A DNA stretch of 53,998 nucleotides from an uncultured Methylomarinum sp. (GTDB taxonomy: Bacteria > Pseudomonadota > Gammaproteobacteria > Methylococcales > Methylomonadaceae): positions 1-53,998 of the forward strand of contig CAYNRB010000001.1 of assembly GCA_964399475.1 (NCBI GenBank), written 5' to 3'. The notes beneath the pieces were generated by a model. That model worked only from the letters and a program-made list of their open reading frames with translations, did no database searches and had not been told where the DNA came from. Positions 1-53,998 of the stretch are shown piece after piece; within the stretch, counting starts at the first letter, position 1; each line of letters opens with the position of its first letter. Made by a program: the position numbers and the translations under genes.

Positions 1-68
1 TTTTGAATAAACCGGGAGTGGCTGTGCGTTCTCCTGCTGATTTAATTAATAATTTGGGTCTTATTTGA
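1..68 (+). CDS. 3' end of a CDS entering from upstream (last ~21 codons). The tail LNKPGVAVRSPADLINNLGLI* is faintly reminiscent of succinyl-CoA ligase alpha / malate thiokinase small-subunit C-termini.
   Basis: Open frame from position 3 to TGA at 66-68. Resemblance is motif-level only (GV.V..SPA.L) and too short to assign. Confidence 0.2.
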   Translation, partial: LNKPGVAVRSPADLINNLGLI

Positions 69-389
69 TTTTGTTAACTTCAACCTAGAAAAATCATAAA
101 CAATCAATCTTCAATTTTAGTTCGCACGGTTTGTTATTGTGGCTGTTTATTTTGGAGCATTTAGCAACTTGGACTTTCATCTGTGAATTGATTAGAAGGA
201 AAGACAAAATATTCGGCTTGTAGGGCTGAAAAACGATAGTACCTTCCGCCATTACACTGTCAAGTCAATAAATTATCTGAATAATGTCGGATAACCCTAT
301 CGCTCATCCAACCTACCTCTATTCTTATTAAAGCTTGATAAACTGGAAAGAATTTTCCCTCATCTACTCGACGGTTCTAATTGCAAGTT

Positions 390-1589
390 TTAACTAACAA
401 TTTCAATAAAAACTCGTCTGTTCTGAGCTCGACCGATTGGAAAACGATTACTTTTAGCGGGCCTGCTTTCCCCATAAGCTTTGACTTGCACCTTGTTTTT
501 ATGCATCCCTTGGCTAAGCAAAAAACGTTTAATCACATTACCTCTTTCTCTGGATATGGCTAGATTTCTTGCTCTCTTGCCTTTACTGTCAGTATGGCTT
601 TTTATAACTAGAGTGGAATCAGGACGAAATTCATTTGCATACTTGGCTAGAAGTGCAAGCCGTTTTTTTTCTGTCGGGGTTAATTTGGTATTTCCTTTTC
701 GGTAATAAATTGATTTGAGCGCATCGGGACCAAAGATACTTAATTGAACAACATCATTTTCTTTTTTGTTTGTATTCAATCCTTTATTAATAACAATGTT
801 ATTTTTGGGAATCCCCAATGCAATCAATTTTTCAACGATGAGATTGGCTCGCCTTAAAAACCATTTTTTATCTCTATTTCCTGCAATTGCAGTATCGCTT
901 ACGATGACCACGCTTGAATTTTCAATCTCTTCAAGATAGCGAACGGTATTTTCTAATTGTTTCAATACTTCTGAACTAAACTGTTTGCTTGCAGCATTAA
1001 AAAACAGACTTTTTTGCAAAGATTTCTTGAATCTATGCGGTAAAAAGTTGACTCTACAGGTATTGAATTGCTGATAAATTTTTGAAAAATTAATGGATGA
1101 AATAGCTACATTTGTTTCAGTGGATTGACTGTTTGAAGCGTCTGTCAGGTAGGTAAATGTAGGGTAATAGCCATTTGATAATGCATCCAGCATGATTTCA
1201 GCTGTATTGCCGAAAACACTCAGCCGAGGATAATTCTGAATCTCCAAATTAAGTTCAAGGGTGACAAAATAATCTTTTTGTGGAATCGACTGATGATTCC
1301 AAGGAGCAGAATTGATACTCAAACTGGCACGCTTAGGTTTTACTTTAAAGCGGTTTTCTTTAATTGAAAAGCGTAATAATTCACCGGATTTATGTACAAA
1401 GAAAGCGATGCCGTATGCAGGAATTTCATGTCTGATTTGACAAAAATTTTTGCCACTATTGATATTCCAGTCAGCACTGAGTAGAGGTGCGGAAAAATTC
1501 TCAGCACTAGTGGAAAAACTGGCAAGAAAACAAATTATTCCCAGAGTTTTACTATAAGTAAGATTAATTTGAACATTATGTTTGGTCAT
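390..1589 (-). CDS. MotY-like flagellar stator-associated / OmpA-family peptidoglycan-binding protein
   Basis: 399-aa ORF with an N-terminal hydrophobic signal-like segment. MotY_N-like block: ADWNINSGKNFCQIRHEIPAYGIAFFVHKSGE...SINSAPW. C-terminal OmpA_C motif: SHTDSKG..NLAISRERGNVIKRFL..GESRP..NRRVFIEIV. Lies at the end of a flagellar gene run. Confidence 0.6.
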   Translation of the reverse strand: MTKHNVQINLTYSKTLGIICFLASFSTSAENFSAPLLSADWNINSGKNFCQIRHEIPAYGIAFFVHKSGELLRFSIKENRFKVKPKRASLSINSAPWNHQSIPQKDYFVTLELNLEIQNYPRLSVFGNTAEIMLDALSNGYYPTFTYLTDASNSQSTETNVAISSINFSKIYQQFNTCRVNFLPHRFKKSLQKSLFFNAASKQFSSEVLKQLENTVRYLEEIENSSVVIVSDTAIAGNRDKKWFLRRANLIVEKLIALGIPKNNIVINKGLNTNKKENDVVQLSIFGPDALKSIYYRKGNTKLTPTEKKRLALLAKYANEFRPDSTLVIKSHTDSKGKRARNLAISRERGNVIKRFLLSQGMHKNKVQVKAYGESRPAKSNRFPIGRAQNRRVFIEIVS

Positions 1590-1620
1590 ATTTCATATAG
1601 CGACAAAATTTAGCTATTTT

Positions 1621-2391
1621 TTAATTTTTCTTCAAAATATCGACTACGGTGGAATAAAAAACATCGGCTTTATCGACATGTAACCAATGACTGGCACCGT
1701 CTAATACAGAAATTTCTGCCTGCGGAAAATGTGCGTAAACTGTGGGTCTATTTAAATAATTTGAATTTCCAGCCATGATAAAACTAGCGGCATTTTCATA
1801 GGGTGAGATTGAACCCAGTAAAGGAAAGCCAACAATGTTATTTGCATTTTTATAAAAAAACTCTACATTAATACGCCAGCTGAACTTCCCTTCAATCAGC
1901 TGTAGATTCTGTAGTAAAAATTGCCGATAGGCTAATTCGGGAATTTCGGAAGATAAATGCATATCCGCCTGTTTCCGGTTTGCTAGTTGTTCCAAGGGAA
2001 GCTGCTTTAATGCCTGTATAGTCTGGTCAAAATTGTGTTGATAACTAACAGGTGAAATATCGGCAATGATCAGTTGATTTATTCTCTGAGGATGATTTAA
2101 GGCGAACCACATAGCGATTTTACCGCCCATGCTATGTCCTAATACATGTGCTACGGGTATATTTTGCTGATCCAGAAAATTCTCTAAATCATCTGCCATG
2201 ACCTGATAATCCATATCGGGGCTGTGCGGTGAAGCCCCATGGTTTCGAATATCTAATACAAATACATGCCATTGAGTAGAGAGTCGTTTTGCTATTTGTC
2301 TCCAATTACGAGAGGATGCAAAAAAACCATGTAATAGTATTAAAGGGGGTTTGTCAGATTTATTGCCATATTCTTCATAGGATAATTTCAT
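1621..2391 (-). CDS. alpha/beta-fold hydrolase (YbfF-like esterase)
   Basis: 256 aa. Has the LLHGFF oxyanion motif, a GHSMGG nucleophile elbow and a C-terminal GASHWLH catalytic His region. Confidence 0.7.
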   Translation of the reverse strand: MKLSYEEYGNKSDKPPLILLHGFFASSRNWRQIAKRLSTQWHVFVLDIRNHGASPHSPDMDYQVMADDLENFLDQQNIPVAHVLGHSMGGKIAMWFALNHPQRINQLIIADISPVSYQHNFDQTIQALKQLPLEQLANRKQADMHLSSEIPELAYRQFLLQNLQLIEGKFSWRINVEFFYKNANNIVGFPLLGSISPYENAASFIMAGNSNYLNRPTVYAHFPQAEISVLDGASHWLHVDKADVFYSTVVDILKKN

Positions 2392-2408
2392 GCTTAAATA
2401 GTGTCAAT

Positions 2409-3131
2409 CTAAAGAAAACTGAAACCAGCACCAATCAGTCCGCCAAACACTCCACCCCAGACAACTAACCAACCTAAATGCTGACTAATGATTTCTTGAA
2501 CCATTTCTTTCACCAGCTGAGGTGTTAATTCATCAAGTCGTTTATCAATAACCGTTTCAATTTTTCCAATGATGTCTTCGCTAATTTTATGCGCATCTAA
2601 GCCTTGTTCCAGAGCCGCTTGAAACCGATCCGACTCAACCATTTCAGACAAAATTAATTTCATTTTTTCAATAAAGGGTTCTCTTAAAGGGACAAGCGCT
2701 TCTTCGCCGCCCATCATTTGCAACATGGCACCAAATGAAGATTCCATGATTGAAGAAACCAGTCCTTCATAGACTTTATCGTAATCAACAGCCGCCAGTA
2801 AAGGATCTAGATTTAGCAATTTGCTACCTTGTTGCTCTTCTTTATGAATAAATAGTTCTACGTTTTTTGCAGTAAAAAACTGATTCATCATCAGGTTTTT
2901 AATTGAGGTTTTAAACTCTTCAAATCGATTGGGAATAACCCCAGAACCATAAAGTAAGGGGATTTTCTCAAACAACATGTGGATAGCCAACCAATTAGTC
3001 ATTGCCCCTGATAAGGCAAAAAAACCAATAGATTTCATTAATTCTGATTGAATGGGACATAAATAGCCAATGCCGATAATTAAAAGTGCTATCAGGTTAG
3101 TTAAAAAACTTTTGTTTAATATTTTCTTCAT
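2409..3131 (-). CDS. DUF445-like inner-membrane protein
   Basis: 240 aa. N-terminal TM segments, the WLAIHMLFEKIPLLYGSGVIPNR motif typical of DUF445, and a C-terminal Gly-rich TM (WLVVWGGVFGGLIGAGF). Confidence 0.5.
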   Translation of the reverse strand: MKKILNKSFLTNLIALLIIGIGYLCPIQSELMKSIGFFALSGAMTNWLAIHMLFEKIPLLYGSGVIPNRFEEFKTSIKNLMMNQFFTAKNVELFIHKEEQQGSKLLNLDPLLAAVDYDKVYEGLVSSIMESSFGAMLQMMGGEEALVPLREPFIEKMKLILSEMVESDRFQAALEQGLDAHKISEDIIGKIETVIDKRLDELTPQLVKEMVQEIISQHLGWLVVWGGVFGGLIGAGFSFL

Positions 3132-3337
3132 GTTGCTACAGCAATATCCTTCTTCATTAATAATCTATGCGGTATATGATAACAATTTATTAGTTTTGAT
3201 TATTGTTATAGTTCACCATTGCGACAGTGCGAAGTCTATACTACTTCGACTCTATAAAGAAAGATTAGCTGTTTATAGTGTTTTGATTTTGAAAGCCAAG
3301 CACATTGTTTCAGCAACAACATAATTAATGAGAGGCT

Positions 3338-4639
3338 TTAAAGAAAGTTAAAAAGAGATAAATTTTGTACTCTTGAAAATGATTGCTGTGCGGCTTGAAG
3401 TACAATATTTTGCAAATTAAAACGCGAAATAGCTTCTGTATAATCTAGATCTTGAATTTCGGATAGCGTTGTTTGCAGATTGAAAATAAAGGTTTCATGC
3501 TGTTCTTCTTGATTATCAATTGTTCTTAATCTTGAACCCACAGCTGATCTTGCTTGAAGAAATGATTCTAATGCATTATCCAAATCGGTTAAAATTTCAT
3601 CACTGATTGTATTAAATAACTGACCAGGCTGGGTAATAGGAGGCAGCAGATTAATACCATTACCTGTATCTCCCGCATTAAAACCCGTTTCTGTAGCAAA
3701 ATTAGCACTAATTGCAGTGAGGGAAATGCTTGAAACGGCACCTTGGGTTGTAGAAATAAATTCTAAAAATTGTCCATTGCTTTGCGCTTTAATACCCGCA
3801 CCATTGAGTGCGACATCTGAATTAAAAACATTGACGAGATCATCTATCGTATTATAGGTTCCTGCTAAATTAATAGTGATGGGAGCTGCTGCAAGATCAT
3901 TATTTAAAGTAACCGTTGTACCAGCAACCAAGGTAAGCGGTGTATTGACTGCTTGTTTCCCTTGTATTACTGCATTTGGATCGGAAAAGCTTCCGGTTAA
4001 GGCGTTAGATAATGCCTTGAGAGTATTAAAAATACTCCGGGTATTATTCTTAAGGCTGGCATCTTGACTGACAGAGGTAATGTTTTCAAAAACGCTAGAA
4101 CCTGGATCTCCGTCTGCTATACGTCGACTTTCATTAACCTGAATGGTTCGCTGATTATCAGTTCCCTGGTAATCGTATGCATTTAATACTGTATCCCATA
4201 CAAAAGGTTTAGTATCCGTTAAATAGCCCGAGAAAATATATTCGCCATTCGCATTTTTGGTATTAGCTATACTCAGCAAATTGTCCAGTAATTGATCAAC
4301 TTCAGACTTTATTGATAATCTGTCGTTCGACGTTAATGTTCCATTAGCCGCTTGAATTGTTAATTCTTTGGCACGAAAAAGAACATTTTCTGCACTCTGT
4401 AGCGAAGATTCTTCCAGAACATTTCGCTCTCGAACGGTATCAATATTTCGCTGAAATTGATTGAGCTGGTCTATTTCTACATTAAATTCTAAAATTTTTG
4501 CTGCGGCAATCGGGTCATCTGAAGGTTTTAATTGTTTTAAACCCGTGGATAATTGTTGCTGCGTTTTAGCCAGCTTTACCTGTTGCTCTAGTAAAGCATT
4601 AACGTTTGAAAGTTGACTGTAAGCTGTAGAAATTCTCAT
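3338..4639 (-). CDS. flgL: flagellar hook-filament junction protein FlgL (HAP3)
   Basis: 433 aa. N-terminus MRISTAYSQ...LSTGLKQLKPSDDPIAAAKILEF and ...NGEYIFSGY match the FlgL/flagellin-N signature. Has the conserved C-terminal helical segment. Confidence 0.85.
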   Translation of the reverse strand: MRISTAYSQLSNVNALLEQQVKLAKTQQQLSTGLKQLKPSDDPIAAAKILEFNVEIDQLNQFQRNIDTVRERNVLEESSLQSAENVLFRAKELTIQAANGTLTSNDRLSIKSEVDQLLDNLLSIANTKNANGEYIFSGYLTDTKPFVWDTVLNAYDYQGTDNQRTIQVNESRRIADGDPGSSVFENITSVSQDASLKNNTRSIFNTLKALSNALTGSFSDPNAVIQGKQAVNTPLTLVAGTTVTLNNDLAAAPITINLAGTYNTIDDLVNVFNSDVALNGAGIKAQSNGQFLEFISTTQGAVSSISLTAISANFATETGFNAGDTGNGINLLPPITQPGQLFNTISDEILTDLDNALESFLQARSAVGSRLRTIDNQEEQHETFIFNLQTTLSEIQDLDYTEAISRFNLQNIVLQAAQQSFSRVQNLSLFNFL

Positions 4640-4697
4640 ATAACTGCTCTTTTAATTGATTAAGAAACTCTTTTCAAAATCAAATAATTTGATTAAT

Positions 4698-7265
4698 TTA
4701 GCCTTGTAACAAAGATAAAACACCTTGTGGAATCTGATTAGCTTGAGCTAGAATCGCGGTACCTGCCTGTTGTAAAATTTGATTTCTGGTTAATTCTGCT
4801 GTCTCTAAAGCAAAGTCAGTATCCCTAATTCTGGATCGTGCGGCACTTAGGTTTTCTATAGTGACTGAAAGATTGCCGATAGTTGACTGCACACGATTCT
4901 GTATCGCACCTAAATCTGCTCTGTTACTGTCAATTTGACCCAGGGCGCCATCCGCAATTTTGATCGCTTGATTAGAACCTTCAACGGTAGAAATATCTAT
5001 ACTATCAACGGCTATTAAAGCACTAGAACTAAGAATGCTAGCGCCTGCCGAAAATATACTGCCATTAATACCGGCAACGTCAGAGCTGACACTAAATGAC
5101 AGATTAGTGGAACTGAATTCAATTTCTCCGCCGATTACGGTTGAATCGGTACTCTGAGCCGTTAACAAAACAGTCGCCCCCTTTTTGCCGACAACATTTA
5201 TCGTCGAATTAGGCCCCGCCGAATTATTGAAATTTAGGATTTCAATATTTTCACCGGTATTATTACTCATAGTAATCACATCATTATTAATCCCTACAAT
5301 AGCAACAACTCCAGTTTTACTGGTTTGATCATTAATTGCATCAGCTAGCGCAATATAATCTGTTGTTGTCACTCGTCCACTGATTTTAATGCCGTTTAAT
5401 TCTATTGAAACCACACCATTTGCACTGATATTACTTAATGTTGCGGTAGTGAAAGCAGTCGCATCGACCCCAGTATTTTTAGCAAGTGCATTAACTTTAG
5501 CAATAATTGATTTTGCTGATTCATCATTGAGCACACTGATGACTTCTGTACCGGTACCTATAATTGTAATATTTTGAGCGGCAACGTTGTTACCCTGATC
5601 CGTATCATTTAAACCGTTGGTTCCAATCGTGTTCAAGGCGTTTGCGTTTGCGGCAGCATTGAGAAAACTATTGGCTCCGGATGCAACTGTAGATTGGATT
5701 GAAAAATTATTATTGGCAAATGTTATTCCCAAGCTTCCAGACTGGACTGCGGAATGAGCCGCATCCTCTGTTACCGTTTGTGCTGCAAAAGTCATTACTG
5801 ATGCGGCATCGGCAGAAGTAAAAGCTGTTAATAGCGTTCCTCCTTCAGCAATAGTGTATGGTCCGGTTGCTGTTCCTGCATGAGTGGTTGTTGCTGTAAA
5901 CCCTCCATTACTAACGCCTCCTGAGTTATCACCGGAAATACTAGCTAGATTGATGGCGCTGTTATCAATTGCGGTAATTTCCACACCCGTTCCGGCTGAG
6001 TCTAATATAGCCGTGAAAGTAGAACCAAAATTTGCATCGCCCTGTAAAGCAGTTAAAAGATTTTGAGCCGTGCCAGCTTGATTCCCTGCGTTATTTAAAA
6101 AACTAACCGTGCTATTCAATGCACTACCAAAAGTCAGTGTATTCGTTTCAGAAGCAACAGAGTTGGAAAAAGTATCGATGGTATAAGAGATATTATCTAT
6201 TGATTCATAATTGGCTATACCTATATTGGCTCCAGATGCACTATCAATGGTATTGCTTGAGGTATTGTAAGTTAAGTCTGCATTTCCCTTTAGCGTGTTA
6301 AGATCCAAAACAGCTTGAGAGACAGCGGTATCAAAGTCACTTGTAAAAGTAGCAGAATCATAAGTAATATCTACTGTAATTTTAGTCACTGAATCTAGGC
6401 CTGAATGCAAATCAAATTTAACCTGATCACCATTCTGAAGATTAGTAAAAAGTCCAGGATCACCAAAAGCAGCACTATTTGTTGCCGTGACCGCTACACC
6501 ATCTATTGCATTCAACTGACTGGCTATTACAGCTATATCTTGGGTTCCATTAGCAATGACTATAGGGGTGATGCTACCTAGATCATTAGTAACCGTTAAG
6601 GTTTGGTCATATGCATTTAGATTGCTTGATATGGCATTTGCATAGGAAGTACCGCTTCCTGCTATATTCAAATTTGAGGTTGCTATATCAACATCAAACC
6701 CACGAGTCGCATTAGAAATGCCCAAGGTTACATTGTCTGTAGTAAAGCTTTCTATGCCTAACCTATCTGTTGTGGCACTGGTAATGGAAATGTCAACAAA
6801 TTGACCCGCTTCTGCACCCACATGAAATCGTTGAGCAGTAAAAGAACCATCTAATATTTTTAGCCCATTAAAGTTGGCTGTATTTGAGATTCTGTCCAAC
6901 TCCGAAACTAATTGATTAACCTCTGCTTGTAGACTTAAACGGTCAGAAGCTGTATTAGTGGCATTCGCTGATTGCACGGCAAGTTCACGAATTCGTTGGA
7001 GGATATTGGTGCTTTCTGATAAAGCGCCTTCAGCTGTTTGAGCTAGAGAGATGCCATCGTTGGCATTTCGGGCTGCTTGTGTAGAACCCCGAATTTGAGC
7101 GGTCATTCTGTTCGATATTGCCAACCCTGCCGCATCATCTTTAGCACTATTTATCCGTAAACCTGACGATAAACGTTGTAAAGAGATTGCTAAGTCATCT
7201 TGAGAGCGATTTAAATTTCGTTGAGCATTAAGGGAAGGAATATTAGTATTTATAACTTGAGGCAT
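4698..7265 (-). CDS. fliC: flagellin, large (about 855 aa from the ATG at 7265)
   Basis: Conserved D0/D1 termini: [41 protein letters not shown] and C-terminal [39 protein letters not shown]. The track ORF starts at GTG 7274, but GGAG at 7277-7274 followed by ATG 7265 fits an RBS plus start better. The central ~600 aa is a Thr/Ser/Ala/Asn-rich variable domain. Confidence 0.93.
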
Positions 7266-7302
7266 GACAATCACTCCATATTTTTTAGTTTACCAAACAT
7301 GA

Positions 7303-7318
7303 AGCTTTTTTAATGCCA
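7303..7318 (-). promoter_or_regulatory. possible sigma-54 (-24/-12) promoter of the 858-aa flagellin gene
   Basis: The minus strand reads TGGCATtaaaaaAGCt, with GG and GC at the canonical 12-nt offset, about 45 nt upstream of the ATG. The -12 element is weak (AAGC versus TTGC). No sigma-28 match was found upstream of this gene. Confidence 0.25.
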
Positions 7319-7581
7319 AATAATTATTGTTACTTATATTTCAATTATATAAACTAATTATTTAGACAGTGACGTTTTTTTGATGGCAATATTTTTCCTT
7401 TTCGATAAAACCAGTGGCGTGTGTGCAGATTATAAAAGAGCTACACAATGATTTTTAAGTAAGAGAATATATATAGTATGAAGTAGCGTGCAAAAGGGGA
7501 TTATAGATTAGGAACGGAGTATAAATCACTTAGACATTCGAGTACTCCAACAATTCAGGTTTGATGAGTCGATGCTAATGG

Positions 7582-7606
7582 AGAGCGAACTTCAGTCCGC
7601 TCTACA
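7582..7606. repeat. short REP-like hairpin (AGAGCGAACTTCAGTCCGCTCTAC)
   Basis: Member of a 4-copy family in this window (see 18961, 19361, 30215). Stem AGCGrAC/GTCCGCT with loop TTCA. Confidence 0.7.
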
Positions 7607-7722
7607 ACATTCGTCAAACCAAAGTTAATTGGATATACCCTAATACTGCTTACTTAACGATTAAGGTATGAACAAACAATGGCTTAGAATGTAGGTTGGG
7701 TTAGCTTATCAAGCGAAGCGCG

Positions 7723-7775
7723 ATAACGTAACCCAACACCCTCCCATTAATCAATGTGTTGTTGGGTTACGTTAT
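7723..7775. repeat. perfect 16-bp inverted repeat with a 21-nt spacer
   Basis: ATAACGTAACCCAACA at 7723-7738 and TGTTGGGTTACGTTAT at 7760-7775, in the fliD-flagellin intergenic region. Confidence 0.8.
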
Positions 7776-7833
7776 TAAGATATTGTTTATTAAGTTATAA
7801 TTTTTTAAGTAAGCAGTATTGGGGTATACCCGA

Positions 7834-9861
7834 TCATCTATCTTGTCTAACAAACCCAGGTAAATTAGCCAATTGCTGTTCAAGGAAATTACCTGTTGAC
7901 TGTAATCTTGCCACTATAATATCTAAATTATTAAACTGTCTAAATAAACGGCTTTCCAGATTTTCCAGTCTATTATCTAAGGCTGATCGTTGCTCGTTCA
8001 GACGATCAATACGTGTATTTAATCCACTGGTGCGAGAATCAATTAAGCTATCTGCATTCAAAAACTGGCTGATTAAGTTATCTAACTGATCAGCTATTCC
8101 TCGATTAAAAAACAAAGTGCCTCTATTGCCTACAGATCCACCTGTAATTTCCAATACCACTCCCTCTGTGTCTCCCCTACCTGTGAGCAGGTTACCAAGT
8201 CCTATTGCAGATTGCCCTCCTATTGTTCCCCTAACGTCTGTACCTGAGGTTCCTTTACCCAGCGTTAGACCTAAATCATTGCTACCCTCAATGGCTGTAA
8301 TTTCAACGCTAGACTTAGCACTAAATAAAGCGGAAGAAATTTGCAGTTTACCTCCTGAAAAACTGACTAGCACACTGCTGCCATTGGTTTTTAAAGAATC
8401 ACTGGAATTAATTCTTGCCTGAATTTCTGTGGCAAGTTCTGCGCCGGAGTTATATATTTTTTGGGTAAGATCAATATTCCCCGTTCCAATACCGTCAATC
8501 AGTAAACTGAAGCTGTTATTGGTATCATCTATTGTTAAGGGGGAATTTGCCAGATCTGATAATGCAGCCGATGCAGTACCTGTCAAAACCCCACGACTGG
8601 CAATATTCTCCAGATTTATTGAGTAAGTTCCTGTCTGCGTGTTGGCACTTGATGTGATTACATTGATCTGCGCATCAGTTGTTGAACCTTTGGCGCTAAA
8701 TATTTGCGCAACAGCGTCACGGTTATCAGTAATTGCCGCTTGTAATTTATTACTGTCTAAAGAAAGTTTTCCGTTTCGATCTGTGGTTATCCCAATCGTT
8801 GATAATGAAGTAACCTCTCCATCTGGACCAGTTGACTGACTAGTAATAAGTCTGCGCAATTGTGACTCAACACCTCGTGCCGCAGAGTCACCAAGTAAAG
8901 GGCCTGCCTGCTCAGTCGAGGAATCAAAATCACTCAGTTGTGAAATTGTGTCAATCAGTTCATTAAACTTTGTAGTAAATTCAACGATTGAATCGGTAAT
9001 TTGGCTATCATTATTAGCGATAGTTATATTGACTGGTGAGCCGGGTGTTGTAATACCTTTTAAGGTAAAAGTGATTCCAGAAATAGCAGAGCTAACTGTA
9101 TTGCTAGAACTAGTAATGTTTAATCCATTTAAACTGAAAGCCGCATCTTCTGCCGTGAGGTTTTCAGTGAGTTGGTTGCTTACAGAAGCTGGGTCAAAAG
9201 CGAGCTGGGATAAACCACTAGCATCAAAATTATCGGCATCTGAGGTATCAGCAACAGAAATTTTAAGGCCATTTTCTTTGCCTGTTTCATCAGAGGTGAA
9301 TAATAATTTAAAACCAGAACCATCATTAACCAGACTGGCTGTTACGCCAATATCCGCTTGGTTAACCGCATCTCTAATACCTTGCAGACTATTGTCATCA
9401 CTACTGATAGTAACGATTTGATTGGTTTTTTCGCTATTACCAATAAAACTATTGCCATCAAAATCTCCAAACTCGAAAGTTAAAGTACCTGTTCCTACTG
9501 GGGATGAGGTTTCGGAAAAACTTTTCGAACTAAGCGATTGCGCTTGGGCAAGTGTTGTTATTTCCAAGGCATAATTGCCTGGATTGGCAATACTGGTACC
9601 GCTAGCAGTAACAAGATCTTCGTCAGATGTACTACTAACTACATCATTGAAGGTAGTAGCAAATTTTAATTGCGACAAGGATCCCTGAAAAGAGGATAAG
9701 GCTGATTTTAAAGAACCATAAGCTGAAAGCTTCGCTTGTAAAACAGCTTCTTGATTATCATAGCGTCTTTCTGTCGGCACACGCTCAGCAGAAATCAAAC
9801 TATCCACTAGCCCAGAAATATCAATACCAGAACCAATGCCAGAGGATGAAATAGTGGCCAT
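7834..9861 (-). CDS. fliD: flagellar filament capping protein FliD (HAP2)
   Basis: 675 aa. N-terminus MATISSSGIGSGIDISGLVDSLISAERVP...LQAKLSAYGSLKSALSSFQ and a C-terminal coiled segment (RIDRLNEQRSALDNRLENLESRLFRQFNNLD) are typical of FliD. Confidence 0.9.
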   Translation of the reverse strand: MATISSSGIGSGIDISGLVDSLISAERVPTERRYDNQEAVLQAKLSAYGSLKSALSSFQGSLSQLKFATTFNDVVSSTSDEDLVTASGTSIANPGNYALEITTLAQAQSLSSKSFSETSSPVGTGTLTFEFGDFDGNSFIGNSEKTNQIVTISSDDNSLQGIRDAVNQADIGVTASLVNDGSGFKLLFTSDETGKENGLKISVADTSDADNFDASGLSQLAFDPASVSNQLTENLTAEDAAFSLNGLNITSSSNTVSSAISGITFTLKGITTPGSPVNITIANNDSQITDSIVEFTTKFNELIDTISQLSDFDSSTEQAGPLLGDSAARGVESQLRRLITSQSTGPDGEVTSLSTIGITTDRNGKLSLDSNKLQAAITDNRDAVAQIFSAKGSTTDAQINVITSSANTQTGTYSINLENIASRGVLTGTASAALSDLANSPLTIDDTNNSFSLLIDGIGTGNIDLTQKIYNSGAELATEIQARINSSDSLKTNGSSVLVSFSGGKLQISSALFSAKSSVEITAIEGSNDLGLTLGKGTSGTDVRGTIGGQSAIGLGNLLTGRGDTEGVVLEITGGSVGNRGTLFFNRGIADQLDNLISQFLNADSLIDSRTSGLNTRIDRLNEQRSALDNRLENLESRLFRQFNNLDIIVARLQSTGNFLEQQLANLPGFVRQDR

Positions 9862-9998
9862 AATGTTTACCTCATATAAGATAGTGTCTTGCTTTAGCTG
9901 TCAATACTGTGCAAAAAAGTCCGCGAAATGAATTTTTTAAGAAAAATCAGTTTTACTTGCAAGCATCCGATTAAATATTAAATTTTACAAACACAAAT

Positions 9999-10014
9999 AG
10001 CGGCCTTTGCCGCT
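9999..10014 (-). terminator. candidate intrinsic (bidirectional-type) terminator after flaG
   Basis: AGCGGC-cttt-GCCGCT hairpin. On the minus strand it is followed by AUUUGUGUUUGU, and on the plus strand by a T7 run. Confidence 0.45.
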
Positions 10015-10065
10015 TCACTTTTTTTAAGATATTCTAGCAATATCTATGCCGTCATATTTATGGCA

Positions 10066-10521
10066 CTATGCATGAAGCTTGGGCAGTAACAATCCAGAAT
10101 TTTCAGGCATCTCATTTGCCTGGTTCGAAATTTGATTTGCAATAACCAATGCTTCTTCATTTGGAATCTGTCTGATCAGTTCTTCAGTGGTTGCATCAAT
10201 AACTTTGACGACTGTTTTGCCGCTGTCCGTATCAATATTGAATTCCAAGTTTCGATTGATTGATTGTACATAATTATTCAATTGTTGAACGGCTTCGTTC
10301 AATGATTCCTCAGACGGCTCTGATTTCTCTGCAACCTTATCAATTGCAGTAGATTTAAAGTCTTCCACTTTGTTTTCTACTTTACCCGTCCCAAATGAAC
10401 CTATTTTGCTATTGTCAGGATCCGTGTTGACACTCGAATTTTCTGCTATTTTTAAAATCGGTTTAAGCAATTCGGGTTTTACCGGACTGTATTGTGTATT
10501 AATGTTTATGCTCATGATCAC
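10066..10521 (-). CDS. flaG: flagellar protein FlaG
   Basis: 151 aa. C-terminal block LNEAVQQLNNYVQSINRNLEFNIDTDSGKTVVKVIDATTEELIRQIPNEEAL is the FlaG signature. Lies between a flagellin gene and fliD. Confidence 0.8.
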   Translation of the reverse strand: MIMSININTQYSPVKPELLKPILKIAENSSVNTDPDNSKIGSFGTGKVENKVEDFKSTAIDKVAEKSEPSEESLNEAVQQLNNYVQSINRNLEFNIDTDSGKTVVKVIDATTEELIRQIPNEEALVIANQISNQANEMPENSGLLLPKLHA

Positions 10522-10546
10522 ATCTCACTTTTACTGTAGGTGTTGT

Positions 10547-10581
10547 CTGATTCCTTAACCCAGGCCAGATTGAGGAATCAG
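10547..10581. repeat. 9-bp inverted repeat (CTGATTCCT / AGGAATCAG, 17-nt loop) between the giant flagellin and flaG
   Basis: Read directly from the sequence. No U-tract follows, so it is not a classical terminator. It may be an RNA 3' end or processing hairpin. Confidence 0.4.
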
Positions 10582-10605
10582 ATCCTTACTCTATTATGGA
10601 TTACC

Positions 10606-13600
10606 TTATCCTAATAGAGATAGTACACTTTGTGGTAATTGATTCGCCTGCGCTAAAATTGCAGTTCCAGCCTGTTGCAGAATCTGGTTACGGGTTAATT
10701 CTGCGGTTTCAGAAGCAAAATCTGTATCCAAAATACGAGATCTTGCCGCACTCAGGTTTTCAACACTGACAGCCAGATTTGAAATAGTCGAAGTGAATCT
10801 GTTTTGGATAGCACCCAATGATGCTCTGTTGCTATCCACACTGGCTATTGCCCCATCAACTATATCAATAGCTGCATTAGCACCTGCAACAGTCGATATA
10901 TCGAGTGAAGCAACAGACTCAAGGTCGCTTGAATTTAATATAGATGAATCACTTGCAAATAATCCGCCTTCATCGGCATCAAGACTTGAAGTAATATTAA
11001 ATGTACCCGCAGTAGATTTAAACTCAATGTTACCTCCAACCACCGTTGAGTCTCTATCTACACCTAATTCTCCAGTAGAGACTTTGACTTTAATGCCTTC
11101 AGACCCAGCCACGTCTAAAGAAACGACAGCATTAGTAGTCGCATTGGCAGCTGAGCTACTAAAATTTTCAATTTTAATATCCTCGCCTGTTGATTGCGTT
11201 AAAGTAATTTCAGTTTTAGTATTATTTAAAGTGGCAATAACTCCGGTTTTTCCTGATTGATCGTTAATTGCCGTAACCAGAGACGTATAATCAGTCGTTG
11301 TAATATTGGCTGAAACATCCGTTCCATTTAAATTAAATGAAGTAACACCATTAGTACTTAAGCCAGATAATGTTGCCGTTGTTTTGGCAGAAGCAGTGAC
11401 ACCTGTTGTTTCAGAAATAGAGTTAACGATGTCAACAATGTTTTTAGCTGATTGATCTTTTTGTATATCAATAGTCCCCGTTCCCGTCCCTGTCAGGGTG
11501 AGTGCTTGAGCTGCAACATTATTGCCTGTTGAGGTATCCGCTCCCCCCACACCATTAGTAAAAGTAACGTTGGTATTTGCCGCACCGTCAAAAATGCCAT
11601 CTGAAGATAGGTCTAGTGCACCTTCAGTACTATTGTCGGTAGCAATGCTAAAGCCATCAGCAACAGTCACTGAAAAAGAACTGACTTTTAATAAAGAGTC
11701 ACTACCGGTTGTTCCACCCGATTCAACTAATGATTTACCCTCAACACTTAAGGTATCAGTTTGGACATTCGTTGCTGAAATGGCTGATGCTGTACTACCA
11801 TCACTCACTGCCCCAATATTAGTAACCGTCGTTCCTGATGCTGAAATATTATCAAGCGTTGTGGAAATTGTAAAACCATCGGCTGTATCTGTACTGGTAC
11901 CTGTCACCAATTCAATATCTAAAGAAGCTCCATCAATACCAATAATTTCAACGCTATCACCAGCGTCATTCAAAGAAGCAGTAAATGTTTTATTGAAATT
12001 CGCATCAGCTTGTAAGGCAGCTAATAAGTTATCATCAGCTGTTGCACTTGATAGATAAGAAATTGTTCCTGCAGCAGCAGCCAAGGTAAAACTAGTTGTA
12101 TCCGTAGCCGCATCTTGTGTAAATGTATTAATTTCAATGGCTGCATTATCGAGTGTATCAAAATTTTCGACAGCTAAATTAGCACCGCTGGCACTGGTTA
12201 ACTTTTGAGTCGCATCATCATAAGACAAGTCTGAATTACCATTTGTATTATTGATACTTGAAAGTGCAGTTTGTACTGCTGCATTAAATTGAGTAGTGAA
12301 ATCTCCATTAGTTGGATCAGCGGTTGCCCCCGAAGCTGTTAAGGTAAAAGAAACGTTAGTAGGTGATGCCGAGTCCCCTGCATAAAGATCAAAGCTATAT
12401 TTGTCACCATGTTGCAAAGCTGCTGGGACTGTAGTTGCCGCAAAATCAATCTCATTGGCATCGGCTGTAGCAGTAACACCTTCTACAGCAGATAAGGCTG
12501 AGGCAATAGACGCTGCATCTCTGCTTCCAGAAGCGGCATCAATATTAACGGCTGTTGTTGCACCCGAAGCATCTGTTACGGTAACTGTTTGATCGGCTAT
12601 TTCAGCACCAATCAAAGAAGACACATCAGTACCTGTAGATAATGCACTCACTCTATCTAAAGTTCCATTGTCTGCATCGGTCTTAATATTTGTGCCAGGA
12701 TCTACAGTGATATTATAGGTACCTATTTGTAATGCAGCTGTCTGTCCTTCTTCCGTCAGATTTTGACCTGCAAAACCTAAGGAATCATTATTCTGAGTCG
12801 CTGTTATATTAGTCACAGCTACATTTGCAGTCGCAGCTTCAGTTATAGAAGCGGAGGCGACCGTTGTATTTGTACCTGCCGTCAATGTAAAACCCGAAGC
12901 CCTAACATTCGAACCCGCAAATTCACTTAAGCTTATCCCAGTTACAGCACCTGCCGCAGCAGTATTTGCACTAGTTGCAGTAATAACCACATCAGTTGTG
13001 CCACTTAAAGCCACTGAAAAATCGTTAGTACCCGTATTGTTAGCTAATGCCAAATCCAAAGCCGATTTTAAAGCATTGGCATCACCCTGCTGGGTGCCCG
13101 TTGCTGTATAACTGATATCATAGGCTTTAGTAGGATCAGATGTATGTGCTGCGCTCAATTTGAATGAAATGGTTTCACCCGCGACAGAGTTAAATTCTTC
13201 GATAGTAGCACTAAATGTATTATTGGTAGTTACCGTGTTAGCAGACGATAAAACACCAGTCGCACCTTCGGTAAGCGTCTGTGTGCTAGTACCTGATAGG
13301 ACAGTTCCTCCAAATGTGGAGCCTGCAGTAGATGTGATATCTACCTGAGAAGCCGTATTAGCATCATTGCCTGTATACGCAGTAATACCTAAATCTGTGC
13401 TAGTACCGCCAGCTGGAGTAAGTCCAGTCACAACTACTTTCTCACCTGTTGAATCAAGTGCTGCTGTAAAATTCGTACCAAAATTAGTATGACCAGTTAA
13501 TGTCTGTAACAGTGCTGTTGCATTATCGGCATCAGTATCGCCAGCAGTAAATGTACGAGTTTCACCATCTATGGCAAAAGAAATAGTTTCCCCTGAAACA

Positions 13601-14697
13601 TTGGCAAAATTACTAAAAGTGACTTGTGCATTATCTTCTACTGCCAGACTTTCAACCCCTAAATTGACCCCAGATGCACTGGTAATGGTTTGAGTTGCCG
13701 TATCATAGGATAAGTCGCTATCTCCGTTTGCTGTATTGATGTTACCTATGGCTGTTTGTATTTTTGCATCGAAATCACTGGTGTAGGTAGCGGAATCAAC
13801 AACCAATGAAATATTTTCTGGCGTGCCTCCATCTTTTGCTACCAGACTAAAAGATATTTTGTCGCCATTAGTAGATGGCGCACTAGTGTCAAAAGAAACA
13901 CTATTGGCATTGGCTGTAGCATTTACGCCGTTAATTGCATCCAGTTTAGTAGCAATGACCGAGGCATCTCTACTATCTGTTGCATCATTAATAGAAACAA
14001 TTGATGTTTGGCCATCTTTATCTGTTACGGTGATTTTTTGATCGACAAAAGCAGCATCAGTTAAAGCTTCTACCGTAGTATTGCCTGTACTCGCTTTACC
14101 ATTACTGGTTCCACTGGCATTAACAGAAAGATCGCCTGTTGCGACCTCTACGCCTAGAGTAGCATTGTCCGTGTTGAATTTTTCGATACCCAAACTATCC
14201 GAAGTAGATTTAGCAATATTAACCTGGATTGTTTGTCCTGAATCAGCGCCAACTTGAAATTGCTGTGCTTGGAAAGAACCATCTAATAATTTAATACTGT
14301 TAAATGAGGTAGTCTCTGAAATTCTATCCAGCTCTGAAACTAATTGGTTAACCTCTGATTGCAAGCTTAAACGGTCAGAAGAAGAGTTTGTGGCGTTAGC
14401 AGACTGTACCGCAAGCTCACGAATTCTTTGTAATATATTGGTACTTTCAGATAATGCGCCTTCAGCCGTTTGAGCCAATGAAATACCATCATTGGCATTT
14501 CGGCTAGCTTGACCTAAGCCTTTTATTTGTGAAGTAAGGCGGTTTGAAATTGCCAAGCCCGCAGCATCATCTTTTGCACTATTAATACGTAAACCTGTTG
14601 ACAGACGCTGCAATGAGGTAGCCAGTCCCATTTGCGATTTTTCCAGATTTCGTTGCGCATTGATGGATGGAACGTTGGTGTTGATACCTAAACCCAT
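10606..14697 (-). CDS. fliC: giant flagellin (1363 aa)
   Basis: Canonical flagellin N-terminus ([41 protein letters not shown]) and C-terminus ([38 protein letters not shown]). AGGAG RBS 8 nt upstream of ATG 14697. The ~1100-aa variable core has internal repeats and a flagellin-IN-like motif ([43 protein letters not shown]). Confidence 0.93.
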
Positions 14698-14812
14698 GAT
14701 AGTTCTCCTAATTTATTAGAAATCCGTGCACACTGTTTTGGTATGAATGCGCGGTGAATAATTTGTTAGCGTTGCCTGCTTTTAAACAGGTTTTTTGCTA
14801 TTCTCACAAACG

Positions 14813-14839
14813 TTAGCGTCTTGCTAACTGGAATCTTTA
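14813..14839 (-). promoter_or_regulatory. sigma-28 (FliA) promoter of the giant flagellin gene
   Basis: The minus strand reads TAAAGATT-N11-GACGCTAA against the consensus TAAAGTTT-N11-GCCGATAA (7/8 and 6/8, exact 11-nt spacer). It lies about 115 nt upstream of the start codon. Confidence 0.65.
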
Positions 14840-15044
14840 ATAAATTTTTGTTAATTTTTTTTGGGCTTAGGAGGATAAAATAATGACCACCATTTTAAGA
14901 TCAAGCTAACAACTGGGCTCAAATAACTTAAGCTACTACGGAACAGCAATAGCTCAAGCTATTACACCGCTGCCAAATCATCGCGCAACATCTTATAAGT
15001 ACCTAAGAATAATTATTTTAACAAAATATAGAGGGTACAATACC

Positions 15045-15125
15045 GTAGGGGCAATCTCTTGTGCTTGCCCCCTGTTACAATTTTCATATTCTCAACGCAA
15101 GGCAACCACAAGGGTTTGCCCCTAC
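15045..15125. repeat. 81-bp imperfect long hairpin (GTAGGGGCAA ... TTGCCCCTAC)
   Basis: Outer 10-bp perfect inverted repeat at 15045-15054 and 15116-15125. Inner arms CTTGTGCTTGCC and GGCAACCACAAG are complementary. Lies in the divergent flagellin/fliS intergenic region. Confidence 0.7.
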
Positions 15126-15263
15126 AAAATGTTAATTTAATTATACATATCTACTTATTTGTGAAAAAATAAGTTAAATTTAATTGATTCAAACTGAATC
15201 ATTGTTTTCAAGAAGTTACATTATTCTTGGCTACTGTTATACTTAAGGCAACAGAATTTAGGC

Positions 15264-15290
15264 TAAAGTTAGTTGATTTCATGCCGATAA
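15264..15290 (+). promoter_or_regulatory. sigma-28 (FliA) promoter of fliS-fliT
   Basis: TAAAGTTA-N11-GCCGATAA (7/8 and 8/8, exact 11-nt spacer), 42 nt upstream of ATG 15332. It lies inside the N-terminal extension of the track ORF, which argues for the downstream start. Confidence 0.75.
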
Positions 15291-15331
15291 AAGGCTTAGA
15301 TTTTGATTATAATTTTAAGGCAGGTATTGTA

Positions 15332-15874
15332 ATGAGTGCACAAACAAATGCAGCATTGAGTAGTTATAGTGATTATGGGTATAACACTGAAATTGATTAT
15401 GCCGATCCTCACCGCTTAATTCAGATGTTATTTGAAGGTGCTTTAAAGCGAATAGCCTTCGCAAAAGGTGCCATGCAGCGGAAACAAATTGCCGAAAAAG
15501 GTAATTATATTAGTCAAACAATTGATATTGTAGGTGGTTTAAGAGCCAGTCTTGACATGAAAAATGGCGGAGAAATTGCTGCTAATCTGGAATCACTTTA
15601 TGAATATATTACGCATCAACTATTAGCTGCGAATTTGAATAATAGCATTGAGATTCTTGATGAAGTAAGTGGTTTACTCCGTGATGTTAAAGTAGCCTGG
15701 GATGCAATAAATGCGCCTGCCGCAACGATGGAGAAAAAAGAGATTGAGTTCGAAAAACCAGTCAACAATGTTGAAATTAAGCAAACACCTGTTAATATAC
15801 CTGTGAAAGTTAACAAGCCTGTGCAAACCGTAAACGCTCGAGCCAACAAAGCATTAAAGGCTTACGCCAGTTAG
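15332..15874 (+). CDS. fliS: flagellin-specific export chaperone FliS with a C-terminal extension
   Basis: FliS core: ADPHRLIQMLFEGALKRIAFAKGAMQRKQIAEKGNYISQTIDIVGGLRASLDMKNGGEIAANLESLYEYITHQLLAANL. Start moved from TTG 15227 to ATG 15332 because of the AAGG RBS and the sigma-28 promoter at 15264-15290. Confidence 0.85.
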   Translation: MSAQTNAALSSYSDYGYNTEIDYADPHRLIQMLFEGALKRIAFAKGAMQRKQIAEKGNYISQTIDIVGGLRASLDMKNGGEIAANLESLYEYITHQLLAANLNNSIEILDEVSGLLRDVKVAWDAINAPAATMEKKEIEFEKPVNNVEIKQTPVNIPVKVNKPVQTVNARANKALKAYAS

Positions 15875-15875
15875 T

Positions 15876-16181
15876 ATGCCAAGTTCCGAATATAAAACTT
15901 CTGATATTTTGTTGCATACGCAAGAAATGATGATCAATGTTATCGAAGGTCAATGGGATCAGCTATTGGCAAAGCAATCCAGACAAGATCTAATGATCAA
16001 ACAGATTTTTTTTATATCAGATAAGATTTTTTCAGAGAGAGAGCAAGAAGAACTGGAAGAAGTAAAACGACTGAATCAAGAAATATTAAAAGCAACAGAA
16101 ACACACAGAAATGAAACTGCAAAGAAATTAAGAGATATGAGACGAGGGAAAACTAAAGCTCAGGCCTATCAAGCCTTATAA
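15876..16181 (+). CDS. fliT: FliT-like flagellar chaperone
   Basis: 101-aa helical protein immediately after fliS. The EGQWDQLLAKQSRQDLMIKQI block parallels the EEQWDELIASE region of enterobacterial FliT. Confidence 0.55.
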   Translation: MPSSEYKTSDILLHTQEMMINVIEGQWDQLLAKQSRQDLMIKQIFFISDKIFSEREQEELEEVKRLNQEILKATETHRNETAKKLRDMRRGKTKAQAYQAL

Positions 16182-16394
16182 AGACGTTTCAAATAAACTC
16201 TTAACTTGAGCTATAGTGCGAGTATGTTGGTCACGTTGCCGATAAGGGGTTTACGTGACCACCTATTCCGAAATGACAGGAAACGCTGTCACAGACTATT
16301 CCTACAAAACATATCAAGAATCCATATCTTGTAATAAATCCCTGACAAGAGCCATCGTGAATAACCTTTTTTTAAATTTTCAATGCACCCTCAC

Positions 16395-17192
16395 CTACAC
16401 TCTATTCAAAACAAGTTCCAGCACCAGTTTACTTCCAAAATAAGCTAACAATAAAAAGATAAAGCCTGTCAGAGTCCATTTGACAGCAGTCTGCCCCCTC
16501 CATCCATATTTCATTTTCCCGATTATCAAACTTGAAAAAGTAAGCCAAGCGACTATAGACAAAAAAGTTTTGTGGGATAAATGTTGGGCAAACAAATCTT
16601 CTAAAAAAACAAATCCACTGGCTAATGACAGGGTTAAAAAAACCACTCCCATAGCAATCATCTGAAACAATAATGATTCCATAGTCTGTAAAGGCGGTAA
16701 GGTTTGAATAAACCTCATTGGCGGATGTTTTCTTAATTGTTTTTCCTGTATGGCAAGCAATATAGCCTGCAATGCAGCTATGTTTAACAAGCTGAAGGCA
16801 ATAATTGAACTGAGCACATGCGTAGTCATTTGCCAGTTATTTATTATCAGGTCATGTTCTATTTCTGGAAAAAGCATGACTAATAATAATGCAGTAAAAG
16901 CCAAAGGAAATATTGCCAAGCCAAGTTTTTCAACAGGCTTGGTTAATGTTGCCAATAGCAACAGCAAAGCAACCAGAGACGAAATAACTGAAGCTGTATT
17001 GAATAAGCTAAAGTTAAAATTTGCTTGCTGATAAAAAACATTAACTGTGTATGAAAAATGTATAAAAACAGCTAACCAGGCTGTAGCAAGGGTAAGCTTG
17101 TGAGATGCGTTTGCTAGCGTATCTTTAATCAATAGAACGATACTGGTAAAATAGACGCAAAGACTGATGATTCCAAGTGTGGTGGGGCTCAT
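16395..17192 (-). CDS. cytochrome c assembly family inner-membrane protein (YpjD/CcsA-like)
   Basis: 265 aa and polytopic, with about 8 hydrophobic segments. Divergent from ffh, matching the conserved ypjD-ffh arrangement in gammaproteobacteria. Confidence 0.6.
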   Translation of the reverse strand: MSPTTLGIISLCVYFTSIVLLIKDTLANASHKLTLATAWLAVFIHFSYTVNVFYQQANFNFSLFNTASVISSLVALLLLLATLTKPVEKLGLAIFPLAFTALLLVMLFPEIEHDLIINNWQMTTHVLSSIIAFSLLNIAALQAILLAIQEKQLRKHPPMRFIQTLPPLQTMESLLFQMIAMGVVFLTLSLASGFVFLEDLFAQHLSHKTFLSIVAWLTFSSLIIGKMKYGWRGQTAVKWTLTGFIFLLLAYFGSKLVLELVLNRV

Positions 17193-17356
17193 GGCTTTAT
17201 TTTCTAGTGTCTTTTAATTTCATGGGTAACCATACATAAGTAACTTGGCATTTCATATGTTAATATATTGTTCTATTGAGGTATAGCGTTGGCAGCCAAA
17301 GTTGAGACAAATTATTTTCATAATATGCTGTTTAGGAAAACTCAAAAACCTTAATG

Positions 17357-17520
17357 TAAGGGAGCTGGAAAACAATAATCACCCATTATTGGGCAGGATT
17401 TTTGTTTGTCTTTGATCGTGCAGCAATAGGCGCATAGCAGGCTATGTAACTGTTGCTGCACGATCAAAGACAGACAAAAAGACCAGCAAGATTGGATGAT
17501 TATTTTTTTCCATCTCCCTA
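17357..17520 (+). repeat. long-hairpin repeat element (LHE) copy 1, MITE/REP-like
   Basis: About 164 bp. Outer arms TAAGGGAGCTGGAAAA.. / ..TTCCATCTCCCTA. Conserved bulge motifs TTGGGCAGGATTTTTGT and ACAAAAAGACCAGCAAGATT. Inner 24-bp stem and conserved apical loop GGCGCATAGCAGGCTATGTAAC. Confidence 0.85.
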
Positions 17521-17608
17521 ATAGAAATTATAGAGACATAAAACGATAGTTACCTCTCTATTCAGAATAATTAAATAGTAACAGTAAATTAACGATAAAG
17601 ATGCAGAT

Positions 17609-18964
17609 ATGTTTGATAATTTAACCGATCGATTAAGCGGCACCCTTAAAAATTTAAAAGGTCAAGGAAAACTGACTGAAAGCAATATCAAAGATACCTT
17701 GAGCGAAGTCCGCATGGCTTTGCTTGAAGCTGATGTAGCTTTGCCTGTTGTTACTGATTTTATTGAACAGGTAAAAGAAGGTGCGCTGGGTAAACAAGTT
17801 CAACTTAGCTTAAACCCAGGCCAGGCATTAACTAAACTGGTTCAGTCCGAATTAGTTAAGGTAATGGGTCAGGCTAATGAGGAATTGAATCTTAAAACCA
17901 ATCCTCCTGCGGTAATACTAATGGCGGGCTTACAAGGCGCAGGTAAAACAACCACTGTTGCCAAATTAGGTCGTTGGTTAAAACAAACTCAAAAGAAAAA
18001 AGTCGGCGTGGTCAGTGCCGATGTTTATCGCCCAGCAGCGATAAAACAACTACAAACATTAGCAGATGATCTCGATCTGGTATTTTTTGAAAGTGACAAC
18101 TCCCAAAAGCCTGTGGATATAGCGGTTAATGCAATTGAAGCGGCCAAGAAACAATTTCTTGATGTTGTTATCGTCGATACTGCGGGTCGCTTGCATGTTG
18201 ATGAAGAAATGATGGGGGAGATTAAAGCTTTACATGCCGCCATTAATCCGGTTGAAACATTGTTTGTAGTTGACAGTATGACCGGACAGGATGCAGCAAA
18301 TACAGCTAAAGCATTCAATGATGCACTTCCTCTAACCGGGGTTATATTAACCAAAGCCGATGGTGATGCACGTGGCGGTGCTGCATTATCCATCAGACAT
18401 ATCACCGGCAAACCTATTAAATTTATAGGTACGGGTGAAAAGTCAGATGCTTTGGAACCTTTTCATCCAGATCGTATTGCTTCCCGTATTTTAGGTATGG
18501 GCGATATGCTGACGCTGATTGAAGAGATTGAGCAAAAAGCAGATAAGAAAAAATCCGAAAAACTAGCCAGGAAAATCAGTAAAGGAAAAGGTTTTGATCT
18601 GAGCGATTTCAAAGACCAGTTATTACAGATGCAAAATATGGGTGGCGTTGGAGCAATGATGGATAAATTGCCTGGTATGGGCGATGTCTCGCAAGGCGTA
18701 AAAGATAAAATTAATGATAAAGAGTTAGCCCGACAAATTGCCGTAATCAATTCAATGACACTTAAGGAAAGACGCTATCCAGATTTAATAAAGGGTAATC
18801 GAAAAAAACGTATTGCGGCTGGCTGCGGACAACAGTTGCAAGATGTAAATAGAATTCTTAAGCAGCATAAAATGATGCAGAAGATGATGAAAAAGTTTGC
18901 AAAAGGCAATATGGCAAATATGTTGCGCGGTCTTAAAAGTAATATGCGTGGAATGAGAATGTAG
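17609..18964 (+). CDS. ffh: signal recognition particle protein Ffh
   Basis: 451 aa. Has the N domain, GTPase motifs (GLQGAGKTTT, DTAGR, TKADGDARGGAALS) and a Met-rich M domain (MQNMGGVGAMMDKLPGMG). Confidence 0.97.
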   Translation: MFDNLTDRLSGTLKNLKGQGKLTESNIKDTLSEVRMALLEADVALPVVTDFIEQVKEGALGKQVQLSLNPGQALTKLVQSELVKVMGQANEELNLKTNPPAVILMAGLQGAGKTTTVAKLGRWLKQTQKKKVGVVSADVYRPAAIKQLQTLADDLDLVFFESDNSQKPVDIAVNAIEAAKKQFLDVVIVDTAGRLHVDEEMMGEIKALHAAINPVETLFVVDSMTGQDAANTAKAFNDALPLTGVILTKADGDARGGAALSIRHITGKPIKFIGTGEKSDALEPFHPDRIASRILGMGDMLTLIEEIEQKADKKKSEKLARKISKGKGFDLSDFKDQLLQMQNMGGVGAMMDKLPGMGDVSQGVKDKINDKELARQIAVINSMTLKERRYPDLIKGNRKKRIAAGCGQQLQDVNRILKQHKMMQKMMKKFAKGNMANMLRGLKSNMRGMRM

Positions 18965-18985
18965 AGCAGACTTCAGTCCGCTATG
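18961..18985. repeat. short REP-like hairpin (GTAGAGCAGACTTCAGTCCGCTATG) overlapping the ffh stop codon
   Basis: Same family as 7582, 19361 and 30215. Possible terminator or mRNA-stabilising hairpin. Confidence 0.65.
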
Positions 18986-19140
18986 CTTTTAAGTGTGGAA
19001 TGAAAAAGAAATAGTAGAAGTTATTGAATATAATTTTAATCATAAAGTAAATCAGTCCTAGAGAAAAGCTGGTGCTACTCTTTATTTTACTTTAGTATTT
19101 TCATGGCATTCCATAGGTAATATTATGAGTTTATTATATT

Positions 19141-19304
19141 TAGGGAGCTGGAAATAAATAATCATCCATTATTGGGCAGGATTTTTGTTTGTCTTTGATC
19201 GTGCAGCAATAGGCGCATAGCAGGCTATGTAACTGTTGCTGCACGATCGAAGACGGACAAAAAGACCAGCAAGATTGGGTGATTATTTTTTTCCAGCTCC
19301 CTTA
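19141..19304 (+). repeat. LHE copy 2 (near-identical to copy 1)
   Basis: Aligns base-for-base with 17357-17520 apart from a handful of substitutions. Same orientation. Confidence 0.9.
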
Positions 19305-19360
19305 CTTTCATTTTCTGATTAAACATTATCCTTAATTTACAGGGTACATGTGACTTCATA

Positions 19361-19387
19361 GCGGACTAAAGTCCGCTCTACATGACT
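19361..19387. repeat. short REP-like hairpin (CATAGCGGACTAAAGTCCGCTCTACATG), inverted relative to the 18961 copy
   Basis: Reverse complement of the GTAGAGCGGAC..GTCCGCTATG family. Confidence 0.65.
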
Positions 19388-19547
19388 TTTCTGAGACTAC
19401 AAAGTGCACTCAAGCAGCCTGCTTTACTCCCAAACAATGCCCACAACAACTTTATTTATCTTTGATTTTAAATTTACCCTTCACATATCAAAAAATTCGC
19501 GTAGAATAGGCGGATTGAATTTTGATTGAATATTTTAAGGTATTTAC

Positions 19548-19799
19548 ATGGTAACTATTCGTCTTGCAAGAGGTGGTGCAAAAAAACGTCCATTTTATCA
19601 CGTTGTCGTTACTGACAGCAGAAACAGCCGTGATGGTCGTTATATAGAACGATTAGGTTTCTTTAACCCTTTTGCTCGTGGAAACGAAGAAAGACTACGT
19701 TTAGACGATGAGCGCATTGATTATTGGAAATCTGTGGGCGCCCAACCTTCTGAACGCGTTTCTAGACTGATAAAAGATGCTCATAAAGCAGTAGCTTAA
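19548..19799 (+). CDS. rpsP: 30S ribosomal protein S16
   Basis: [41 protein letters not shown] is the canonical S16 N-terminus. Confidence 0.97.
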
Positions 19800-19804
19800 G
19801 CATT

Positions 19805-20317
19805 TTGCCAGACAGCGAGTTTATAACTGCAGGTGAAATTTCTGGCGTTTTCGGTGTAAAAGGCTGGGTTAAAGTTTTTTCCTTTACTGATCCGAGAGAA
19901 AACATATTTGATTATTCTCCCTGGATCTTAAAAAGCAAAAATGCAACTCAAGTCGTTAAAGTCGTTAAAGGACAACGACAAGGCAAGGGACTGGTTGCCT
20001 GCTTAGACGGAGTTACTCATAGAGATGAGGCCGCTGCTTTTTGTGGCTATGAAATCCTTATCAGAAAAAACCAACTTCCTGAAACAGCAAAGGATGAATT
20101 TTACTGGTCTGATCTTATTGGTTTAAAGGTTGAAACAGATCAAGGTATTAAGCTAGGTATAGTTGATCACCTTATAGAAACGGGGGCAAATGATGTTCTG
20201 GCAATTAAGGATGATGAAAATATCGAACGATTAATTCCATTCTTGCAAGATCAAGTCATTAAAAAAATTGACCTTAACAAGAGTTTGATAATCGTTGACT
20301 GGGATCCAGATTTTTAA
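19805..20317 (+). CDS. rimM: 16S rRNA processing protein RimM
   Basis: 170 aa. Motifs GVFGVKGWVKVFSFTDPRENIFDY, FYWSDLIGLKV and LIPFLQDQVIKKIDL..IVDWDPDF. The track start is TTG. Position in rpsP-rimM-trmD-rplS is conserved. Confidence 0.93.
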   Translation: MPDSEFITAGEISGVFGVKGWVKVFSFTDPRENIFDYSPWILKSKNATQVVKVVKGQRQGKGLVACLDGVTHRDEAAAFCGYEILIRKNQLPETAKDEFYWSDLIGLKVETDQGIKLGIVDHLIETGANDVLAIKDDENIERLIPFLQDQVIKKIDLNKSLIIVDWDPDF

Positions 20318-20339
20318 TTAATCAGCTTCCGATAACTCT

Positions 20340-21095
20340 ATGCAATTTGATGTAGTCACACTTTTTCCAGAGATGATTCTGGGAGCTGCAAGCCATGGCG
20401 TAACTGGCAAAGCATTTGAAAAAAAGCAGGCTAAATTAACCACCTGGAACCCTAGAGATTATACCAACGATAAATATCAAACTGTTGATGATCGTCCCTA
20501 TGGTGGGGGGCCGGGAATGGTAATGAAATACCAGCCCTTATGTGATGCGGTCAATGCAGCAAAAGCAGCAAATAGAAATTTGAAAAGTCGGGTTATTTAT
20601 TTGAGCCCGCAAGGCAAGCCAATTACTCAGAAAATGTTAATTGAAGCCAGCCAAACTCAGACATCTCAGCTCATATTAGTAGCTGGTCGTTATGAAGGTA
20701 TTGATGAACGTTTCATTAATACTATATGTGATGAAGAATGGTCTTTGGGTGATTACGTTATCAGTGGTGGTGAATTAGCTGCTCTGGTTGTTATTGATGC
20801 AATAACCCGATTGATTCCGGGTGTTCTGGGCGACAAGGATTCTGCAAATCAGGATTCATTTATGCATGGTCTCTTAGACACACCTCATTACACACGACCA
20901 GAACAGGGGGCATTAGGATCGGCACCTGATGTACTATTGAGCGGACATCATAAGATGATTGAACGTTGGAGAATGAAACAGGCTTTAGGACGTACAGCAC
21001 TAAGAAGACCTGATTTATTAAAGAATAAAGAATTAAGCGCAGAACAGGAAGTTTTGCTGGAAGAATTTAAGAACGAGCTACAAAAAACGAATTAA
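20340..21095 (+). CDS. trmD: tRNA (guanine37-N1)-methyltransferase TrmD
   Basis: [12 protein letters not shown]..., [24 protein letters not shown] and [20 protein letters not shown] are TrmD signatures. Confidence 0.97.
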
Positions 21096-21196
21096 CTCAT
21101 TCAGGTTATTTAATACGCCCCAGAAAACAGGCGATTTTTTTTGATAGTAATCACTTAATATTCCGTATTATAAGTTTATGTATATAGGGCGTGGAA

Positions 21197-21544
21197 ATGA
21201 CAAATATTATTGATATAGTAAATGCGGAACAGCTGAAAACAGATGTTCCTACTTTTGGACCAGGTGACACTGTAGTTGTGCAGGTCAAGGTAAAGGAAGG
21301 AGATCGCGAGAGATTTCAGGCCTATGAAGGTGTAGTGATTGCAAAACGTAATCGTGGACTTAACTCTTCATTTACGGTTAGAAAAATATCCCATGGCGTA
21401 GGTGTAGAACGTGTTTTCCAAACACATAGCAAACAAGTTGGTGACATTACTGTTAAGCGACGTGGCGCAGTACGCAGAGCTAAACTGTATTATCTACGTA
21501 ATTTGACTGGAAGAGCTGCACGTATCAAAGAAAAACTGGGATAA
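21197..21544 (+). CDS. rplS: 50S ribosomal protein L19
   Basis: [55 protein letters not shown] is the L19 core. ATG 21197 is preferred over the GTG at 21191 in the track. Confidence 0.95.
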
Positions 21545-21562
21545 TTTATTTTCCTTTAAAAA

Positions 21563-21590
21563 AAGGTAGCTTTTAAGTTGCCTTTTTTTT
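21563..21590 (+). terminator. Rho-independent terminator of the rpsP operon
   Basis: AAGGUAGC-uuuuaa-GUUGCCUU stem (includes G-U pairs) followed by a T6+ run, 19 nt after the rplS stop. Confidence 0.6.
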
Positions 21591-21846
21591 GGCTTTTTTT
21601 TAGTTTTCCAGAGATTCAGAACACCTGATCCCCTATAATAAAATCAATATCTTGTAGATGAATACAAGAACATAAAATGAGACCAAAAGGGAGGTTGAGT
21701 AAGATTTTTGAGCGTAGCAAGAAAACGTAACCCAATATTCATGGCATGATGGGTGGCTTTTATCGTTTACAATTCTTAGCCTCAGCCTTTTTTAGGTATC
21801 AAATACATTTCCGTGAATCAGGCGATCTAAAATTAAACTAGAACGC

Positions 21847-21936
21847 TTAGGAGTGGGAATTAAATAATATCCGAAAGCTTTTCTAATGCTTTAGTGCAAA
21901 TCAAGATTCGGATATTATCTAATCCTGTCCCCTTAA
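21847..21936 (+). repeat. truncated LHE copy (outer arms only, about 90 bp)
   Basis: TTAGGAGTGGGAATTAAATAATATCCGAAAG ... CAAGATTCGGATATTATCTAATCCTGTCCCCTTAA. Keeps the outer stem and the CAAGATT motif of the 23.3-kb and 30.4-kb copies but lacks the inner stem and loop. Confidence 0.7.
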
Positions 21937-22072
21937 CCCAAGCAGCCTCTAATAAATTCAATCCCAATACATTTGATATTATCAATAAAGCAATGGGAAT
22001 TGATTTACTACTAGCGAAAAAGAACAAACAACTGCGTTATAATACACAAGTTTTTTCAAACCCTACTCCCAA

Positions 22073-22960
22073 ATGAAAACTTCTTTTCATCAGATAGATT
22101 TATTTTTGGATTCATTGTGGGCTGAATCTGGTTTAAGTAAAAATACTCTATTAGCCTATGGAAGTGATTTAACGATTTTTGCTAAATGGCTAAAAGAAAA
22201 ATCTTTATTTGAAGTCGATGAAAGTGATGTTGCATTATTCCTGGCAAGCAGATACAAACAAGGAATAGGTAGCCGCTCATCTGCCCGTATTTTATCTAGT
22301 TTGCGTCGTTTCTATGGTTATCTACATAGGGAAGCTTCTATTGAAATAGACCCCACACTTTTAATTGACTCACCCCATGTAGGAAAATTATTACCTGAAT
22401 CATTATCAGAAAACGATATTGATATATTGCTTGATGCACCTGAAACCACAGAATATCTGGGATTTAGAAACAAGACAATGCTAGAAATTCTTTATGCGAC
22501 AGGGCTGAGAGTATCTGAATTAGTGGGTCTAAAATTTGAACAAATAAATTTCAGACAGGGCTTTGTCAGGGTTTTAGGAAAAGGCAGCAAAGAAAGATTA
22601 GTCCCCATCGGTGAACAAGCAATGAGCTGGCTGACAGAATACATGGAAGGCGCACGAGAAAATATCTTAAAGGGCAAGCAAAGTGATTTTCTTTTTGTCA
22701 CTAAACGCGGTACAGGCATGACTCGCCAGGCATTTTGGCATATCATCAAAGGCTATGCTAAAAAAGCTGACATTAATAAACCGCTTTCTCCACACACTTT
22801 AAGGCATGCTTTTGCCACCCATATACTCAATCGTGGAGCTGACTTACGAGTAGTCCAATTATTATTAGGTCATTCAGACTTATCTACCACCCAGATTTAT
22901 ACGCATATCGCTCAAGAACGGTTAAAATCACTCCATAGTAAATTTCATCCCAGAGGTTAA
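22073..22960 (+). CDS. xerD: site-specific tyrosine recombinase XerD
   Basis: 295 aa. Motifs LEILYATGLRVSELVGL, HTLRHAFATHILNRGADLRVVQLLLGHSDLSTTQIYTH and the XerD-type N-terminus (LWAESGLSKNTLLAYGSDL). Confidence 0.9.
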   Translation: MKTSFHQIDLFLDSLWAESGLSKNTLLAYGSDLTIFAKWLKEKSLFEVDESDVALFLASRYKQGIGSRSSARILSSLRRFYGYLHREASIEIDPTLLIDSPHVGKLLPESLSENDIDILLDAPETTEYLGFRNKTMLEILYATGLRVSELVGLKFEQINFRQGFVRVLGKGSKERLVPIGEQAMSWLTEYMEGARENILKGKQSDFLFVTKRGTGMTRQAFWHIIKGYAKKADINKPLSPHTLRHAFATHILNRGADLRVVQLLLGHSDLSTTQIYTHIAQERLKSLHSKFHPRG

Positions 22961-23269
22961 TTCTGAATTTGCAACCCACTCACATTGCAGTGACTGACAA
23001 CCCCCCCCCAAAGTGATTATTTTTATGAGCCATTTTTATCCTCTTCGGAATTTTAAAAAATTGTTATAACATAGACCTCAATAATTGTTCTTTTATTTCT
23101 AACCCACACATATCATTGTGTTAGCCGAAACGAATCAATAATTATGTATATAAACATTAAAATAATAGTCGCGGACATCTAGAAATCAGTACCCATGCTC
23201 ATACGAAACCACTAAAGATCACATTTTATTCCCCAATATATCGACATTAACATCATGACAAACTAAACT

Positions 23270-23434
23270 TAGGAGTGAGGATTTAATAATATCCGAAAGT
23301 TTGGCGCAGGATTTTTGTCCGTCTTCTGTGTTGTAGAAATGAGCGCATAGCAGGCTACGTAACTATTTCTACAACACAGAAGACTGACAAAAAAACAAGT
23401 CAAGATTCGGATATTATTAAATCCTCGCTCCTTA
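23270..23434 (+). repeat. LHE copy 3 (variant B)
   Basis: Outer arms TTAGGAGTGAGGATTTAATAATATCCGAA / TTCGGATATTATTAAATCCTCGCTCCTTA. Same bulge motifs (GGCGCAGGATTTTTGT, ACAAAAAAACAAGTCAAGATT) and loop (GAGCGCATAGCAGGCTACGTAAC). A different, self-complementary inner stem (GTCTTCTGTGTTGTAGAAAT). Confidence 0.85.
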
Positions 23435-23522
23435 GCTCTACTGCTCCTAATATTTATTGGATCTAGTTTAGTTTTTAATATCAATTTCCCAAACGCCCTT
23501 TTGTACGAGGAATTAAAGTTAA

Positions 23523-24296
23523 ATGACACAAAATATTCACCCTACTGCCTCAATAGCGCCTGGCGTAATTTTGGGAGACAATGTAACAATAGGCGCTTTT
23601 GCAGTTATTGAAGAGAATGTTACCTTGGGAGCAAATTGTCAGTTAGGCGCACATGCTGTCATTCAACCCTATGTTAAAATGGGTGAAGGTAACATCTTAC
23701 ACCCTCATGCGGTATTGGGTGGCGCTCCTCAAGATACTAGTTTTAATGTAGCAACTGTATCATGGCTTGAGATAGGTGATAACAACGTATTTCGAGAGGG
23801 TTTTACAGCACATAGATCAGCAACTACAGAAGGTGCTACCAAAATAGGTTCCGACTGTTTTTTTATGAATAATAGCCATGTCGCACATGATTGCATTATA
23901 GGCAACCAAACTATTTTCGCTAATAATGTTGCTATCGGAGGTTTTGTAGAAATAGGCGATGCTGTATTCATGGGTGGTGCTGTTGTCGTCCATCAATTTT
24001 GTCGCATTGGATCCTATGCAATGGTGCAAGGTACCACGGGCTTAAATAAAGACGTGATCCCATTTATGTTAATTGGTGAAAGACCTCCCAAACATTATCG
24101 TTTAAATACGCTAGGCTTAAAGAGAGCTGGGATTACAGGACATAAATACAAAATACTGTCTTCTGCATTCAGATTGCTACGAAATAAAAACAGCATTGAT
24201 GAACTGGAACAAACTGAGGAAATAATATTTCTAAAAAAATGGTTGGCAGGCGAATCTAAAAGAGGCATTCACGGCTTTGTTGAGCTTAAAAAATAA
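23523..24296 (+). CDS. lpxA: acyl-ACP--UDP-N-acetylglucosamine O-acyltransferase LpxA
   Basis: 257 aa. Left-handed beta-helix hexapeptide repeats (IHPTASIAPGVILGDNVTIGAFAVIEENVTLG...), then GGAPQD, NNSHVAHDCIIG and the C-terminal LpxA helical domain (NTLGLKRAGI). Confidence 0.85.
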   Translation: MTQNIHPTASIAPGVILGDNVTIGAFAVIEENVTLGANCQLGAHAVIQPYVKMGEGNILHPHAVLGGAPQDTSFNVATVSWLEIGDNNVFREGFTAHRSATTEGATKIGSDCFFMNNSHVAHDCIIGNQTIFANNVAIGGFVEIGDAVFMGGAVVVHQFCRIGSYAMVQGTTGLNKDVIPFMLIGERPPKHYRLNTLGLKRAGITGHKYKILSSAFRLLRNKNSIDELEQTEEIIFLKKWLAGESKRGIHGFVELKK

Positions 24297-24403
24297 GCCT
24301 GAGAAATACTTTCTTAGAACATAAAAATCGAAGAAAGCAGCTAAAATATAGGGAAATGAAGCCTGCTCAAAAATCACCTTCAGGTATAAATTAAAGGTAA
24401 TAT

Positions 24404-25159
24404 ATGAAACAATCTATTATATATGCGTTAGACTTTGACGGCGTGATTTGTGATAGCGCGTTAGAAACGGGTATTTCAGGTTGGAAAGCAGCCATTCAAA
24501 TATGGGATGACTTTCCTGGAGATTTACCATCAGAACAAATAATAGATAGTTTTCGTCAGATACGTCCCATTATGGGAACGGGTTACGAAGCTATATTAAT
24601 TGTTAGATTATTAAATGATGGTGTATCCGTTCAATCAATTATCAATAATTTTCATATTAAGAAAAATGATGTGATTAAAAATTCAAATCTACAAATCAAT
24701 GCACTAAAAACACTGTTTGGCGAAACCAGAGATCACTGGATTAAAGCAGATCTAGATGACTGGGTAAGGAAAAACCCTTTATTTCCAGGTGTTGCAGAAA
24801 AATTACAACATCTTTCTGCTGAAAACTTGTGGTACATCGTTACCACAAAACAGGAACGTTTCGTTAAACAGATACTTAATGCCAATCAAGTGCAATTAGC
24901 AGATGATTGTATTTTTGGATTAGATCAAAATAAGAGCAAGGAAGCCATTTTAATAGAATTAATAAAAAAACATACCACAGAAGATATTTATTTTGTTGAG
25001 GACATGCTTTCTTCTTTATTAAAAGTATTAAATAACAGTCAACTGGATTCAGTTAAATTAATTTTGGCTTCATGGGGCTATAACACAGAAGAAGACAAAT
25101 TAAAGGCAAAAAACAATTCAATTAAATTAATTGATTTTGATAGTTTCTTAACTGATTAA
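24404..25159 (+). CDS. HAD-superfamily hydrolase
   Basis: 251 aa. Motif I is ALDFDGVICDS, and a late acidic motif (YFVEDM) is consistent with HAD motif IV. Confidence 0.6.
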   Translation: MKQSIIYALDFDGVICDSALETGISGWKAAIQIWDDFPGDLPSEQIIDSFRQIRPIMGTGYEAILIVRLLNDGVSVQSIINNFHIKKNDVIKNSNLQINALKTLFGETRDHWIKADLDDWVRKNPLFPGVAEKLQHLSAENLWYIVTTKQERFVKQILNANQVQLADDCIFGLDQNKSKEAILIELIKKHTTEDIYFVEDMLSSLLKVLNNSQLDSVKLILASWGYNTEEDKLKAKNNSIKLIDFDSFLTD

Positions 25160-25281
25160 GACTACACAGGGACAATAAATTAGAAATCTAAAAGCATGTA
25201 AATTAATACGCATGCTCAGCCTAGATACATCCTTGTATATTAAAACCAGCTGAAAACGAACAGTACCGTATTGAAGTCTTT

Positions 25282-26259
25282 TTAAAACAAATGCTTTATT
25301 GCATCTCTTTCTTCTATTAATTCAGCTTCTGTACTTCGTAATTTCTCACGACTAAATTCATTAATGTCCAGACCCAGTACAATTTTTATCTGCCCCTCAG
25401 AAACAGTGACTGGAAAGGAAAATATCAAGCCTTTTTCAATGCCATAACTTCCATCAGAAACGATGGCCATGCTCACCCAATCACCTTCATCAGTTCCTAA
25501 AGCCCAAGTTTTCATATGACATAAAGCAGCATTAGCTGCTGATGCTGCACTGGACTGACCTCTAGCCTTTATGATTTTTCCCCCTCTTTGCTGTACGGTA
25601 GGAATAAAATAGTCCTCAAACCAGTCAGATCCCACTAAATCCAAAGCATCCTGACCTTTTACCTTGGCATAATGTAAATCTGGATATTGTGTAGAGGAAT
25701 GATTCCCCCAAACAATCACATTTTTAATATCACTGGCAATGACACCCGCTTTCTCTGCTAATTGTGTTATAGAGCGATTATGATCCAGACGCGTCATGGC
25801 AGAAAAGCATCCAGAACTTAAATCAGGGGCATTATTCATTGCAATCAATGCATTAGTATTGGCAGGGTTTCCAGTGACCAATACCTTTACATTTCGATGT
25901 GCGACTTCATTTAACGCCTTACCCTGAGTAGAAAAAATTTCTGCATTACATAACAGCAAATCCTTTCGCTCCATACCAGGACCGCGTGGTCTTGCACCGA
26001 CTAAAAAAGCATAATCAACATTTTTAAATGCCACTTTGGGATCATCAGTCATGACTATTTTATGTAATAACGGATAAGCACAATCATTCAATTCCATTTC
26101 CACACCCTTTAAAGCATCCATGGCCGGTGGAATTTCCAGTAAATGTAAGATGACGGGTTGATCTGAACCCAGCAACTCTCCAGCAGCCAGACGAAATAGC
26201 AATGAATAGCTGATCTGACCCGCCGCACCAGTGACAGCAATATCTATGGGTGTTTTCAT
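25282..26259 (-). CDS. mdh: malate dehydrogenase (NAD-dependent, long 'cytosolic/Thermus' type)
   Basis: 325 aa. Motifs [53 protein letters not shown] and [13 protein letters not shown]. Confidence 0.93.
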
Positions 26260-26674
26260 TTGTTTTCCTTATAAAACATGTTTCTTTTCAAAGCGTATTA
26301 ATATATCGAATAAACTATAAATCAATCAACATACGCTAAAAAGTCATAATTAAAGCGATGAATAAAATAAGGTATAATAACGCGAATTTAACATATAATC
26401 AGACATTTTGGAATGGTATATTAGCTTGTTATATTAATAATAGTAGAAAAAAAACAACAATAGTTAAGCCTTATAAGATTGTTATTGCTTAGGACAAGTC
26501 TGTAGCAAGATTTTTTCCATTGCTTCACCTCTAGAAAGCTAAACGCCTAAACCAAATTATAAACGTGCAGAACACAATCTCGCCAATTGGCTTGGCATAA
26601 AACATTTAGAATCGCTAAAGCTATTCTAATTATGCACGCCCTATATGCACTCCAATACTTTTAAAGATTCAAGA

Positions 26675-27532
26675 ATGAAAAAATTGTTATTCCAGTTTGA
26701 TACAGATATTTCACCCTCTTCATTCGATACTGTAGTTGCCTACGATGGAGGTGCAGATCACGTAATACCTCACGGTGGATTAACAACCAAAAACATCTCT
26801 TCATTGGTTGAAGGTACAATTTTCACTAGAGCTCCCAAAAACAAAAAGAATACAGCCATTTTTATCGGTGGTAGTAATATGCTAGCAGGTCAAGCTCTAC
26901 TTTTTGCCGTACAAAAATGTTTTTTTCCAGGCTTTCAGGTCTCTGTAATGCTAGATAGTAACGGCTGTAACACTACTTCAGCCTCAGCAGTGGCAAAAAT
27001 AGCTAGTAGCACTTCAATAGCTGGAAAAAAAGTCGTTATTCTTGCAGGAACAGGCCCAGTTGGTCAACGTGCGGCTGCCATGTTTGCTCAGGATGGAGCA
27101 GATGTATCAATTACTTCCCGAGAATTATCTAGTGCAGAATTAGCCTGCGCAGCAATAAAAGCACGATTTAGAGTTGAAGTAACGGCTATTGAAGCATCCG
27201 ACTGTAATGCTCGAGGAAATGTCATCCAGGATGCTAATATTGTTCTTGCTACTGGTGCAGCGGGCATTCCGTTACTCAATGCAGAACACTGGGAAAACAA
27301 CTCCAATTTGGAAGTTATTGCAGATGCTAATGCCACCCCACCATTAGGCATCGGTGGTACAGAAATGCTTGATAAAGGGTTAGATCGTCATGGCAAAAAA
27401 GTTTGGGGGGCAATCGGATTCGGCCCACTTAAACTAGCACTACACCGCGCCTGTATTGCCAAGTTATTTGAAAATAACACGCAAGTTTTTGATGCCGAAC
27501 TTATCTTTAAACTAGCCAAAAAAATGGCTTAA
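26675..27532 (+). CDS. mtdA: NADP-dependent methylene-tetrahydromethanopterin / methylene-tetrahydrofolate dehydrogenase MtdA
   Basis: From MKKLLFQFDTD the protein tracks my recollection of Methylobacterium MtdA along its length (SVFDVVVGYDGGADH, MLDSNG.NTT, LAGTGPVG, NA.PPLGIGG, LKL.LHRACIAKLFE...VFDAE.I.KLAK.MA). ATG 26675 is preferred to the track start at 26645. Confidence 0.9.
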   Translation: MKKLLFQFDTDISPSSFDTVVAYDGGADHVIPHGGLTTKNISSLVEGTIFTRAPKNKKNTAIFIGGSNMLAGQALLFAVQKCFFPGFQVSVMLDSNGCNTTSASAVAKIASSTSIAGKKVVILAGTGPVGQRAAAMFAQDGADVSITSRELSSAELACAAIKARFRVEVTAIEASDCNARGNVIQDANIVLATGAAGIPLLNAEHWENNSNLEVIADANATPPLGIGGTEMLDKGLDRHGKKVWGAIGFGPLKLALHRACIAKLFENNTQVFDAELIFKLAKKMA

Positions 27533-27548
27533 CCAACCTTCATTTATT

Positions 27549-28913
27549 ATGGGATTATCACTTAAAAATATTCGTCAGCATGCCATCAGTATTTTTCAGA
27601 ATGGAATTGATGCAGCAGACCCGTATCAAGCCGTTAAAAACTGTTTGACGGTAGCTGAAAATCATTTTGAAATAGCTTTAAATTTAAGTGATAAATCAAA
27701 AATACTTTGCGGAAGATGGTCAAAAATACATGTTATTGCATTTGGAAAAGCGGCATATAAAATGACCAAAGCAGTCACGGAACTCATTCCTAAACATCGT
27801 TTAGCAGGCATGCCATTAGCCATTACCAATTATGAGAATGCGCAAACCGCAACTGATTTTAAAGTCATTCTAGCGGGTCACCCTAGTCCAGATAACGCGG
27901 GTCTAGAAGCGGCTCAATTACTCATCAAGAAGCTTAATAACACAGAGAGTAATGAATTAGTACTGGTACTTATTTCGGGAGGCGGTTCGGCACTGATACC
28001 CTATCCTGCTTTTGGTATTACCTTGGAAGATAAGCAAATCACCACTAATTTATTGTTGGCTAGCGGAGCTGACATACAACAAATCAACTGTGTCAGGAAA
28101 CACCTCTCTCAAATTAAGGGAGGCAATTTAGCAAAATTGGCCACACCAGCAGATTTACATACTTTTATCTTGTCTGATGTTGTGGGCGATGATTTAAGCA
28201 CCATTGCAAGTGGCCCAACGGTTCCTGATGATTCTACCTTTGCCGAGGCAATAAAAATCCTAAAAGAAAAACATATTTGGGAAAAAACACCTCTTAATGT
28301 ACAAACATTACTAGAAAAAGGTGCCCAAGGGCATATCAAAGAAACGCCAAAACCTGGTCAATCCTTTTTCACAAAAAATACGCACACATTGGTTGGAAGT
28401 AACACTATCAGCCTTAACTCAATTATCAAAACTGCCCAAAAGCTTGGCTATGAAACTGACTTATACAGTCAGTCAGTTTCGGGTGAAGCCAGAGATTTTG
28501 CAGAACAATTAGTTGTTTATGCCAAAAGCCGAATAGAATCTGGCTTAAGCCAAGCGACAGCAATACTATCCGGCGGCGAAACAACGGTTACTCTCAAGGG
28601 AACCGGCAAAGGCGGACGAAACCAAGAAACAGCACTGGCTTTTGCAATTGCCGCAAAAAAACATAAACTAAAGGGGAAATGGACATTTCTTAGTGGCGGC
28701 TCGGATGGAATTGATGGCCCAACAGATGCTGCGGGTGGAATAGTTGACTCAGGCACACTCAAGCGAATGAAAATAGCTAAAGCAAACCCCAAAAACAGAT
28801 TAAAAAATAACGATTCATATACAGCCTTAAAAAAATCAGAGGATCTTGTTATTACCGGATCAACCGGAACTAATGTTGCTGATTTTCAAATACTACTAAT
28901 CCAGCCAGAATAA
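27549..28913 (+). CDS. glycerate 2-kinase (DUF4147 + MOFRL family; also annotated hydroxypyruvate reductase/TtuD)
   Basis: 454 aa. Motifs [19 protein letters not shown] and [20 protein letters not shown]...[16 protein letters not shown]. Lies between mtdA and glyA. Confidence 0.85.
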
Positions 28914-28929
28914 CCTATCAGGAGATATA

Positions 28930-30186
28930 ATGTTTAAAAAGTCCATGACCATAGCGGGTTTTGATAATGAATTATTTCAAGCCATGGAAGACGAACGTCA
29001 GCGCCAGGAAGACCATATTGAGCTAATTGCATCAGAAAACTATACTAGCCCTCGTGTTATGGAAGCGCAAGGCTCGCAATTGACCAATAAATATGCCGAA
29101 GGCTATCCGTCAAAACGTTATTATGGTGGCTGTGAGTTTGTAGATAAAGCTGAGCAATTAGCCATCGACCGTGTTAAAGAGTTGTACGGTGCAGACTATG
29201 CCAATGTGCAACCTCATTCCGGTTCACAAGCGAATATGGCTGTATACATGGCATTAGTTCAACCGGGAGATACTATTCTTGGTTTAAGTTTGGCTGATGG
29301 TGGTCACTTAACTCATGGCGCCAAACCTAATTTTTCTGGTAAAATCTACAATTCCATTCAGTATGGACTCCATCCTGATACAGGTGAAATTGATTATGAT
29401 CAAGTGGAAGCCTTAGCACTAGAGCATAAACCAAAAATGATTGTTGCCGGGTTTTCTGCCTATTCAAGAATTTGCGATTGGCAACGTTTTAGGGACATTG
29501 CTGACAAAGTAGGGGCTTATCTTTTTGTTGATATGGCGCATGTTGCTGGATTAATTGCAGCCGGTATATACCCTAACCCCGTTCCTTTTGCAGATGTTGT
29601 TACCAGCACAACGCATAAATCATTACGTGGCCCCAGAGGCGGCTTTATTATTTGTAAAAGCAACCCTGAATTAGAGAAAAAATTTAACTCCAATATTTTT
29701 CCAGGTATTCAGGGCGGCCCATTGATGCATGTCATTGCAGCCAAAGCTGTTGCTTTTAAAGAAGCTATGTTGCCAGAATTTGCACAATATCAGCAACAAG
29801 TAGTCCTTAATGCCCAGGCTATGGCCAGTGTTTTCATCAATCGTGGATTTGATGTCGTTTCGGGTGGCACTGACAATCACCTCATGTTGGTTTCCTTAAT
29901 ACCTAAAGGTATAACGGGAAAAGCGGCTGATGCTGCCCTAGGTAAAGCTCATATTACTGTCAATAAAAATGCTGTTCCTAACGACCCCGAATCACCTTTT
30001 GTTACCAGTGGAATTCGAGTGGGAACCCCAGCTCCAACATCACGAGGCTTTAAAGTCCCTCAGGTGACAGAAATCGCAAATATGATGTGTGATGTAATGG
30101 AAAATATGGACGATGAAAAAGTAATTTCTGCAGTACGTGACAAGGTTAGCCTGCTTTGTTCTCGCTTCCCTGTATACAGTGATTAA
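28930..30186 (+). CDS. glyA: serine hydroxymethyltransferase
   Basis: 418 aa. Motifs [44 protein letters not shown] and [14 protein letters not shown] (PLP Lys). Confidence 0.97.
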
Positions 30187-30214
30187 TCATCATTTTCGCT
30201 TACCTTCCGACAAT

Positions 30215-30236
30215 GTAGAGCGGACTTCAGTCCGCT
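30215..30236. repeat. short REP-like hairpin (GTAGAGCGGACTTCAGTCCGCT) 29 nt after the glyA stop
   Basis: Perfect 7-bp stem AGCGGAC/GTCCGCT with loop TTCA, followed by TTTCAATT. May act as a terminator or attenuator. Confidence 0.65.
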
Positions 30237-30388
30237 TTCAATTCACCATCATGGAAGACAATGTTCTGCATTACGAAAAACTAATAATAATGACAGAATG
30301 CACTGTATAGCAACCTGGATATTTATGAAAGATTCACAGGTTTATTATCACAAATTACCAAACTAATTTTACAGAACTACAAAACCTT

Positions 30389-30553
30389 TAAGGAGTGAGG
30401 ATTTAATAATATCCGAAAGTTTGGCGCAGGATTTTTGTTCGTCTTCAAGGCGTAGAAACGGGCGCATAGCGAGCTATGCAACTGTTTCTACAACGCAGAA
30501 GACGGACAAAAAGACAAGCCAAGATTCGGATATTATTAAATCCTCGCTCCTAA
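30389..30553 (+). repeat. LHE copy 4 (variant B, inner stem partly degraded)
   Basis: Outer arms identical to copy 3. Loop is GGGCGCATAGCGAGCTATGCAAC. The left inner arm carries mismatches. Confidence 0.85.
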
Positions 30554-30712
30554 GGTGGCTTCCAACAATAAATATGCCAGAATTGCGTAGGATTTTTGTT
30601 TCTGATTAAACAATCTCAAGAGGCGCATAGTTATTCTACGTAACGATTGAGATTGTTTGATCAGGAACAAAAAGACAAGAAAGTTTGGACTATTTATTGT
30701 TGGAAACCACCT
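30553..30712 (+). repeat. LHE copy 5 (variant C), abutting copy 4
   Basis: Outer arms AGGTGGCTTCCAACAATAAATA / TATTTATTGTTGGAAACCACCT. Bulge motifs GCGTAGGATTTTTGT and ACAAAAAGACAAGAAAGTTT. Loop GAGGCGCATAGTTATTCTACGTAAC. A third, self-complementary inner stem (CTGATTAAACAATCTCAA). Confidence 0.85.
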
Positions 30713-30748
30713 AAATGTATAAGAAAACTCAAATAACAGGAAATTACA

Positions 30749-32422
30749 ATGTCTGATATCGAAATCGCTCAAAAGGCAGAAATGAAACCTATTATTGATT
30801 TAGTCAAAGAAAAGTTTGGCATTCCAGCTGAACACATGGATCCTTATGGCCATTACAAAGCAAAAGTATCATTAGAATATCTGGACAGTTTAACGGATAG
30901 AAATGAAGGCAAGTTGATTTTAGTTACCGCTATCAGCCCCACACCTGCTGGCGAAGGTAAAACCACAACAACGGTAGGTTTAGGCGATGCAATGAATCGC
31001 CTTGGCAAGAAAACCATGATGTGTTTACGTGAACCTTCACTTGGGCCCTGTTTTGGTATGAAAGGTGGTGCCGCTGGTGGAGGATATTCTCAAGTAGTAC
31101 CCATGGAAGATATTAACTTACATTTTACCGGTGATTTTCACGCCATTGGAGTTGCCCACAACCTATTGGCAGCACTAATTGATAACCATATCAACCATGG
31201 TAATGAATTAGGAATAGACCCAAGAAGAATTCAGTGGAAACGTGTGGTGGATATGAATGACCGTGCCTTACGTAAAATTACGGTCGGCCAAGGTGGCCCA
31301 GCCAATGGATATTTACGAGAAGACGGTTATGATATTGTGGTGGCCTCTGAGGTTATGGCTATATTATGTCTAGCAACGAGTCGTTCGGATTTAAAAGAAC
31401 GTTTAGGGCGTATTGTAGTAGCCTACAAAGCAGATCTAAAAACACCTATCTATGCTAGTGACTTAAATGCTCAAGGCGCGATGGCAGCATTATTAAAAGA
31501 TGCTATTAAACCCAACTTTGTACAAACGTTGGAAAATAATGTGGTTATTGTGCACGGTGGCCCCTTTGCCAATATTGCACATGGCTGCAATACCGTTACC
31601 GCAACCAAAACAGCATTAAAACTGGCTGATTACACTATTACTGAAGCAGGATTTGGTGCAGACCTAGGTGCTGAAAAATTCATTAATATTAAATGTCGCA
31701 TGGCAGGCTTAAAACCTTCTGCGGTTGTTTTGGTTGCAACCATTCGCGCATTGAAATTCCATGGAGGTATCAACAAAGAAGATTTAAACAAGGAAAATCT
31801 TGCCGCATTAGAGCAAGGGTTTGTTAATCTTGAACGTCATTTAGAAAATATCACCAGTAATTATGGATTGCCTTGTATTATTTGCATCAATCACTTTAGT
31901 TTCGATACAGATGCGGAAATCAGATTATTAATAGAAAAATGCAAAGCCATTGGAGCAATATGTGTAGTTTCAAAACATTGGGCTGAAGGAGGAATAGGTG
32001 CGGAACAATTAGCAAAAGAAATCATTAATATCGTAGATAACAGGGAGCCAGGATGTAGTTTTGTCTATGATAATGATATGACGCTTTGGAGCAAAATGGA
32101 AGCTATATCCACTAAAATTTATGGCGCAAGCGGAATAACAGCAAGCCCTAAAATTCGTCAGGAAATTGAAGCCTTACAAGAAAAATACGGAAAATTCCCA
32201 GTTTGCATGGCTAAAACTCAAATGAGTTTTTCAACTGACCCTACAGTTAAAGGTGCACCCTCAGGTCATACAGTAGAAATCAGCGAAGTAAAACTGGCTA
32301 ACGGTGCTGGTTTTATTGTAGCGATAGCCGGAAACATGATGACCATGCCAGGATTACCCAAAATACCTGCTGCTGAACGTATTGATATTACTAATGAAGG
32401 TAAAATTACGGGGTTATTCTAG
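30749..32422 (+). CDS. fhs: formate--tetrahydrofolate ligase
   Basis: 557 aa. Motifs [42 protein letters not shown] and [13 protein letters not shown]. Confidence 0.97.
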
Positions 32423-32456
32423 TATTCCTGTCATATTGTTTTGTTGGATATGATAC

Positions 32457-32609
32457 TTTGCGCGGTTAGGGTTGCGGAATTCTAGCGGTCGGTTTTTGCC
32501 GATAAACTAAATTTCTGAAACAGTTGCACCGCTCATATGTGCCCGTACGTACCAGCACGTTGCTATCAGCAAAAACAACTCGCTTATTCTGCAACCGTGA
32601 CTGCGTAAT
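32457..32609 (+). repeat. divergent LHE-like long hairpin (variant D)
   Basis: Outer arms TTTGCGCGGTTAGGGTTGCGGAAT / ATTCTGCAACCGTGACTGCGTAA. Inner arms GCGGTCGGTTTTTGCCGATA / TATCAGCAAAAACAACTCGC. The apical region contains ..GTACGTACC, resembling the ..CTACGTAAC loop. Confidence 0.6.
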
Positions 32610-32671
32610 GTATATGCCTGACTCAAAATACCATCTTAGAACCAGAATAACATATCATTTAAATACACCAA

Positions 32672-32959
32672 TTAAATTACTGTAAAAGTCATTGCAAAAA
32701 TAAAAACAAAAATAACAAAAAGTGTAAACATTGCCCTTTTACTTAGTGAGCTTTTGAAATCCTCATATTGTGAGGATAATTCTTCTTTTTTGTCTTCCGC
32801 AAATATGATTTTTTTTAACTTACCTTTAAGCGTGTTTTTATCTCTTTCAGCTTCTTCCCTGGCAAGAATCTCGTCAATTTTAGAATTTAATCCCCCACAG
32901 TTTTGACATCTGGCCTCCGAATTGTCACGAGGATGACCACATTGGCTACACTGACTCAT
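32672..32959 (-). CDS. zinc-ribbon protein with C-terminal TM anchor
   Basis: 95 aa. Has CSQCGH..x11..CQNCGG (two CxxC pairs), a charged helical linker and a C-terminal hydrophobic helix (MFTLFVIFVFIFAMTFTVI). Lies 10 nt downstream of the kinase gene, so it is probably co-transcribed. Confidence 0.55.
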   Translation of the reverse strand: MSQCSQCGHPRDNSEARCQNCGGLNSKIDEILAREEAERDKNTLKGKLKKIIFAEDKKEELSSQYEDFKSSLSKRAMFTLFVIFVFIFAMTFTVI

Positions 32960-32969
32960 TTGTAATTCC

Positions 32970-34679
32970 TTAGTTTAAATATAAAAGTATTTTCTGAAAA
33001 TAACTACTTATTACGATTATGGCAGTTATTGCTAGTGATATCACTAGCCAACCCATTATTTTTTTTCTTTTGGCGAATTTTTGATCCCTAAGCGCATTTT
33101 CAATGGCTCTTTGTTTTGCCCATTTTTGAGTATTAGCCTCTTCTATTATCAGTTTTTGATGGTATTCAAGTAAGCTATCAATTTCATCTAATACTTGTCC
33201 CATATTATTTTGTCTGGAAAGCGGCAACCAATTTACCATTTTTTCTACCATTTTAGTTAGCTGCTCTGGCAAATCTGAAAATTTTGAAGTCACTGAGATT
33301 TTCTTATTTTTCCATTGAGGCAATGCACCTGTTAGCAATTGATATAGAATGATTCCTACTGAATAGATATCAGTACGCTTGGTTTTTACTTCACTTTGTA
33401 ATTTATACCAATTTCTAATGCCACTTTTTTGATAATGCGCATCAAGTCCAAAGTCTGTAAGCTTTATTAAGCCATTTTCATCATAAAGTACATTGCTAGG
33501 TCTCAGATTACCATGGATAAGATTATTTTGATGTGCAAAGGCCAACCCCATACAAATTTCCCGCACAGTCTTTAATGCCTCATTCCATGGACTTGCAATA
33601 ATTAACCGATCCTGTAATGCACCTCCGTTCAAATATTCCATGACAATAATATAGGATCGGTCATTTTTAGAAGTCCCATAGATTTTGGCAATATTCTTAT
33701 GGACTAGTGATTTTAGCAAATTTGTTTCATTAAAACCTTTACTCCAAATAGGTCTTTTTTTAATAATCAGCAGATTATTATCATTTTTATTTTCATATAA
33801 GTAAATAGCACTTTGCTTTTCTTCTTGTATAACATCCAATAAAGAAAATCGTGTTTTAAGGTTAGAAATTCCTTGTTCTGCTCGTTGTTTTTGTTCGTTT
33901 TTTAAATGGGTACCGCGGAGTAATTTCAGCAAAACATCTTTAACAATATCTACAGAAACAGGCCTGCTGTCTGGTTCCATATTGAGACACTGTAAAATTA
34001 TTTTATCTAATAAGGGATCAATTCCTGCGACATATTCAGAGGGTGACACAATATCGCCAGTTGGCTGTTGCCCCGCAAATAGAACGTACATAACAACCCC
34101 TAGAGAGTATATGTCACTCAGTTCAGTTACATCTGAAGATGAAATTTGCTGCTCTGGTGACATATAGCCCAATGTACCCATCAACAATTTGTCTGATGTT
34201 GTTGCATGATTGATATCGCAAAACTGGGCAATACCAAAATCTAGAACATGAGCATGAAACTCCCTATCTATAAAAATATTAGCGGGTTTAATATCTCTAT
34301 GGATTACGCCATTTTTATGCGCATAACTCAGCGCTTTACAGACCTGGATTATAATTTCCAGTTTTTTTATAATTTCTAGACTTCCCAATTGAATAAATTT
34401 CGCTAGATCCTGTCCTTCTAGATACTCCATAATAAAATAGGGTGTTTTGTCAGACAATAAACCACGATCTATAACATGGATTACATGGGGGTGATTCAAC
34501 TGTGCAATAATATACGACTCGCGTTCAAACAAATTTATCACTAATGGTTGATCTGCCAATTGTTGATGAATAACTTTGATCGCTACTTTTCGTTTAAGTG
34601 AGTTCTGTATACCTTGGTATACAGTTGCCATTCCACCAGTACCTATAGTCTCAATAATTGTATAACCAGGAATTTGCAT
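32970..34679 (-). CDS. membrane-anchored Hanks-type Ser/Thr protein kinase with a second, pseudokinase-like domain
   Basis: Domain 1 has GTGGMATVY, VAIKVI, HRDIKPANIF, DFGIA and GTLGYMSPE. Domain 2 (about aa 280-500) has LIHGNLRPSNVL, where HRD is replaced by HGN, plus TDFGL. C-terminal TM is WLVISLAITAIIVISSYF. Confidence 0.85.
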   Translation of the reverse strand: MQIPGYTIIETIGTGGMATVYQGIQNSLKRKVAIKVIHQQLADQPLVINLFERESYIIAQLNHPHVIHVIDRGLLSDKTPYFIMEYLEGQDLAKFIQLGSLEIIKKLEIIIQVCKALSYAHKNGVIHRDIKPANIFIDREFHAHVLDFGIAQFCDINHATTSDKLLMGTLGYMSPEQQISSSDVTELSDIYSLGVVMYVLFAGQQPTGDIVSPSEYVAGIDPLLDKIILQCLNMEPDSRPVSVDIVKDVLLKLLRGTHLKNEQKQRAEQGISNLKTRFSLLDVIQEEKQSAIYLYENKNDNNLLIIKKRPIWSKGFNETNLLKSLVHKNIAKIYGTSKNDRSYIIVMEYLNGGALQDRLIIASPWNEALKTVREICMGLAFAHQNNLIHGNLRPSNVLYDENGLIKLTDFGLDAHYQKSGIRNWYKLQSEVKTKRTDIYSVGIILYQLLTGALPQWKNKKISVTSKFSDLPEQLTKMVEKMVNWLPLSRQNNMGQVLDEIDSLLEYHQKLIIEEANTQKWAKQRAIENALRDQKFAKRKKIMGWLVISLAITAIIVISSYFQKILLYLN

Positions 34680-34760
34680 GCTTTTGTTTGAGAAATAACT
34701 AAATATAATTTATGAGTATCATTTATTATAGAATCAATACTAATAAAACGGGTAGAAATA

Positions 34761-35561
34761 ATGCAGAAAAATATATTTAATAAATATACTGCGACGGGAA
34801 TAACTGATGTTGGATGTGTGCGTAAACACAATGAAGATACCTACCTCATAGATAAGAAACTTGGCTTATTATTGGTAGCAGATGGAATGGGAGGTCATGA
34901 AGCTGGTGAAGTAGCTAGCAAAGAATCTATACGAATCATTCTGCAAATGCTTCGTATGCAACAGCCTGTTGAAGAAAATAAATCATGGTTTTATCGATTA
35001 CTACGCCTGTTTCAACATGATGATGTAGACACCCATGAAGAAGAAGATCATTTGGAAAAGGCTTTATTCGAAGCAAATAACTACATATTCCAACTGAACA
35101 TGGAAAGGGGAGCGCCTAGTGGCACAGGAATGGGCACCACCCTTGCTGGCTGCTGGATAGTGAGGCCTGACTTAATGCTAGTATTTCATATTGGTGATAG
35201 CCGAGTTTATAGGCTTAGAAATGGAGAACTAAAATTAATAACAAAAGATCACTCAGTTTTGCAGGATTGGCATGATAATGGAAAAATCGGCGAGCAACCC
35301 AAATCAAACGTAATTAATCGGGCTGTAGGCCCCTACCAGACAGTTACGCCTGAAATACAGGTAATTGATATTCAAAATACCGACAGCTTTTTAATTTGTT
35401 CAGATGGCTTATCAGATATGGTTGATGATCAAGAAATTGAAAAACAACTAGAAGGTTTAAACGCTAGACAAATTGATAATTACTCCCATAAATTACTGAT
35501 TTCTGCCCTAGCACTAGGAGGGAATGACAATATTACAATTGTTTTGTTAACGCACGATTAA
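34761..35561 (+). CDS. PP2C-family Ser/Thr protein phosphatase
   Basis: 266 aa. Motifs TDVGCVRKHNEDTY, LLLVADGMGGHEAGEVAS, GTTLAG, ICSDGLSD and GGNDNITIVLL. Confidence 0.9.
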   Translation: MQKNIFNKYTATGITDVGCVRKHNEDTYLIDKKLGLLLVADGMGGHEAGEVASKESIRIILQMLRMQQPVEENKSWFYRLLRLFQHDDVDTHEEEDHLEKALFEANNYIFQLNMERGAPSGTGMGTTLAGCWIVRPDLMLVFHIGDSRVYRLRNGELKLITKDHSVLQDWHDNGKIGEQPKSNVINRAVGPYQTVTPEIQVIDIQNTDSFLICSDGLSDMVDDQEIEKQLEGLNARQIDNYSHKLLISALALGGNDNITIVLLTHD

Positions 35562-35718
35562 CTTTGCTAATTAATAACGATGACTCCCAGCAATCTGACC
35601 ATCTACTTTTTTACAAAGTTGATTTAGTCATAAATGTGCTATATTTCTATATCAACAGATGACTTTCAAACAAAAAATCCTCTTGTGTAATTGATTATAT
35701 AAAGTTAAACACCCAAGT

Positions 35719-36426
35719 TCAATCAGATGAAAATTTGATAAATAATTTTTTAATTCTGATTTCATCAGAGGGTATTAATAAGCAACTTGAACTAATCACA
35801 CTTCCATTCAAGGTTACTTTTTTCTTTTTCACTGGACTAATATAAAACGAATGACCCACTTTATCAATTTCTGCAATATGAGCTGCAGTAAAAAAACCAC
35901 CTATCCGAATATCATTCTTTTTTGCCTTTCCAATAGAGTAGCTATCTTTAGTCAATAGCATTTTTTTTATTCCATTTAAATCACCTTTTACGATTAAATA
36001 GAAACTCTTCTGCTTGATATCTGAAGCAGCTTGAGATGTACCGGGTCCAGAAACTTTTGAAGATGACACCATAATTACAGTAGCATCACTCGACTCTTGT
36101 ACTGATACTGGAGCAGAACTATTTTGCTGTATCTGACTCCATTCCGAAATCTTTAAAATATGTTTACCAATAGTAACCGAATCTTCAAAACGAATTTTTT
36201 GACGTGTGCTTATCTTTTGGCTATTTAGAAATGTACCATTCGAACTATTCAAATCTTCAATGGTATATTGTCCGTTACTTACACTTATTACAGCATGAAA
36301 ACTTGAAACGCCCATATTATTGATAACAACTTCATTACTAGATGCTCTTCCAATACTAACAGTAACAGTTTTAATGGGTAAAGACTGCTTTAAGACGCCA
36401 TTAAAATAAATTTCAAGATAATTCAT
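35719..36426 (-). CDS. protein with two FHA domains
   Basis: 235 aa. FHA-1: SIGRASSNEVVINNMGVSSFHAVISVSNGQYTIEDLNSSNGTFLNSQKI. Ser-rich linker. FHA-2-like: YSIGKAKKNDIRIGGFFTAAHIAEIDKVGHSFYISPV..KVTLNGSVI. Confidence 0.8.
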   Translation of the reverse strand: MNYLEIYFNGVLKQSLPIKTVTVSIGRASSNEVVINNMGVSSFHAVISVSNGQYTIEDLNSSNGTFLNSQKISTRQKIRFEDSVTIGKHILKISEWSQIQQNSSAPVSVQESSDATVIMVSSSKVSGPGTSQAASDIKQKSFYLIVKGDLNGIKKMLLTKDSYSIGKAKKNDIRIGGFFTAAHIAEIDKVGHSFYISPVKKKKVTLNGSVISSSCLLIPSDEIRIKKLFIKFSSD

Positions 36427-36513
36427 AAGTTCAAGACCTTTTCTAAAAGTAACTCTATAATAAATGCCTACGCTGGATTCGTCTAGATAACTTTTATACT
36501 CAGGTACATAATC

Positions 36514-36834
36514 ATGCTAGATCTATTTCTCATCACACTCTTGCTATTAATTGGTTTTTATTGGTCCAATTCCATGAAAGCACGTGAAATTGCTTTTATC
36601 GCAGTAACCTCACACTGCCGAAAACTAGGCGTACAATTATTAGATGAATATGTTGCCTTGAATGGATTATGGTTTAAGGTAAATAGAGAAGGGGGAATTA
36701 GTGCTTGGCGATCCTATCTATTTGAATTCACTTCTACTGGAAATGATCGCTATAACGGTAAAATAATTATGCTAGGTGATAAAATATTAAATATTGAGAT
36801 GGATCCCTATAAAATTCTTGATGATGAATATTAA
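36514..36834 (+). CDS. DUF3301-like small membrane protein
   Basis: 106 aa. N-terminal TM, then the block AREIA...HC...LLD..VAL......R.......R.Y.FEF...G..RY.G typical of DUF3301. Confidence 0.55.
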   Translation: MLDLFLITLLLLIGFYWSNSMKAREIAFIAVTSHCRKLGVQLLDEYVALNGLWFKVNREGGISAWRSYLFEFTSTGNDRYNGKIIMLGDKILNIEMDPYKILDDEY

Positions 36835-36910
36835 TTTAGCATAATAATAGCCACTAACTTTCATATATTCAATGACTTACTAACTAGATCAATAGAAAAA
36901 CTGATTAGTT

Positions 36911-37117
36911 TGGTGGTTTGACGAAACAAAATCACCAACCTTGCTTGTCTTTTTGCTCCTGATCAAACGATCTTAATCGTTTCGTAGAAATGACTTTGCA
37001 CCTCTTGTGAAATAGTTCGGTCTAGGTCAGGATCCCCTAGGTAGAATAATACATGAGCAATTTTCAAGAAATAAAAATCCTGCGCAATCTTGGTAACTTT
37101 ATTCCGTCAAATCACCT
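36911..37117 (-). repeat. LHE copy in reverse orientation, degenerate and enlarged (about 205 bp)
   Basis: The reverse complement carries ACCAAGATTGCGCAGGATTTTT, CAAGAGGTGCAAAGTCATTTCTACGAAACG (loop homologue) and CAAAAAGACAAGCAAGGTT. Outer arms GGTGGTTTGACG / CGTCAAATCACC. Holds an extra ~45 bp insert. Confidence 0.65.
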
Positions 37118-37371
37118 TAGTAAAAAAAATCATCTTGTTGGTAAATTCCCAATTGTAATAGATATCATTTATTGTTCAGACAGAAAGTTAATTGCTTTTG
37201 GAATATAGAACGAAAAGCAAAAATATTCTATACACTTTCTGGTGATATACTCCCCTTGATCATATAAAAGTAAGTAATGTTTGATTCATAAAACCAACTA
37301 TTATTTAACAATCACTATTTTCTAATAGATTACAGTCTAAATCTTTAACATTAACTAATGATATTTTTACT

Positions 37372-37716
37372 ATGAGCAATAAAACTCGTCATACTAAAAC
37401 CTCTACCCAAACTCAGGATGAGGCATTAAAAGTTGCTAAGGCTACGCAACGCCCAGGACAAGCTAAAGAACAAACCAAACTAATTGCCCAGGGAATAGAA
37501 AAAGGAATCTATCATTATAAAAAACAACAAAAAGCTAAAGTAAGAATAATTAATAAAAAAAAACATAAAACTGGAAAGAATAACGATGATCAATTTCAAA
37601 CCAATCAACATTCATCTGAAGTAAATCCAAATTGCATGCGTTCATCTTTGCCATGGATACTATTAATTATCAGCTGGATAGGCTTTTTTATTCATTATTC
37701 TAAGGATTTATGGTGA
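37372..37716 (+). CDS. DUF2956-like small protein with C-terminal TM
   Basis: 114 aa. The block EALKVAKATQRPGQAKEQTKLIAQGIEKGIYHYKKQQKAK matches my memory of the DUF2956 consensus. C-terminal hydrophobic helix. Confidence 0.45.
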   Translation: MSNKTRHTKTSTQTQDEALKVAKATQRPGQAKEQTKLIAQGIEKGIYHYKKQQKAKVRIINKKKHKTGKNNDDQFQTNQHSSEVNPNCMRSSLPWILLIISWIGFFIHYSKDLW

Positions 37717-38086
37717 TAACTAATCTAACGAAAGTAGGCTTTTCATAAAATAAATACCCAGATGGAGTATTTCAAAGGAAGAAGAACATATGGAATTTAA
37801 CAATATCAATAGTCTCAAATTAACGTAAGTAACGATAAATTTCTCTTCCCTCTAGCTTAGATAAATCTAAAGCTATTCCCATTACTTTTAAAAATCATTA
37901 AAGTACACCTTCCATAAAAACTATCTAGAACTGAAGTATATGGATTAAATAACCTTCAGAACACAAAACAATCGCAATCTATTCCTTAAATTATTTCGAA
38001 GCTTCATAACTGAGTAATGGGTCAAGTGGCAATAGATACACTTGCATCTATTGCCACTATTTATAAGTATGTAATGTAAATTTGTA

Positions 38087-41000
38087 TTACTTTACTTTAT
38101 TACTAGTAAACCAGGGAGTACCATCTTTTTTCAAATACATTTTATGCATTTCTTGTTGAGTAAAAGGTCTGGATCCAATTCTACCAAAAACTGCAATTTG
38201 ACCGCCTGTTTCATCTACTGCTCGATCTCTATCTAAACCTTTAGACAAGGCTAATGCAATATTTGAAGTTGGATACGAAGCTATTAGTTCAGGCTTAGGT
38301 TCTGGGCTAAAGCCATAAAACTTAGGCTGACTATCCGGTGATGTTAGTTGCAATACTTTCAATCCATTTTTACCATCAGCAACATAACCAATCAAAGAAG
38401 CATTAGTAGAAGCGACAATAACATCTCTTGCATCATTGAGTTGACCATTAGCTGTAAACAACTGTAGCAGCTTAGGACTTTCTGGTTTTTCAACATTTAT
38501 GATAGCTAAACCCTGCGAGCCTGCTGCCACATAAGCATAGGTTCTAGCAACATAAATTCGATTCGCATCCGTTAAAGCAACCGAGACACCACTGATTAAT
38601 TTTGCTTTTTCAGGCGTTGTTACATCAATAACTTTAAAACCATCTGCATCGGTTACAAATAGATATCTAAATTGTAAAGCTGTAGATTTAGCATTATTCA
38701 AGGGTATCACTGCCGCAACTTTTGGCGATAGCGGCGAATCCAAATTGATAATAATCAAACCGACATCCGCTGTAATATAGGCATAATAGCCACCTAGCGT
38801 TATATGTTTAGCTCCTTTTAGAATATTATCCCCATTCCATGTTAATGCACGTGTAAGAAAGTTATTTCTCGCTTTTCCGTCCGACAATGTATTTACATCG
38901 GTCAGAATTAAGCCTTCTTCTGCATCAACAATAAAGGCATAGTTATAGATTGGATGGAAATCCTGTTCCTGATTCGTCTCATTCATCAATTTACTCATCG
39001 CTTCGGCAGAAAGACCATAGTTACTTTCATAGCGGCGTTGTGGATGAATGGGTTGATTGGTAGGTAAAGCCATACAAGTCGCATTTTTAGAACTTATATG
39101 AGTATCATGTCCCAATGGTGAAAATGGCGCCGTTATAATTCGTTGAGAAATACCTTTATTGGCAATACTGGCAACATCATAGACTCTAAATCCACCTGAG
39201 CCTTCGGCAACATATAAATATTCTCCGCGTAGTTGTAAGCAGCTTGCTACATCAGAACTATGACTATGTACTCTTTTTAAGACTTGTTTATTATTTTGAT
39301 GATCCTTATACCAATCAGGGTAAGCATATTTATGTAAATAGCTACCTATCACGGCTTGAGGTTCTTCCCACTCAGTTACTTGAATAGCTGATATACCACT
39401 TTCTGTTCCCACATAGGCATTATATCCAACAAAGTTTACAAAATTGGTACCCTGTAATAACAGTTGAGCCATGATTGCATTATTATCATTTTCTGCAGAT
39501 AAATGACAATCTTCACATTGTTTGGTTTCTGTTTTACGCGTTGTATGTGGAAAATTGGGGGCGAATGCCTGTGCACTAAAACCACTCGATGAAACTGGAG
39601 GTTGCTGGATATAAATCAGTTCCCTGTTTGCATTTCTGGATGAAAGTATCAAGGCTGAAGATGAACGCACAGGAACTATTCTATTGCCCTTAACCTGTCC
39701 ATGACGACCAATTTGAAACATTTGGTCACGAACTACTTGTGGATTATAAGTTGCGTAATTACGCGCTTCTCCACCTTCATAATGAAGTGTGTCTGTTTTC
39801 CAGTTTGCCTGAATAGGTAAATGACAACCGGCACAACTGGTCACCCACGAACTATGACAAGTAAAGCAGGTCATATTTTCATTTTTATGAGCTCTATCTT
39901 CAGGAGCTACATCGGTTCCCCAAGCTAATGTCTCTGAATTTTTCGATACTAATTTTGCTCGAGCTGCTTTGGCATTATAGGTGGTATGAGCAGGATTAAC
40001 GGTATCTTTGACTAGACTCAGCTCCCATTCCTTATCACTAAATAAGGCAGAACGTTGATACAACTTATTGCCACGCCATTCAAATCGTAATTTACCATCC
40101 TGATTCCTTAATGTAGAAAGATCAGTACCACCAATTGCAGCAGCAGGGCCACTGGTTCTTAAATTTGGATAGGCATCAGCTGTACCATGACAATCTATGC
40201 AATCAACTTCTATTGCTGCTGCTACTTCACCATATAAATGACCATTGCCATGCGAATCTTGAGCAAAGTGACAATCTACACAGTGCATCCCTACGTCCAT
40301 GTGAATAGATGACAGATGAACAGCTTTATTGAATTTTTCTGGATCAGTATCACTGACTTCATTACCTGATGCATCTAATAAGGTACCTTTACGATCACGC
40401 TTAAAAACTGCTCTAAAATTCCAGCCATGTCCGTGATAGTCTGCAAATTGAGTGTCTTTAAGCTTAGGATTCAAATCGGAAACATTTTTGACAAATTCAA
40501 GGTCTTTCCATTTACCTCTTGCTGCTGCTTCCTCAGGATTCCTTTCATTGATTTTTCTGACTTCCGCATGACTCAAAATTTGCTCAGGATCTGGGTTTGC
40601 TCCTGCTCTTACTTGATCACTATTCAAATATCTTTGCTTTTCAGGCCACATATGCGGCGCATCCGATTCATAATCCCACATCGTATAACCCATGAAACTA
40701 TTTACAAAAATATTAGGTTGATGCATATGACAAATCATACATTGACTGGTCGGAATTGCTCTGGTGAATTGATGTTTAATAGGATGTCCCGACTCATTTT
40801 TAGAAATAGTCGGATCTATGGTCTGAGTTTTTCCTGAATGTCCAGCTTTGGCATAAGGACCAGAATGTTTTGGATCCCGATCATTTGCATAGACTACGTG
40901 ACAAGACCCACAACCTGATGTTCGATAATCTCCAGGTTGATCATTGGTCCCTAAAAACCATGTAAAAGGATCATTAAGACGAGTTTTGTGTATGTTAAGA

Positions 41001-41878
41001 ACGGGAACTGAAATTCGTCCACCGGTACCAGAACCTCGATTAGATTGCTTAATATCTGGACGACCCGGCTCTTCAAGTCGTTGAATCAAACCTAAGGCAT
41101 TAGGCAACCCAGTCTCAGGAAATAAATTAGTTATATTACGCCCACCTGCTTCAAAGACTCTGAAAACATCACCCTGTGGCATGTTTTCCCATCTTGGCAA
41201 CGGAATTAATGCAGGTACAATCCCTTTAGCGATCATATTTTCATCAGGTTCATGTGGATTAACCAACTTCTTGGGTAATCCTTCGCGCGTATATGATTCG
41301 CCCATAAAATAGCGTTTATATGGAACAATTCCATTATTGTATGCAGCTCCGCCCCACAACATAGCACCGGTAGCCATTAAACTTCTTTCAGATGCTTCAA
41401 TTATCTTCATATGGCATGCACCACATGACTCTCTTACAATCCGATAATCACTAGGATTAACAAAACGAATATATTCTGGTGATTCTCTATTCAAAAGGGT
41501 AAAACTATGCTTTGGATTCGCACTACTGGGATAATTCCACTCATTTGGTAAAGTAGGGATGACATGTGCTTTATTCATTGAAAGCTGGTATTCCAAATCT
41601 TTATCTGCACTGTTTTCCGGCTTAAACTCATCAGCGTTACCACCATGACAATCTACGCAACCCAAAGGCACTGCTTCAGTTTGATGCATAGATTGACTGT
41701 CTGTTTCGATATGACAACTCAAACAACCTCTAGACTTGGCATCAACTGCTTGCGGATCTTGGAATTGAGGTGCAATCAATGTTGAAGAATCTTTATCAAC
41801 ATCAAAAGCAGCATATCCGTTTATTGATACCAATAGGAATGCTATAAAAGAAAATATAATCAGCTTACATTTATTCAT
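38087..41878 (-). CDS. secreted decahaem c-type cytochrome fused to a C-terminal LVIVD-repeat beta-propeller
   Basis: 1263 aa with a signal peptide (IIFSFIAFLLVSINGYAA). Ten CxxCH motifs at aa 52, 74, 152, 323, 380, 533, 560, 671, 682 and 788. Residues ~880-1185 carry at least six LVIVD-like repeats (YLYVAEGSGGFRVYDV, YAFIVDAEEGLILTDV, YAYITADVGLIIINLDSP, YLFVTDADGFKVIDVTTP, YAYVAAGSQGLAIINVEKP, IGYVADGKNGLKVLQLTSP). Confidence 0.85.
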   Translation of the reverse strand: MNKCKLIIFSFIAFLLVSINGYAAFDVDKDSSTLIAPQFQDPQAVDAKSRGCLSCHIETDSQSMHQTEAVPLGCVDCHGGNADEFKPENSADKDLEYQLSMNKAHVIPTLPNEWNYPSSANPKHSFTLLNRESPEYIRFVNPSDYRIVRESCGACHMKIIEASERSLMATGAMLWGGAAYNNGIVPYKRYFMGESYTREGLPKKLVNPHEPDENMIAKGIVPALIPLPRWENMPQGDVFRVFEAGGRNITNLFPETGLPNALGLIQRLEEPGRPDIKQSNRGSGTGGRISVPVLNIHKTRLNDPFTWFLGTNDQPGDYRTSGCGSCHVVYANDRDPKHSGPYAKAGHSGKTQTIDPTISKNESGHPIKHQFTRAIPTSQCMICHMHQPNIFVNSFMGYTMWDYESDAPHMWPEKQRYLNSDQVRAGANPDPEQILSHAEVRKINERNPEEAAARGKWKDLEFVKNVSDLNPKLKDTQFADYHGHGWNFRAVFKRDRKGTLLDASGNEVSDTDPEKFNKAVHLSSIHMDVGMHCVDCHFAQDSHGNGHLYGEVAAAIEVDCIDCHGTADAYPNLRTSGPAAAIGGTDLSTLRNQDGKLRFEWRGNKLYQRSALFSDKEWELSLVKDTVNPAHTTYNAKAARAKLVSKNSETLAWGTDVAPEDRAHKNENMTCFTCHSSWVTSCAGCHLPIQANWKTDTLHYEGGEARNYATYNPQVVRDQMFQIGRHGQVKGNRIVPVRSSSALILSSRNANRELIYIQQPPVSSSGFSAQAFAPNFPHTTRKTETKQCEDCHLSAENDNNAIMAQLLLQGTNFVNFVGYNAYVGTESGISAIQVTEWEEPQAVIGSYLHKYAYPDWYKDHQNNKQVLKRVHSHSSDVASCLQLRGEYLYVAEGSGGFRVYDVASIANKGISQRIITAPFSPLGHDTHISSKNATCMALPTNQPIHPQRRYESNYGLSAEAMSKLMNETNQEQDFHPIYNYAFIVDAEEGLILTDVNTLSDGKARNNFLTRALTWNGDNILKGAKHITLGGYYAYITADVGLIIINLDSPLSPKVAAVIPLNNAKSTALQFRYLFVTDADGFKVIDVTTPEKAKLISGVSVALTDANRIYVARTYAYVAAGSQGLAIINVEKPESPKLLQLFTANGQLNDARDVIVASTNASLIGYVADGKNGLKVLQLTSPDSQPKFYGFSPEPKPELIASYPTSNIALALSKGLDRDRAVDETGGQIAVFGRIGSRPFTQQEMHKMYLKKDGTPWFTSNKVK

Positions 41879-41929
41879 GATAGTTGTACGAATGAATTAG
41901 AAAAAGTCAACATTACAATTTACCTAGAT

Positions 41930-43768
41930 TTAGTATGTGAGTATTAAATTACCCAAAACAGAATATAGTGTTTTATTACCATATAAATCTTTTAGGGCAT
42001 CTCCAGGGACTAAAGCCGCACCTGATAGTCGAAAAACAATATTCTGACTAAACTTAGGCCTATATATAGCAGAAACAGATAAGTCCCAGCCTATATCCGA
42101 GCTGATGCTGCCCTGATTCCTGGCAACTTCAAGCACATTTGTCTCATCAAAATAGAGTTTGTTAAAGTTTGTTGAAAGTCGAAATTCGGGTAAAATATCC
42201 ATATCGGTTCCAAGACCTATTAACACTATCCCCGGATTGGTAAAGTTTGACTGACCTTGATCTTTTGAAGATTCTAGTGAATTTAATATGCCATTTCTAC
42301 CAGATAGGGCAACACCTCCACCTCCTATAAAAGGCACGGCTTGCCTGATCCAAAAGCTACTATCAGCTCCAGCAAACTGAGGGTTTTCAACTATCGCATC
42401 ATAACCATTTGACTTGTTATCAAAGGCATCATCATCACCTGACGCATATAATCCAGACAACCTGACCCGTATCCAATCAAAATCCATGGACAGTTCACCG
42501 GCAAAAAAGTAAGCATCTATTTCACTTTCATCTACATTATATAAACCAGTCGTTTCATCTCCAAATAGATAATATCCAGATACAGTCAGATTGACCCGCC
42601 CAAAATGACCATCTCCATTAAAGCCCGCGTAATAGGCATCATAATCTCGGCCGATTTCATTTCCAATTGAAGCAGGTCTGACTAAAAATCCATTATCGTC
42701 GAAGAAACTATTATTTGCTTCTCTATTTCGGTTATAAGCAAAAGTTAGTTGAGACGTAAATCCACGTACCGGAAAATCTTGACGAAAAATATTTCCAAAG
42801 AAAACTTGATCATCTCGCAAGTCTTCAGAAATATCATTTAAACCGCTATTGGTATCTTTTTCGTGTCGCCAGATTGCAGCTAAATTGTATTGCCATAAAT
42901 TGTTATCCCATGTACCAAACAATCGAGCACCTAATTGTATATCCTGGAACAGGAAGCCTCTGAAATCTAAGGAAAAAGGCTGAATACCCACTCTGATACT
43001 ATTAAAATCATACCGATCAGAACTATTGTTTATATGATAATCTACAAATAGTTCTTGTATCGCAATATGACCATCTTCACGATCAGTACCTTCGCGCGGA
43101 TCTATATTCAAAAAACGCCGCTCCTCCACATCTGTGTAGTTATAATTAAACACAGGTGTAATACGAAATTCAAAATCTGGTGGTCTAAAAACTGTGTCAC
43201 CTTTGAAAAACACAAAAGCAACAATTAAATTTTGATTAAATAAGTACTGATCCTGAGAACCAAATACATCTATATCACCAGCGCTTGCAGTGGTTTGATT
43301 ACCATTTGGCGTAGGTATAAGCCTGTATTCACCAATCGTATCTGATATTACTGATACATTAGCAAACCAGTCATCAAAAATAGGTCTGTCACTTTTAATC
43401 AAATTCCGGTTATAGGGATCCAGAAAGCCTTCTTTTATGCCAATTGCATCCGCAATTCTCCAGCGATCAGGAACCGGTATAAATGTTTCAGGATAAAGAC
43501 CTTTTAATGCAGGAATCCGTTGAAGTCCACTTTTTCTGTTTGGGTCGGCAAGTTCAACGACTTCTGCTTCACTAACTGCAGTTGCACCAGGTCTGATACG
43601 CCTTCTTTCTCCACTCCCTTCATTTGAAGCATTCTCAGAAACGATATCTTGTTCAGCCACTACTGCAATTCCAGCATTTACAGTTGGTAAATAACACCAG
43701 CTGCTAGCTAATAATGTCAAGGCGACAGAACCTATAAAAGGTTTTTTATTATTTTCCACTGCATGCAT
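41930..43768 (-). CDS. putative large outer-membrane beta-barrel protein
   Basis: 612 aa. Signal peptide (SVALTLLASSWCYLPTVNA), pervasive alternating aromatic/polar beta-strand patterning, and a C-terminal ...LGNLILTY aromatic terminus typical of BAM substrates. Its start overlaps the upstream gene by 20 nt. Confidence 0.6.
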   Translation of the reverse strand: MHAVENNKKPFIGSVALTLLASSWCYLPTVNAGIAVVAEQDIVSENASNEGSGERRRIRPGATAVSEAEVVELADPNRKSGLQRIPALKGLYPETFIPVPDRWRIADAIGIKEGFLDPYNRNLIKSDRPIFDDWFANVSVISDTIGEYRLIPTPNGNQTTASAGDIDVFGSQDQYLFNQNLIVAFVFFKGDTVFRPPDFEFRITPVFNYNYTDVEERRFLNIDPREGTDREDGHIAIQELFVDYHINNSSDRYDFNSIRVGIQPFSLDFRGFLFQDIQLGARLFGTWDNNLWQYNLAAIWRHEKDTNSGLNDISEDLRDDQVFFGNIFRQDFPVRGFTSQLTFAYNRNREANNSFFDDNGFLVRPASIGNEIGRDYDAYYAGFNGDGHFGRVNLTVSGYYLFGDETTGLYNVDESEIDAYFFAGELSMDFDWIRVRLSGLYASGDDDAFDNKSNGYDAIVENPQFAGADSSFWIRQAVPFIGGGGVALSGRNGILNSLESSKDQGQSNFTNPGIVLIGLGTDMDILPEFRLSTNFNKLYFDETNVLEVARNQGSISSDIGWDLSVSAIYRPKFSQNIVFRLSGAALVPGDALKDLYGNKTLYSVLGNLILTY

Positions 43769-45740
43769 TTTGTTTACCTGAATTTAAAAATGGCTTATAA
43801 GGACATTGAACATAACGTAATCTAACACCAGCGAGTACTAAATTATCTGCGCGAATTTCAGGAGGTGCATTATTTACAGTATTAATTAGCTTACCTGCAT
43901 TATGCACGCCTAAAAAGGAAATCAAATCATCCTGATCAATACCATCACCTGAAACACCCAAGCCACCGATTAAGGTATTACCACGATAGACTGGAACGCT
44001 TCCTGGGAAAATCTGTATTCCATTTCTTAACTCTGGTATGGGCTGACCTACAGTAAAGTTCTGAATTCCCAAAAAGTTAGCAATAAAGTTTAATGTAGCG
44101 GGAGGGGAAGCTGTACAATCTTGTCCGATATCGGGAGCTAAGCCATAAAATGCAGCGACATGAGTCAACATACCATTAATAACCAGATCTAATTGTAATC
44201 CAGTTGAAAAAGGGCTCCATTCTGGAAAAGGCTTGCTAAAAGGGCCATTTTGAGCCCGTTGAAGACCATCAGGGAAAAACGGTCGAGATAAATTTCCACC
44301 GGCTCTATCTGTGAATGCAACTGCACCGGTCAAAACATTAGGATCATTGAATAAAGTAATTGTAGCATCGACATAACTGCTAATGGGAAAGCCAATTGCT
44401 TGACCTGGAAAACTAACATAAACAGCATCAGAAGCTGAATTCAATTTGTCTTGAGCGTCGCTCTTTGAAAAAAACATTGCTGTTCGTGCCTTTTGTAAGG
44501 ACACATCGGTACCAAATATTGGAGCATCTCGAGTTCGAACAACCCCTAGAATATCACCTTGGGTATCCACCAACGAAACTGTAACGCGAGCTTGAGAGTT
44601 AAAGGGTTGACGAATCTGCGCCCTGGCACTATTTGCAACTGCTATTGCACTGCGTAATAAAGCTAAGGATTCATCTCGGCTTATTCCTACACCCGCACGA
44701 ACAGGAAATCTTTCTTGGTTTGCATTATCAACTAGTACGAAAGCATCCAATCCAGCATAATCATTAGATGCCGGCCTTATTCCAGAATTTACCTCACCAA
44801 AAGCAGTACCTGCCAAAACCTGACCATCAAAATAGACAGGAACAGGGATAAGTAAACCTTTACCTGCTATTTGGGATAAATCCGAAAGTACATTAGAAAC
44901 CGTTTGAGTTTTTAAGTTTTTATATCGAATATCAGAATATCGTAGAGACTTACCTTCAACAGTAATACGATCAGCCCGATTTTTTCTGGAAGATTCAAAT
45001 CCTAAGGTTCCAGCAAGTGCAACCCGTTCATCAATAATATTATCCCGATCTCTAATATTAAGATCAGCACCATAAATTAAATCAGTCTCAACGCCAATCC
45101 CCCCAACTAAAGCTCCGTCTTTGTATAATGGAAAGCCACCAGGATCAGCAGAAAGCCCTAATGGAGAACGTTTAGGTCCAACATCTGCACCCGATGAAAA
45201 TCGCGTAACTAAATCTGAACAAGCAAGTGAACTAAATTGCACACCAAACAGTGGCCCTGCTGGTTGATTAAATTCCTGAGGGTTAAAATTCTGCATAATG
45301 ATATGACTTGCAGTACGCGTAGAAAACGCATTGCCTTCTGAAGAAAGATAGGCACCGGTAATTGCTTTGGCAATAGCTGATAGACTAGCTGGAATAACCC
45401 CTTTTATCCCATCCAAACCGGTCATAACGTTTCTTCCACCGTTTATCTCGATTCTTGGAAAAAAAGCATTATTTGGAAAAGGACCATTCATTTGATAAAC
45501 AGCCAATACATTTCCAACTCTATCAGTTACTGAAATTGTAGAGAATACACCCGCTATTTCAGACTCTTGTACAGCCTGAACAATAATCCGTCTAACATCA
45601 CTTTCTGTTAAGAAACTATTCGCTGTTGAGCAAAAGCCTGTACAACCATCCTTCGCAGAAATCTGAGGTGAAAATGATAAACAATTTGCTAGAAACACAA
45701 AACTTGCTATTAATTTTAGATTATATCTTTTCTTTTTCAT
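43749..45740 (-). CDS. secreted protein with two GlcG/HbpS-like (DUF336, haem-binding) domains
   Basis: 663 aa with a signal peptide. Two copies of the GlcG pattern: (1) VRRIIVQAVQES...ISVTDRVGNVLAVYQMNG ... AKAITGAY ... GGFPLYKDGALVGGIGVE; (2) LLRSAIAVANSA...TVSLVDTQGDILGVVRTRDA...SLQKARTAMFF ... FPGSVPVYRGNTLIGGLGVSGDGIDQDD. Confidence 0.6.
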   Translation of the reverse strand: MKKKRYNLKLIASFVFLANCLSFSPQISAKDGCTGFCSTANSFLTESDVRRIIVQAVQESEIAGVFSTISVTDRVGNVLAVYQMNGPFPNNAFFPRIEINGGRNVMTGLDGIKGVIPASLSAIAKAITGAYLSSEGNAFSTRTASHIIMQNFNPQEFNQPAGPLFGVQFSSLACSDLVTRFSSGADVGPKRSPLGLSADPGGFPLYKDGALVGGIGVETDLIYGADLNIRDRDNIIDERVALAGTLGFESSRKNRADRITVEGKSLRYSDIRYKNLKTQTVSNVLSDLSQIAGKGLLIPVPVYFDGQVLAGTAFGEVNSGIRPASNDYAGLDAFVLVDNANQERFPVRAGVGISRDESLALLRSAIAVANSARAQIRQPFNSQARVTVSLVDTQGDILGVVRTRDAPIFGTDVSLQKARTAMFFSKSDAQDKLNSASDAVYVSFPGQAIGFPISSYVDATITLFNDPNVLTGAVAFTDRAGGNLSRPFFPDGLQRAQNGPFSKPFPEWSPFSTGLQLDLVINGMLTHVAAFYGLAPDIGQDCTASPPATLNFIANFLGIQNFTVGQPIPELRNGIQIFPGSVPVYRGNTLIGGLGVSGDGIDQDDLISFLGVHNAGKLINTVNNAPPEIRADNLVLAGVRLRYVQCPYKPFLNSGKQNACSGK

Positions 45741-45829
45741 ACTTAGTCCAGCTATACAAGTAGTAAGATTGATTTTATTTTCCCTAGCGAATCCAAACTA
45801 TGAAGCCAACAATTTTGACATATTGATTA

Positions 45830-46375
45830 TTATTTTACTAAACCAAGATTCACAATTTTTACCCGTCTGTTTTTTGAGGAACCAGGATGTTTAGGGTCTA
45901 TTAACTCTGTCTCGCCTTTACCAACAACAACCATGCGTTCAACTGCAACACCATAATTATTGGTCAGATAATTACTAACAGAATCTGCACGTTGCTTTGA
46001 TAGATTATCGTTATATCCAGACTCTCCTAAGGCATCAGTATGTCCTTCAATTCTAAATTTATAAGACTGTAGTTGGGAGCCTTTAAGTGCGGTTCCAAGA
46101 GAATCTAGAGTTGTTTTGGTTCGCTCAGTTAAATCCGCAGAATCAAAATCAAATGTCAATGATAAATTTACTGCGACAGGCTTAGGATTAGTCTTTTTAA
46201 CCTGCCCTATACCTCGCGTTTTAATCCCTACACGAGGTACTAAAGCGTTGGTGAATTCTTCTTGAGTAGGAATTGCTGTTCCAAAATCAGTCACGCTTTC
46301 ATCAGCATAAACGAATCCATTGAAGCCAATTATTGACGAAATTGCTATTACTGAAACTGTCATATATATTTTCAT
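45830..46375 (-). CDS. OmpA-family peptidoglycan-associated protein
   Basis: 181 aa with a signal peptide. Motif: FDFDSADL...RIEGHTDALGESGYNDNLSKQRADSVSNYL...GKGETEL...NRRVKI. Confidence 0.8.
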   Translation of the reverse strand: MKIYMTVSVIAISSIIGFNGFVYADESVTDFGTAIPTQEEFTNALVPRVGIKTRGIGQVKKTNPKPVAVNLSLTFDFDSADLTERTKTTLDSLGTALKGSQLQSYKFRIEGHTDALGESGYNDNLSKQRADSVSNYLTNNYGVAVERMVVVGKGETELIDPKHPGSSKNRRVKIVNLGLVK

Positions 46376-46559
46376 TTGTCTATCCTCTCCTGTTTAAATA
46401 AACATTTAAAGTAATTAATACCATATTATTTTAGATTTGCACAATCATTTTTTAATAAAATGCATTAATTTTTAAATGATTTCGATTAAATCTTAGTATG
46501 ATTCCAACTAAAATTATAAGTAATTAATCTTTACAACTGATTTAATTTAATCACGCAAC

Positions 46560-46606
46560 TTAATTAAACATATTTTAATTATTTTAATTATTTTAATTAA
46601 ACATAC
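46560..46606. repeat. direct repeat TTAATTAAACATA (x2) flanking three tandem ATTTTAATT units
   Basis: Read directly at 46560-46572 and 46594-46606, with the 9-mers between them. Lies inside the 785-bp AT-rich divergent spacer. Confidence 0.7.
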
Positions 46607-47160
46607 TTTAATTATTTAATTAAGTCGTATATATCTTGGTGTTATTATTTAACTTAAGATGCTGTAAAATATATATATTTTATTTTTACCATTAAATATT
46701 CTATACTATATAGATCGTCAGATTTACTTTCAATTGAGTAGAATCAAGTACTCTTGTCCAAAAAGCGATATTATAAAACTCTATTAATATAATTGATTTC
46801 AAATATTTCCCCTTTTGACTTATTTAAAAAGCCGCATTGTCTACAGTAAAATTATTTATTAATGATTTTTAGTAAAAAATTTTTAGTTTCCAAATTTGAT
46901 AATGTTGAACTATGTCCTTGTACATAAGAAAATCTTTAATATATTAGTAATTAATAATATTGTATTGTTATAAAATTATTAAATCTAATAATTAATTCGC
47001 CTGGTAATTATTTTAGATTAATTTCATTAATAACTTGGCTTTATTTGAAAATAAATATATATTTAGACCATACATCTACCAGACTATACATAGTTACTTG
47101 TATTTGAATTTATGTTTATTCAATACATTTTGCTACTAAACCAGTTATTAGGGGAATAAA

Positions 47161-48504
47161 ATGGCTTCAACAGTTAATTTGATTAAAGGCTGCATCTTTT
47201 TTTCATTTTTGTTTTTTCAAATAGCTATTTCTGAAGCAGCCAGTACAGCTATTCCCCAATTCGCAGACAACATCCATTTAGGTGTTGCAACATGTGCAGG
47301 GAGCGCATGTCATGGCTCTTCAGAACCCTTTGACACCTCCACCGTATTACAAAATGAATATCTCACTTGGCAACGCCACGACAAACACTCCAAAGCCTAT
47401 AAAGTTCTTTTCAATGATAGATCTAAAAGAATTGCTCGCAATTTAGGCCTAAAAGCAGCTCATACCGCGAAAATTTGCCTGGATTGCCATACTGATAATG
47501 TAGCTAAAGATAAACGTGGGCGCCGTTTTCAATTATCTGACGGTATTGGTTGTGAAGCTTGTCACGGTGGCGCTGAAAAATATTTAGGCCCACATGTCTC
47601 TGGATTAGCCACACATCAAGAAAATATCGACAATGGACTCTACCCTACTGAAAATCCAATCCAGAGAGCAAAACTTTGCCTTTCATGCCACTTAGGTACC
47701 AATAGCCAATTTGCAACCCATGACATTATGGGAGCGGGTCATCCACGAATTAACTTTGAATTGGATACCTATACTGCAACATCACCCGCCCACTATAAAG
47801 TCGACAAAGATTACCGAGAGAGAAAAGTAGTCTGGAGCCATGCTAGAACATGGGCTGTTGGTCAAGCAATGGCCGTTCAACAATATCTTAATCTTCTTAC
47901 CTCGCCAAAACGGCTAAAAAACGGCCTATTTCCAGAACTTGCTGTATTTGAATGTTATGCCTGCCATCAATCTATGAATGGTCAACGCTGGCAAAAACGT
48001 GAATCCAGTGACATAGGACCCGGAAATATTCGACTTCAGGAAAGCAATATTCTGATGATGAAACATATTGCTAAAGTTATTGACCCTAGCCTTGCCAGTT
48101 CTTTGCATACCAAAACTTTAAATCTTCATCAAGCCAGCACACAAAGCATCCCAAGCATTGTCAGTGCCGCAAAAGAACTAAAAGTATTGAATAGACAGCT
48201 AATTAATAAAATTGCCAGTACAAGTTTTTCTAGCGCAATTATTAACAAAGTACTTTCCAGCATCATCAATGATGGGATTAAAGGCAATTACTTTGATTAC
48301 GCAAGTGCCGAACAAAGTTTAATGGCAATTGAAGCATTAGCAACAACTTTAGCCAACGCCCGTGCGATTGATTTTTCAAGTTCCAGCCCTTTAGCTAAAA
48401 GCATTGATAAACTCTACGTGCTATTAGTAAATGATGATAATTTTTCTCCAAGCTCATTTGCTAGCGAATTAAAACAAATACAAACTAACCTTTCTATAAA
48501 ATAG
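47161..48504 (+). CDS. periplasmic multihaem (4x CxxCH + 1x CxxxxCH) c-type cytochrome with a non-haem helical C-terminal half
   Basis: 447 aa with a signal peptide (CIFFSFLFFQIAISEA). Motifs CAGSACH, CLDCH, CEACH, CLSCH and CYACH all lie in the first ~270 aa. AGGGG RBS. Confidence 0.8.
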   Translation: MASTVNLIKGCIFFSFLFFQIAISEAASTAIPQFADNIHLGVATCAGSACHGSSEPFDTSTVLQNEYLTWQRHDKHSKAYKVLFNDRSKRIARNLGLKAAHTAKICLDCHTDNVAKDKRGRRFQLSDGIGCEACHGGAEKYLGPHVSGLATHQENIDNGLYPTENPIQRAKLCLSCHLGTNSQFATHDIMGAGHPRINFELDTYTATSPAHYKVDKDYRERKVVWSHARTWAVGQAMAVQQYLNLLTSPKRLKNGLFPELAVFECYACHQSMNGQRWQKRESSDIGPGNIRLQESNILMMKHIAKVIDPSLASSLHTKTLNLHQASTQSIPSIVSAAKELKVLNRQLINKIASTSFSSAIINKVLSSIINDGIKGNYFDYASAEQSLMAIEALATTLANARAIDFSSSSPLAKSIDKLYVLLVNDDNFSPSSFASELKQIQTNLSIK

Positions 48505-48691
48505 GATACAAGCTTTCCTTTTAGCTGCTTGACACATTATTTATAAGGGATTTCCTTCAATTATCACGCATGCATTGTTCTGAATTTGAAATTGATTTTT
48601 GAACTCTAGATTTTATGTATAGGCGCAAGTTTTTCAAGTATGCTATTTCTTCTTTTCAAATAGTGTTTTTTTATTTTTCTGGATACAGATT

Positions 48692-51100
48692 ATGTCAGAT
48701 TCAAAACATTACAATATAGTTATCATTGGTTCTGGCCCCGGCGGAATGAGTGCTGCGGGTCGTGCTCAGGAAGCAGGTTTAAATTATATTTTACTTGAAG
48801 CCACAAGCCACCTATCCTATACCATTCACCTTTATCAAAAAGGTAAACACGTCATGGATGAACCGACTATTTTGCCTTTACGCAGTACCTTCGGGTTTAC
48901 AGCCGAATCTCGAGAGGAAATATTAGGTAAATGGGAAGATAAAATAAAATCCCTCAATGTTAATATTCAGTACGACTCCTATGTCGAAACAATTTCTGGT
49001 GAATCAGGAAATTTCACCATTAATATCAAAGGTGGGGAAGTAATAACTGCCGATAAAATTGTGCTTGGAATCGGGCTTCAAGGTAATCTTCGCAAAATGG
49101 GAGTAGAAGGTGAAGATTTACCTTTTGTACAATATCAACTGGATGACCCTGAAGAATATGAAGATGAAACGATTGTGGTTATTGGAGCGGGTGATGCAGC
49201 CATAGAAAATGCCATTGCTTTAGCAAAACAAAATAACGTTATTATCGTAAACCGAAAGAATGAGTTTGCACGAGCAAAAAAGGGCAATCTTAATGGCATT
49301 ACTAGAGCGATAGAAACCGAAACTTTAGAATGCTACTACAATTCAACCAGTGAATGCGTTAAAGCCCTTGATCAACCAGGTGAAAATGGAGAAAAAGGTG
49401 TTTTAGTTCTCAATACTGATGAGGGAACCACTGAAATACCTATACATCGAATCATTGCTCGCTTAGGTGCAATCCCTCCCAGACGATTTGTTGAAGCTTG
49501 TGGAATTGTTTTTCCTAGTAAGGATCCTGCGGCAGTTCCTGCTATCAGTGAAACCTATGAATCAAATGTTCCTGGCTTGCATATAGTCGGTGCTTTAGGC
49601 GGAAATCCTCTGATTAAAGCAGCCATGAACCAAGGCTATGAGGTCATTGAACACATTCAAGGCAACCCAATCGCACCAGCGGATGAGCCACTCTTAAAAG
49701 ACAAGTTTTCTAACCTTGATGCCAGCTTGTCGGTTAGCCAATTACTTGCCCAACTCTATAGCGCTTTACCATTCCTCCAATCATTAACTAAATTACAATT
49801 TAGAGAATTCATTTTAGACAGTGAGATAAGATTACCTCAACCAGGCGAGACCATATATGCAATCAATGATTTCAGTAACTCCTTCTATTCTATTATCACA
49901 GGTCAAGTCGATTTAATTTCTACCGCTGGAGAACGTGATCAGAAATCTACACTACAAAATGGTGATTTTTTTGGTGAATGGAGCTTAATATCGGGTCGCC
50001 GACGTTCTGATACCGCTATTGCCGGTAATAACTGCTTATTAATCGAAAGCGGTCGTAGAATGATGAAAAAACAAATCAGCTCGGATCCTTCCATAGCCGA
50101 TGCGATCAATAAAGTTTTCATCATGCGTGCAGTACAAACTCATCTTGCGCCTGGTGTTCCTCAAGCATTACTCAAAAAATACTTGAATCGAGCAGATATT
50201 GCTTATTTCAAACCCGGTGATTTCTTGCAGAAAGAAGGGGAATCTTGTAGTACCTTTCATATAATACGCTCTGGATCAGTTACGGTTTCACGCAAAGTAT
50301 CTGGCAAAGAAGTCTTAATTTCGTATATGCCTGTGGGTGAATTTCTGGGAGAAATGGCCATACTCAGTGGCAATGCTTGCATGACAACCGCTACGGCTAC
50401 TGTCGCAACTGAAACCATTAGTCTTGATGCCAGCATTTTTACCGAGATGATGAATGATGTTCCTCAAGTTGCACAACTAATTGAAAGCACTTTACAAGAA
50501 CGCCTTAGGGATTATGTACAACTACAAAATCATCCTGAACGAGGTGCAGCAATCTCATTTATGATGCAACAGGGCTTAGGTGAAGCAACCGATGTTCTGG
50601 TTATTGACGAATCATTATGCGTACAATGCGATAACTGCGAAAAAGCCTGTGCGGAAACCCACAACGGCACTTCTCGATTAGATCGTGAAGCTGGCCCCAC
50701 CTATGCCTCACTCCATATTCCAACATCTTGCCGACATTGTGAACAACCACACTGTATGAAAGATTGCCCTCCTGATGCCATTCATCGAGCAAATAATGGT
50801 GAAGTCTTTATTGACCAAAGTTGTATAGGATGTGGTAATTGCCAGCAGAACTGTCCCTACGGTGTCATACAAATGGCAAAATCCGGAACCAAAACCACCA
50901 ATCTTTTTCAATGGCTAGTACTTGGTAAAGGTTCGGCACCCGGAGAAAAAGCAACCCATTTTGATGCTGATGTTCAAAAGAAAGCGGTTAAATGTGATAT
51001 GTGTAAAGATTTACCCGGCGGACAAGCCTGCGTTAGAGCCTGTCCAACGGGTGCTGCAATTCGCATAAATCCTGAACAACTTATTGAATTAACCATATAA
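48692..51100 (+). CDS. cytoplasmic fusion oxidoreductase: FAD/NAD(P)-binding pyridine-nucleotide-disulfide-type domain + two cyclic-nucleotide-binding domains + four-cluster [4Fe-4S] ferredoxin domain
   Basis: 802 aa with no signal peptide. Rossmann motifs IVIIGSGPGGMSAAGRA and IVVIGAGDAAIENA. cNMP-like blocks FFGEWSLISGRRRSDTAIA and FLGEMAILSGNACMTTATA. Cys groups CVQCDNCEKAC, CRHCEQPHCMKDCP, CIGCGNCQQNCP and CDMC..x7..CVRACP (DmsB/NrfC-like spacing). Confidence 0.8.
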   Translation: MSDSKHYNIVIIGSGPGGMSAAGRAQEAGLNYILLEATSHLSYTIHLYQKGKHVMDEPTILPLRSTFGFTAESREEILGKWEDKIKSLNVNIQYDSYVETISGESGNFTINIKGGEVITADKIVLGIGLQGNLRKMGVEGEDLPFVQYQLDDPEEYEDETIVVIGAGDAAIENAIALAKQNNVIIVNRKNEFARAKKGNLNGITRAIETETLECYYNSTSECVKALDQPGENGEKGVLVLNTDEGTTEIPIHRIIARLGAIPPRRFVEACGIVFPSKDPAAVPAISETYESNVPGLHIVGALGGNPLIKAAMNQGYEVIEHIQGNPIAPADEPLLKDKFSNLDASLSVSQLLAQLYSALPFLQSLTKLQFREFILDSEIRLPQPGETIYAINDFSNSFYSIITGQVDLISTAGERDQKSTLQNGDFFGEWSLISGRRRSDTAIAGNNCLLIESGRRMMKKQISSDPSIADAINKVFIMRAVQTHLAPGVPQALLKKYLNRADIAYFKPGDFLQKEGESCSTFHIIRSGSVTVSRKVSGKEVLISYMPVGEFLGEMAILSGNACMTTATATVATETISLDASIFTEMMNDVPQVAQLIESTLQERLRDYVQLQNHPERGAAISFMMQQGLGEATDVLVIDESLCVQCDNCEKACAETHNGTSRLDREAGPTYASLHIPTSCRHCEQPHCMKDCPPDAIHRANNGEVFIDQSCIGCGNCQQNCPYGVIQMAKSGTKTTNLFQWLVLGKGSAPGEKATHFDADVQKKAVKCDMCKDLPGGQACVRACPTGAAIRINPEQLIELTI

Positions 51101-51120
51101 CAAATAAGGAAAATACTCTT

Positions 51121-52059
51121 ATGCAAGAATCATTTCTGAATTATGAACGTTTCCGTTACTTAAAGCTGGCTGTAGCTGTTTCATTGCTTTCCCTTATTCT
51201 GTATATATTTCATGATCCAGGTGTTGCACCGCCAAATGGAGGCACTTGGTTAGGCTACTTGTTAGGTAGTATTTCGGCGGGAATTATCTTTTTACTGCTT
51301 TGGTTTGGTATCAGAAAACGCCGATATTCCTCAACAGCTGGTACAGTAAAAGGCTGGTTATCTGCACATATATACCTTGGCATCGCATTAATTTTTGTTG
51401 GAACGCTTCATACTGGATTTCAATTTGGCTGGAATGTCCACACGCTAGCCTATACATTAATGATTCTAGTTATTCTAAGTGGATTCTATGGATTATATGT
51501 TTATATCCGTTATCCAACCATGCTTAATACCCATAGAAATGGAATAAATCGCTTGGAAATGCTTAAGGAAATTAATGAACTGGATGAACTGTCACTCTCC
51601 ATTGCCAATAACGAATTAAGTCCAAAAATTCATGAAGTTATCTTGCGTTCTATCGAAAAAACTCGAATAGGTACCTCTGTCTGGCAACAATTGACTGCAA
51701 TGGAATACGGCTCTGACCCCTTTGAAGGTGTTGAAAAAATGTTAGCAGATTATCAACAAGGTGTGCAAAGTGAAACCTTAATGCTGGACAGCAATCAGCA
51801 ATCAGGTAACTCAACTAACTCACAAGCTACCATGATGTATATCAGTAATGCCTTGAATGTGATTGACTCGGATCAGCTTGAATCCGTACGAAGATTACTG
51901 GAAGCCGTGGGAAGAAAAAAATCATTAGTCAAACAAGTTAGACGTGATATCCAGTTAAAAGCAACCATCCAGTTCTGGCTATATATTCATATTCCACTTT
52001 CACTAGCTTTATTTGCTGCATTAATCATCCATATATTTAGCGTTTTCTTTTATTGGTAA
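51121..52059 (+). CDS. integral membrane protein, candidate dihaem b-type transmembrane electron carrier
   Basis: 312 aa with about 5 TM helices and a ~150-aa soluble insert. TM3 reads H83-x13-H97 (HIYLGIALIFVGTLH) and TM5 reads H290-x13-H304 (HIPLSLALFAALIIH). Confidence 0.5.
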   Translation: MQESFLNYERFRYLKLAVAVSLLSLILYIFHDPGVAPPNGGTWLGYLLGSISAGIIFLLLWFGIRKRRYSSTAGTVKGWLSAHIYLGIALIFVGTLHTGFQFGWNVHTLAYTLMILVILSGFYGLYVYIRYPTMLNTHRNGINRLEMLKEINELDELSLSIANNELSPKIHEVILRSIEKTRIGTSVWQQLTAMEYGSDPFEGVEKMLADYQQGVQSETLMLDSNQQSGNSTNSQATMMYISNALNVIDSDQLESVRRLLEAVGRKKSLVKQVRRDIQLKATIQFWLYIHIPLSLALFAALIIHIFSVFFYW

Positions 52060-52065
52060 GCTATC

Positions 52066-53811
52066 ATGAAATGTCTTGTAAATTATATTACTCGCCGTAA
52101 AAACGGTAATATTAGTACTAAATCAAAAGAAGTTGATGCCAACAGCATTGGTATTGGACGTGCTACTGACCAGGAAATTTTCTTATCAGATCTTCGTATT
52201 GCTTATAAACATGCTGAAATAGTTCTGCTTGAAGGAAAATACTACATCAAATCCCTGGCTTTATCTGGCATTAGACTGAACAATGCCATTACTTCATCAG
52301 TTTTGTTGACACCAGGCGTTGTCGTACAAATAGGAAACTACGAACTTAAAGTTATTGAAAAACCGGGTTATGACCTCGTTGTGGAACTTGAACAAGTCAC
52401 CACAAGTGAAGTTCTAAATGACCAAATAAAATTAGAGTCAAAACTGGATTTAAATCAAACAAAATTAAACAAGCGCCTTCTATCCTGGATAGGTTTTGCT
52501 ACGATATTTGTACTGTTTTTTATTCTCCCTTTAAGTTCTTCATTATTTCAACCGATTAAAGACATTAGCTCTAAAATTCCGCTTATACCAACCGATGCGG
52601 CATGGAAATCAGGCTCCATGGCATCTGTACATCATTTTTTCAAAAATGACTGTCGCTCTTGCCATCAAGATGCATTTGTTCAAGTTAAAGATGAAGCCTG
52701 TACTAGTTGCCATAAAGATACCCACATACATGCCAACGATAACTTAATGGTCAATCAAAATTTAAATAATATCGCTTGTCAGGATTGCCATAAGGAACAC
52801 AATGGAACTGACGGGATGATTATGCCTTCATCCAATAATTTCTGTAGTGATTGCCATGCAGATTTAAAAGAAACATTAGCAGATAAAACTAAATTACTAG
52901 ATGCTAGTGATTTTGGCGATGACCATCCTGAGTTTAGAGCCTCTATCCCTTATTCTAAGTTTGGCAAAAAGAGATTTTCTCGTATATCTATGGATAATAC
53001 TGAGAAACTTAAAGAAAAAAATGCGGTGGTTTTTTCTCATAAAGCTCATTTACAACCTTATTTTCCAGCCAGATTTAAAGAATTGACTAAAAATGGTGCT
53101 GAAAAAATGGCATGTATGGACTGCCACGTTCCTGATAGTGGTGGGAAACGCATGATTCCCATCAATTTTGAAGACAACTGTGAGAGCTGTCATAAGCTGG
53201 AAATTGGCAAAAAACAAGCTCGTTTAAAATTACCACATGAGGCAACAACTGAAGTCTATTATTATATAGAACAGTATTATAAGTCACTTGCCCTTGATGG
53301 CGGCATAACCGATACTGAAACCCCAACAGGTTTGAGAACCAGACGACGAGCAGGCCAAGCCATTTCTTCTGAGGAAAGATTAGTTGCATTAAACTGGGCT
53401 TCAAAAAAATCTAAGCAAGTTGCTGAAGAAATTTTTAACTACACGCTTTGTAAAACCTGCCATATAGTAACCAGCTCTGAGAATGCAACACCTCCTTGGA
53501 ACATTTCAGCCGTTTACACACCAGACTTATGGTTTCCAAAAGCAAATTTCACCCATTCCAAACATACAACCATGGAATGCTTAGATTGTCATAATGTAGA
53601 GCAGTCTGAAGTAGGCGAAGATGTTTTGATGCCCAAAATCGCTGATTGCCGAAGTTGTCACGCTGGGGCTCATAATGATGAATTATTGGCTTCTGGATGT
53701 ATTGATTGCCATAGCTTTCATATTGGAAAAGAACTACTTGCTCCTCCTGCACCTACTATTGTAGAACTGAAAGCTACTGGTAATGAAGCTGAAGAAGTAA
53801 TAATAGAATAG
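52066..53811 (+). CDS. FHA domain - single TM - decahaem c-type cytochrome fusion protein
   Basis: 581 aa. N-terminal FHA-like block (IGIGRATDQEIFLSDLRIAYKHAEIVLLEGKYYIKSLALSGIRLNN). TM at aa 138-160 (LSWIGFATIFVLFFILPLSSSLF). Ten CxxCH motifs follow: CRSCH, CTSCH, CQDCH, CSDCH, CMDCH, CESCH, CKTCH, CLDCH, CRSCH, CIDCH. Confidence 0.85.
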   Translation: MKCLVNYITRRKNGNISTKSKEVDANSIGIGRATDQEIFLSDLRIAYKHAEIVLLEGKYYIKSLALSGIRLNNAITSSVLLTPGVVVQIGNYELKVIEKPGYDLVVELEQVTTSEVLNDQIKLESKLDLNQTKLNKRLLSWIGFATIFVLFFILPLSSSLFQPIKDISSKIPLIPTDAAWKSGSMASVHHFFKNDCRSCHQDAFVQVKDEACTSCHKDTHIHANDNLMVNQNLNNIACQDCHKEHNGTDGMIMPSSNNFCSDCHADLKETLADKTKLLDASDFGDDHPEFRASIPYSKFGKKRFSRISMDNTEKLKEKNAVVFSHKAHLQPYFPARFKELTKNGAEKMACMDCHVPDSGGKRMIPINFEDNCESCHKLEIGKKQARLKLPHEATTEVYYYIEQYYKSLALDGGITDTETPTGLRTRRRAGQAISSEERLVALNWASKKSKQVAEEIFNYTLCKTCHIVTSSENATPPWNISAVYTPDLWFPKANFTHSKHTTMECLDCHNVEQSEVGEDVLMPKIADCRSCHAGAHNDELLASGCIDCHSFHIGKELLAPPAPTIVELKATGNEAEEVIIE

Positions 53812-53998
53812 ATTTTCGTGGGCATTGCACAATTTTCATCTGTTTGGAACAGTTTTTACATCTCTATTTATATGGTTAAAAACAGGCTGAAAAACTTGAG
53901 CAAGTAATGTCTATTATGGCGCTAGGAACGAATGCGAGATAAGCTAGACATACAACGGGTTGGATTATGAATTGTAACTAACACAAGGATGTGTATAG

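Follow-up and report, generated by a model that had tools for sequence, protein, structure and literature searches.

A 1363-aa giant flagellin with a repeated outer-domain cassette in the flagellar locus of a Methylococcales methanotroph

How a flagellin comes to be 1363 aa long, and what such a protein would do in a filament, are the questions raised by the gene at 10606..14697 (− strand; ORF with ATG start, 1363 aa plus stop) of the window analysed here, i.e., the whole stretch of 53,998 nucleotides from an uncultured Methylomarinum sp. Its reading frame is unbroken, a strong ribosome-binding site (AGGAGA) lies 7 nt 5′ of the ATG, and the product is longer than the 1000 aa by which Thomson et al. 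2018 define giant flagellins. Pfam assigns aa 5-142 to Flagellin_N (PF00669; 163.5 bits, cutoff 26.6, E 4e-48) and aa 1277-1362 to Flagellin_C (PF00700; E 3e-28), which leaves ~1100 aa for the core between the D1 segments; the canonical D0/D1 termini and the core size given in the first-pass annotation are thereby borne out. The N-terminal D0/D1 segment (aa 1-180; 14158..14697, −) shares 84-89% identity with family members and the C-terminal D1/D0 segment (aa 1277-1363; 10609..10869, −) 85-92%, and dN/dS of D0/D1 against the orthologue at locus L003 is 0.03-0.05 (~0.05 for the N-terminal segment). The NCBIfam flagellin models score 381 bits, versus 48 bits for the FlgL model TIGR02550 (cutoff 127), and because of its huge insert the protein falls below the full-length cutoffs of the individual flagellin equivalogs. 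Altogether, the termini, the NCBIfam scores and the locus support its identification as a flagellin. The core carries a net charge of −94, is 28% Ser plus Thr and contains neither Cys nor Trp. Note that the idea of a D0/D1 from another lineage than the core was dropped, the family-wide 84-92% identity offering no discrimination.

The host belongs to the Methylococcales and not to the Oceanospirillales, since the nearest named relatives of its Ffh (86-92%) belong to Methylococcales, Methylomarinum and methanotrophic sponge symbionts; genes of the H4MPT and serine-cycle pathways also lie within the window. On the same strand as the giant gene are flaG (10066..10521, −; Pfam FlaG, E 5e-22), fliD for the 675-aa filament cap (7834..9861, −; Pfam FliD_N and FliD_C, NCBIfam FliD), a second flagellin gene with a single A-B-C cassette (4698..7274, −; Pfam, BLAST), which encodes 858 aa from a GTG and probably starts at the ATG at 7265 to give 855 aa, and flgL for the hook-filament junction protein (3338..4639, −; TIGR02550 flagell_flgL, 292 bits, cutoff 127). 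Divergent from the giant gene lie fliS and fliT (15227..16181, +; Pfam FliS E 6e-39, FliT E 2e-5), the true fliS start being probably the ATG at 15332, and motY is also present at the locus. The order flagellin, flaG, fliD is the same in L003 and L005, and synteny thus indicates that the giant gene sits at the fliC position (fliC-flaG-fliD). No glycosylation genes were found within the window.

The origin of the extra length was approached by searching the giant protein for repeats as tiled and masked segments, since self-BLAST of the whole protein gave the identity match alone. Residues 203-435 matched residues 687-937 with 41% identity over 255 columns (BLASTP with composition-based statistics, E 9e-35), and the Smith-Waterman score of 419 compared with 77 +/− 10 in 300 shuffles (z = 35), the T/A/S-rich composition notwithstanding. 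The two paralogous core segments proposed in the first-pass annotation are thus real, all six of the paired strings quoted in it are present, and its nucleotide coordinates convert correctly. Each pair of sub-blocks (A1 with A2, B1 with B2, C1 with C2) reached an hhalign probability of 99.7% or more, and in the AF2 model both copies run through the same series of secondary-structure elements, E H E E H E E | E E H E E E | E E E H E E. In addition, aa 626-686 resemble aa 941-1046 (hhalign probability 99.6%, Smith-Waterman shuffle z = 6.8), with a beta-motif aligned by BLAST between aa 638-681 and aa 981-1029. It follows that the repeated units measure ~484 aa and ~360 aa and not the ~210 aa first proposed, a case in which the repeat itself stands and its size does not. 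The units span aa 203-686 and aa 687-1046, and in both of them a conserved beta-motif comes after an A-B-C module.

Cassette 1 begins with copy 1 of the A-B-C module (aa 203-435; 13393..14091, −; self-BLAST, hhalign and AF2 order). Its middle region (aa 436-686; 12640..13392, −), common to the ~1030-aa relatives P0007, P0014 and P0016, holds a C-like unit (aa ~501-625, −; hhalign M2~C, probability 99.2%) and ends in the terminal beta-motif (aa 626-686; nt 12640-12822, −; M3~P1, probability 99.6%). Cassette 2 consists of the extra module copy 2 (aa 687-937; 11887..12639, −) and a tail (aa 938-1046; 11560..11886, −), in which the second beta-motif occupies ~aa 981-1029. The conserved C-terminal outer domain (aa 1047-1276; 10870..11559, −) is of the DE/Flagellin_IN type and resembles P. 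aeruginosa D2/D3. Profile comparison relates this domain to the cassette as a third, distant homologue (module against C-terminal-domain profile, hhalign probability 95.9%, E 5e-9); the link was drawn with position-restricted, non-circular profiles, earlier jackhmmer sub-block profiles having cross-recruited paralogous units, and the module HMM also matches the C-terminal domain in other family members. As for the second flagellin, BLAST aligns it with giant residues 5-426 (53%) and 1047-1362 (56%), confirming the earlier statement that this paralogue carries the module once. These data support the view that ~360 aa of the giant's length are owed to an extra copy of a module that is single in the neighbouring paralogue.

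The predicted structures point to the same domain types. The AF2 model of the giant core reached a pLDDT of 72.6 and a pTM of 0.49 (pLDDT 84.8 for the 855-aa paralogue), a moderate confidence, so that neither the cassette arrangement nor the radial thickness can be read from the model. Foldseek matched the giant core to 8erm (E 2e-8, probability 1.00, TM (target) 0.56; 0.56-0.68 overall, with a TM (target) of 0.67 for the paralogue model), and D2/D3 of P. aeruginosa PAO1 FliC (8erm, 8sug) is the best structural match to the giant's C-terminal outer domain, with which it has candidate Flagellin_IN-type sequence motifs in common. PAO1 FliC differs in having 488 aa and a single D2/D3, whereas the giant has two further, distantly related cassettes upstream. 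Note that neither flagellin of the window has a Pfam match to PF07196 (Flagellin_IN) at E <= 0.01, and that this domain is precomputed in most close homologues. A DE-region HMM, rebuilt from 17 of the published DE sequences (S4 File of Thomson et al. 2018), gave its sole significant match on the giant at aa 1077-1217 (E 1.4e-12), with negative scores elsewhere.

We consider it probable, at roughly three chances in four, that the giant is a functional filament subunit in which a D0/D1 core carries three homologous outer cassettes, the extra one retained by selection. The canonical D0/D1 helices would polymerise into the filament core, and the ~1100-aa surface part would string these three cassettes together, i.e., cassette 1 with its A-B-C module, extra C-like unit and beta-motif, cassette 2 with its A-B-C module and beta-motif, and a putatively ancestral C-terminal cassette of the Flagellin_IN or ‘DE region’ type with a P. 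aeruginosa FliC D2/D3-like fold. The second full cassette would have been gained before the lineages of the window protein and of its orthologue split, and would then have come under purifying selection. The two-copy architecture was found in one metagenomic orthologue only (P0002 at L003, 65% identity, same block order), and the copy-1 and copy-2 clades, each spanning both two-copy proteins, were recovered in 300/300 bootstraps. In every block pN lies well below pS, with a dN/dS of about 0.18-0.19 for both copies, values that are rough because dS is near saturation. The outcome would be an additional filament layer whose outer domains are highly acidic and rich in Ser/Thr. The bulk of this filament probably comes from the giant, the 855-aa flagellin adjoining flgL serving as a second subunit.

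By what event the second cassette arose is a separate matter. The two copies appeared as sisters in just 19/300 and 28/500 bootstrap NJ trees (~6%), which does not support a simple recent internal duplication and implies either an early origin of the second copy or its acquisition by recombination with a flagellin of the 860-aa type; of the earlier proposal that the protein was built by internal duplication, the extra surface-module copy therefore holds and the simple recent duplication does not. It is quite conceivable, if still tentative, that the giant arose by recombination of two flagellin genes and not by intragenic tandem duplication, a ~1030-aa-type front (aa 1-686, through the beta-motif) having been joined to an 860-aa-type flagellin from residue ~204. 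Indeed, giant residues 688-1362 are colinear with residues 204-853 of the 855-aa type (44% over 686 columns, few gaps), residues 1-480 align with its residues 1-477, and the middle region (436-686) is the part common to the ~1030-aa relatives. Moreover, each copy is 46-48% identical to some single-copy modules and ~41% to the other copy, two flagellin genes lie at one locus, and the same cassette is also present in giant FlgK proteins of ~1400 aa, which suggests that it moves between genes. However, tandem duplication with faster evolution of both copies and a deletion in copy 2 would leave an identical pattern, the best candidate donor sisters reached only 15-22% each, and no donor for copy 2 was identified in the module trees. 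In addition, relatives of the ~860-aa type (one A-B-C cassette plus the C-terminal cassette) make up ~80% of the module tips, so that an ‘860-type sister’ is uninformative, and the NJ trees are weak, with 236 columns at ~40% identity. One candidate relative, P0126 (2294 aa, 11 partial matches), was rejected as a flagellin, being an unrelated repetitive protein. An origin by recombination is compatible with the giant being a functional filament subunit.

A broader proposal, which we advance as a speculative one, is that the A-B-C-beta cassette is portable between flagellar axial-protein genes by recombination. Taken jointly, its parts would be the fusion of the ~1030-aa-type front to an 860-aa type at residue ~204 in the giant, the insertion of the cassette in FlgK to give the ~1400-aa hook-junction proteins, and a hot spot at the fliC position of marine Methylococcales, where sister lineages would duplicate different blocks and the second flagellin would stay conserved. 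On the last point, the ~1300-aa Methylococcales flagellins (P0004/P0123, P0005, P0006, P0013, P0015; locus L005) belong to the same family as the giant, the L005 locus has the same order (flagellin-flaG-fliD-855-aa flagellin-flgL), and these proteins possess the N-terminal A-B-C module and the C-terminal domain as in the giant. They differ in having duplicated the C unit and the following unit, and not the whole A-B-C cassette; their expansion at this same locus took place independently. Another methanotroph of the same order, Methylomagnum ishizawai, has a 1381-aa flagellin (A0A1Y6D5E5; S1 of Thomson et al., PMC6248924), likened here by length and host only.

As regards function, it is unlikely that the giant plays only a minor or conditional part or fails to assemble (e.g., as a hook-proximal subunit, an alternative subunit or a secreted surface protein) and that the 855-aa paralogue builds the filament. 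Filaments made of several, spatially separated flagellins are known in other polar flagellates, and the second intact flagellin at the locus could be the major subunit: it is the better conserved of the two between lineages, sharing 75% identity with its syntenic 855-aa counterpart in L005, versus ~50% between the giant and its positional counterpart there. The promoter scans also lean this way, since they yielded no convincing promoter for this gene. Indeed, its candidate sigma-28-like site (14813..14839, −; 3 mismatches, 116-142 nt 5′ of the ATG) is at chance level, with 2.8 matches of such quality expected in the window, sigma-70 and terminator scans gave nothing beyond chance, and neither flagellin gene is preceded on the correct strand by a sigma-54 site with up to 2 mismatches; a perfect sigma-28 consensus is found at 15264-15290 (+), by fliS/fliT. 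Against a minor role stand the canonical fliC position of the giant gene immediately 5′ of flaG-fliD, an arrangement also found in L003 and L005, the strong conservation of its D0/D1 at low dN/dS, its strong ribosome-binding site, and the precedent of Bermanella, whose filament protein is its giant flagellin (Thomson 2018, PMC6248924). An enzymatic core, either flagellinolysin-like or of another catalytic kind, is very improbable. It had been suggested earlier, and proteolytic flagellins exist elsewhere (PMC7643111), but the suggestion finds no support here: Pfam domains occur only at the termini (none in aa 143-1276), the PDB sequence search of aa 180-1046 gave zero matches, the high-probability Foldseek matches are flagellin D2/D3 only, the protein has only 3 His and no HExxH motif, and repeated beta/alpha cassettes account for the whole core. 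Finally, an assembly or annotation artefact (a mis-joined repeat or a chimeric contig), for which just the general risk of metagenome-derived contigs speaks, is excluded by the 57% DNA identity of the two cassette copies and by the orthologue of the same block order on an independent ENA contig from a separate metagenome, with the uninterrupted reading frame also against it.

By its length, the giant joins a known class of proteins. Thomson et al. 2018 (PMC6248924) listed 92 flagellins of more than 1000 aa, up to 1965 aa, across many phyla, so that the earlier claim of a confinement to a few marine gammaproteobacteria does not hold, and these authors described giant flagellins that grew by internal duplication. 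Thick filaments were experimentally shown in two species only, Bermanella and Oleibacter, with a diameter of 30 nm or more for flagellins of 1020-1190 aa, compared with 24 nm in Salmonella (PMC6248924). The Oceanospirillales giants (Bermanella marisrubri, 1020 aa; Oleibacter marinus, 1190 aa; PMC6248924) likewise exceed 1000 aa with canonical D0/D1, come from marine gammaproteobacteria with polar flagella, contain a DE/Flagellin_IN-type region, and were enlarged by a duplicated outer-domain block together with extra inserts. However, they duplicate the DE region in a DE1-DX-DE2 layout, whereas the present giant has one DE region and three cassettes and duplicates the ~360-480-aa A-B-C-beta cassette; since the DE profile matches the C-terminal domain only, a different block was duplicated here. 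By eye, nothing comparable to the DX insert (conserved, Gly-rich, ~35 aa) was seen in the giant. The flagellin of Geovibrio thiophilus (792 aa, 9au6; Sonani et al. 2024, PMC11532411), the second-best Foldseek match of the paralogue model, is also large and multi-domain with an unusually acidic surface; its outer domain D5 is a duplicate of D4, and its outer domains recur in other flagellar proteins (FliD) (PMC11532411). Its fold differs (TM 0.23-0.24), and its duplicate is a single loop-nested domain, in contrast to the serial multi-domain cassette of the giant.

Enlargement by an extra cassette is therefore an already recognised route to oversized flagellins and not a new kind of system. By analogy, an extra outer-domain layer would give a diameter at least equal to the 30 nm or more seen with 1020-1190-aa flagellins, so that this methanotroph probably builds thick filaments from its oversized flagellin; a thick sheath is plausible, and so is a part in adhesion. 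Our results carry the duplication model that was published for giant flagellins over to another domain block and another order, in marine methanotrophs. The thickness, surface chemistry and antigenicity of a filament are set by the outer domains of its flagellin, as probably is swimming behaviour in viscous or particle-rich habitats. The locus is a clear case from nature of a filament surface that grew step by step from modules, in which the cassette is found once, twice, or three times when its ancient relative is counted, sister lineages show different expansions at one locus, and the cassette occurs even in the hook-junction protein FlgK. The one-, two- and three-cassette flagellins represent defined constructs for the effects of each layer on filament diameter, stiffness and motility.

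The gene at 10606–14697 (minus strand) has an ATG start codon with an AGGAGA ribosome-binding site before it; its product is a 1363-aa protein (hereafter the giant), in which Pfam identified Flagellin_N at aa 5–142 (E 4e-48) and Flagellin_C at aa 1277–1362 (E 3e-28), with no Pfam match between them. NCBIfam flagellin models scored it at up to 381 bits vs 48 bits for FlgL; the real flgL lies at 3338–4639 (NCBIfam), and by synteny the giant occupies the fliC position. The first-pass annotation had described this protein as built by internal duplication of a ~210-aa module. Self-alignment of the giant indeed revealed a significant internal repeat, since aa 203–435 and aa 687–937 (copies 1 and 2 of the A-B-C module) are 41% identical across 255 aligned columns (tiled and masked BLAST, composition-corrected E 9e-35). 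Because T, A and S are abundant in the giant, a shuffle control was also run, and the Smith-Waterman score of 419 between the copies far exceeded that of the shuffles (77 ± 10; z = 35). The two paralogous segments are therefore real, but the unit is larger than proposed: the beta-rich motif closing cassette 1 (aa 626–686) was found again at aa 941–1046 (hhalign 99.6%; shuffle z = 6.8), and therefore the repeated units are aa 203–686 and 687–1046 (cassettes 1 and 2), each opened by the three sub-blocks A, B and C. The order of secondary-structure elements is identical in both copies in the AlphaFold model (aa 150–1292, pLDDT 72.6). Cassette 1 has an extra C-like unit (aa ~501–625), common to ~1030-aa relatives.

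With strictly position-restricted profiles, blocks A and B of the module aligned to the first two thirds of the C-terminal outer domain (hhalign 95.9%, E 5e-9), and the module HMM also matched the C-terminal domain of several other family members. Judged from these sequence profiles, the conserved C-terminal outer domain (aa 1047–1276) is a distant relative of the cassette, and the giant thus consists of D0/D1 and three serial, homologous outer cassettes. In the predicted models of both the giant and the second flagellin of the window (4698–7274, minus strand; pLDDT 84.8), this domain matches D2/D3 of P. aeruginosa FliC (8erm, TM 0.56–0.68), and the PAO1 filament (8sug) is a further structural match. 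Giant flagellins (>1000 aa) occur in many phyla, with 92 listed proteins of up to 1965 aa, including a 1381-aa protein of the methanotroph Methylomagnum, and were proposed to have evolved through a duplicated ‘DE region’ and a DX insert (Thomson et al. 2018, PMC6248924). A DE HMM rebuilt from 17 of the DE sequences published in that study matched the giant only at aa 1077–1217 (E 1.4e-12), with no match in the duplicated modules. Therefore, the principle of internal duplication is known and shared with these flagellins, whereas the giant departs from them in its duplicated block, its three-cassette layout and the order of its host.

The whole-protein search with the giant returned thousands of relatives, mainly of ~850–880 aa, with a minority of 1000–1460 aa. 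Two full A-B-C copies were present, among 123 fetched members, only in the giant and in the cluster of P0002, a 1384-aa protein from an ENA metagenome contig (L003) that is 65% identical to the giant over its full length. Five relatives of ~1300 aa (P0004, P0005, P0006, P0013 and P0015) were enlarged via a duplicated C unit plus the next unit, and three others (P0083, P0119 and P0075) contain yet other repeat types. When 1.84 billion representative proteins were searched with a profile built from the three modules of the window, only 57 matched; none of these (0/57) carried two strong full module copies, and several had the C unit alone amplified, up to about six times. Flagellins of a different lineage (P0145, P0154, P0165, P0166 and P0167; N-terminus MALTINHNLMA...) show amplification of only the ~85-aa C-type unit, up to about six copies. 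Within the family, this C-type unit seems to be the building block that is most often repeated.

Positions 3437–14283 of a related locus (L005, GCA_006844875.1) are syntenic with 3338–14697 of the window (long flagellin, flaG, fliD, 855-aa flagellin and flgL), with identities of 68% for FliD, 63% for FlgL and 75% for the short flagellin. The long flagellin in its fliC position has 1293 aa and another architecture, in which the C and D units are duplicated. Given this synteny together with the different repeats, the fliC-position gene therefore underwent separate, independent expansions in the sister lineages, with the second flagellin remaining stable.

The A-B-C-beta cassette also occurs, in equal block order, at about aa 418–760 of giant FlgK hook-junction proteins (P0127, P0131, P0135, P0137, P0140, P0143, P0149, P0164, P0132 and P0142), which measure 1000–1520 aa and carry Pfam FlgK_D1 and Flg_bbr_C. 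As an example, the one at 9973–14106 of L004 is part of an ordinary flgF-flgN-flgK operon, on a contig of 57% GC, and so belongs to a lineage different from that of the window. The FlgK cassette adds another case to the principle described for the 792-aa Geovibrio flagellin, in which one outer domain is duplicated and outer domains are shared with FliD (Sonani et al. 2024, PMC11532411).

In trees of the modules, copy 1 of the giant clustered with copy 1 of P0002 in 300/300 replicates, as did copy 2 with copy 2, and therefore the second copy is older than the split of the two lineages. Copies 1 and 2 were sisters in only ~6% of replicates, and each is 46–48% identical to some single-copy modules vs ~41% to the other copy. 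Moreover, from its residue 204 onwards an 855-aa-type flagellin is colinear with giant aa 688–1362, and aa 1–686 of the giant resemble a ~1030-aa-type flagellin; an origin of the giant by fusion of two flagellin types through illegitimate recombination would fit these sequence relationships. The second copy might also stem from an old tandem duplication, followed by deletion and accelerated divergence. An assembly artefact is excluded, since the copies are only 57% identical in nucleotide sequence and the layout recurs in an orthologue from an independent metagenome. Between the giant and its L003 orthologue, pN was far below pS in every block, with dN/dS values (approximate, as dS is near saturation) of ~0.18 for both A-B-C copies and the C-terminal domain and 0.03–0.05 for D0/D1, a pattern indicating that both A-B-C copies are maintained.

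BLAST of the second flagellin against the giant gave matches at giant aa 5–426 and 1047–1362, in agreement with the single module previously read in it. Its true start is probably the ATG at 7265 (855 aa) and not the GTG (858 aa), as favoured by a GGAG ribosome-binding site and by homologues such as P0045 (855 aa). Promoter evidence for the flagellin genes was weak. A sigma-54-like element, CGGCATAGATATTGCT, is present at 10036–10051 (minus strand), between flaG and fliD and ~175 nt upstream of fliD; a weaker one of the GG-N10-GC type, TTGGCATTAAAAAAGCTT, precedes the start of the 855-aa flagellin by ~40 nt. At 15264–15290 (plus strand) there is a perfect sigma-28 (FliA) consensus, TAAAGTTAGTTGATTTCATGCCGATAA, ~40 nt 5′ of the likely start of fliS; this start is probably the ATG at 15332, and the listed TTG at 15227 is probably too far upstream. 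Note that GC-rich inverted repeats (e.g., GGGGCAAACCC...GGTTGCC, GGGGGCAAGC...GCCCCTAC, and GGTATACCCCAATACTGCTTACTTAA paired with TTAAGTAAGCAGTATTAGGGTATA) occur in the intergenic regions upstream of both flagellin genes, at 15020–15125 and 7640–7830, and look like REP- or MITE-like elements that flank these regions.

For Ffh, the nearest named relatives (86–92% identity) belong to Methylococcales, Methylomarinum and methanotrophic sponge symbionts, and H4MPT and serine-cycle genes are present in the window; the host is of a marine methanotroph lineage and not of Oceanospirillales. A C1-metabolism cluster at 25282–32422 (malate dehydrogenase, methylene-H4MPT dehydrogenase-like, glycerate kinase-like (DUF4147/MOFRL), SHMT and formate-THF ligase) likewise fits a methylotrophic or methanotrophic host. 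Grouped at 32970–36426 are a Ser/Thr kinase, an FHA protein and a PP2C phosphatase, adjoining a cluster at 38087–48504 (a 1263-aa multihaem cytochrome/LVIVD-repeat protein, 612-aa porin-like, 663-aa HbpS-like, OmpA-like and cytochrome c554-like proteins) that may be an extracellular electron-transfer module.

Altogether, the first-pass observation holds and its interpretation is supported in part: the enzymatic role suggested as possible for the outer-domain sheath is unsupported, Pfam, the PDB sequence search and Foldseek having given no enzymatic domain. The core (aa 181–1276) has a net charge of −94 and 28% Ser+Thr, and contains neither Cys nor Trp. Filaments of Bermanella and Oleibacter measure 30 nm or more (Thomson et al. 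2018, PMC6248924). The giant has a polymerisation core of canonical type, lies in a flagellar locus, shows a conserved multi-cassette architecture and is under purifying selection, and we infer that its subunits would assemble into a thick, highly acidic and possibly glycosylated filament.

What the first reader, a model, noticed from the sequence alone, without database searches (positions are those of the whole stretch)
17357..37117. Family of ~90-205 bp long-hairpin repeats with conserved loop and bulge motifs and co-varying stems
**Seen in sequence.**
- Copies lie at 17357-17520, 19141-19304, 21847-21936 (truncated), 23270-23434, 30389-30553, 30553-30712, 32457-32609 (divergent) and 36911-37117 (reverse, degenerate).
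- Loop-like fragments lie at 7694-7737 and 21701-21733.
- All full copies share these motifs: ..GCAGGATTTTTGT.., the apical GGCGCATAGCAGGCTAyGTAAC, ..ACAAAAAGAC.AGC.AAGATT.., and TAAGGAG-like termini.
- The inner stems differ completely between variants:
  - TTTGATCGTGCAGCAA in copies 1 and 2;
  - TTCTGTGTTGTAGAAA in copy 3;
  - CTGATTAAACAATCTCAA in copy 5.
- In copies 1, 2, 3 and 5 each inner stem stays complementary to its own partner arm. The outer arms also switch as matched pairs.

**Inference.** Selection appears to act on structure plus specific unpaired motifs. This is the signature of a structured RNA, or of a hairpin recognised by a DNA-binding enzyme such as a REP-associated tyrosine transposase. 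It does not look like a simple decaying MITE. No transposase is present in the window.
Basis: partly seen in the sequence, partly recalled or inferred. Interest (0 to 1): 0.7.

Follow-up and report, generated by a model that had tools for sequence, protein, structure and literature searches.

The report
Hairpin mini-transposons (MITEs) in a methanotroph
The repeats are real copies of a roughly 158-bp non-coding mobile element (a MITE) that inserts at TTA/TAA and duplicates those 3 bases; this is an ordinary kind of element, but the whole element is kept as a hairpin by compensatory changes and the same design recurs in MAGs assigned to several other bacterial phyla.

Summary
The window carries five full copies of 158-160 bp, all on the + strand. 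It also carries one 83-bp internally deleted copy, one degenerate copy and one distant relative. Each full copy folds into a near-perfect hairpin (-78 to -105 kcal/mol).

Covariation is strong. 39 of 51 pairs change on both sides, and 95% of cells are paired against 79% in shuffles.

- The ends are GG...CC inverted repeats.
- 94 of 121 copies are flanked by identical 3-bp direct repeats, mostly TTA or TAA.
- A filled/empty site pair and nested insertions show transposition.
- A site occupied in the window is unoccupied in relatives.

No Rfam family matches. No RAYT or other transposase lies in the window or next to copies. Nezha is excluded because its direct repeat is 10 bp.

Three features are unusual.
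- The internal core (AGGATTTTTGT...ACAAAAAGAC) and the ~158-bp length are conserved while the terminal repeats vary.
- The same design, with the same TWA duplication, occurs in MAGs assigned to several other phyla.
- G·U pairs outnumber A·C mismatches 5:1 in established lineages but only 1.3:1 in young variants. This points to selection on one folded strand.

The mobilising transposase was not found. An IS5-family enzyme is my guess.

The parts
17360..17518 (+). Full MITE copy 1. Terminal repeat type A (GGGAGCTGG...). The inner internal loop is converted to perfect pairing. Target duplication TAA at 17357-17359 and 17519-17521.
   Evidence: Covariance model 156 bits; fold -96 kcal/mol; ends and flanks.
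19143..19301 (+). Full MITE copy 2. Type A, 96% identical to copy 1. Target duplication TTA at 19140-19142 and 19302-19304, so it is an independent insertion.
   Evidence: Covariance model 159 bits; fold -106 kcal/mol; repeat family D4; ends.
21850..21932 (+). Internally deleted derivative of 83 bp. It keeps both type B terminal repeats and lacks the core. Flanked by TTA/TTA.
   Evidence: Covariance model 26 bits; sequence. Similar short derivatives occur elsewhere: L077 at 76 bp and L134/L159 at 53 bp.
23272..23431 (+). Full MITE copy 3. Type B (GGAGTGAGGATTT...). The internal loop is replaced by a 5' arm that is the exact reverse complement of the 3' arm. Target duplication TTA.
   Evidence: Covariance model 148 bits; fold -92 kcal/mol; ends.
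30392..30550 (+). Full MITE copy 4. Type B, with the canonical internal loop 5' AAGGC / 3' AACGCA. Target duplication TAA.
   Evidence: Covariance model 165 bits; fold -96 kcal/mol; ends.
30554..30711 (+). Full MITE copy 5. Type C-like (GGTGGCTTCC...). It was inserted into the TAA that flanks copy 4, giving a tandem pair that shares 30551-30553.
   Evidence: Covariance model 118 bits; fold -78 kcal/mol; ends. The same glyA-fhs spacer is 146-170 bp with no model hit in relatives.
32464..32602 (-). Distant relative of the family. It is a long hairpin with GG(G)TTGC.GAAT... ends and a GTTTTTGC/GCAAAAAC core. The strand assignment is weak.
   Evidence: Covariance model 27.8 bits on the - strand against 9.9 bits on the + strand; fold -62 to -69 kcal/mol.
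36912..37116 (-). Degenerate copy of 205 bp. The terminal repeats and both core halves are kept, the 5' inner arm is disrupted, and the flanks are TAA/AAA.
   Evidence: Covariance model 37 bits and 61 bits; sequence.

Best explanation
**What it is (shown).** These are copies of a non-autonomous DNA transposon, a MITE of about 158 bp. It has GG...CC terminal inverted repeats, inserts into TWA (TTA or TAA) and duplicates those 3 bp. It has multiplied in marine Methylococcales.

**Who moves it (inferred).** A DDE transposase encoded elsewhere moves it in trans. From the 3-bp TWA duplication and the GG/GA ends, the most likely source is an IS5-family enzyme of the IS1031/IS427 type, the bacterial relatives of PIF/Harbinger. 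No such partner was found.

**What the element looks like.** The whole element is one long hairpin built from modules:
- a variable terminal stem (at least five types, sharing GG + N8 + AATAAATAA);
- a conserved asymmetric internal loop, AGGA opposite GAC;
- a conserved T5GT/ACA5 helix;
- a variable helix;
- a second loop (AAGGC opposite AACGCA) that some lineages have converted to perfect pairing;
- an apical mini-hairpin.

**Why the hairpin is kept (inferred).** Lineages that keep multiplying are the ones whose top strand can fold. The fold, as single-stranded DNA or as RNA, or a cruciform, therefore seems to matter for propagation, and the conserved core is the likely protein-recognition part. 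Templated palindrome correction contributes some of the perfect pairing.
For: **Mobility**
- 94 of 121 copies have identical 3-bp direct flanks: TTA/TTA 55, TAA/TAA 33, plus TAT, TTG, CTT, TCA and TTT. Only 14 are TTA/TAA discordant. Binomial p = 4.5e-13.
- A filled/empty pair: caacTTG[GGGAGC..GCTCCC]TTGatgg in L016 against caacTTGgtgg in L104.
- A nested insertion into the apical GTTAC of another copy, with a TTA duplication.
- The glyA-fhs spacer is 562 bp with two copies in the window. It is 146-170 bp with no model hit in relatives whose FTHFS is 87-88% identical.
- Deletion derivatives keep both ends.

**Abundance**
- The model gave 306 matches counting both strands (roughly 170 distinct copies by my estimate) in 655 kb of Methylococcales loci.
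- Many contigs break at copies.

**Structure**
- 95.2% of cells are paired against 78.6% in shuffles.
- 39 of 51 pairs change on both sides, reached by 0 of 500 shuffles.
- Slid controls give 42-48% paired.

**Strand-specific selection**
- The top strand folds 14 kcal/mol better in 75 of 78 copies.
- Subfamily consensus states show G·U 176 against A·C 36. Young within-subfamily variants show 43 against 32. Fisher p = 1.6e-5.
- There is no orientation bias to genes (14 vs 14) or to GC skew that could explain this by mutation.

**One core, many ends**
- Types A, B and C occur together in this window.
- The scan recovered five types in all.

**Cross-phylum relatives**
- Copies of 158-167 nt with the same architecture and a TWA duplication occur in MAGs labelled Alphaproteobacteria, Christensenellales, Eggerthellaceae, Treponemataceae, Verrucomicrobiota and Saprospiraceae.
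- Lachnospiraceae copies have 4-bp flanks.
Against: - No autonomous element with matching ends was found. I looked in the window, in the 109 genome loci and in a metagenome scan aimed at type A ends without the MITE body.
- The transposases that did turn up have the wrong ends. They are an IS1634-family element inserted into a copy and IS3-family genes.
- The IS5-family assignment rests only on the duplication length, its sequence and the end bases.
- The second internal loop is dispensable. Lineages that lack it still multiplied (window copies 1 and 2; L018, L022, L023 and L059).
- The invariance of the core is partly imposed by my scan pattern and by the model. Divergent relatives with other cores exist (L030:5295-5453 and L011:158-329; window 32464-32602).
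- Some cross-phylum hosts are MAG bins and could be mis-binned.
- Nothing here shows whether the fold acts as DNA or as RNA.
Confidence: 0.8

Rival explanations
1. The elements are MITEs, but the 'covariation' is a by-product at the DNA level. Both ends must match one transposase, which gives co-evolving terminal repeats. Quasi-palindromes are also homogenised by intrastrand template switching during replication or repair. Under this reading there is no selection on a folded single strand.
For: - In window copy 3 the 5' arm (CTGTGTTG) is the exact reverse complement of the 3' arm (CAACACAG) at the place where most copies have a non-complementary loop. This looks like one templated conversion.
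- 21 two-sided changes occur within young subfamilies, against 116 one-sided changes. That is more than independent hits would give.
- Young variants show nearly equal G·U and A·C (43 vs 32, p = 0.25).
Against: - Template switching yields Watson-Crick pairs, not wobble pairs. Yet established lineages hold 176 G·U against 36 A·C, spread over 36 of 51 pair columns.
- Step-wise intermediates are visible. L037 has two G·T pairs where L049 is perfectly paired.
- The asymmetric loops are conserved rather than erased.
- Several end types coexist with one core in this window. Co-variation of the variable end positions would therefore need several transposases.
Confidence: 0.3
2. The hairpin is a functional structured RNA. 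It could be a small RNA, or a cis-acting stabiliser, terminator or processing site, spread by transposition and kept because it benefits the host or regulates the element.
For: - Strong covariation with G·U tolerance on one strand.
- Conserved unpaired motifs (AGGA and AAGGC loops) across all recovered copies.
- All five full copies in the window point the same way as the neighbouring genes.
- From my own knowledge: other bacterial MITEs (Correia, ERIC) act at the RNA level. PMC3733652 summarises such effects.
Against: - No Rfam family reaches threshold. The sub-threshold hits are generic microRNA-like hairpins.
- Across 83 copies, orientation relative to flanking genes is random (++ 14, -- 14, +- 11, -+ 9).
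- The occupied glyA-fhs site is empty in relatives.
- The consensus scan finds fewer promoter-like sites than in shuffles, and terminator-like sites at the shuffled level.
- Copies decay and suffer deletions (21850-21932, 36912-37116).
Confidence: 0.12
3. The hairpin would be the substrate of a structure-specific single-strand DNA enzyme, such as a RAYT or IS200/IS605-type HUH transposase or an integron-like integrase, as with REP/REPIN elements or attC sites.
For: - Structure is conserved while the stems vary.
- Asymmetric unpaired bases are conserved and there is a preferred strand. This resembles how attC sites and IS608 ends are read (my own knowledge).
Against: - The 3-bp target duplications and filled/empty sites are the mark of staggered cuts in double-stranded target DNA. 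HUH transposition and REP elements leave none.
- The elements are 158 bp, not 20-40 bp. They lack a GTAG or CGTC head (definition in PMC3733652).
- There is no RAYT or tnpA gene in the window or recurring next to copies.
- The elements are not arranged as cassette arrays.
Confidence: 0.05

Closest known systems
Tourist-type MITEs (e.g. mPing) of the PIF/Harbinger superfamily, and their bacterial relatives, the IS5 family (IS1031/IS427/ISL2 groups)
   Same: - A short non-coding element that folds as a hairpin.
- A 3-bp duplication of TAA/TTA. The mPing direct repeat is TAA (PMC6042816). Canonical Harbinger elements make 3-bp duplications and group with the IS5 family (PMC12730594).
- Ends that begin with GG or GA.
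   Different: - No IS5-family partner with matching ends was found.
- The terminal repeats vary between types while an internal core is conserved, which is the reverse of the usual pattern.
- That the IS1031 group makes 3-bp TNA duplications is my own recollection. I did not check it here.
Classical bacterial hairpin MITEs: Correia/NEMIS (Neisseria), ERIC (enterobacteria), RUP (pneumococcus)
   Same: - Size of 100-170 bp, intergenic location and high copy number.
- They fold into long stem-loops and are moved in trans.
- For several of them, effects of the transcribed hairpin are documented (PMC3184786; PMC3733652).
   Different: - Those elements duplicate TA and are linked to IS630-type enzymes (my own knowledge). 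This family duplicates 3 bp, TWA.
- The host range differs: marine methanotrophs plus scattered MAGs assigned to other phyla.
Nezha MITE of Anabaena/Nostoc
   Same: - Size of 130-170 bp.
- A very stable predicted hairpin.
- Reported horizontal spread beyond its phylum (PMC3184786; abstract recalled from memory).
   Different: Nezha has a 10-bp direct repeat (CATTATCTAC; PMC6042816). This family has 3 bp, so it is not a member.
REP/REPIN elements with RAYT transposases
   Same: Palindromic, intergenic and multi-copy, with structure mattering more than sequence.
   Different: REPs are 20-40 bp, carry a GTAG or CGTC head, make no target duplication and sit with a RAYT gene (PMC3733652). None of this holds here.

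Membership tests
Bacterial MITE (non-autonomous DDE-type transposon) | Short, non-coding, multi-copy and dispersed | tested here: met
   Length is 155-160 bp in 118 of 121 copies. The model gave 306 matches counting both strands (roughly 170 distinct copies by my estimate) in 655 kb. Copies are intergenic in the window.
Bacterial MITE (non-autonomous DDE-type transposon) | Terminal inverted repeats | tested here: met
   GG...CC ends pair over 20 bp or more. There are five end types.
Bacterial MITE (non-autonomous DDE-type transposon) | Target-site duplication of fixed length | tested here: met
   94 of 121 copies have identical 3-bp direct flanks, p = 4.5e-13. All six well-preserved window copies do too.
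Bacterial MITE (non-autonomous DDE-type transposon) | Insertion polymorphism (filled against empty sites) | tested here: met
   L016 against L104, and a nested insertion in L010. The glyA-fhs spacer lacks the elements in relatives.
Bacterial MITE (non-autonomous DDE-type transposon) | A cognate autonomous insertion sequence with the same ends | tested here: inconclusive
   None was found in the window, in 109 genome loci or in 62 metagenome loci. Whole genomes could not be scanned.
IS5-family / PIF-Harbinger-derived ('Tourist-like') MITE | 3-bp duplication with a TWA preference | tested here: met
   Both flanks are TWA in 102 of 121 copies: TTA/TTA 55, TAA/TAA 33 and 14 mixed. Reference values are in PMC6042816 and PMC12730594.
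IS5-family / PIF-Harbinger-derived ('Tourist-like') MITE | Ends shared with an IS5-family transposase gene carrier | not testable with these tools
   No IS5-family element was present in the held sequence.
Nezha | Direct repeat of about 10 bp and ISNpu3-like ends | tested here: not met
   The duplication here is 3 bp. Nezha's direct repeat is CATTATCTAC (PMC6042816).
REP/REPIN-RAYT | 20-40 bp palindrome with a GTAG/CGTC head, no duplication, linked RAYT gene | tested here: not met
   The element is 158 bp with GG ends and a 3-bp duplication. No such gene lies in the window.
IS200/IS605-derived palindromic elements (PATEs) | No terminal inverted repeats and no target duplication; subterminal hairpins | tested here: not met
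   Terminal inverted repeats and duplications are present.
Any described RNA family (Rfam 15) | Match at the family's gathering score | tested here: not met
   There were 0 hits in the window. Only microRNA-like hairpin noise appeared below threshold. Nothing matched on the cross-phylum copies.
Integron attC site | Sits at cassette boundaries in an array next to intI, with R/L boxes (GTTRRRY) | not tested
   I did not search for R/L boxes. The context (housekeeping genes ffh, rimM, trmD, rplS, glyA and fhs) and the target duplications argue against it.

The most novel reading that the evidence does not exclude
The family may be the visible part of a cross-phylum class of mini-transposons whose transposase reads a folded single strand rather than only double-stranded end sequences. 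What it would read is a hairpin of about 158 nt with the conserved AGGA/GAC loop and T5GT helix. The enzyme would nevertheless insert with a DDE-style 3-bp duplication. I know of no described transposition system that combines these two properties. An equivalent reading is that the top-strand transcript is an RNA cofactor or regulator of its own transposition.
Probability: 0.2. Interest if true: 0.75.

Novelty: new member of a known kind. Interest (0 to 1): 0.45.

Why it matters
**Practical consequences**
- This undescribed repeat family occupies many intergenic regions of marine methane-oxidising bacteria, including mussel symbionts.
- It breaks metagenome assemblies at its copies. It may also cause contigs to be mis-binned, though I did not test that.
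- It should be masked or modelled before anyone calls small RNAs in these genomes.

**Conceptual interest**
- It is a clean natural case in which a selfish DNA element shows RNA-like covariation.
- The contrast between young variants (G·U about equal to A·C) and established lineages (G·U five times A·C) separates mutation from selection.
- That contrast suggests the folded single strand is part of the element's life cycle.
- If so, the conserved core and length shared across the taxa recovered here point to an unrecognised recognition mode for a widespread transposase.

Tried and rejected
**Searches that found nothing relevant**
- Rfam at gathering and at E-value thresholds gave nothing real.
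- blastn of a copy against 72,556 plasmids gave no match.
- Literature searches by sequence words and by 'MITE + methanotroph' found no description.
- A scan of viral contigs gave 2 chance hits that lack the architecture.

**Known element families ruled out**
- Nezha has a 10-bp direct repeat.
- The Thiomargarita MITEs have a 10-bp or TATAG direct repeat.

**Search for the partner transposase**
- Recurring neighbour proteins are only ABC ATPases, GGDEF/EAL proteins and housekeeping genes.
- Paired ends 250-3000 bp apart gave only composites. One of them, in L020, is an IS1634-family element inserted into a copy, with its own ends and a 6-bp duplication.
- Half-elements and solo ends are truncated remnants next to host genes.
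- The metagenome scan for type A ends without the MITE body gave chance 17-mers, solo remnants and 53-bp mini-derivatives, but no transposase.

**Other ideas tested**
- The XerD-like gene at 22073-22960 lies between two type B copies. I judged it to be the housekeeping recombinase, because xerD lies near rplS in other gammaproteobacteria. That synteny is my own recollection and was not tested here.
- Orientation shows no bias to genes or to GC skew.
- Exact-sequence look-ups of window proteins found no source contig.
- The glyA-fhs spacers of relatives are too diverged to align base by base, so the exact empty site there is not defined.

Full report
**1. What is in the window**

The sequences at the reported coordinates are real repeats. 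Each full copy folds into one long, nearly perfect hairpin of about 160 nt, with minimum free energies of -78 to -105 kcal/mol. The apical 21-mer occurs four times within 3 mismatches, against none in 100 shuffles.

I built a covariance model from 58 copies and ran it without filters over the whole window.

| Coordinates | Strand | Size | Score | Note |
|---|---|---|---|---|
| 17360-17518 | + | 159 bp | 156 bits | full copy |
| 19143-19301 | + | 159 bp | 159 bits | full copy |
| 23272-23431 | + | 160 bp | 148 bits | full copy |
| 30392-30550 | + | 159 bp | 165 bits | full copy |
| 30554-30711 | + | 158 bp | 118 bits | full copy |
| 21850-21932 | + | 83 bp | 26 bits | internal deletion, both ends kept |
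| 36912-37116 | - | 205 bp | 37-61 bits | degenerate |
| 32464-32602 | best on - | 139 bp | 27.8 bits | distant relative |

The two 'loop-like fragments' at 7694-7737 and 21701-21733 belong to a different palindromic repeat.

The window comes from a Methylococcales methanotroph.
- It carries serine-cycle and H4MPT genes, the ffh-rimM-trmD-rplS cluster and flagellar genes, and its GC content is about 38%.
- The closest FTHFS homologues are Methylococcales, Methyloprofundus, Methylomarinum and Bathymodiolus symbionts.
- No ORF of at least 100 aa in the window is a transposase.

**2. The family elsewhere**

I scanned one genome per species for AGGATTTTTGT-N55-80-ACAAAAAGAC.
About 7 hits are expected by chance.
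- Most loci are from marine Methylococcales: Methyloprofundus, Methylomarinum, 'Methylomonas' MAGs and Bathymodiolus methanotrophic symbionts. Many matches lie at contig ends.
- Run over 655 kb of these loci, the model gave 306 matches counting both strands, which I estimate as about 170 distinct copies. Several loci hold four to six copies.

**3. They are transposons**

I set the element ends by homology, using the first and last model pair extended over G-C only. Nothing about the flanks entered that definition.
- 94 of 121 copies have identical 3-bp direct repeats on the two sides: TTA/TTA 55, TAA/TAA 33, and also TAT, TTG, CTT, TCA and TTT.
- Only 14 have one TTA and one TAA. If the flanks were part of the palindrome, the mixed pattern would be the rule. 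If the two sides were independent, 52% would be identical. Observed is 88 of 102, p = 4.5e-13.
- All six well-preserved window copies have such flanks. Copies 4 and 5 share one TAA, as expected if one inserted into the duplicated target of the other.

Direct evidence of insertion:
- **Filled against empty site.** L016 has caacTTG[GGGAGC...GCTCCC]TTGatgg where a paralogous copy of the host sequence in L104 has caacTTGgtgg.
- **Nested insertion.** One copy sits inside the apical GTTAC of another, with TTA duplicated. A second nested case is L127.
- **Occupied against unoccupied spacer.** The glyA-fhs spacer is 562 bp with two copies in the window. It is 146-170 bp, with no model hit within 6-7 kb, in relatives whose FTHFS is 87-88% identical.
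- **Deletion derivatives.** Short forms keep both ends: 83 bp in the window, 76 bp in L077 and 53 bp in L134 and L159.

These are the defining features of a MITE. A 3-bp TWA duplication with GG or GA ends is what PIF/Harbinger 'Tourist' elements make (mPing direct repeat TAA, PMC6042816; Harbinger 3 bp, grouped with the IS5 family, PMC12730594). From my own knowledge, the IS1031/IS427 groups of the bacterial IS5 family do the same.

**4. The covariation is real**

On a MAFFT alignment that was not fitted to any structure:
- 95.2% of cells form standard pairs, against 78.6% after shuffling partners;
- 39 of 51 pairs show changes on both sides, reached by 0 of 500 shuffles;
- sliding the partners by 1-3 columns drops pairing to 42-48%.

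Many pair columns hold three or four Watson-Crick types in comparable numbers.

Part of this is expected for any transposon, because the two ends must be recognised by the same enzyme. Two observations go beyond that.
- **Several end types, one core.** Three end types occur together in this window, and five were recovered in all: GGGAGCTGG.., GGAGCGAGG.., GGTGATTTCC.., GGTAACGCGC.. and GGAACGCGCAC... All share only GG, then N8, then AATAAATAA. Their variable positions still co-vary between the two ends.
- **Interior stems co-vary too.** These stems have no reason to be inverted repeats for a protein that binds the ends (helices 5-7).

**5. One strand matters**

- As RNA, the top strand folds on average 14 kcal/mol better than the bottom strand, in 75 of 78 distinct copies.
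- At the level of subfamily consensus sequences (39 clusters by 51 pairs) there are 176 G·U pairs and 36 A·C mismatches. G·U occurs at 36 of the 51 pair columns.
- Among young variants inside subfamilies the ratio is 43 to 32, which is not different from 1:1 (p = 0.25).
- The contrast between young and established states is significant (Fisher p = 1.6e-5).
- Orientation is unbiased relative to flanking genes (++ 14, -- 14) and to local GC skew (36 of 81 positive). A context-dependent mutation bias therefore does not explain it.

My reading is an inference. Mutations hit both strands alike, but lineages that go on to multiply are those in which the top strand can still fold. The fold could act as single-stranded DNA, as a cruciform or as RNA, and I cannot tell which.

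**6. Templated correction also happens**

Most copies, including those from other taxa, have a non-complementary internal loop: 5' AAGGC opposite 3' AACGCA.
- In window copy 3 the 5' side is the exact reverse complement of the 3' side (CTGTGTTG / CAACACAG), as if it had been copied from it.
- Window copies 1 and 2 and several Methyloprofundus lineages have this stretch fully paired with diverse sequences. Some carry G·T intermediates: L037 has two where L049 is perfect.
- This loop is therefore dispensable for multiplication.
- Both templated conversion and step-wise compensation seem to contribute.

**7. The same design in other phyla**

Some scan hits come from MAGs labelled Alphaproteobacteria (L042), Christensenellales (L040), Eggerthellaceae (L035), Treponemataceae (L057), Lachnospiraceae (L003, L064, L068), Oscillospiraceae (L043), Verrucomicrobiota (L065), Saprospiraceae (L011, L026, L030) and Burkholderiales.

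These are not chance matches.
- The full-length copies are 158-167 nt; L006 and L043 match the model only in part.
- They fold as one hairpin. They share the AGGA/GAC loop, the T5GT/ACA5 helix and a CAAGG / ACG(A/C)AG loop, and they end in an apical mini-hairpin.
- They are flanked by TWA duplications: L042 TAA, L035 TTA, L097 TAA, L057 TAA, L065 TAA and L030 TTA. The Lachnospiraceae copies have 4-bp TTAA or TTTA.
- Their terminal stems are unrelated in sequence.

Caveats:
- My pattern forced the core to be identical.
- More divergent relatives with other cores exist (L030:5295-5453, L011:158-329, window 32464-32602).
- MAG bins can be wrong.
- Rfam has no family for any of these.

**8. What I could not find**

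I found no autonomous partner.
- The transposases met in the loci have the wrong ends. One is an IS1634-family element with its own ends and a 6-bp duplication, inserted into a copy. The others are IS3-family genes.
- Searches for paired ends around an ORF, half-elements and solo ends gave only composites and truncated remnants.
- A metagenome scan for type A ends not followed by the MITE body gave chance matches, remnants and mini-derivatives.
- The IS5-family assignment is therefore a reasoned guess, at about even odds.

**9. Comparison with what is known**

- This is a MITE by every testable criterion except the identified partner.
- It is not Nezha, which has a 10-bp direct repeat.
- It is not one of the Thiomargarita MITEs.
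- It is not a REP/RAYT element or an IS200/IS605 derivative, which make no duplication.
- It is not in Rfam.
- I found no paper describing it. The library is incomplete, so I cannot exclude an entry in ISfinder or Dfam.
- Like Correia, ERIC and RUP, it is a hairpin-forming intergenic MITE.
- It differs from them in its 3-bp TWA duplication and in conserving an internal core and the overall length while the terminal repeats vary.

**10. Verdict**

It is a new family of a known kind. Its moderately interesting feature is evidence that one folded strand is part of the element's life cycle, in a design that recurs in MAGs assigned to several other phyla.

Noticed in passing
window 7577-7609, 18958-18990, 19348-19377, 30207-30244: A second repeat: a short GC-rich hairpin, (A)GAGCGGACTTCAGTCCGCT(C). 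Two copies sit right at or after gene ends (ffh stop at 18964, glyA stop at 30186). It looks like a REP-like or terminator-like element. It is unrelated to the MITE family.
   Followed up: partly
window 7688-7790 and 21687-21735: A third palindromic repeat, GGTTGGGTTA...CGATAACGTAACCCAACA paired with TGTTGGGTTACGTTAT. It is a separate family.
   Followed up: partly
window 3338-4639, 4698-7274, 10606-14697 (all - strand): Three flagellin paralogues of 433, 858 and 1363 aa lie beside fliD, flaG and fliS. The two long ones are 'giant' flagellins whose conserved N and C termini flank very large variable middles. Direct repeats D1, D3 and D11 are their shared ends.
   Followed up: no
L020 2444-4199 (Methylococcales MAG CBDCZY010000001.1): An IS1634-family insertion sequence has inserted into the 3' arm of a type B MITE copy. 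It has a 550-aa transposase with DUF4277 and DDE_Tnp_1 domains, ends CCGACATTCCGCATACC and a 6-bp duplication ATATCC.
   Followed up: yes
L016 about 6400-6640 (reverse strand) and L104 1278-1412: The host sequence of the filled/empty pair is itself another palindromic repeat, TAGGGTGGGCAATCTTTTCTGCCCACC...GGTGGGCAAAAAAACTGCCCACCCTA. It is present in several loci of the same MAG.
   Followed up: no
window 32970-36426 and 52066-53811: A Ser/Thr kinase, PP2C phosphatase and FHA-domain gene cluster. Separately, there is a protein that joins an FHA domain to multihaem cytochrome c motifs, next to other large multihaem cytochromes (38087-41878, 47161-48504).
   Followed up: no
L035, L057, L097: Nearly identical 158-nt copies (GTAATGATGAAAAAATAAGTTGG...) occur in bins labelled Eggerthellaceae and Treponemataceae and in a third record. 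This reflects either very recent horizontal transfer or mis-binned contigs.
   Followed up: no
L040 6420-6580 and 6723-6902 (- strand): In the Christensenellales contig the element lies just downstream of a cobalamin riboswitch (Rfam RF00174, 102 bits). It sits between the riboswitch and the transporter genes that the riboswitch presumably controls.
   Followed up: no
L084 (reverse strand, near 6010-6194) and L108 4172-4362: Two copies in different loci carry the same extra ~30 nt (…AAGGCCAGCA[T/C]GCCAGAGCTG…) inside the inner internal loop. This may be a still smaller element nested in the MITE.
   Followed up: no

What the first reader, a model, noticed from the sequence alone, without database searches (positions are those of the whole stretch)
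32672..36426. Stand-alone Hanks kinase / PP2C / dual-FHA / Zn-ribbon signalling module without its usual partners
**Seen in sequence.**
- The kinase and the Zn-ribbon-TM gene are 10 nt apart on the minus strand.
- A PP2C phosphatase gene is divergent from them.
- A two-FHA-domain protein gene is convergent.

**Established knowledge.** In proteobacteria this trio is best known as the PpkA/PppA/Fha1 switch of type VI secretion. No T6SS gene is present in this window.

**Inference.** The only other FHA protein in the window is the FHA-decahaem cytochrome at 52066. The module may therefore regulate that redox system, or the adjacent C1 metabolism genes.
Basis: partly seen in the sequence, partly recalled or inferred. 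Interest (0 to 1): 0.65.

Follow-up and report, generated by a model that had tools for sequence, protein, structure and literature searches.

The report
Portable tandem kinase–pseudokinase signalling cassette
The four genes are real, but the functional unit is a three-gene cassette (a fused kinase–pseudokinase, a phosphatase and a two-FHA adaptor) that sits in different genome locations in related bacteria, so its position next to the cytochrome and C1 genes here is most likely incidental.

Summary
All four ORFs exist with the stated spacing and orientation, and no T6SS gene lies in the window.

- The 569-aa "kinase" is a tandem protein. It has an active PknB-like Hanks domain, then a pseudokinase domain (HGN replaces HRD, no Gly-rich loop, Lys/Asn/DFG kept), then a C-terminal membrane anchor.
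- This architecture is conserved at 45–74% identity in at least 275 species across several phyla.

**Neighbourhood**
- Across 83 loci, the only recurrent neighbours are multi-FHA proteins (26 of 52 loci with full flanks) and PP2C (13 of 52).
- Methylococcaceae relatives keep the same FHA/PP2C/kinase order and orientation, but in four different genomic contexts.
- No other locus carries cytochrome, C1 or T6SS genes.

**The adaptor**
- It has one canonical FHA domain, one degenerate FHA domain, and an invariant linker Thr116.

**The Zn-ribbon gene**
- It belongs to a separate small family, found next to DUF3301 and never next to a kinase.
- Here the trio sits exactly between the Zn-ribbon gene and DUF3301.

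**The cytochrome cluster**
- It recurs elsewhere without any kinase within 10 kb.
- Its FHA-like domain lacks the phosphate-binding Ser.

**Verdict**
- This is a self-contained phospho-switch with an unknown target. It is a new variant of a known kind.
- The proposed link to the cytochromes is not supported.

The parts
32970..34679 (-). Tandem kinase-pseudokinase, 569 aa, tail-anchored in the membrane
   Evidence: Pfam Pkinase matches in two stretches. AF2 gives pLDDT 88.7 and pTM 0.83.
33885..34679 (-). Active PknB-like Hanks kinase domain (aa 1-265): GTGGMA, K35, HRDIKPAN, DFG, SPEQ
   Evidence: All catalytic residues are invariant in 60 homologues. The best NCBIfam match is PknB_PASTA_kin at 356.7 bits, below the 450 cut-off. 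Foldseek top hits are PknB, PknS and Stk1.
33210..33848 (-). Pseudokinase domain (aa 278-490): no Gly-rich loop, IIKK, HGNLRPSN in place of HRDxxxxN, DFG kept
   Evidence: H389 and G390 are invariant. N391, K307/K308 and N396 are at least 90% conserved. D409 is invariant. The domain is 24% identical to the N-terminal kinase domain.
32997..33056 (-). C-terminal transmembrane helix (aa 542-561), leaving an 8-residue extracytoplasmic tail
   Evidence: The sequence is MGWLVISLAITAIIVISSYF. AF2 models one long helix over residues 493-568. A hydrophobic C-terminal segment is present in all aligned homologues.
34680..34760 (.). 81-nt divergent promoter region between the kinase and PP2C genes, with a conserved TATAAT-like box
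   Evidence: Alignment with L006, L007, L098 and L005.
34761..35561 (+). PP2C Ser/Thr phosphatase, 266 aa, with metal-binding motifs RKHNED, DGMGG, GDSR, SDGL and GGNDN
   Evidence: Pfam PP2C_2. NCBIfam Stp1_PP2C scores 197.6 bits, below the 230 cut-off.
35719..36426 (-). Adaptor protein, 235 aa: canonical FHA, disordered linker, degenerate FHA
   Evidence: Pfam FHA matches in two stretches. AF2 gives two beta-sandwich domains with pLDDT above 90 and a linker (residues 100-138) below 50.
36130..36426 (-). N-terminal canonical FHA domain (G26 R27, S41..H44, N63 G64 T65)
   Evidence: G26, R27, S41, N63, G64 and T65 are invariant and H44 is at least 90% conserved across 14 partners from four lineages.
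36079..36081 (-). Codon of Thr116 in the linker motif D-A-T-V-I-M, the candidate phospho-acceptor and FHA ligand
   Evidence: T116 is invariant in A5, within the motif [DE]xT[VM]x[LVM]. AF2 places a short strand at residues 116-117 inside the otherwise disordered linker.
35722..36009 (-). C-terminal degenerate FHA domain (GK, no SxxH)
   Evidence: Alignment A5 shows only G166, G177, L217, D221 and I223 invariant. The fold is confident.
32672..32959 (-). Zn-ribbon tail-anchored protein, 95 aa. It is co-transcribed here but is probably an older neighbour, not a cassette member
   Evidence: The family has 21 cluster representatives, four invariant Cys and a conserved TM. In other contigs it sits next to DUF3301 or other genes and never next to a kinase.
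36514..36834 (+). DUF3301 gene, which neighbours the Zn-ribbon gene in other genomes and marks the other edge of the cassette
   Evidence: Pfam DUF3301 E=1.3e-29. It is adjacent to the Zn-ribbon gene in L090-L093.

Best explanation
**What it is**
The unit is a three-gene Ser/Thr phospho-switch cassette at 32970-36426.
1. A tail-anchored cytoplasmic protein carries an active PknB-like kinase domain rigidly coupled to a pseudokinase domain. The pseudokinase keeps the nucleotide and metal ligands (Lys, Asn, DFG-Asp) but has lost the catalytic Asp (HGN) and the Gly-rich loop.
2. A PP2C phosphatase is transcribed divergently from the kinase.
3. A soluble adaptor has a canonical pThr-binding FHA domain, a disordered linker with an invariant Thr (T116 in [DE]xT[VM]x[LVM]), and a second FHA fold that has lost the pThr-binding residues.

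**Shown**
- The domain architectures and which residues are conserved.
- The conserved pairing of tandem kinase with multi-FHA proteins, with or without PP2C, across phyla.
- The different chromosomal location of the trio in each relative examined.

**Inferred mechanism**
- The pseudokinase acts as an allosteric or dimerisation partner, or as a docking platform, for the kinase domain. There is no extracytoplasmic sensor, so the input is cytoplasmic or membrane-borne.
- The activated kinase autophosphorylates and phosphorylates T116.
- The canonical FHA domain reads a pThr, either on the kinase or on T116 in cis or trans, as in GarA/OdhI. This changes what the degenerate FHA domain can bind.
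- PP2C resets the switch.
- The output target is unknown.

**Neighbours**
- In this genome the trio lies between a Zn-ribbon gene and DUF3301, which are direct neighbours elsewhere.
- The Zn-ribbon, C1 and cytochrome genes are therefore incidental neighbours.
For: **Architecture and conservation**
- Two Pkinase stretches are matched.
- The invariant and near-invariant residues come from alignments of 18 and 60 homologues.
- AF2 gives pTM 0.83 for the two-domain protein, and the inter-domain linker is conserved (L251, G256 and H258 invariant).

**Family spread**
- 7895 hits have E <= 1e-10. Full-length relatives of about 580 aa occur in Methylococcaceae, Thermodesulfobacteriota, Nitrospinota, Nitrospirota, Eisenbacteria, Oleiphilaceae, Hahellaceae and others.
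- At least 275 GTDB species carry a relative.

**Neighbourhood**
- An FHA gene lies within 3 kb in 26 of 52 loci with full flanks, and PP2C in 13 of 52. No other gene family recurs beyond lineage-level synteny.
- The partners have 2-3 FHA domains in most lineages.
- The trio has the same order and orientation in L005, L006, L007 and L098, but the flanks differ.

**Adaptor**
- The N-terminal FHA is canonical, the C-terminal FHA is degenerate, and T116 is invariant.
- AF2 gives two folded domains joined by a disordered linker, with a short strand at residues 116-117.
- Foldseek hits include GarA, OdhI, FhaA and the DgcB FHA domain bound to its own phosphorylated tail.

**Other**
- The PP2C metal-binding motifs are intact.
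- The Zn-ribbon gene is adjacent to DUF3301 elsewhere.
Against: - No experiment exists, and no substrate or output can be named.
- Half of the related kinases have no FHA or PP2C gene within 3 kb. Examples are Methyloprofundus L001 and L010. The cassette is therefore not obligatory.
- My ORF calling is unreliable in high-GC loci, so the counts are lower bounds.
- T116 as a phospho-site rests only on conservation and motif resemblance.
- The Oleiphilaceae and Hahellaceae partners have a different layout: degenerate FHA first, a 'DPNKTIIR' linker, and a TM anchor.
- In the window the Zn-ribbon gene is 10 nt downstream of the kinase with its own ribosome-binding site, so it is co-expressed here.
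- Other lineages also have unrelated Zn-ribbon proteins near the kinase. A functional tie is therefore not excluded.
- The 'insertion' inference rests on two independent DUF3301/Zn-ribbon contexts, from distant relatives at 36-40% identity.
Confidence: 0.55

Rival explanations
1. The module regulates the adjacent multihaem-cytochrome/porin cluster (38087-53811). The kinase would create a pThr that is read by the FHA-like domain of the decahaem protein at 52066.
For: - The cluster starts 1.7 kb from the cassette. The 581-aa cytochrome has an N-terminal FHA hit (E=2.6e-7), followed by a TM segment and 10 CXXCH motifs.
- One related orphan kinase, L101, sits next to a dihaem cytochrome c gene.
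Against: - The adjacency is unique to this window. None of the 82 other kinase loci has homologues of the 1263-aa cytochrome. The four hits to the 802-aa flavoprotein were not examined and look generic.
- Close relatives carry the trio in other contexts.
- The cytochrome cluster is conserved in L086, L087 (Porphyrobacter) and L088 with no Hanks kinase or PP2C within the 10-kb flanks or, for L088, on its 9-kb contig.
- The FHA-like domain has Ala at the phosphate-binding Ser position and no NG motif. Many homologues lack a Pfam FHA hit.
- The cluster has its own likely input, two cNMP-binding domains.
Confidence: 0.1
2. It is a PknB/PstP/FhaA-FhaB-like controller of cell envelope growth or division. 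The membrane-anchored kinase would phosphorylate envelope-synthesis proteins and the FHA adaptor would recruit them, as in the PknB-MviN pseudokinase-FhaA system.
For: - The best curated matches are PknB_PASTA_kin (356.7 bits), Stp1/IreP PP2C (197.6 bits) and FhaB/FipA (83 bits).
- The kinase is membrane-anchored.
- The link between a pseudokinase and an FHA domain has a precedent in MviN-FhaA (PMC12599244).
Against: - All three scores are below the curated cut-offs (450, 230 and 125).
- There is no PASTA or any other extracytoplasmic domain. The tail is 8 residues.
- No rodA, pbpA, murJ or division genes lie next to the cassette in the window or recur in the 83 loci.
Confidence: 0.12
3. It is an anti-phage or stress 'guard' kinase, in the manner of the bacterial defence kinases PD-T4-6 and Stk2 and of plant tandem kinase-pseudokinase immune receptors. 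The pseudokinase would act as a decoy or sensor.
For: - PADLOC PD-T4-6 and mad6 models hit the protein at 330 bits.
- The family is rare and patchy across phyla, and it sits in a different place in each relative.
- One 72%-identical relative lies directly beside Mu-like prophage genes (GemA, Mor, terminase, portal) on an IMG/VR contig.
Against: - The PADLOC hits cover only the generic kinase domain (residues 4-290). Any Hanks kinase would match.
- Neighbours in the 83 loci are housekeeping genes, not defence islands.
- GC3 of the trio is within the range of the window's genes, so it is not recently foreign DNA.
- 45-50% identity across phyla, with a dedicated phosphatase and adaptor, fits a homeostatic switch better.
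- There is only one prophage-adjacent case.
Confidence: 0.1
4. It is the threonine-phosphorylation switch (PpkA/PppA/Fha1 type) of a T6SS encoded elsewhere in the genome.
For: The same three domain types are present. The T6SS FHA model TIGR03354 gives a weak hit (E=1.4e-8).
Against: - That hit scores 35 bits against a cut-off of 120.25.
- The kinase has a second kinase fold in place of PpkA's periplasmic vWA domain.
- The adaptor has two FHA folds and lacks Fha1's long C-terminal region.
- No T6SS gene is in the 54-kb window or recurs in the 83 related loci.
Confidence: 0.03
5. The Zn-ribbon tail-anchored protein is a true fourth component, such as a membrane substrate or a co-anchor of the kinase.
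For: - The gap is 10 nt, with a ribosome-binding site and the same strand as the kinase.
- Both proteins are tail-anchored.
- Unrelated Zn-ribbon proteins recur near tandem kinases in other lineages. These are Zn-ribbon-FHA fusions in L003, L011, L018, L028 and L038, and Zn-ribbon-2TM proteins in L052, L054 and L057.
Against: - The gene is absent downstream of the kinase in all close relatives (L005-L008, L098).
- None of the 83 kinase loci other than the window has a homologue.
- Five independent contexts of the Zn-ribbon family contain no kinase, and two place it beside DUF3301.
- Zn-ribbons are common enough that some of the recurrences may be chance.
Confidence: 0.2

Closest known systems
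PpkA / PppA / Fha1 threonine-phosphorylation pathway of type VI secretion (Pseudomonas aeruginosa, Agrobacterium)
   Same: A Hanks kinase, a PP2C phosphatase and an FHA protein are encoded together, and the kinase is membrane-anchored.
   Different: - PpkA has one kinase domain plus a periplasmic vWA sensor. This protein has a kinase plus a pseudokinase and only an 8-residue outside tail.
- Fha1/TagH has a single FHA domain. This adaptor has one canonical and one degenerate FHA domain, and it scores below the TIGR03354 cut-off.
- No T6SS genes are present here or near any relative.
Mycobacterial PknA/PknB - PstP - FhaA/FhaB(FipA) cluster, and the PknB - MviN pseudokinase - FhaA circuit
   Same: - The kinase domain is PknB-like and gives the best sequence and fold matches.
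- The phosphatase is Stp1/PstP-like and the FHA domain is FhaB-like.
- A pseudokinase domain and an FHA reader work in the same circuit.
   Different: - There are no PASTA repeats and no rodA, pbpA or murJ genes.
- The pseudokinase is fused to the kinase itself, not to a flippase.
- All NCBIfam scores are below their cut-offs.
- The organisms are Gram-negative.
GarA / OdhI (FHA proteins with a self-binding phospho-Thr switch); Bdellovibrio DgcB FHA with its phosphorylated tail
   Same: - A small FHA protein has a conserved Thr in a disordered segment next to a canonical FHA domain.
- The fold matches these structures.
   Different: - The Thr lies in an inter-domain linker, not in an N-terminal ETTS tail.
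- There is an extra degenerate FHA domain.
- The OdhI model scores 48 bits against a cut-off of 200.
- No link to 2-oxoglutarate dehydrogenase is known.
Eukaryotic tandem kinase-pseudokinase proteins: JAK family (JH2-JH1), plant tandem kinase proteins (WTK1/Yr15, Sr62), HER3-type Asp-to-Asn pseudokinases
   Same: - An active kinase and a pseudokinase lie on one polypeptide.
- The catalytic Asp is replaced by Asn while the nucleotide ligands are kept.
- The HGN motif resembles the JAK JH2 catalytic loop. This is recalled from memory and was not tested here.
   Different: - There is no detectable specific homology. The two domains are 24% identical to each other, and the PDB hits are generic.
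- The protein is bacterial, tail-anchored and of Ser/Thr type.
- It is paired with PP2C and FHA partners.
Described bacterial pseudokinase families (ActPs1-3, GLW, DLHK, CP1, DYD) in the 2025 bSTK atlas and review
   Same: It is a Hanks-fold domain with a degraded catalytic motif. Like GLW, it is found in membrane-anchored proteins of Proteobacteria.
   Different: - GLW replaces HRD by G-L-W and the beta3 Lys by Leu/Trp. This domain has H-G-N and keeps the Lys and the DFG.
- Neither paper contains the word 'tandem'.

Membership tests
Hanks-type (eukaryotic-like) Ser/Thr protein kinase | Pkinase fold with Gly-rich loop, VAIK Lys, HRD Asp, DFG Asp and the APE/SPE motif | tested here: met
   For the N-terminal domain, PF00069 has E=1.9e-75. 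GTGGMA, K35, HRDIKPAN, DFG and SPEQ are invariant in 60 homologues.
Pseudokinase (sequence definition) | Kinase fold lacking at least one of the VAIK Lys, HRD Asp or DFG Asp | tested here: met
   The second domain has HGN in place of HRD (H389 and G390 invariant, N391 at least 90%) and no Gly-rich loop. The Lys and DFG are kept. Lack of catalysis itself cannot be tested here.
PP2C (PPM) phosphatase | PP2C fold with the conserved Asp/Gly metal-binding motifs | tested here: met
   PF13672 has E=2.2e-15. The motifs RKHNED, DGMGG, GDSR, SDGL and GGNDN are present.
FHA domain (pThr reader) | Conserved Gly-Arg, Ser-x-x-His and Asn-Gly residues that contact phosphothreonine | tested here: met
   This is met for the N-terminal domain only: G26, R27, S41, N63 and G64 invariant and H44 at least 90% conserved. 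The C-terminal domain has the fold but lacks Ser and His.
T6SS threonine-phosphorylation pathway (PpkA/PppA/Fha1) | Encoded within or beside a T6SS gene cluster | tested here: not met
   No T6SS family occurs among the window ORFs. None recurs in the 83 related loci.
T6SS threonine-phosphorylation pathway (PpkA/PppA/Fha1) | The FHA protein belongs to the TagH/Fha1 family (TIGR03354) | tested here: not met
   It scores 35 bits against a cut-off of 120.25.
T6SS threonine-phosphorylation pathway (PpkA/PppA/Fha1) | The kinase has a periplasmic vWA sensor domain after the TM helix | tested here: not met
   There is no VWA hit. Only 8 residues follow the TM helix.
PknB/Stk1 PASTA kinase module | Meets NF033483 and has extracellular PASTA repeats | tested here: not met
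   It scores 356.7 bits against a cut-off of 450, matching the kinase domain only, and there is no PASTA hit.
FhaB/FipA (Rv0019c) and GarA/OdhI | Meets the NCBIfam equivalog cut-offs (125 and 200 bits) | tested here: not met
   The scores are 83 and 48 bits.
GLW bacterial pseudokinase family | A GLW motif replaces HRD, and Leu/Trp replaces the beta3 Lys | tested here: not met
   This domain has HGN and keeps K307/K308. The family definition is taken from PMC12599244.
PD-T4-6 / MADS defence kinases | Full-length match to the defence-system model, plus a defence-island or system context | tested here: inconclusive
   PADLOC scores of 330 bits cover only the generic kinase domain. There are no partner defence genes, and the neighbours are housekeeping genes. 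One relative lies beside prophage genes.

The most novel reading that the evidence does not exclude
The tandem kinase-pseudokinase (HGN type) and its FHA/pseudo-FHA adaptor form a distinct bacterial signalling system that no kinome survey has described. It is rare, occurs in several phyla and occupies different genomic sites in related genomes. In it a fused pseudokinase controls a Hanks kinase allosterically, a bacterial counterpart of JAK-like or plant tandem-kinase logic. The output would pass through a phospho-switchable adaptor and not through a transcription factor.
Probability: 0.3. Interest if true: 0.7.

Novelty: new variant of a known kind. Interest (0 to 1): 0.5.

Why it matters
Hanks kinase / PP2C / FHA modules are well known in bacteria. 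Tandem kinase-pseudokinase proteins have so far been described in eukaryotes, such as the JAK family and the plant immune tandem kinases.

Two recent surveys of bacterial kinases and pseudokinases never use the word 'tandem'. A conserved bacterial family with this layout would offer a simple, genetically tractable system for studying how a pseudokinase controls its kinase. The family has its own phosphatase and a matching 'reader plus pseudo-reader' adaptor.

For this genome the practical message is negative. The cassette should not be annotated as a regulator of the cytochrome or serine-cycle genes on the basis of proximity.

Tried and rejected
- **Genome-level co-occurrence.** I could not test the kinase against the cytochrome cluster or T6SS.
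- **More Zn-ribbon contexts.** The metagenome scan failed on the full alignment. With a two-sequence alignment it returned one 22-residue match.
- **AF2 of the cross-phylum adaptor alignment A5.** I used 26 database homologues instead.
- **Whole-architecture structural match.** Foldseek against the PDB found only single kinase or single FHA domains, with TMq at most 0.40.
- **Insertion scars and ncRNAs.** The only repeats at the cassette edges are short AT-rich chance matches. There were no Rfam hits in 30000-39000. The promoter and terminator scan was not above the shuffled expectation.
- **Recent horizontal acquisition.** I rejected this because GC3 of the trio (0.22-0.30) lies within the window's range.
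- **Membership of the atlas families PTCK and GLW.** I considered this and rejected GLW on motif grounds. PTCK could not be checked because no supplement is held.
- **First python run.** Its nested-interpreter step failed and was redone.

Full report
**Observation**

The four ORFs are present as described.
- A 95-aa protein (32672-32959, minus strand) has an N-terminal CxxC..CxxC motif and a C-terminal hydrophobic helix.
- A 569-aa kinase lies at 32970-34679 (minus strand).
- A 266-aa PP2C lies at 34761-35561 (plus strand).
- A 235-aa protein with two FHA matches lies at 35719-36426 (minus strand).

Pfam confirms the domains. The kinase stop and the Zn-ribbon start are 10 nt apart, with an AAGGA ribosome-binding site between them. 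The PP2C gene is divergent from the kinase across an 81-nt spacer and convergent with the FHA gene across 157 nt.

Annotation of the other large ORFs gives this map:
- a flagellar cluster;
- housekeeping genes (ffh, rimM, trmD, rplS, xerD);
- serine-cycle and folate C1 genes (mdh, mtdA, glycerate kinase, glyA, ftfL) ending at 32422;
- DUF3301 and DUF2956;
- a multihaem-cytochrome cluster from 38087 to 53811.

No T6SS family was hit. The window is from a low-GC Methylococcaceae organism, and the nearest relatives are Methylomarinum MAGs.

Pfam matches the kinase model in two stretches. Alignments of 18 and 60 full-length homologues show the following.
- The N-terminal domain has every catalytic residue invariant: the Gly-rich loop, K35, HRDIKPAN, DFG and SPEQ.
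- A strongly conserved linker follows.
- The second kinase fold has no Gly-rich loop. Its HRD motif is replaced by HGN (H389 and G390 invariant, N391 at least 90% conserved). It keeps the beta3 Lys, the catalytic-loop Asn and the DFG Asp.

By the usual sequence definition this second domain is a pseudokinase that may still bind nucleotide. The two domains are only 24% identical to each other. A single C-terminal TM helix (aa 542-561) leaves eight residues outside the cell, so there is no extracytoplasmic sensor.

AlphaFold2 models the whole protein confidently, with pLDDT 88.7 and pTM 0.83. Foldseek finds only single-domain matches (PknB, PknS, Stk1) with TM-score at most 0.40 on the query. 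The best curated family matches are PknB-type, but they fall below the cut-off.

**Distribution and neighbourhood**

The family is conserved at 45-74% identity over the full length of about 580 aa. It occurs in Methylococcaceae, Thermodesulfobacteriota, Deferrisoma, Nitrospinota, Nitrospirota, Eisenbacteria, Oleiphilaceae, Hahellaceae, Pleionea and others. A pattern scan of one genome per GTDB species found 275 species with a relative. That is a lower bound, but it is still a small fraction of the 185,579 species scanned.

I clustered all ORFs from 83 loci with up to 10 kb of flank on each side.
- Only two families recur beside the kinase. FHA proteins lie within 3 kb in 26 of 52 loci with full flanks, and PP2C in 13 of 52.
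- All other recurrent neighbours are lineage-specific housekeeping genes. They include an ABC ATPase, AcrB, a sigma-54 response regulator, acyl-CoA ligase, ferrochelatase and DDAH.
- The FHA partners usually have two or three FHA domains.

In the Methylococcaceae relatives the trio keeps the window's order and orientation: FHA, then PP2C on the opposite strand, then the kinase. The flanks differ in each case:
- transaldolase and YaeQ in L098, and YaeQ downstream of the kinase in L007 and L008;
- a threonine-synthase-like gene in L006;
- glycolate-oxidase subunits and mfd in L005.

Some relatives have an orphan kinase: L001 beside dnaX, L010, and L101 beside Mu-like prophage genes.

A TATAAT-like box is conserved in the short divergent spacer. 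GC3 of the trio lies within the range of the window's genes, so the cassette is not recently foreign DNA.

**The adaptor**

I aligned 14 partners from Methylococcaceae, Nitrospinota, Thermodesulfobacteriota and Deferrisomatales.
- The N-terminal FHA domain keeps the canonical pThr-binding residues (G26, R27, S41, H44, N63, G64, T65).
- The C-terminal domain keeps only structural residues and has lost the Ser and His.
- A Thr in the linker (T116 in the window) is invariant, within the motif [DE]xT[VM]x[LVM]. An acidic residue upstream and a hydrophobic residue at +3 are what Hanks kinases and FHA domains typically prefer. That preference is established knowledge and was not tested here.

AF2 gives two confident beta-sandwich domains joined by a disordered linker (residues 100-138). 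A short strand sits exactly at residues 116-117. Foldseek matches single FHA domains, including GarA, OdhI, FhaA and the DgcB FHA domain bound to its own phosphorylated tail.

The Oleiphilaceae, Hahellaceae and Pleionea partners are arranged differently. The degenerate FHA comes first, then a canonical FHA, then a conserved 'DPNKTIIR' linker and a TM anchor. The theme of one reader domain, one pseudo-reader domain and a conserved Thr recurs in both layouts.

**The Zn-ribbon gene**

A full HMMER scan found a small family of 21 cluster representatives, each about 95 aa. They share four invariant Cys residues and a conserved C-terminal TM helix, so the gene is real.
- None of the other 82 kinase loci has a homologue, and the close relatives lack it downstream of the kinase.
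- In L090-L092 it directly follows DUF3301. In L093 it is divergent from DUF3301 across 75 nt.
- In L094 and L095 it lies beside an RnfB-like gene, and in L096 and L097 beside YkuD.
- The closest homologue (53% identity, L089) has no kinase upstream.

In the window the trio lies exactly between the Zn-ribbon gene and DUF3301, which have the same divergent topology as in L093. The simplest reading is that the trio came to lie between two older neighbours, and that the Zn-ribbon gene is now read through from the kinase promoter.

The case is not closed. Unrelated Zn-ribbon proteins also occur near tandem kinases in other lineages.

**The cytochrome hypothesis**

The genes from 38087 to 53811 form a conserved unit:
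- a 1263-aa multihaem protein with LVIVD repeats;
- a porin-like protein;
- an HbpS-like protein;
- a c554-like cytochrome;
- an 802-aa flavoprotein with two cNMP-binding domains and Fe-S clusters;
- a 312-aa membrane protein;
- the FHA-like decahaem protein.

The same gene set occurs on an 826-kb metagenome contig and in Porphyrobacter sp. LM 6. A Methylococcaceae MAG contig (L088, 9 kb) carries the c554-to-decahaem half before it ends. None has a Hanks kinase or PP2C within the 10-kb flanks or, for L088, on the contig.

The FHA-like domain of the cytochrome keeps the Gly-Arg and His residues. It has Ala at the phosphate-binding Ser position and lacks the Asn-Gly motif. Many homologues do not register as FHA at all.

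Proximity to the kinase cassette is unique to this window. The same holds for the C1 genes.

**Mechanism proposed**

The domain composition, residue conservation, conserved pairing and varying genomic location are shown.

The mechanism is inferred, as follows.
- The pseudokinase regulates or scaffolds the fused kinase. The recalled analogies are JAK JH2, which also has an HGN loop, and HER3.
- The kinase autophosphorylates and phosphorylates T116 of the adaptor.
- The canonical FHA domain binds a pThr on the kinase or on T116, as in the GarA/OdhI switch. This alters what the degenerate FHA domain engages.
- PP2C resets the system.
- With no outside domain, the input must be cytoplasmic or membrane-borne. 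The output is unknown.

**Comparison with known systems and novelty**

The module works like the PpkA/PppA/Fha1 and PknB/PstP/FhaA-FhaB modules, but it fails their membership tests. A 2025 atlas of 300,000 bacterial Ser/Thr kinases and a 2025 review of bacterial pseudokinases list seven pseudokinase families. Neither uses the word 'tandem'. The proteobacterial GLW family differs in its defining motifs. PADLOC hits to defence kinases cover only the generic kinase domain.

I rate this a new variant of a known kind. It is of moderate interest because no function can yet be assigned.

Noticed in passing
window 38087-53811: This is a conserved multihaem-cytochrome/porin cluster. It holds a 1263-aa MHC with LVIVD repeats, a 612-aa porin-like protein, a 663-aa HbpS-like protein, OmpA, a c554-like cytochrome, an 802-aa flavoprotein with two cNMP-binding domains and 4Fe-4S clusters, a 312-aa membrane protein and an FHA-like decahaem protein. 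The same gene set occurs in L086 and in Porphyrobacter sp. LM6 (L087), where it is flanked by a CHASE2-guanylate cyclase; the 9-kb contig L088 carries part of it. It looks like a cNMP-controlled trans-envelope electron conduit in a methanotroph.
   Followed up: partly
window 52066-53811 (aa 25-75): The FHA-like domain of the decahaem cytochrome keeps GR and His. It has Ala at the phosphate-binding Ser position and no NG motif. This holds in most of 117 homologues, so the domain is probably not a pThr reader.
   Followed up: partly
window 4698-7274 and 10606-14697: Two very large flagellins, 858 aa and 1363 aa, have normal N- and C-terminal flagellin domains and huge central regions. They lie in a fliD/flaG/fliS cluster.
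   Followed up: no
window 32672-32959 and 36514-36834; L090-L093: The 95-aa Zn-ribbon tail-anchored protein and DUF3301 form a conserved gene pair in other metagenome contigs. Both are uncharacterised small membrane proteins.
   Followed up: partly
L003, L011, L018, L028, L038; L052, L054, L057 (also L034, L045, L062): Other lineages carry unrelated Zn-ribbon proteins near the tandem kinase. There are Zn-ribbon-FHA fusions of about 175-185 aa, and Zn-ribbon proteins with two TM helices of 120-164 aa. This may be convergent association or chance.
   Followed up: partly
L101 (IMG/VR contig 3300013233_000817), 858-9849: A tandem kinase 72% identical in the pseudokinase region has no PP2C or FHA beside it. 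It sits between a dihaem cytochrome c gene and Mu-like prophage genes (HU, GemA, Mor, amidase, terminase, portal).
   Followed up: partly
window 34680-34760; L006, L007, L098: A TATAAT-like box is conserved in the short divergent spacer between the PP2C and kinase genes.
   Followed up: no
window 24404-25159: A 251-aa ORF has no Pfam match and the lowest GC of the window's genes (0.316). It lies between an lpxA-like gene and mdh.
   Followed up: no
window 25282-32422: Serine-cycle and tetrahydrofolate C1 genes are clustered (mdh, mtdA, glycerate kinase, glyA, ftfL). This is consistent with a methylotrophic or methanotrophic host.
   Followed up: no

What the first reader, a model, noticed from the sequence alone, without database searches (positions are those of the whole stretch)
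38087..53811. Two divergent multihaem-cytochrome operons that together read as a complete cytoplasm-to-cell-surface electron conduit
**Seen in sequence.** Eight co-oriented or divergent genes surround one 785-bp AT-rich spacer.
- Plus-strand operon: a periplasmic pentahaem cytochrome; a cytoplasmic FAD/NAD(P) + 2x cNMP + 4x[4Fe-4S] fusion; a membrane protein with two His-x13-His helices; and an FHA-TM-decahaem cytochrome.
- Minus-strand operon: an OmpA-like protein; a secreted tandem GlcG/HbpS-like protein; a 612-aa beta-barrel; and a decahaem cytochrome with an LVIVD propeller.
- That is 25 predicted c-haem sites, a candidate b-haem pair and four FeS clusters.

**Inference.** The parts cover every compartment: a cytoplasmic NAD(P)H-type donor, a membrane b-haems step, periplasmic haem wires, and an outer-membrane barrel plus surface cytochrome. 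This is analogous in logic to porin-cytochrome (Mtr/Pcc) systems, but I see no resemblance to MtrA/B/C. The cNMP and FHA sensory modules are unusual additions.

**Established knowledge.** High-molecular-mass multihaem cytochromes and extracellular electron transfer have been reported in aerobic methanotrophs. I am not aware of a defined conduit with this architecture.
Basis: partly seen in the sequence, partly recalled or inferred. Interest (0 to 1): 0.9.

Follow-up and report, generated by a model that had tools for sequence, protein, structure and literature searches.

The report
Widespread 25-haem envelope redox gene cluster
Seven of these eight genes form one very conserved, uncharacterised unit found in at least 599 bacterial species. 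It most likely carries electrons from cytoplasmic NAD(P)H across the inner membrane to a large ten-haem periplasmic protein served by its own small outer-membrane channel, and a Shewanella-type wire to the cell surface is less likely.

Summary
All eight ORFs, the domain calls, 24 CxxCH plus one conserved Cx4CH motif, four [4Fe-4S] motifs and two His-x13-His helices are present.

The two divergent operons are a split version of a single operon. In 31 of 36 fully sampled loci from other genomes, seven genes (F-G-H-C-B-A-E or G-H-C-B-A-E-F) sit together. At least 599 species representatives carry the big cytochrome: Alpha-, Beta- and Gammaproteobacteria, Acidobacteriota, and single MAGs labelled Bacteroidia and Streptomyces. 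It is 61-69% identical to the window protein in the 80 loci retrieved. The OmpA-like gene is not part of the unit.

- The barrel has 18 strands and is AlgE/OprD-like, not MtrB-like.
- The ten-haem/LVIVD protein has an ordinary signal peptide and no lipobox, and it is conserved like an enzyme.

My best reading is a gated chain. It runs NAD(P)H-flavo-FeS protein, dihaem b protein, anchored decahaem, c554-like pentahaem, then a periplasmic ten-haem/propeller oxidoreductase. The substrate of that last protein would enter through the dedicated channel.

A Ser/Thr kinase, PP2C phosphatase and double-FHA protein lie just outside the given coordinates and recur next to the cluster elsewhere.

The nearest described relatives are the uncharacterised 'ptd' operon, the Ferrigenium FHA-nonahaem module and the Geobacter ext locus. 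The substrate is unknown.

The parts
38087..41878 (-). Gene A: 1263-aa secreted protein with a ten-haem domain (about residues 25-870) and a C-terminal LVIVD beta-propeller. I read it as the terminal oxidoreductase.
   Evidence: - 10 CxxCH in the window protein and in 80 of 80 orthologues.
- LVIVD 41.4 bits.
- More than 8000 homologues; the top 120 are 65-83% identical over the full length and all are annotated 'hypothetical'.
- At least 599 species-representative genomes carry it.
- Residues 523-792 match NCBIfam ExtM below its cut-off in 18 of 18 family members (best E 6e-21).
- No relative with a solved structure by sequence.
41930..43768 (-). Gene B: 612-aa outer-membrane 18-strand beta-barrel with a roughly 100-aa N-terminal extension. 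I read it as the dedicated channel.
   Evidence: - AF2 model has pLDDT 65 overall and about 71-89 in most barrel blocks, with 18 strands.
- Best PDB folds are AlgE (E 3e-16, TMt 0.64), then the OprD/Occ family.
- It ends in ...LILTY.
- It lies directly upstream of A in 70 of 71 loci.
- Orthologues are 56-81% identical to the window protein.
- UniRef names one orthologue 'Alginate export domain-containing protein'.
43749..45740 (-). Gene C: 663-aa secreted protein with repeated HbpS/GlcG-like domains. Many orthologues are lipoproteins. It overlaps B by 20 nt.
   Evidence: - Pfam HbpS-like 76 bits, three stretches.
- PDB sequence hits are EfgA, a putative extracellular haem-binding protein, NahX and PduO-type adenosyltransferase.
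- Many orthologues have a lipobox followed by a Gly-rich linker.
- Present in most loci, absent in L005 and L074.
45830..46375 (-). Gene D: OmpA-like peptidoglycan-binding protein. It is probably co-transcribed here but is not a conserved member.
   Evidence: - Pfam OmpA 86 bits.
- Found beside the cluster only in the window and its identical Logan contig.
- One weak, unrelated hit in L025.
46376..47160 (.). 785-bp AT-rich divergent intergenic region, presumably holding both promoters.
   Evidence: - GC 0.19; sequence read.
- Promoter-like hits are no more frequent than in shuffled sequence.
- This split is specific to the window lineage; elsewhere the genes form one operon.
47161..48504 (+). 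Gene E: 447-aa periplasmic c554-like cytochrome (4 CxxCH + 1 Cx4CH) with a helical C-terminal domain. I read it as a soluble shuttle.
   Evidence: - Pfam Cytochrome_C554 48.9 bits.
- Family profile against PDB hits cytochrome c554 1bvb at E 5.8e-7.
- Motif pattern is invariant in 55 of 55 orthologues.
- Conserved extra His and Met ligands.
48692..51100 (+). Gene F: 802-aa cytoplasmic fusion of a TrxR/YpdA-like FAD-NAD(P)H domain (no CxxC), two cNMP-binding domains and a four-[4Fe-4S] HycB/NrfC-type domain.
   Evidence: - Domain calls from Pfam and NCBIfam.
- PDB neighbours are HycB, HDCR HycB3/4, YpdA/Bdr, TrxR-type FNR and PKA-R.
- Cys ligands and the first phosphate-binding cassette (FGE...R[ST]) are largely conserved.
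- No signal peptide.
51121..52059 (+). Gene G: 312-aa inner-membrane protein with five TM helices and two bis-His haem b sites stacked across the membrane.
   Evidence: - H83, H97 and H107 are invariant; H290 and H304 are kept in 98% of 56 sequences.
- The positive-inside rule puts H83/H290 near the cytoplasm and H97/H304 near the periplasm (my reading).
- 28 of 32 orthologues weakly hit Ni_hydr_CYTB, 7 hit DUF4405 and 4 hit Ferric_reduct.
52066..53811 (+). Gene H: 581-aa protein with a cytoplasmic FHA-fold domain, one TM anchor and a periplasmic decahaem c3/c7-type wire.
   Evidence: - FHA 31.4 bits; Cytochrome_C7, c3_2 and Paired_CXXCH above cut-off.
- 10 CxxCH plus 10 further invariant His, which implies all-bis-His ligation.
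- TM helix at 138-156.
- The canonical pThr-binding Ser and Asn of FHA domains are not conserved.
32970..36426 (.). Probable regulatory triad outside the given coordinates: Ser/Thr kinase (32970-34679, -), PP2C phosphatase (34761-35561, +) and double-FHA protein (35719-36426, -).
   Evidence: - Pfam Pkinase 254 bits and FHA 82.7 bits; PP2C_2 57 bits.
- In 19 other loci a PP2C gene lies beside the cluster, in 18 starting within about 135 bp after gene E.
- A 2xFHA gene was detected in 15 loci (14 of them next to the PP2C gene).
- A kinase lies within a few kb in 8 loci.

Best explanation
The locus encodes one conserved, horizontally spread, envelope-spanning redox system.

**Shown.** Seven genes are inherited together. 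Their cofactor-binding residues are conserved. Their predicted locations cover the cytoplasm (F), inner membrane (G, H anchor), periplasm (H haems, E, A, C) and outer membrane (B).

**Inferred mechanism.**
1. F oxidises NAD(P)H at its FAD site and passes electrons down four [4Fe-4S] clusters.
2. G carries them across the membrane through two stacked b-haems, as in NOX/ferric-reductase and FdnI/cytochrome b561 proteins.
3. H's ten bis-His haems take them into the periplasm.
4. The c554-like pentahaem E shuttles them to A.
5. A, a ten-haem domain fused to a beta-propeller, is the terminal oxidoreductase. It acts on a small solute that crosses the outer membrane through the dedicated 18-strand channel B. 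C, a lipoprotein with ligand-binding HbpS/GlcG-like domains, sits at that channel.

**Regulation.** A quinone-independent drain on NAD(P)H conserves no energy, so flux would be gated. The candidate gates are cyclic nucleotide binding to F and a Ser/Thr kinase / PP2C / FHA pathway.

**Substrate.** It is not identified. Chalcogen species (polysulfide, selenite, tellurite), nitrogen oxides or soluble metal species are the candidates suggested by the weak homologies.
For: **One unit.**
- One co-directional operon, F-G-H-C-B-A-E, on a 4.6-Mb contig.
- All seven genes are present in 31 of 36 loci with full flanks, in two main orders.
- B lies directly before A in 70 of 71 loci.

**Cofactors.**
- Haem motif counts are essentially invariant: 80 of 80, 55 of 55 and 54 of 56.
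- Ten further invariant His in H.
- Four His at i/i+14 in TM3 and TM5 of G: H83/H97 invariant, H290/H304 in 98%.
- G family members hit dihaem cytochrome b families.
- F's 16 Cys are largely conserved, it lacks a TrxR CxxC, and it resembles HycB and TrxR-type FNR/YpdA.

**Channel rather than sheath.** B has 18 strands and is AlgE/OprD-like.

**Enzyme rather than surface wire.**
- A is 61-69% identical to the window protein in retrieved loci labelled Alpha-, Beta- and Gammaproteobacteria, Acidobacteriota and Bacteroidia.
- 18 aligned family members share a mean column identity of 67% and long invariant motifs such as CHMHQPN, MWDYE[SA]DA and YHGHGWNFR.
- Plain signal peptides and no lipobox.
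- Only 10 haems in about 800 residues, plus a propeller.

**Precedent.** The Geobacter ext locus was first proposed as an outer-membrane conduit. It contains porin ExtI (selenite uptake), lipoprotein ExtH and a periplasmic pentahaem polysulfide reductase (PMC13510729). A is partially homologous to ExtM of that locus.

**Gating.**
- Conserved phosphate-binding cassette in F's first cNMP domain.
- PP2C, 2xFHA and kinase genes recur beside the cluster.
Against: - No substrate, direction of electron flow, or localisation of A has been shown.
- The AlphaFold2 model of A's haem domain failed (pLDDT 41), so there is no active-site evidence.
- All ten of A's motifs are plain CxxCH, with none of the recognisable catalytic variants (CxxCK, Cx15CH).
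- An 18-strand barrel could still support electron exchange if a small redox shuttle or metal ion diffuses through it. I know of this arrangement in Cyc2.
- G reaches no Pfam cut-off (22.5 against 30.1 bits).
- H's FHA domain lacks the canonical pThr-binding residues.
- The kinase/PP2C/FHA genes accompany only about a third of loci.
- Carrier lifestyles ('aerobic heterotrophs') rest on my knowledge of the taxon names, not on data from these tools.
Confidence: 0.5

Rival explanations
1. The system is a respiratory extracellular-electron-transfer conduit. Electrons leave NAD(P)H, cross both membranes, and A, exposed at the cell surface and docked on barrel B, reduces insoluble acceptors such as ferrihydrite, Mn oxides, humics or electrodes.
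For: - All compartments are covered, and the chain has 25 c-haems plus a barrel.
- LVIVD and 'choice-of-anchor B' propellers are typical of surface proteins.
- A has a sub-threshold match to MtrC/MtrF domain II/IV (25.3 bits against 30).
- The sibling ptd operon was also read as a possible porin-cytochrome complex.
- Methanotrophs are reported to reduce minerals and electrodes.
Against: - The 18-strand AlgE/OprD-like barrel is too small to sheathe a multihaem protein (MtrB has 26 strands, from my own knowledge).
- A is not a lipoprotein.
- A is far more conserved than surface proteins usually are.
- The chain starts at NAD(P)H and bypasses quinones, so it would conserve no energy.
- Carriers are mostly oxic-habitat heterotrophs (lifestyles from my own knowledge).
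- Methylococcales that make current carry a different, MtrAB-type cluster.
Confidence: 0.2
2. Reverse flow, as in the Tmc/Hmc complexes of sulfate reducers. A oxidises a low-potential periplasmic donor that enters through B. Electrons then travel E, H, G, F into the cytoplasm, where F reduces NAD(P)+. The inward electron movement would add to the membrane potential.
For: - The architecture (periplasmic c3-type multihaem, membrane cytochrome b, cytoplasmic FeS protein) parallels TmcABCD and Hmc. H hits TmcA weakly and A hits HmcA weakly.
- c554 is an electron acceptor of an oxidising enzyme (HAO) in nitrifiers, and E is c554-like.
- All-bis-His haems suit low potentials.
Against: - Reducing NAD(P)+ needs a donor below about -320 mV. 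Few such donors exist in the oxic habitats of the carriers.
- Nothing resembling a hydrogenase, formate, sulfite or phosphite dehydrogenase is in the cluster.
- TrxR-type flavoenzymes fused to FeS wires usually work from NAD(P)H.
Confidence: 0.12
3. A bacterial NOX analogue. The system is a second-messenger-gated NAD(P)H oxidase or reductase. Its periplasmic end reduces O2 or another oxidant to make or remove reactive species, for signalling, defence or metal redox cycling rather than respiration.
For: - FAD-NAD(P)H to two transmembrane b-haems on His-x13-His helices is the NOX/ferric-reductase logic.
- cNMP and Ser/Thr-phosphorylation control echo how eukaryotic NOX enzymes are regulated (the NOX part is my own knowledge).
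- Carriers are oxic-habitat bacteria.
- Literature in the library treats bacterial extracellular superoxide production as tightly regulated (titles and abstracts). To my knowledge its enzymatic source is unresolved.
Against: - 25 c-haems, a barrel and a propeller are unnecessary for O2 reduction.
- There is no direct evidence.
- Roseobacters, the best-studied superoxide producers, are not evident among the 80 loci listed.
Confidence: 0.08
4. The eight genes are unrelated neighbours, and the apparent pathway is a coincidence of multihaem genes lying close together.
For: - Gene D is indeed an unrelated passenger.
- The window splits the genes into two divergent operons.
Against: Seven genes are syntenic in dozens of genomes from several phyla, in two gene orders.
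Confidence: 0.01

Closest known systems
ptdABCDEFG operon (bioRxiv 10.1101/2023.11.21.568154; function unknown)
   Same: As described in the paper, ptd has:
- a porin;
- a periplasmic tetrahaem protein;
- a cNMP-binding protein with 4Fe-4S clusters;
- a ferric-reductase-like membrane protein;
- a periplasmic decahaem protein;
- a separate FAD/NAD(P) oxidoreductase.

This is the same logic, and the same gene order, as E-F-G-H here. It is also widespread in Alpha- and Gammaproteobacteria.
   Different: - The head protein PtdA is a pentahaem with a beta-sandwich (related to T. tepidum c552 and the NrfA COG), not a 1260-aa decahaem with an LVIVD propeller.
- No HbpS-like protein is listed.
- FAD and FeS sit on separate proteins.
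- I could not obtain ptd sequences, so homology is untested. E matched c552 (5ze8) only at E 0.06-0.36.
Ferrigenium straubiae 'NHC' module (bioRxiv 10.64898/2026.01.22.701106)
   Same: An FHA domain, one TM helix and a periplasmic multihaem domain, encoded next to a five-TM membrane protein and a cytoplasmic [4Fe-4S] protein. This is the H-G-F trio.
   Different: - It has nine haems, not ten.
- It lies in a different neighbourhood (nirK, SHP-like), with no A, B, C or E.
- Its authors saw no redox motif in the TM protein, whereas here four conserved His define two haem sites.
- Sequence homology is untested.
Geobacter sulfurreducens ext locus (ExtH lipoprotein, ExtI porin, ExtKL = MccSep polysulfide/selenite reductase, ExtM and others)
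   Same: - It combines a lipoprotein, a porin, periplasmic multihaem proteins and membrane cytochrome b/FeS subunits in one operon.
- A residues 523-792 are homologous to ExtM in 18 of 18 family members (best E 6e-21).
- The porin works as a substrate-uptake channel, and the cytochrome is a periplasmic enzyme (PMC13510729).
   Different: - The ExtM match is far below the family cut-off (63 against 800 bits).
- In the window-protein scan, B and G matched no Ext family, and no Ext family appeared among H's listed hits or the 25 F hits shown.
- Here there is no selenocysteine and no rhodanese.
- The host is an anaerobe.
- The electron input there is not an NAD(P)H flavoprotein.
MtrCAB / Pcc porin-cytochrome complexes
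   Same: Multihaem cytochromes are encoded next to an outer-membrane barrel. Decahaem proteins are present.
   Different: - The barrel has 18 strands, not 20-26.
- No protein reaches the MtrA/DmsE family cut-off (29 against 192 bits).
- A is below the MtrC domain cut-off and is not a lipoprotein.
- No CymA/NapC-type quinol dehydrogenase is present.
NOX / ferric-reductase-domain proteins, the Fre-MsrQ-MsrP system, and FdnI / cytochrome b561
   Same: Cytoplasmic NAD(P)H and flavin feed two bis-His b-haems on two helices (His-x13-His). These carry electrons to the outer face of the membrane.
   Different: - G has five TM helices and a 150-residue cytoplasmic insert.
- It is below all Pfam cut-offs.
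- The flavin domain is TrxR-like, not FNR-like.
- It is wired through four FeS clusters on a separate protein.
TmcABCD / Hmc transmembrane redox complexes of Desulfovibrio
   Same: A periplasmic c3-type multihaem, a membrane cytochrome b and a cytoplasmic FeS protein form a quinone-independent transmembrane wire. The hits are weak.
   Different: - Those complexes bring electrons in for sulfate reduction.
- They have no NAD(P)H domain, no barrel and no cNMP or FHA modules.

Membership tests
MtrCAB / Pcc porin-cytochrome complex | MtrB/PioB-type barrel of 20-26 strands that sheathes a cytochrome | tested here: not met
   B has 18 strands. Its best folds are AlgE and then OprD/Occ. It has no Pfam hit.
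MtrCAB / Pcc porin-cytochrome complex | MtrA/DmsE-family periplasmic decahaem | tested here: not met
   TIGR03508 scores H at 29 bits and E at 21.8 bits against a cut-off of 192.
MtrCAB / Pcc porin-cytochrome complex | Surface decahaem lipoprotein of MtrC/OmcA type | tested here: not met
   A scores 25.3 bits against 30 on the MtrC/MtrF II-IV domain. No lipobox appears in A or its orthologues. Localisation itself cannot be tested with these tools.
ptd operon | Gene set: pentahaem+beta-sandwich, porin, FAD oxidoreductase, tetrahaem, cNMP+FeS, ferric-reductase-like TM, decahaem | tested here: inconclusive
   By the paper's description, four or five components correspond to E, F, G, H and B. A and C do not. 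No ptd sequences were available.
Dihaem transmembrane cytochrome b (Ni_hydr_CYTB / Ferric_reduct / DUF4405 families) | Four His on two TM helices, each pair 13 residues apart | tested here: met
   H83/H97 are invariant and H290/H304 are kept in 98% of 56 sequences.
Dihaem transmembrane cytochrome b (Ni_hydr_CYTB / Ferric_reduct / DUF4405 families) | Score above a Pfam family cut-off | tested here: not met
   PF01292 scores 22.5 against 30.1 bits. 28 of 32 orthologues hit it weakly, with a best E of 2.9e-7.
Four-cluster ferredoxin subunits (HycB / NrfC / DmsB type) | Four Cys groups for four [4Fe-4S] clusters | tested here: met
   16 Cys are present and largely conserved. Fer4_7, Fer4_9 and Fer4_11 score above cut-off. 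HycB matches at E 2.6e-17.
Thioredoxin reductase | Redox-active CxxC in the NADPH domain | tested here: not met
   The F flavin domain has no CxxC (sequence). The scaffold is TrxR/YpdA-like only.
Cyclic-nucleotide-binding domain | Pfam cut-off and phosphate-binding cassette | tested here: met
   PF00027 scores 99 bits with two stretches. FGE...R[ST] is conserved in the first domain and degenerate in the second.
FHA domain (phosphothreonine reader) | FHA fold plus the conserved Arg, Ser and Asn that bind pThr | tested here: inconclusive
   The fold is met at 31.4 against 20.7 bits. Gly-Arg is mostly kept, but the canonical Ser and Asn are not conserved in H orthologues.
Cytochrome c554 family | Pfam PF13435 cut-off and the c554 haem core | tested here: met
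   E scores 48.9 against 20.8 bits. Its profile hits 1bvb at E 5.8e-7. E has five motifs rather than four, and an extra helical domain.
AlgE / OprD-like 18-strand outer-membrane channels | 18-strand barrel fold | tested here: met
   Foldseek gives AlgE at E 3e-16 and TMt 0.64. There is no sequence-family hit, so this is a resemblance in fold, not family membership.
ExtM (NCBIfam NF040943) | Equivalog cut-off of 800 bits | tested here: not met
   The score is 63 bits, covering A 523-792 only, but it is seen in 18 of 18 family members.
HbpS-like / GlcG (PF03928) | Pfam cut-off | tested here: met
   C scores 76 against 25 bits, in three stretches. Whether it binds haem or another ligand cannot be tested here.

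The most novel reading that the evidence does not exclude
This is a previously unrecognised, globally distributed class of bacterial extracytoplasmic oxidoreductase. It would be a NOX-like electron exporter gated by second messengers and phosphorylation. It spends cytoplasmic NAD(P)H through 2 b-haems and 25 c-haems on a ten-haem/propeller enzyme with its own outer-membrane channel. The chemistry it catalyses would be one not yet assigned to any enzyme in oxic-habitat bacteria. Examples are chalcogen or metalloid reduction, turnover of a nitrogen-oxide intermediate, or regulated production of extracellular reactive oxygen species.
Probability: 0.15. Interest if true: 0.9.

Novelty: new variant of a known kind. 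Interest (0 to 1): 0.72.

Why it matters
**Scale and conservation.**
- The cluster is in at least 599 species-level genomes from soil, freshwater and marine bacteria.
- Its central protein is 61-69% identical to the window protein in the 80 retrieved loci, which span several phyla, yet every copy is annotated 'hypothetical'.
- A system that invests roughly 43 iron atoms per complex (my own tally) and is this strongly conserved must do something important.

**Link to other work.** It also ties together two recent, unconnected observations: the ptd operon in ocean oxygen-deficient zones, and the FHA-multihaem module in iron oxidisers. Together they look like one modular family of NAD(P)H-linked transmembrane electron wires.

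**Caution for annotation.** Multihaem genes next to a barrel are routinely scored as 'extracellular electron transfer' in metagenome surveys. Here the barrel is the wrong kind for that.

**Testability.** Cultured carriers exist (Limnobacter alexandrii, Parahaliea maris, Nisaea acidiphila, Spectribacter, Sphingoaurantiacus, Fontimonas), so the function can be tested directly.

Tried and rejected
1. **AlphaFold2 of A's haem domain** (residues 25-870, 30-sequence alignment) gave pLDDT 41. I ran no fold search on it because the matches would be meaningless. The alignment was too shallow in diversity, with all rows about 67% identical.
2. **Sequence and profile searches of PDB.**
   - A: only a chance-level ActA hit, E 0.71.
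   - G: nothing relevant.
3. **Representative-library search with A's haem domain**.
   - It found 584 representatives at E <= 1e-30.
   - Full-length relatives stay at 41% identity or above.
   - The family is tight, with no characterised paralogue to borrow a function from.
4. **Literature searches.**
   - No paper describes a decahaem-LVIVD protein.
   - The Tenderiales LVIVD protein has no haem link.
   - The M. capsulatus c553o family and the Methylobacter MtrAB-type cluster are different systems.
5. **OmpA-like gene D as a member:** rejected, because it is not syntenic.
6. **H's FHA domain as a canonical pThr reader:** doubtful.
7. **Reductive iron uptake:** considered and ranked low. 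The iron cost of the complex would defeat the purpose. This is inference only.
8. **Promoter scan of the spacer:** no enrichment over shuffled sequence.
9. **ptd sequences:** the supplement holds IMG identifiers only, so homology to ptd is untested.
10. **Exact-sequence look-ups:** The taxon was inferred from Ffh instead.

Full report
**1. What is in the sequence**

I label them as follows:

| Label | Coordinates (strand) | Length | Description |
|---|---|---|---|
| A | 38087-41878 (-) | 1263 aa | Decahaem + LVIVD |
| B | 41930-43768 (-) | 612 aa | Barrel |
| C | 43749-45740 (-) | 663 aa | HbpS-like repeats |
| D | 45830-46375 (-) | 181 aa | OmpA-like |
| E | 47161-48504 (+) | 447 aa | c554-like |
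| F | 48692-51100 (+) | 802 aa | FAD / cNMP / FeS fusion |
| G | 51121-52059 (+) | 312 aa | Membrane protein |
| H | 52066-53811 (+) | 581 aa | FHA-TM-decahaem |

The spacer is 785 bp with GC down to 0.19.

F has sixteen Cys in four ferredoxin-type groups.

G has His83/His97 and His290/His304, each pair 13 residues apart. G has five hydrophobic helices. H has one, at 138-156. A, C, D and E start with signal peptides, and F does not.

The window comes from a Methylococcaceae bacterium close to Methylomarinum:
- Ffh is 90-92% identical to those MAGs.
- Serine-cycle and C1 genes lie upstream.

**2. The genes are one unit, and it is very widespread**

The big cytochrome A has more than 8000 database homologues. 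The best 120 are 65-83% identical over the full length, and all are 'hypothetical'.

On a 4.6-Mb contig, seven of the genes form one co-directional operon, F-G-H-C-B-A-E.

- They are labelled Alpha-, Beta- and Gammaproteobacteria and Acidobacteriota, plus single MAGs labelled Bacteroidia and Streptomyces.
- They include isolates of Limnobacter, Parahaliea, Fontimonas, Sphingoaurantiacus and Spectribacter.

I mapped the eight window proteins onto the 80 retrieved loci with tblastn.
- Of 36 loci with full flanks, 31 hold all seven genes within 10 kb.
- The two main orders are FGHCBAE and GHCBAEF.
- B lies immediately upstream of A in 70 of 71 loci.
- D is not conserved.
- C is missing in two loci.

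So the window's two divergent operons are a lineage-specific split of what is normally a single operon.

**3. Cofactor sites are conserved**

- Haem-motif counts are the same in 80 of 80 A, 55 of 55 E and 54 of 56 H orthologues.
- H has ten further invariant His, enough for bis-His ligation of all ten haems. E has conserved His and Met ligands.
- In G, His83, 97 and 107 are invariant, and His290 and 304 are kept in 98% of 56 sequences.

By the positive-inside rule, G's N-terminus is cytoplasmic. His83 and His290 then sit near the cytoplasmic face, and His97 and His304 near the periplasmic face. That is two b-haems stacked across the membrane (my reading).

G stays below every Pfam cut-off. Even so, 28 of 32 orthologues weakly match prokaryotic cytochrome b561, 7 match DUF4405 and 4 match Ferric_reduct.

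F's flavin domain is nearest to YpdA/Bdr and TrxR-type ferredoxin-NADP reductases, but it lacks a CxxC. Its C-terminus is nearest to HycB and the HDCR wire subunits. The first cNMP domain keeps the phosphate-binding cassette, and the second is degenerate.

**4. The barrel is the wrong kind for a porin-cytochrome wire**

B's model has 18 strands (mean pLDDT 65, about 71-89 in most barrel blocks). Its best structural matches are:
- the 18-strand alginate exporter AlgE (E 3e-16, TMt 0.64);
- then OprD/Occ channels, chitoporin and sucrose porin.

Nothing MtrB-like appears. B orthologues are 56-81% identical to the window protein, with many invariant Arg, Asp and Asn. That is unusual for a barrel. 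It suggests a lined, specific pore and tight protein contacts.

**5. Nothing places A on the surface**

- A and its orthologues have plain signal peptides and no lipobox.
- Identity to the window protein sits between 61 and 69% in all 80 retrieved loci, whatever their phylum. In a 50%-clustered library, full-length relatives never fall below 41%.
- Long invariant motifs are present.
- Haem density is low: 10 haems in about 800 residues.
- The fused propeller recalls enzymes such as cd1 nitrite reductase or quinohaemoprotein dehydrogenases. That comparison is my own knowledge.

My attempt to model the haem domain failed (pLDDT 41), and no solved relative exists by sequence.

The only informative homology is a sub-threshold but consistent match of residues 523-792 to ExtM of the Geobacter ext operon. 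It appears in 18 of 18 family members, with a best E of 6e-21.

That locus is a useful precedent. It was first proposed as an outer-membrane conduit. It is now known to include:
- a porin used for selenite uptake;
- a lipoprotein whose localisation depends on that porin;
- a periplasmic pentahaem polysulfide/selenite reductase (PMC13510729).

Here too, a lipoprotein gene (C in many lineages) is translationally coupled to the barrel gene.

**6. Regulation extends beyond the given coordinates**

Just past the 3' end of A lie three genes:
- a Ser/Thr kinase (32970-34679);
- a PP2C phosphatase (34761-35561);
- a double-FHA protein (35719-36426).

In other loci the pattern recurs:
- A PP2C gene lies beside the cluster in 19 loci. 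In 18 of them it starts within about 135 bp after E.
- A 2xFHA gene was detected in 15 loci, 14 of them next to the PP2C gene.
- A kinase is within a few kb in 8 loci.

H's own FHA domain passes the Pfam cut-off but lacks the canonical pThr-binding Ser and Asn. It may be a docking module rather than a phosphate reader.

In the Betaproteobacteria-type loci, cytochrome c maturation genes (ccmI in ten loci, ccmA and ccmB in six) abut the cluster.

**7. Most likely mechanism**

*Shown:* a co-inherited set of proteins, with conserved cofactor sites, that spans all envelope compartments.

*Inferred:* electrons pass along this chain:
1. NAD(P)H to FAD in F.
2. Through F's four FeS clusters.
3. Through G's two b-haems across the membrane.
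4. Through H's ten haems into the periplasm.
5. To the soluble pentahaem E.
6. To A.

I read A as a periplasmic terminal oxidoreductase. B would be its substrate channel, and C a ligand-binding partner at that channel.

A quinone-independent drain on NAD(P)H conserves no energy. Gating by cNMP and by Ser/Thr phosphorylation therefore makes physiological sense.

Confidence:
- about 0.85 that this is one envelope-spanning electron-transfer system;
- about 0.5 for the specific 'periplasmic enzyme plus substrate channel, outward flow' reading.

Rivals:
- a true surface conduit, 0.2;
- inward, Tmc/Hmc-like flow, 0.12;
- a NOX-like O2/ROS function, 0.08.

**8. Comparison with what is known**

- It works like NOX/ferric reductases and Fre-MsrQ at the inner membrane.
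- It works like Tmc/Hmc in overall wiring.
- It works like the Geobacter ext locus at the outer membrane.
- It is not a member of the Mtr/Pcc family, because three defining features were tested and not met.

The nearest described gene sets are the ptd operon and the Ferrigenium NHC trio. Both are of unknown function and both are described only in preprints. They share the E-F-G-H-type module by description, but I could not test this at sequence level.

In the searchable library, no paper describes the decahaem-LVIVD protein or the seven-gene cluster.

**9. Verdict**

It is probably wrong about the surface wire and the methanotroph focus.
- The system is a new variant among multihaem trans-envelope redox systems.
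- It is remarkable for its breadth and conservation, and it can be tested in cultured carriers.

Noticed in passing
window 32970-36426: A Ser/Thr kinase, a PP2C phosphatase and a double-FHA protein lie 1.7 kb beyond gene A. The same gene types recur directly after gene E in about a third of related loci, which suggests a threonine-phosphorylation pathway controls the cluster.
   Followed up: partly
window 3338-14697: Three flagellin genes lie here. Two are giant: 858 aa (4698-7274) and 1363 aa (10606-14697). FliD, FliS and a MotY-like gene are alongside. Flagellins this long have large inserted central domains of unknown role.
   Followed up: no
window 25282-32422: A run of C1 and serine-cycle genes: malate dehydrogenase, MtdA-like methylene-H4MPT dehydrogenase, a DUF4147/MOFRL protein that I take to be a glycerate kinase, SHMT and formate-THF ligase. 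Together with Ffh at 90-92% identity to Methylococcaceae/Methylomarinum MAGs, this identifies the host.
   Followed up: partly
window 46560-46600: Inside the 19%-GC spacer there is an imperfect palindrome, TTAATTAAACATATTTTAAT / ATTTTAATTATTTTAATTAA, with 1 nt between the arms, plus other AT-rich repeats. It may be a regulator site, or it may simply be low-complexity sequence.
   Followed up: no
window 43749-45740 and C orthologues in loci L002, L004, L014, L019, L022, L023, L025, L027, L028, L030: Many C orthologues carry a lipobox followed by a poly-Gly linker. Many also have a conserved CxGxC motif just before the first HbpS-like domain. The window protein has the CxGxC (CTGFC) but only an atypical 'LANC' lipobox. 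Alphaproteobacterial copies lack both.
   Followed up: no
L015, L016, L020, L021, L029, L031, L081 (between H and C): Seven loci, most of them labelled Alphaproteobacteria or Rhodospirillaceae, carry an extra ORF of about 140-220 aa with no Pfam match. It lies between the FHA-decahaem gene and the HbpS-like gene, and in the one sequence I read it includes a hydrophobic, signal-like segment.
   Followed up: no
L023, L028, L030, L033, L035, L049, L054, L058, L061, L073 (upstream of G): In loci with the G-H-C-B-A-E-F order, cytochrome c maturation genes (ccmI/cycH in ten loci, plus ccmA and ccmB in six) lie immediately next to the cluster.
   Followed up: partly
L005 (Methylobacter MAG) and L074 (Nevskia MAG): These two loci lack the HbpS-like gene C but keep the other six genes, so C seems dispensable in some lineages.
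   Followed up: no
window 41930-43768, residues 443-513 of B: A 70-residue loop between strands 13 and 14 of the barrel is among the most conserved parts of B (consensus ...FENPIFAGADTSFWIRQAVPLIGGGGV...SNFTNPG). The model's confidence is low there. It could be a pore-lining or plug element.
   Followed up: no
window 22073-22960: A tyrosine recombinase gene (Phage_integrase plus an N-terminal SAM-like domain; by my reading XerC/XerD-like) lies between the housekeeping genes and the C1 genes. It is probably the chromosomal dimer resolvase rather than a mobile-element marker.
   Followed up: no
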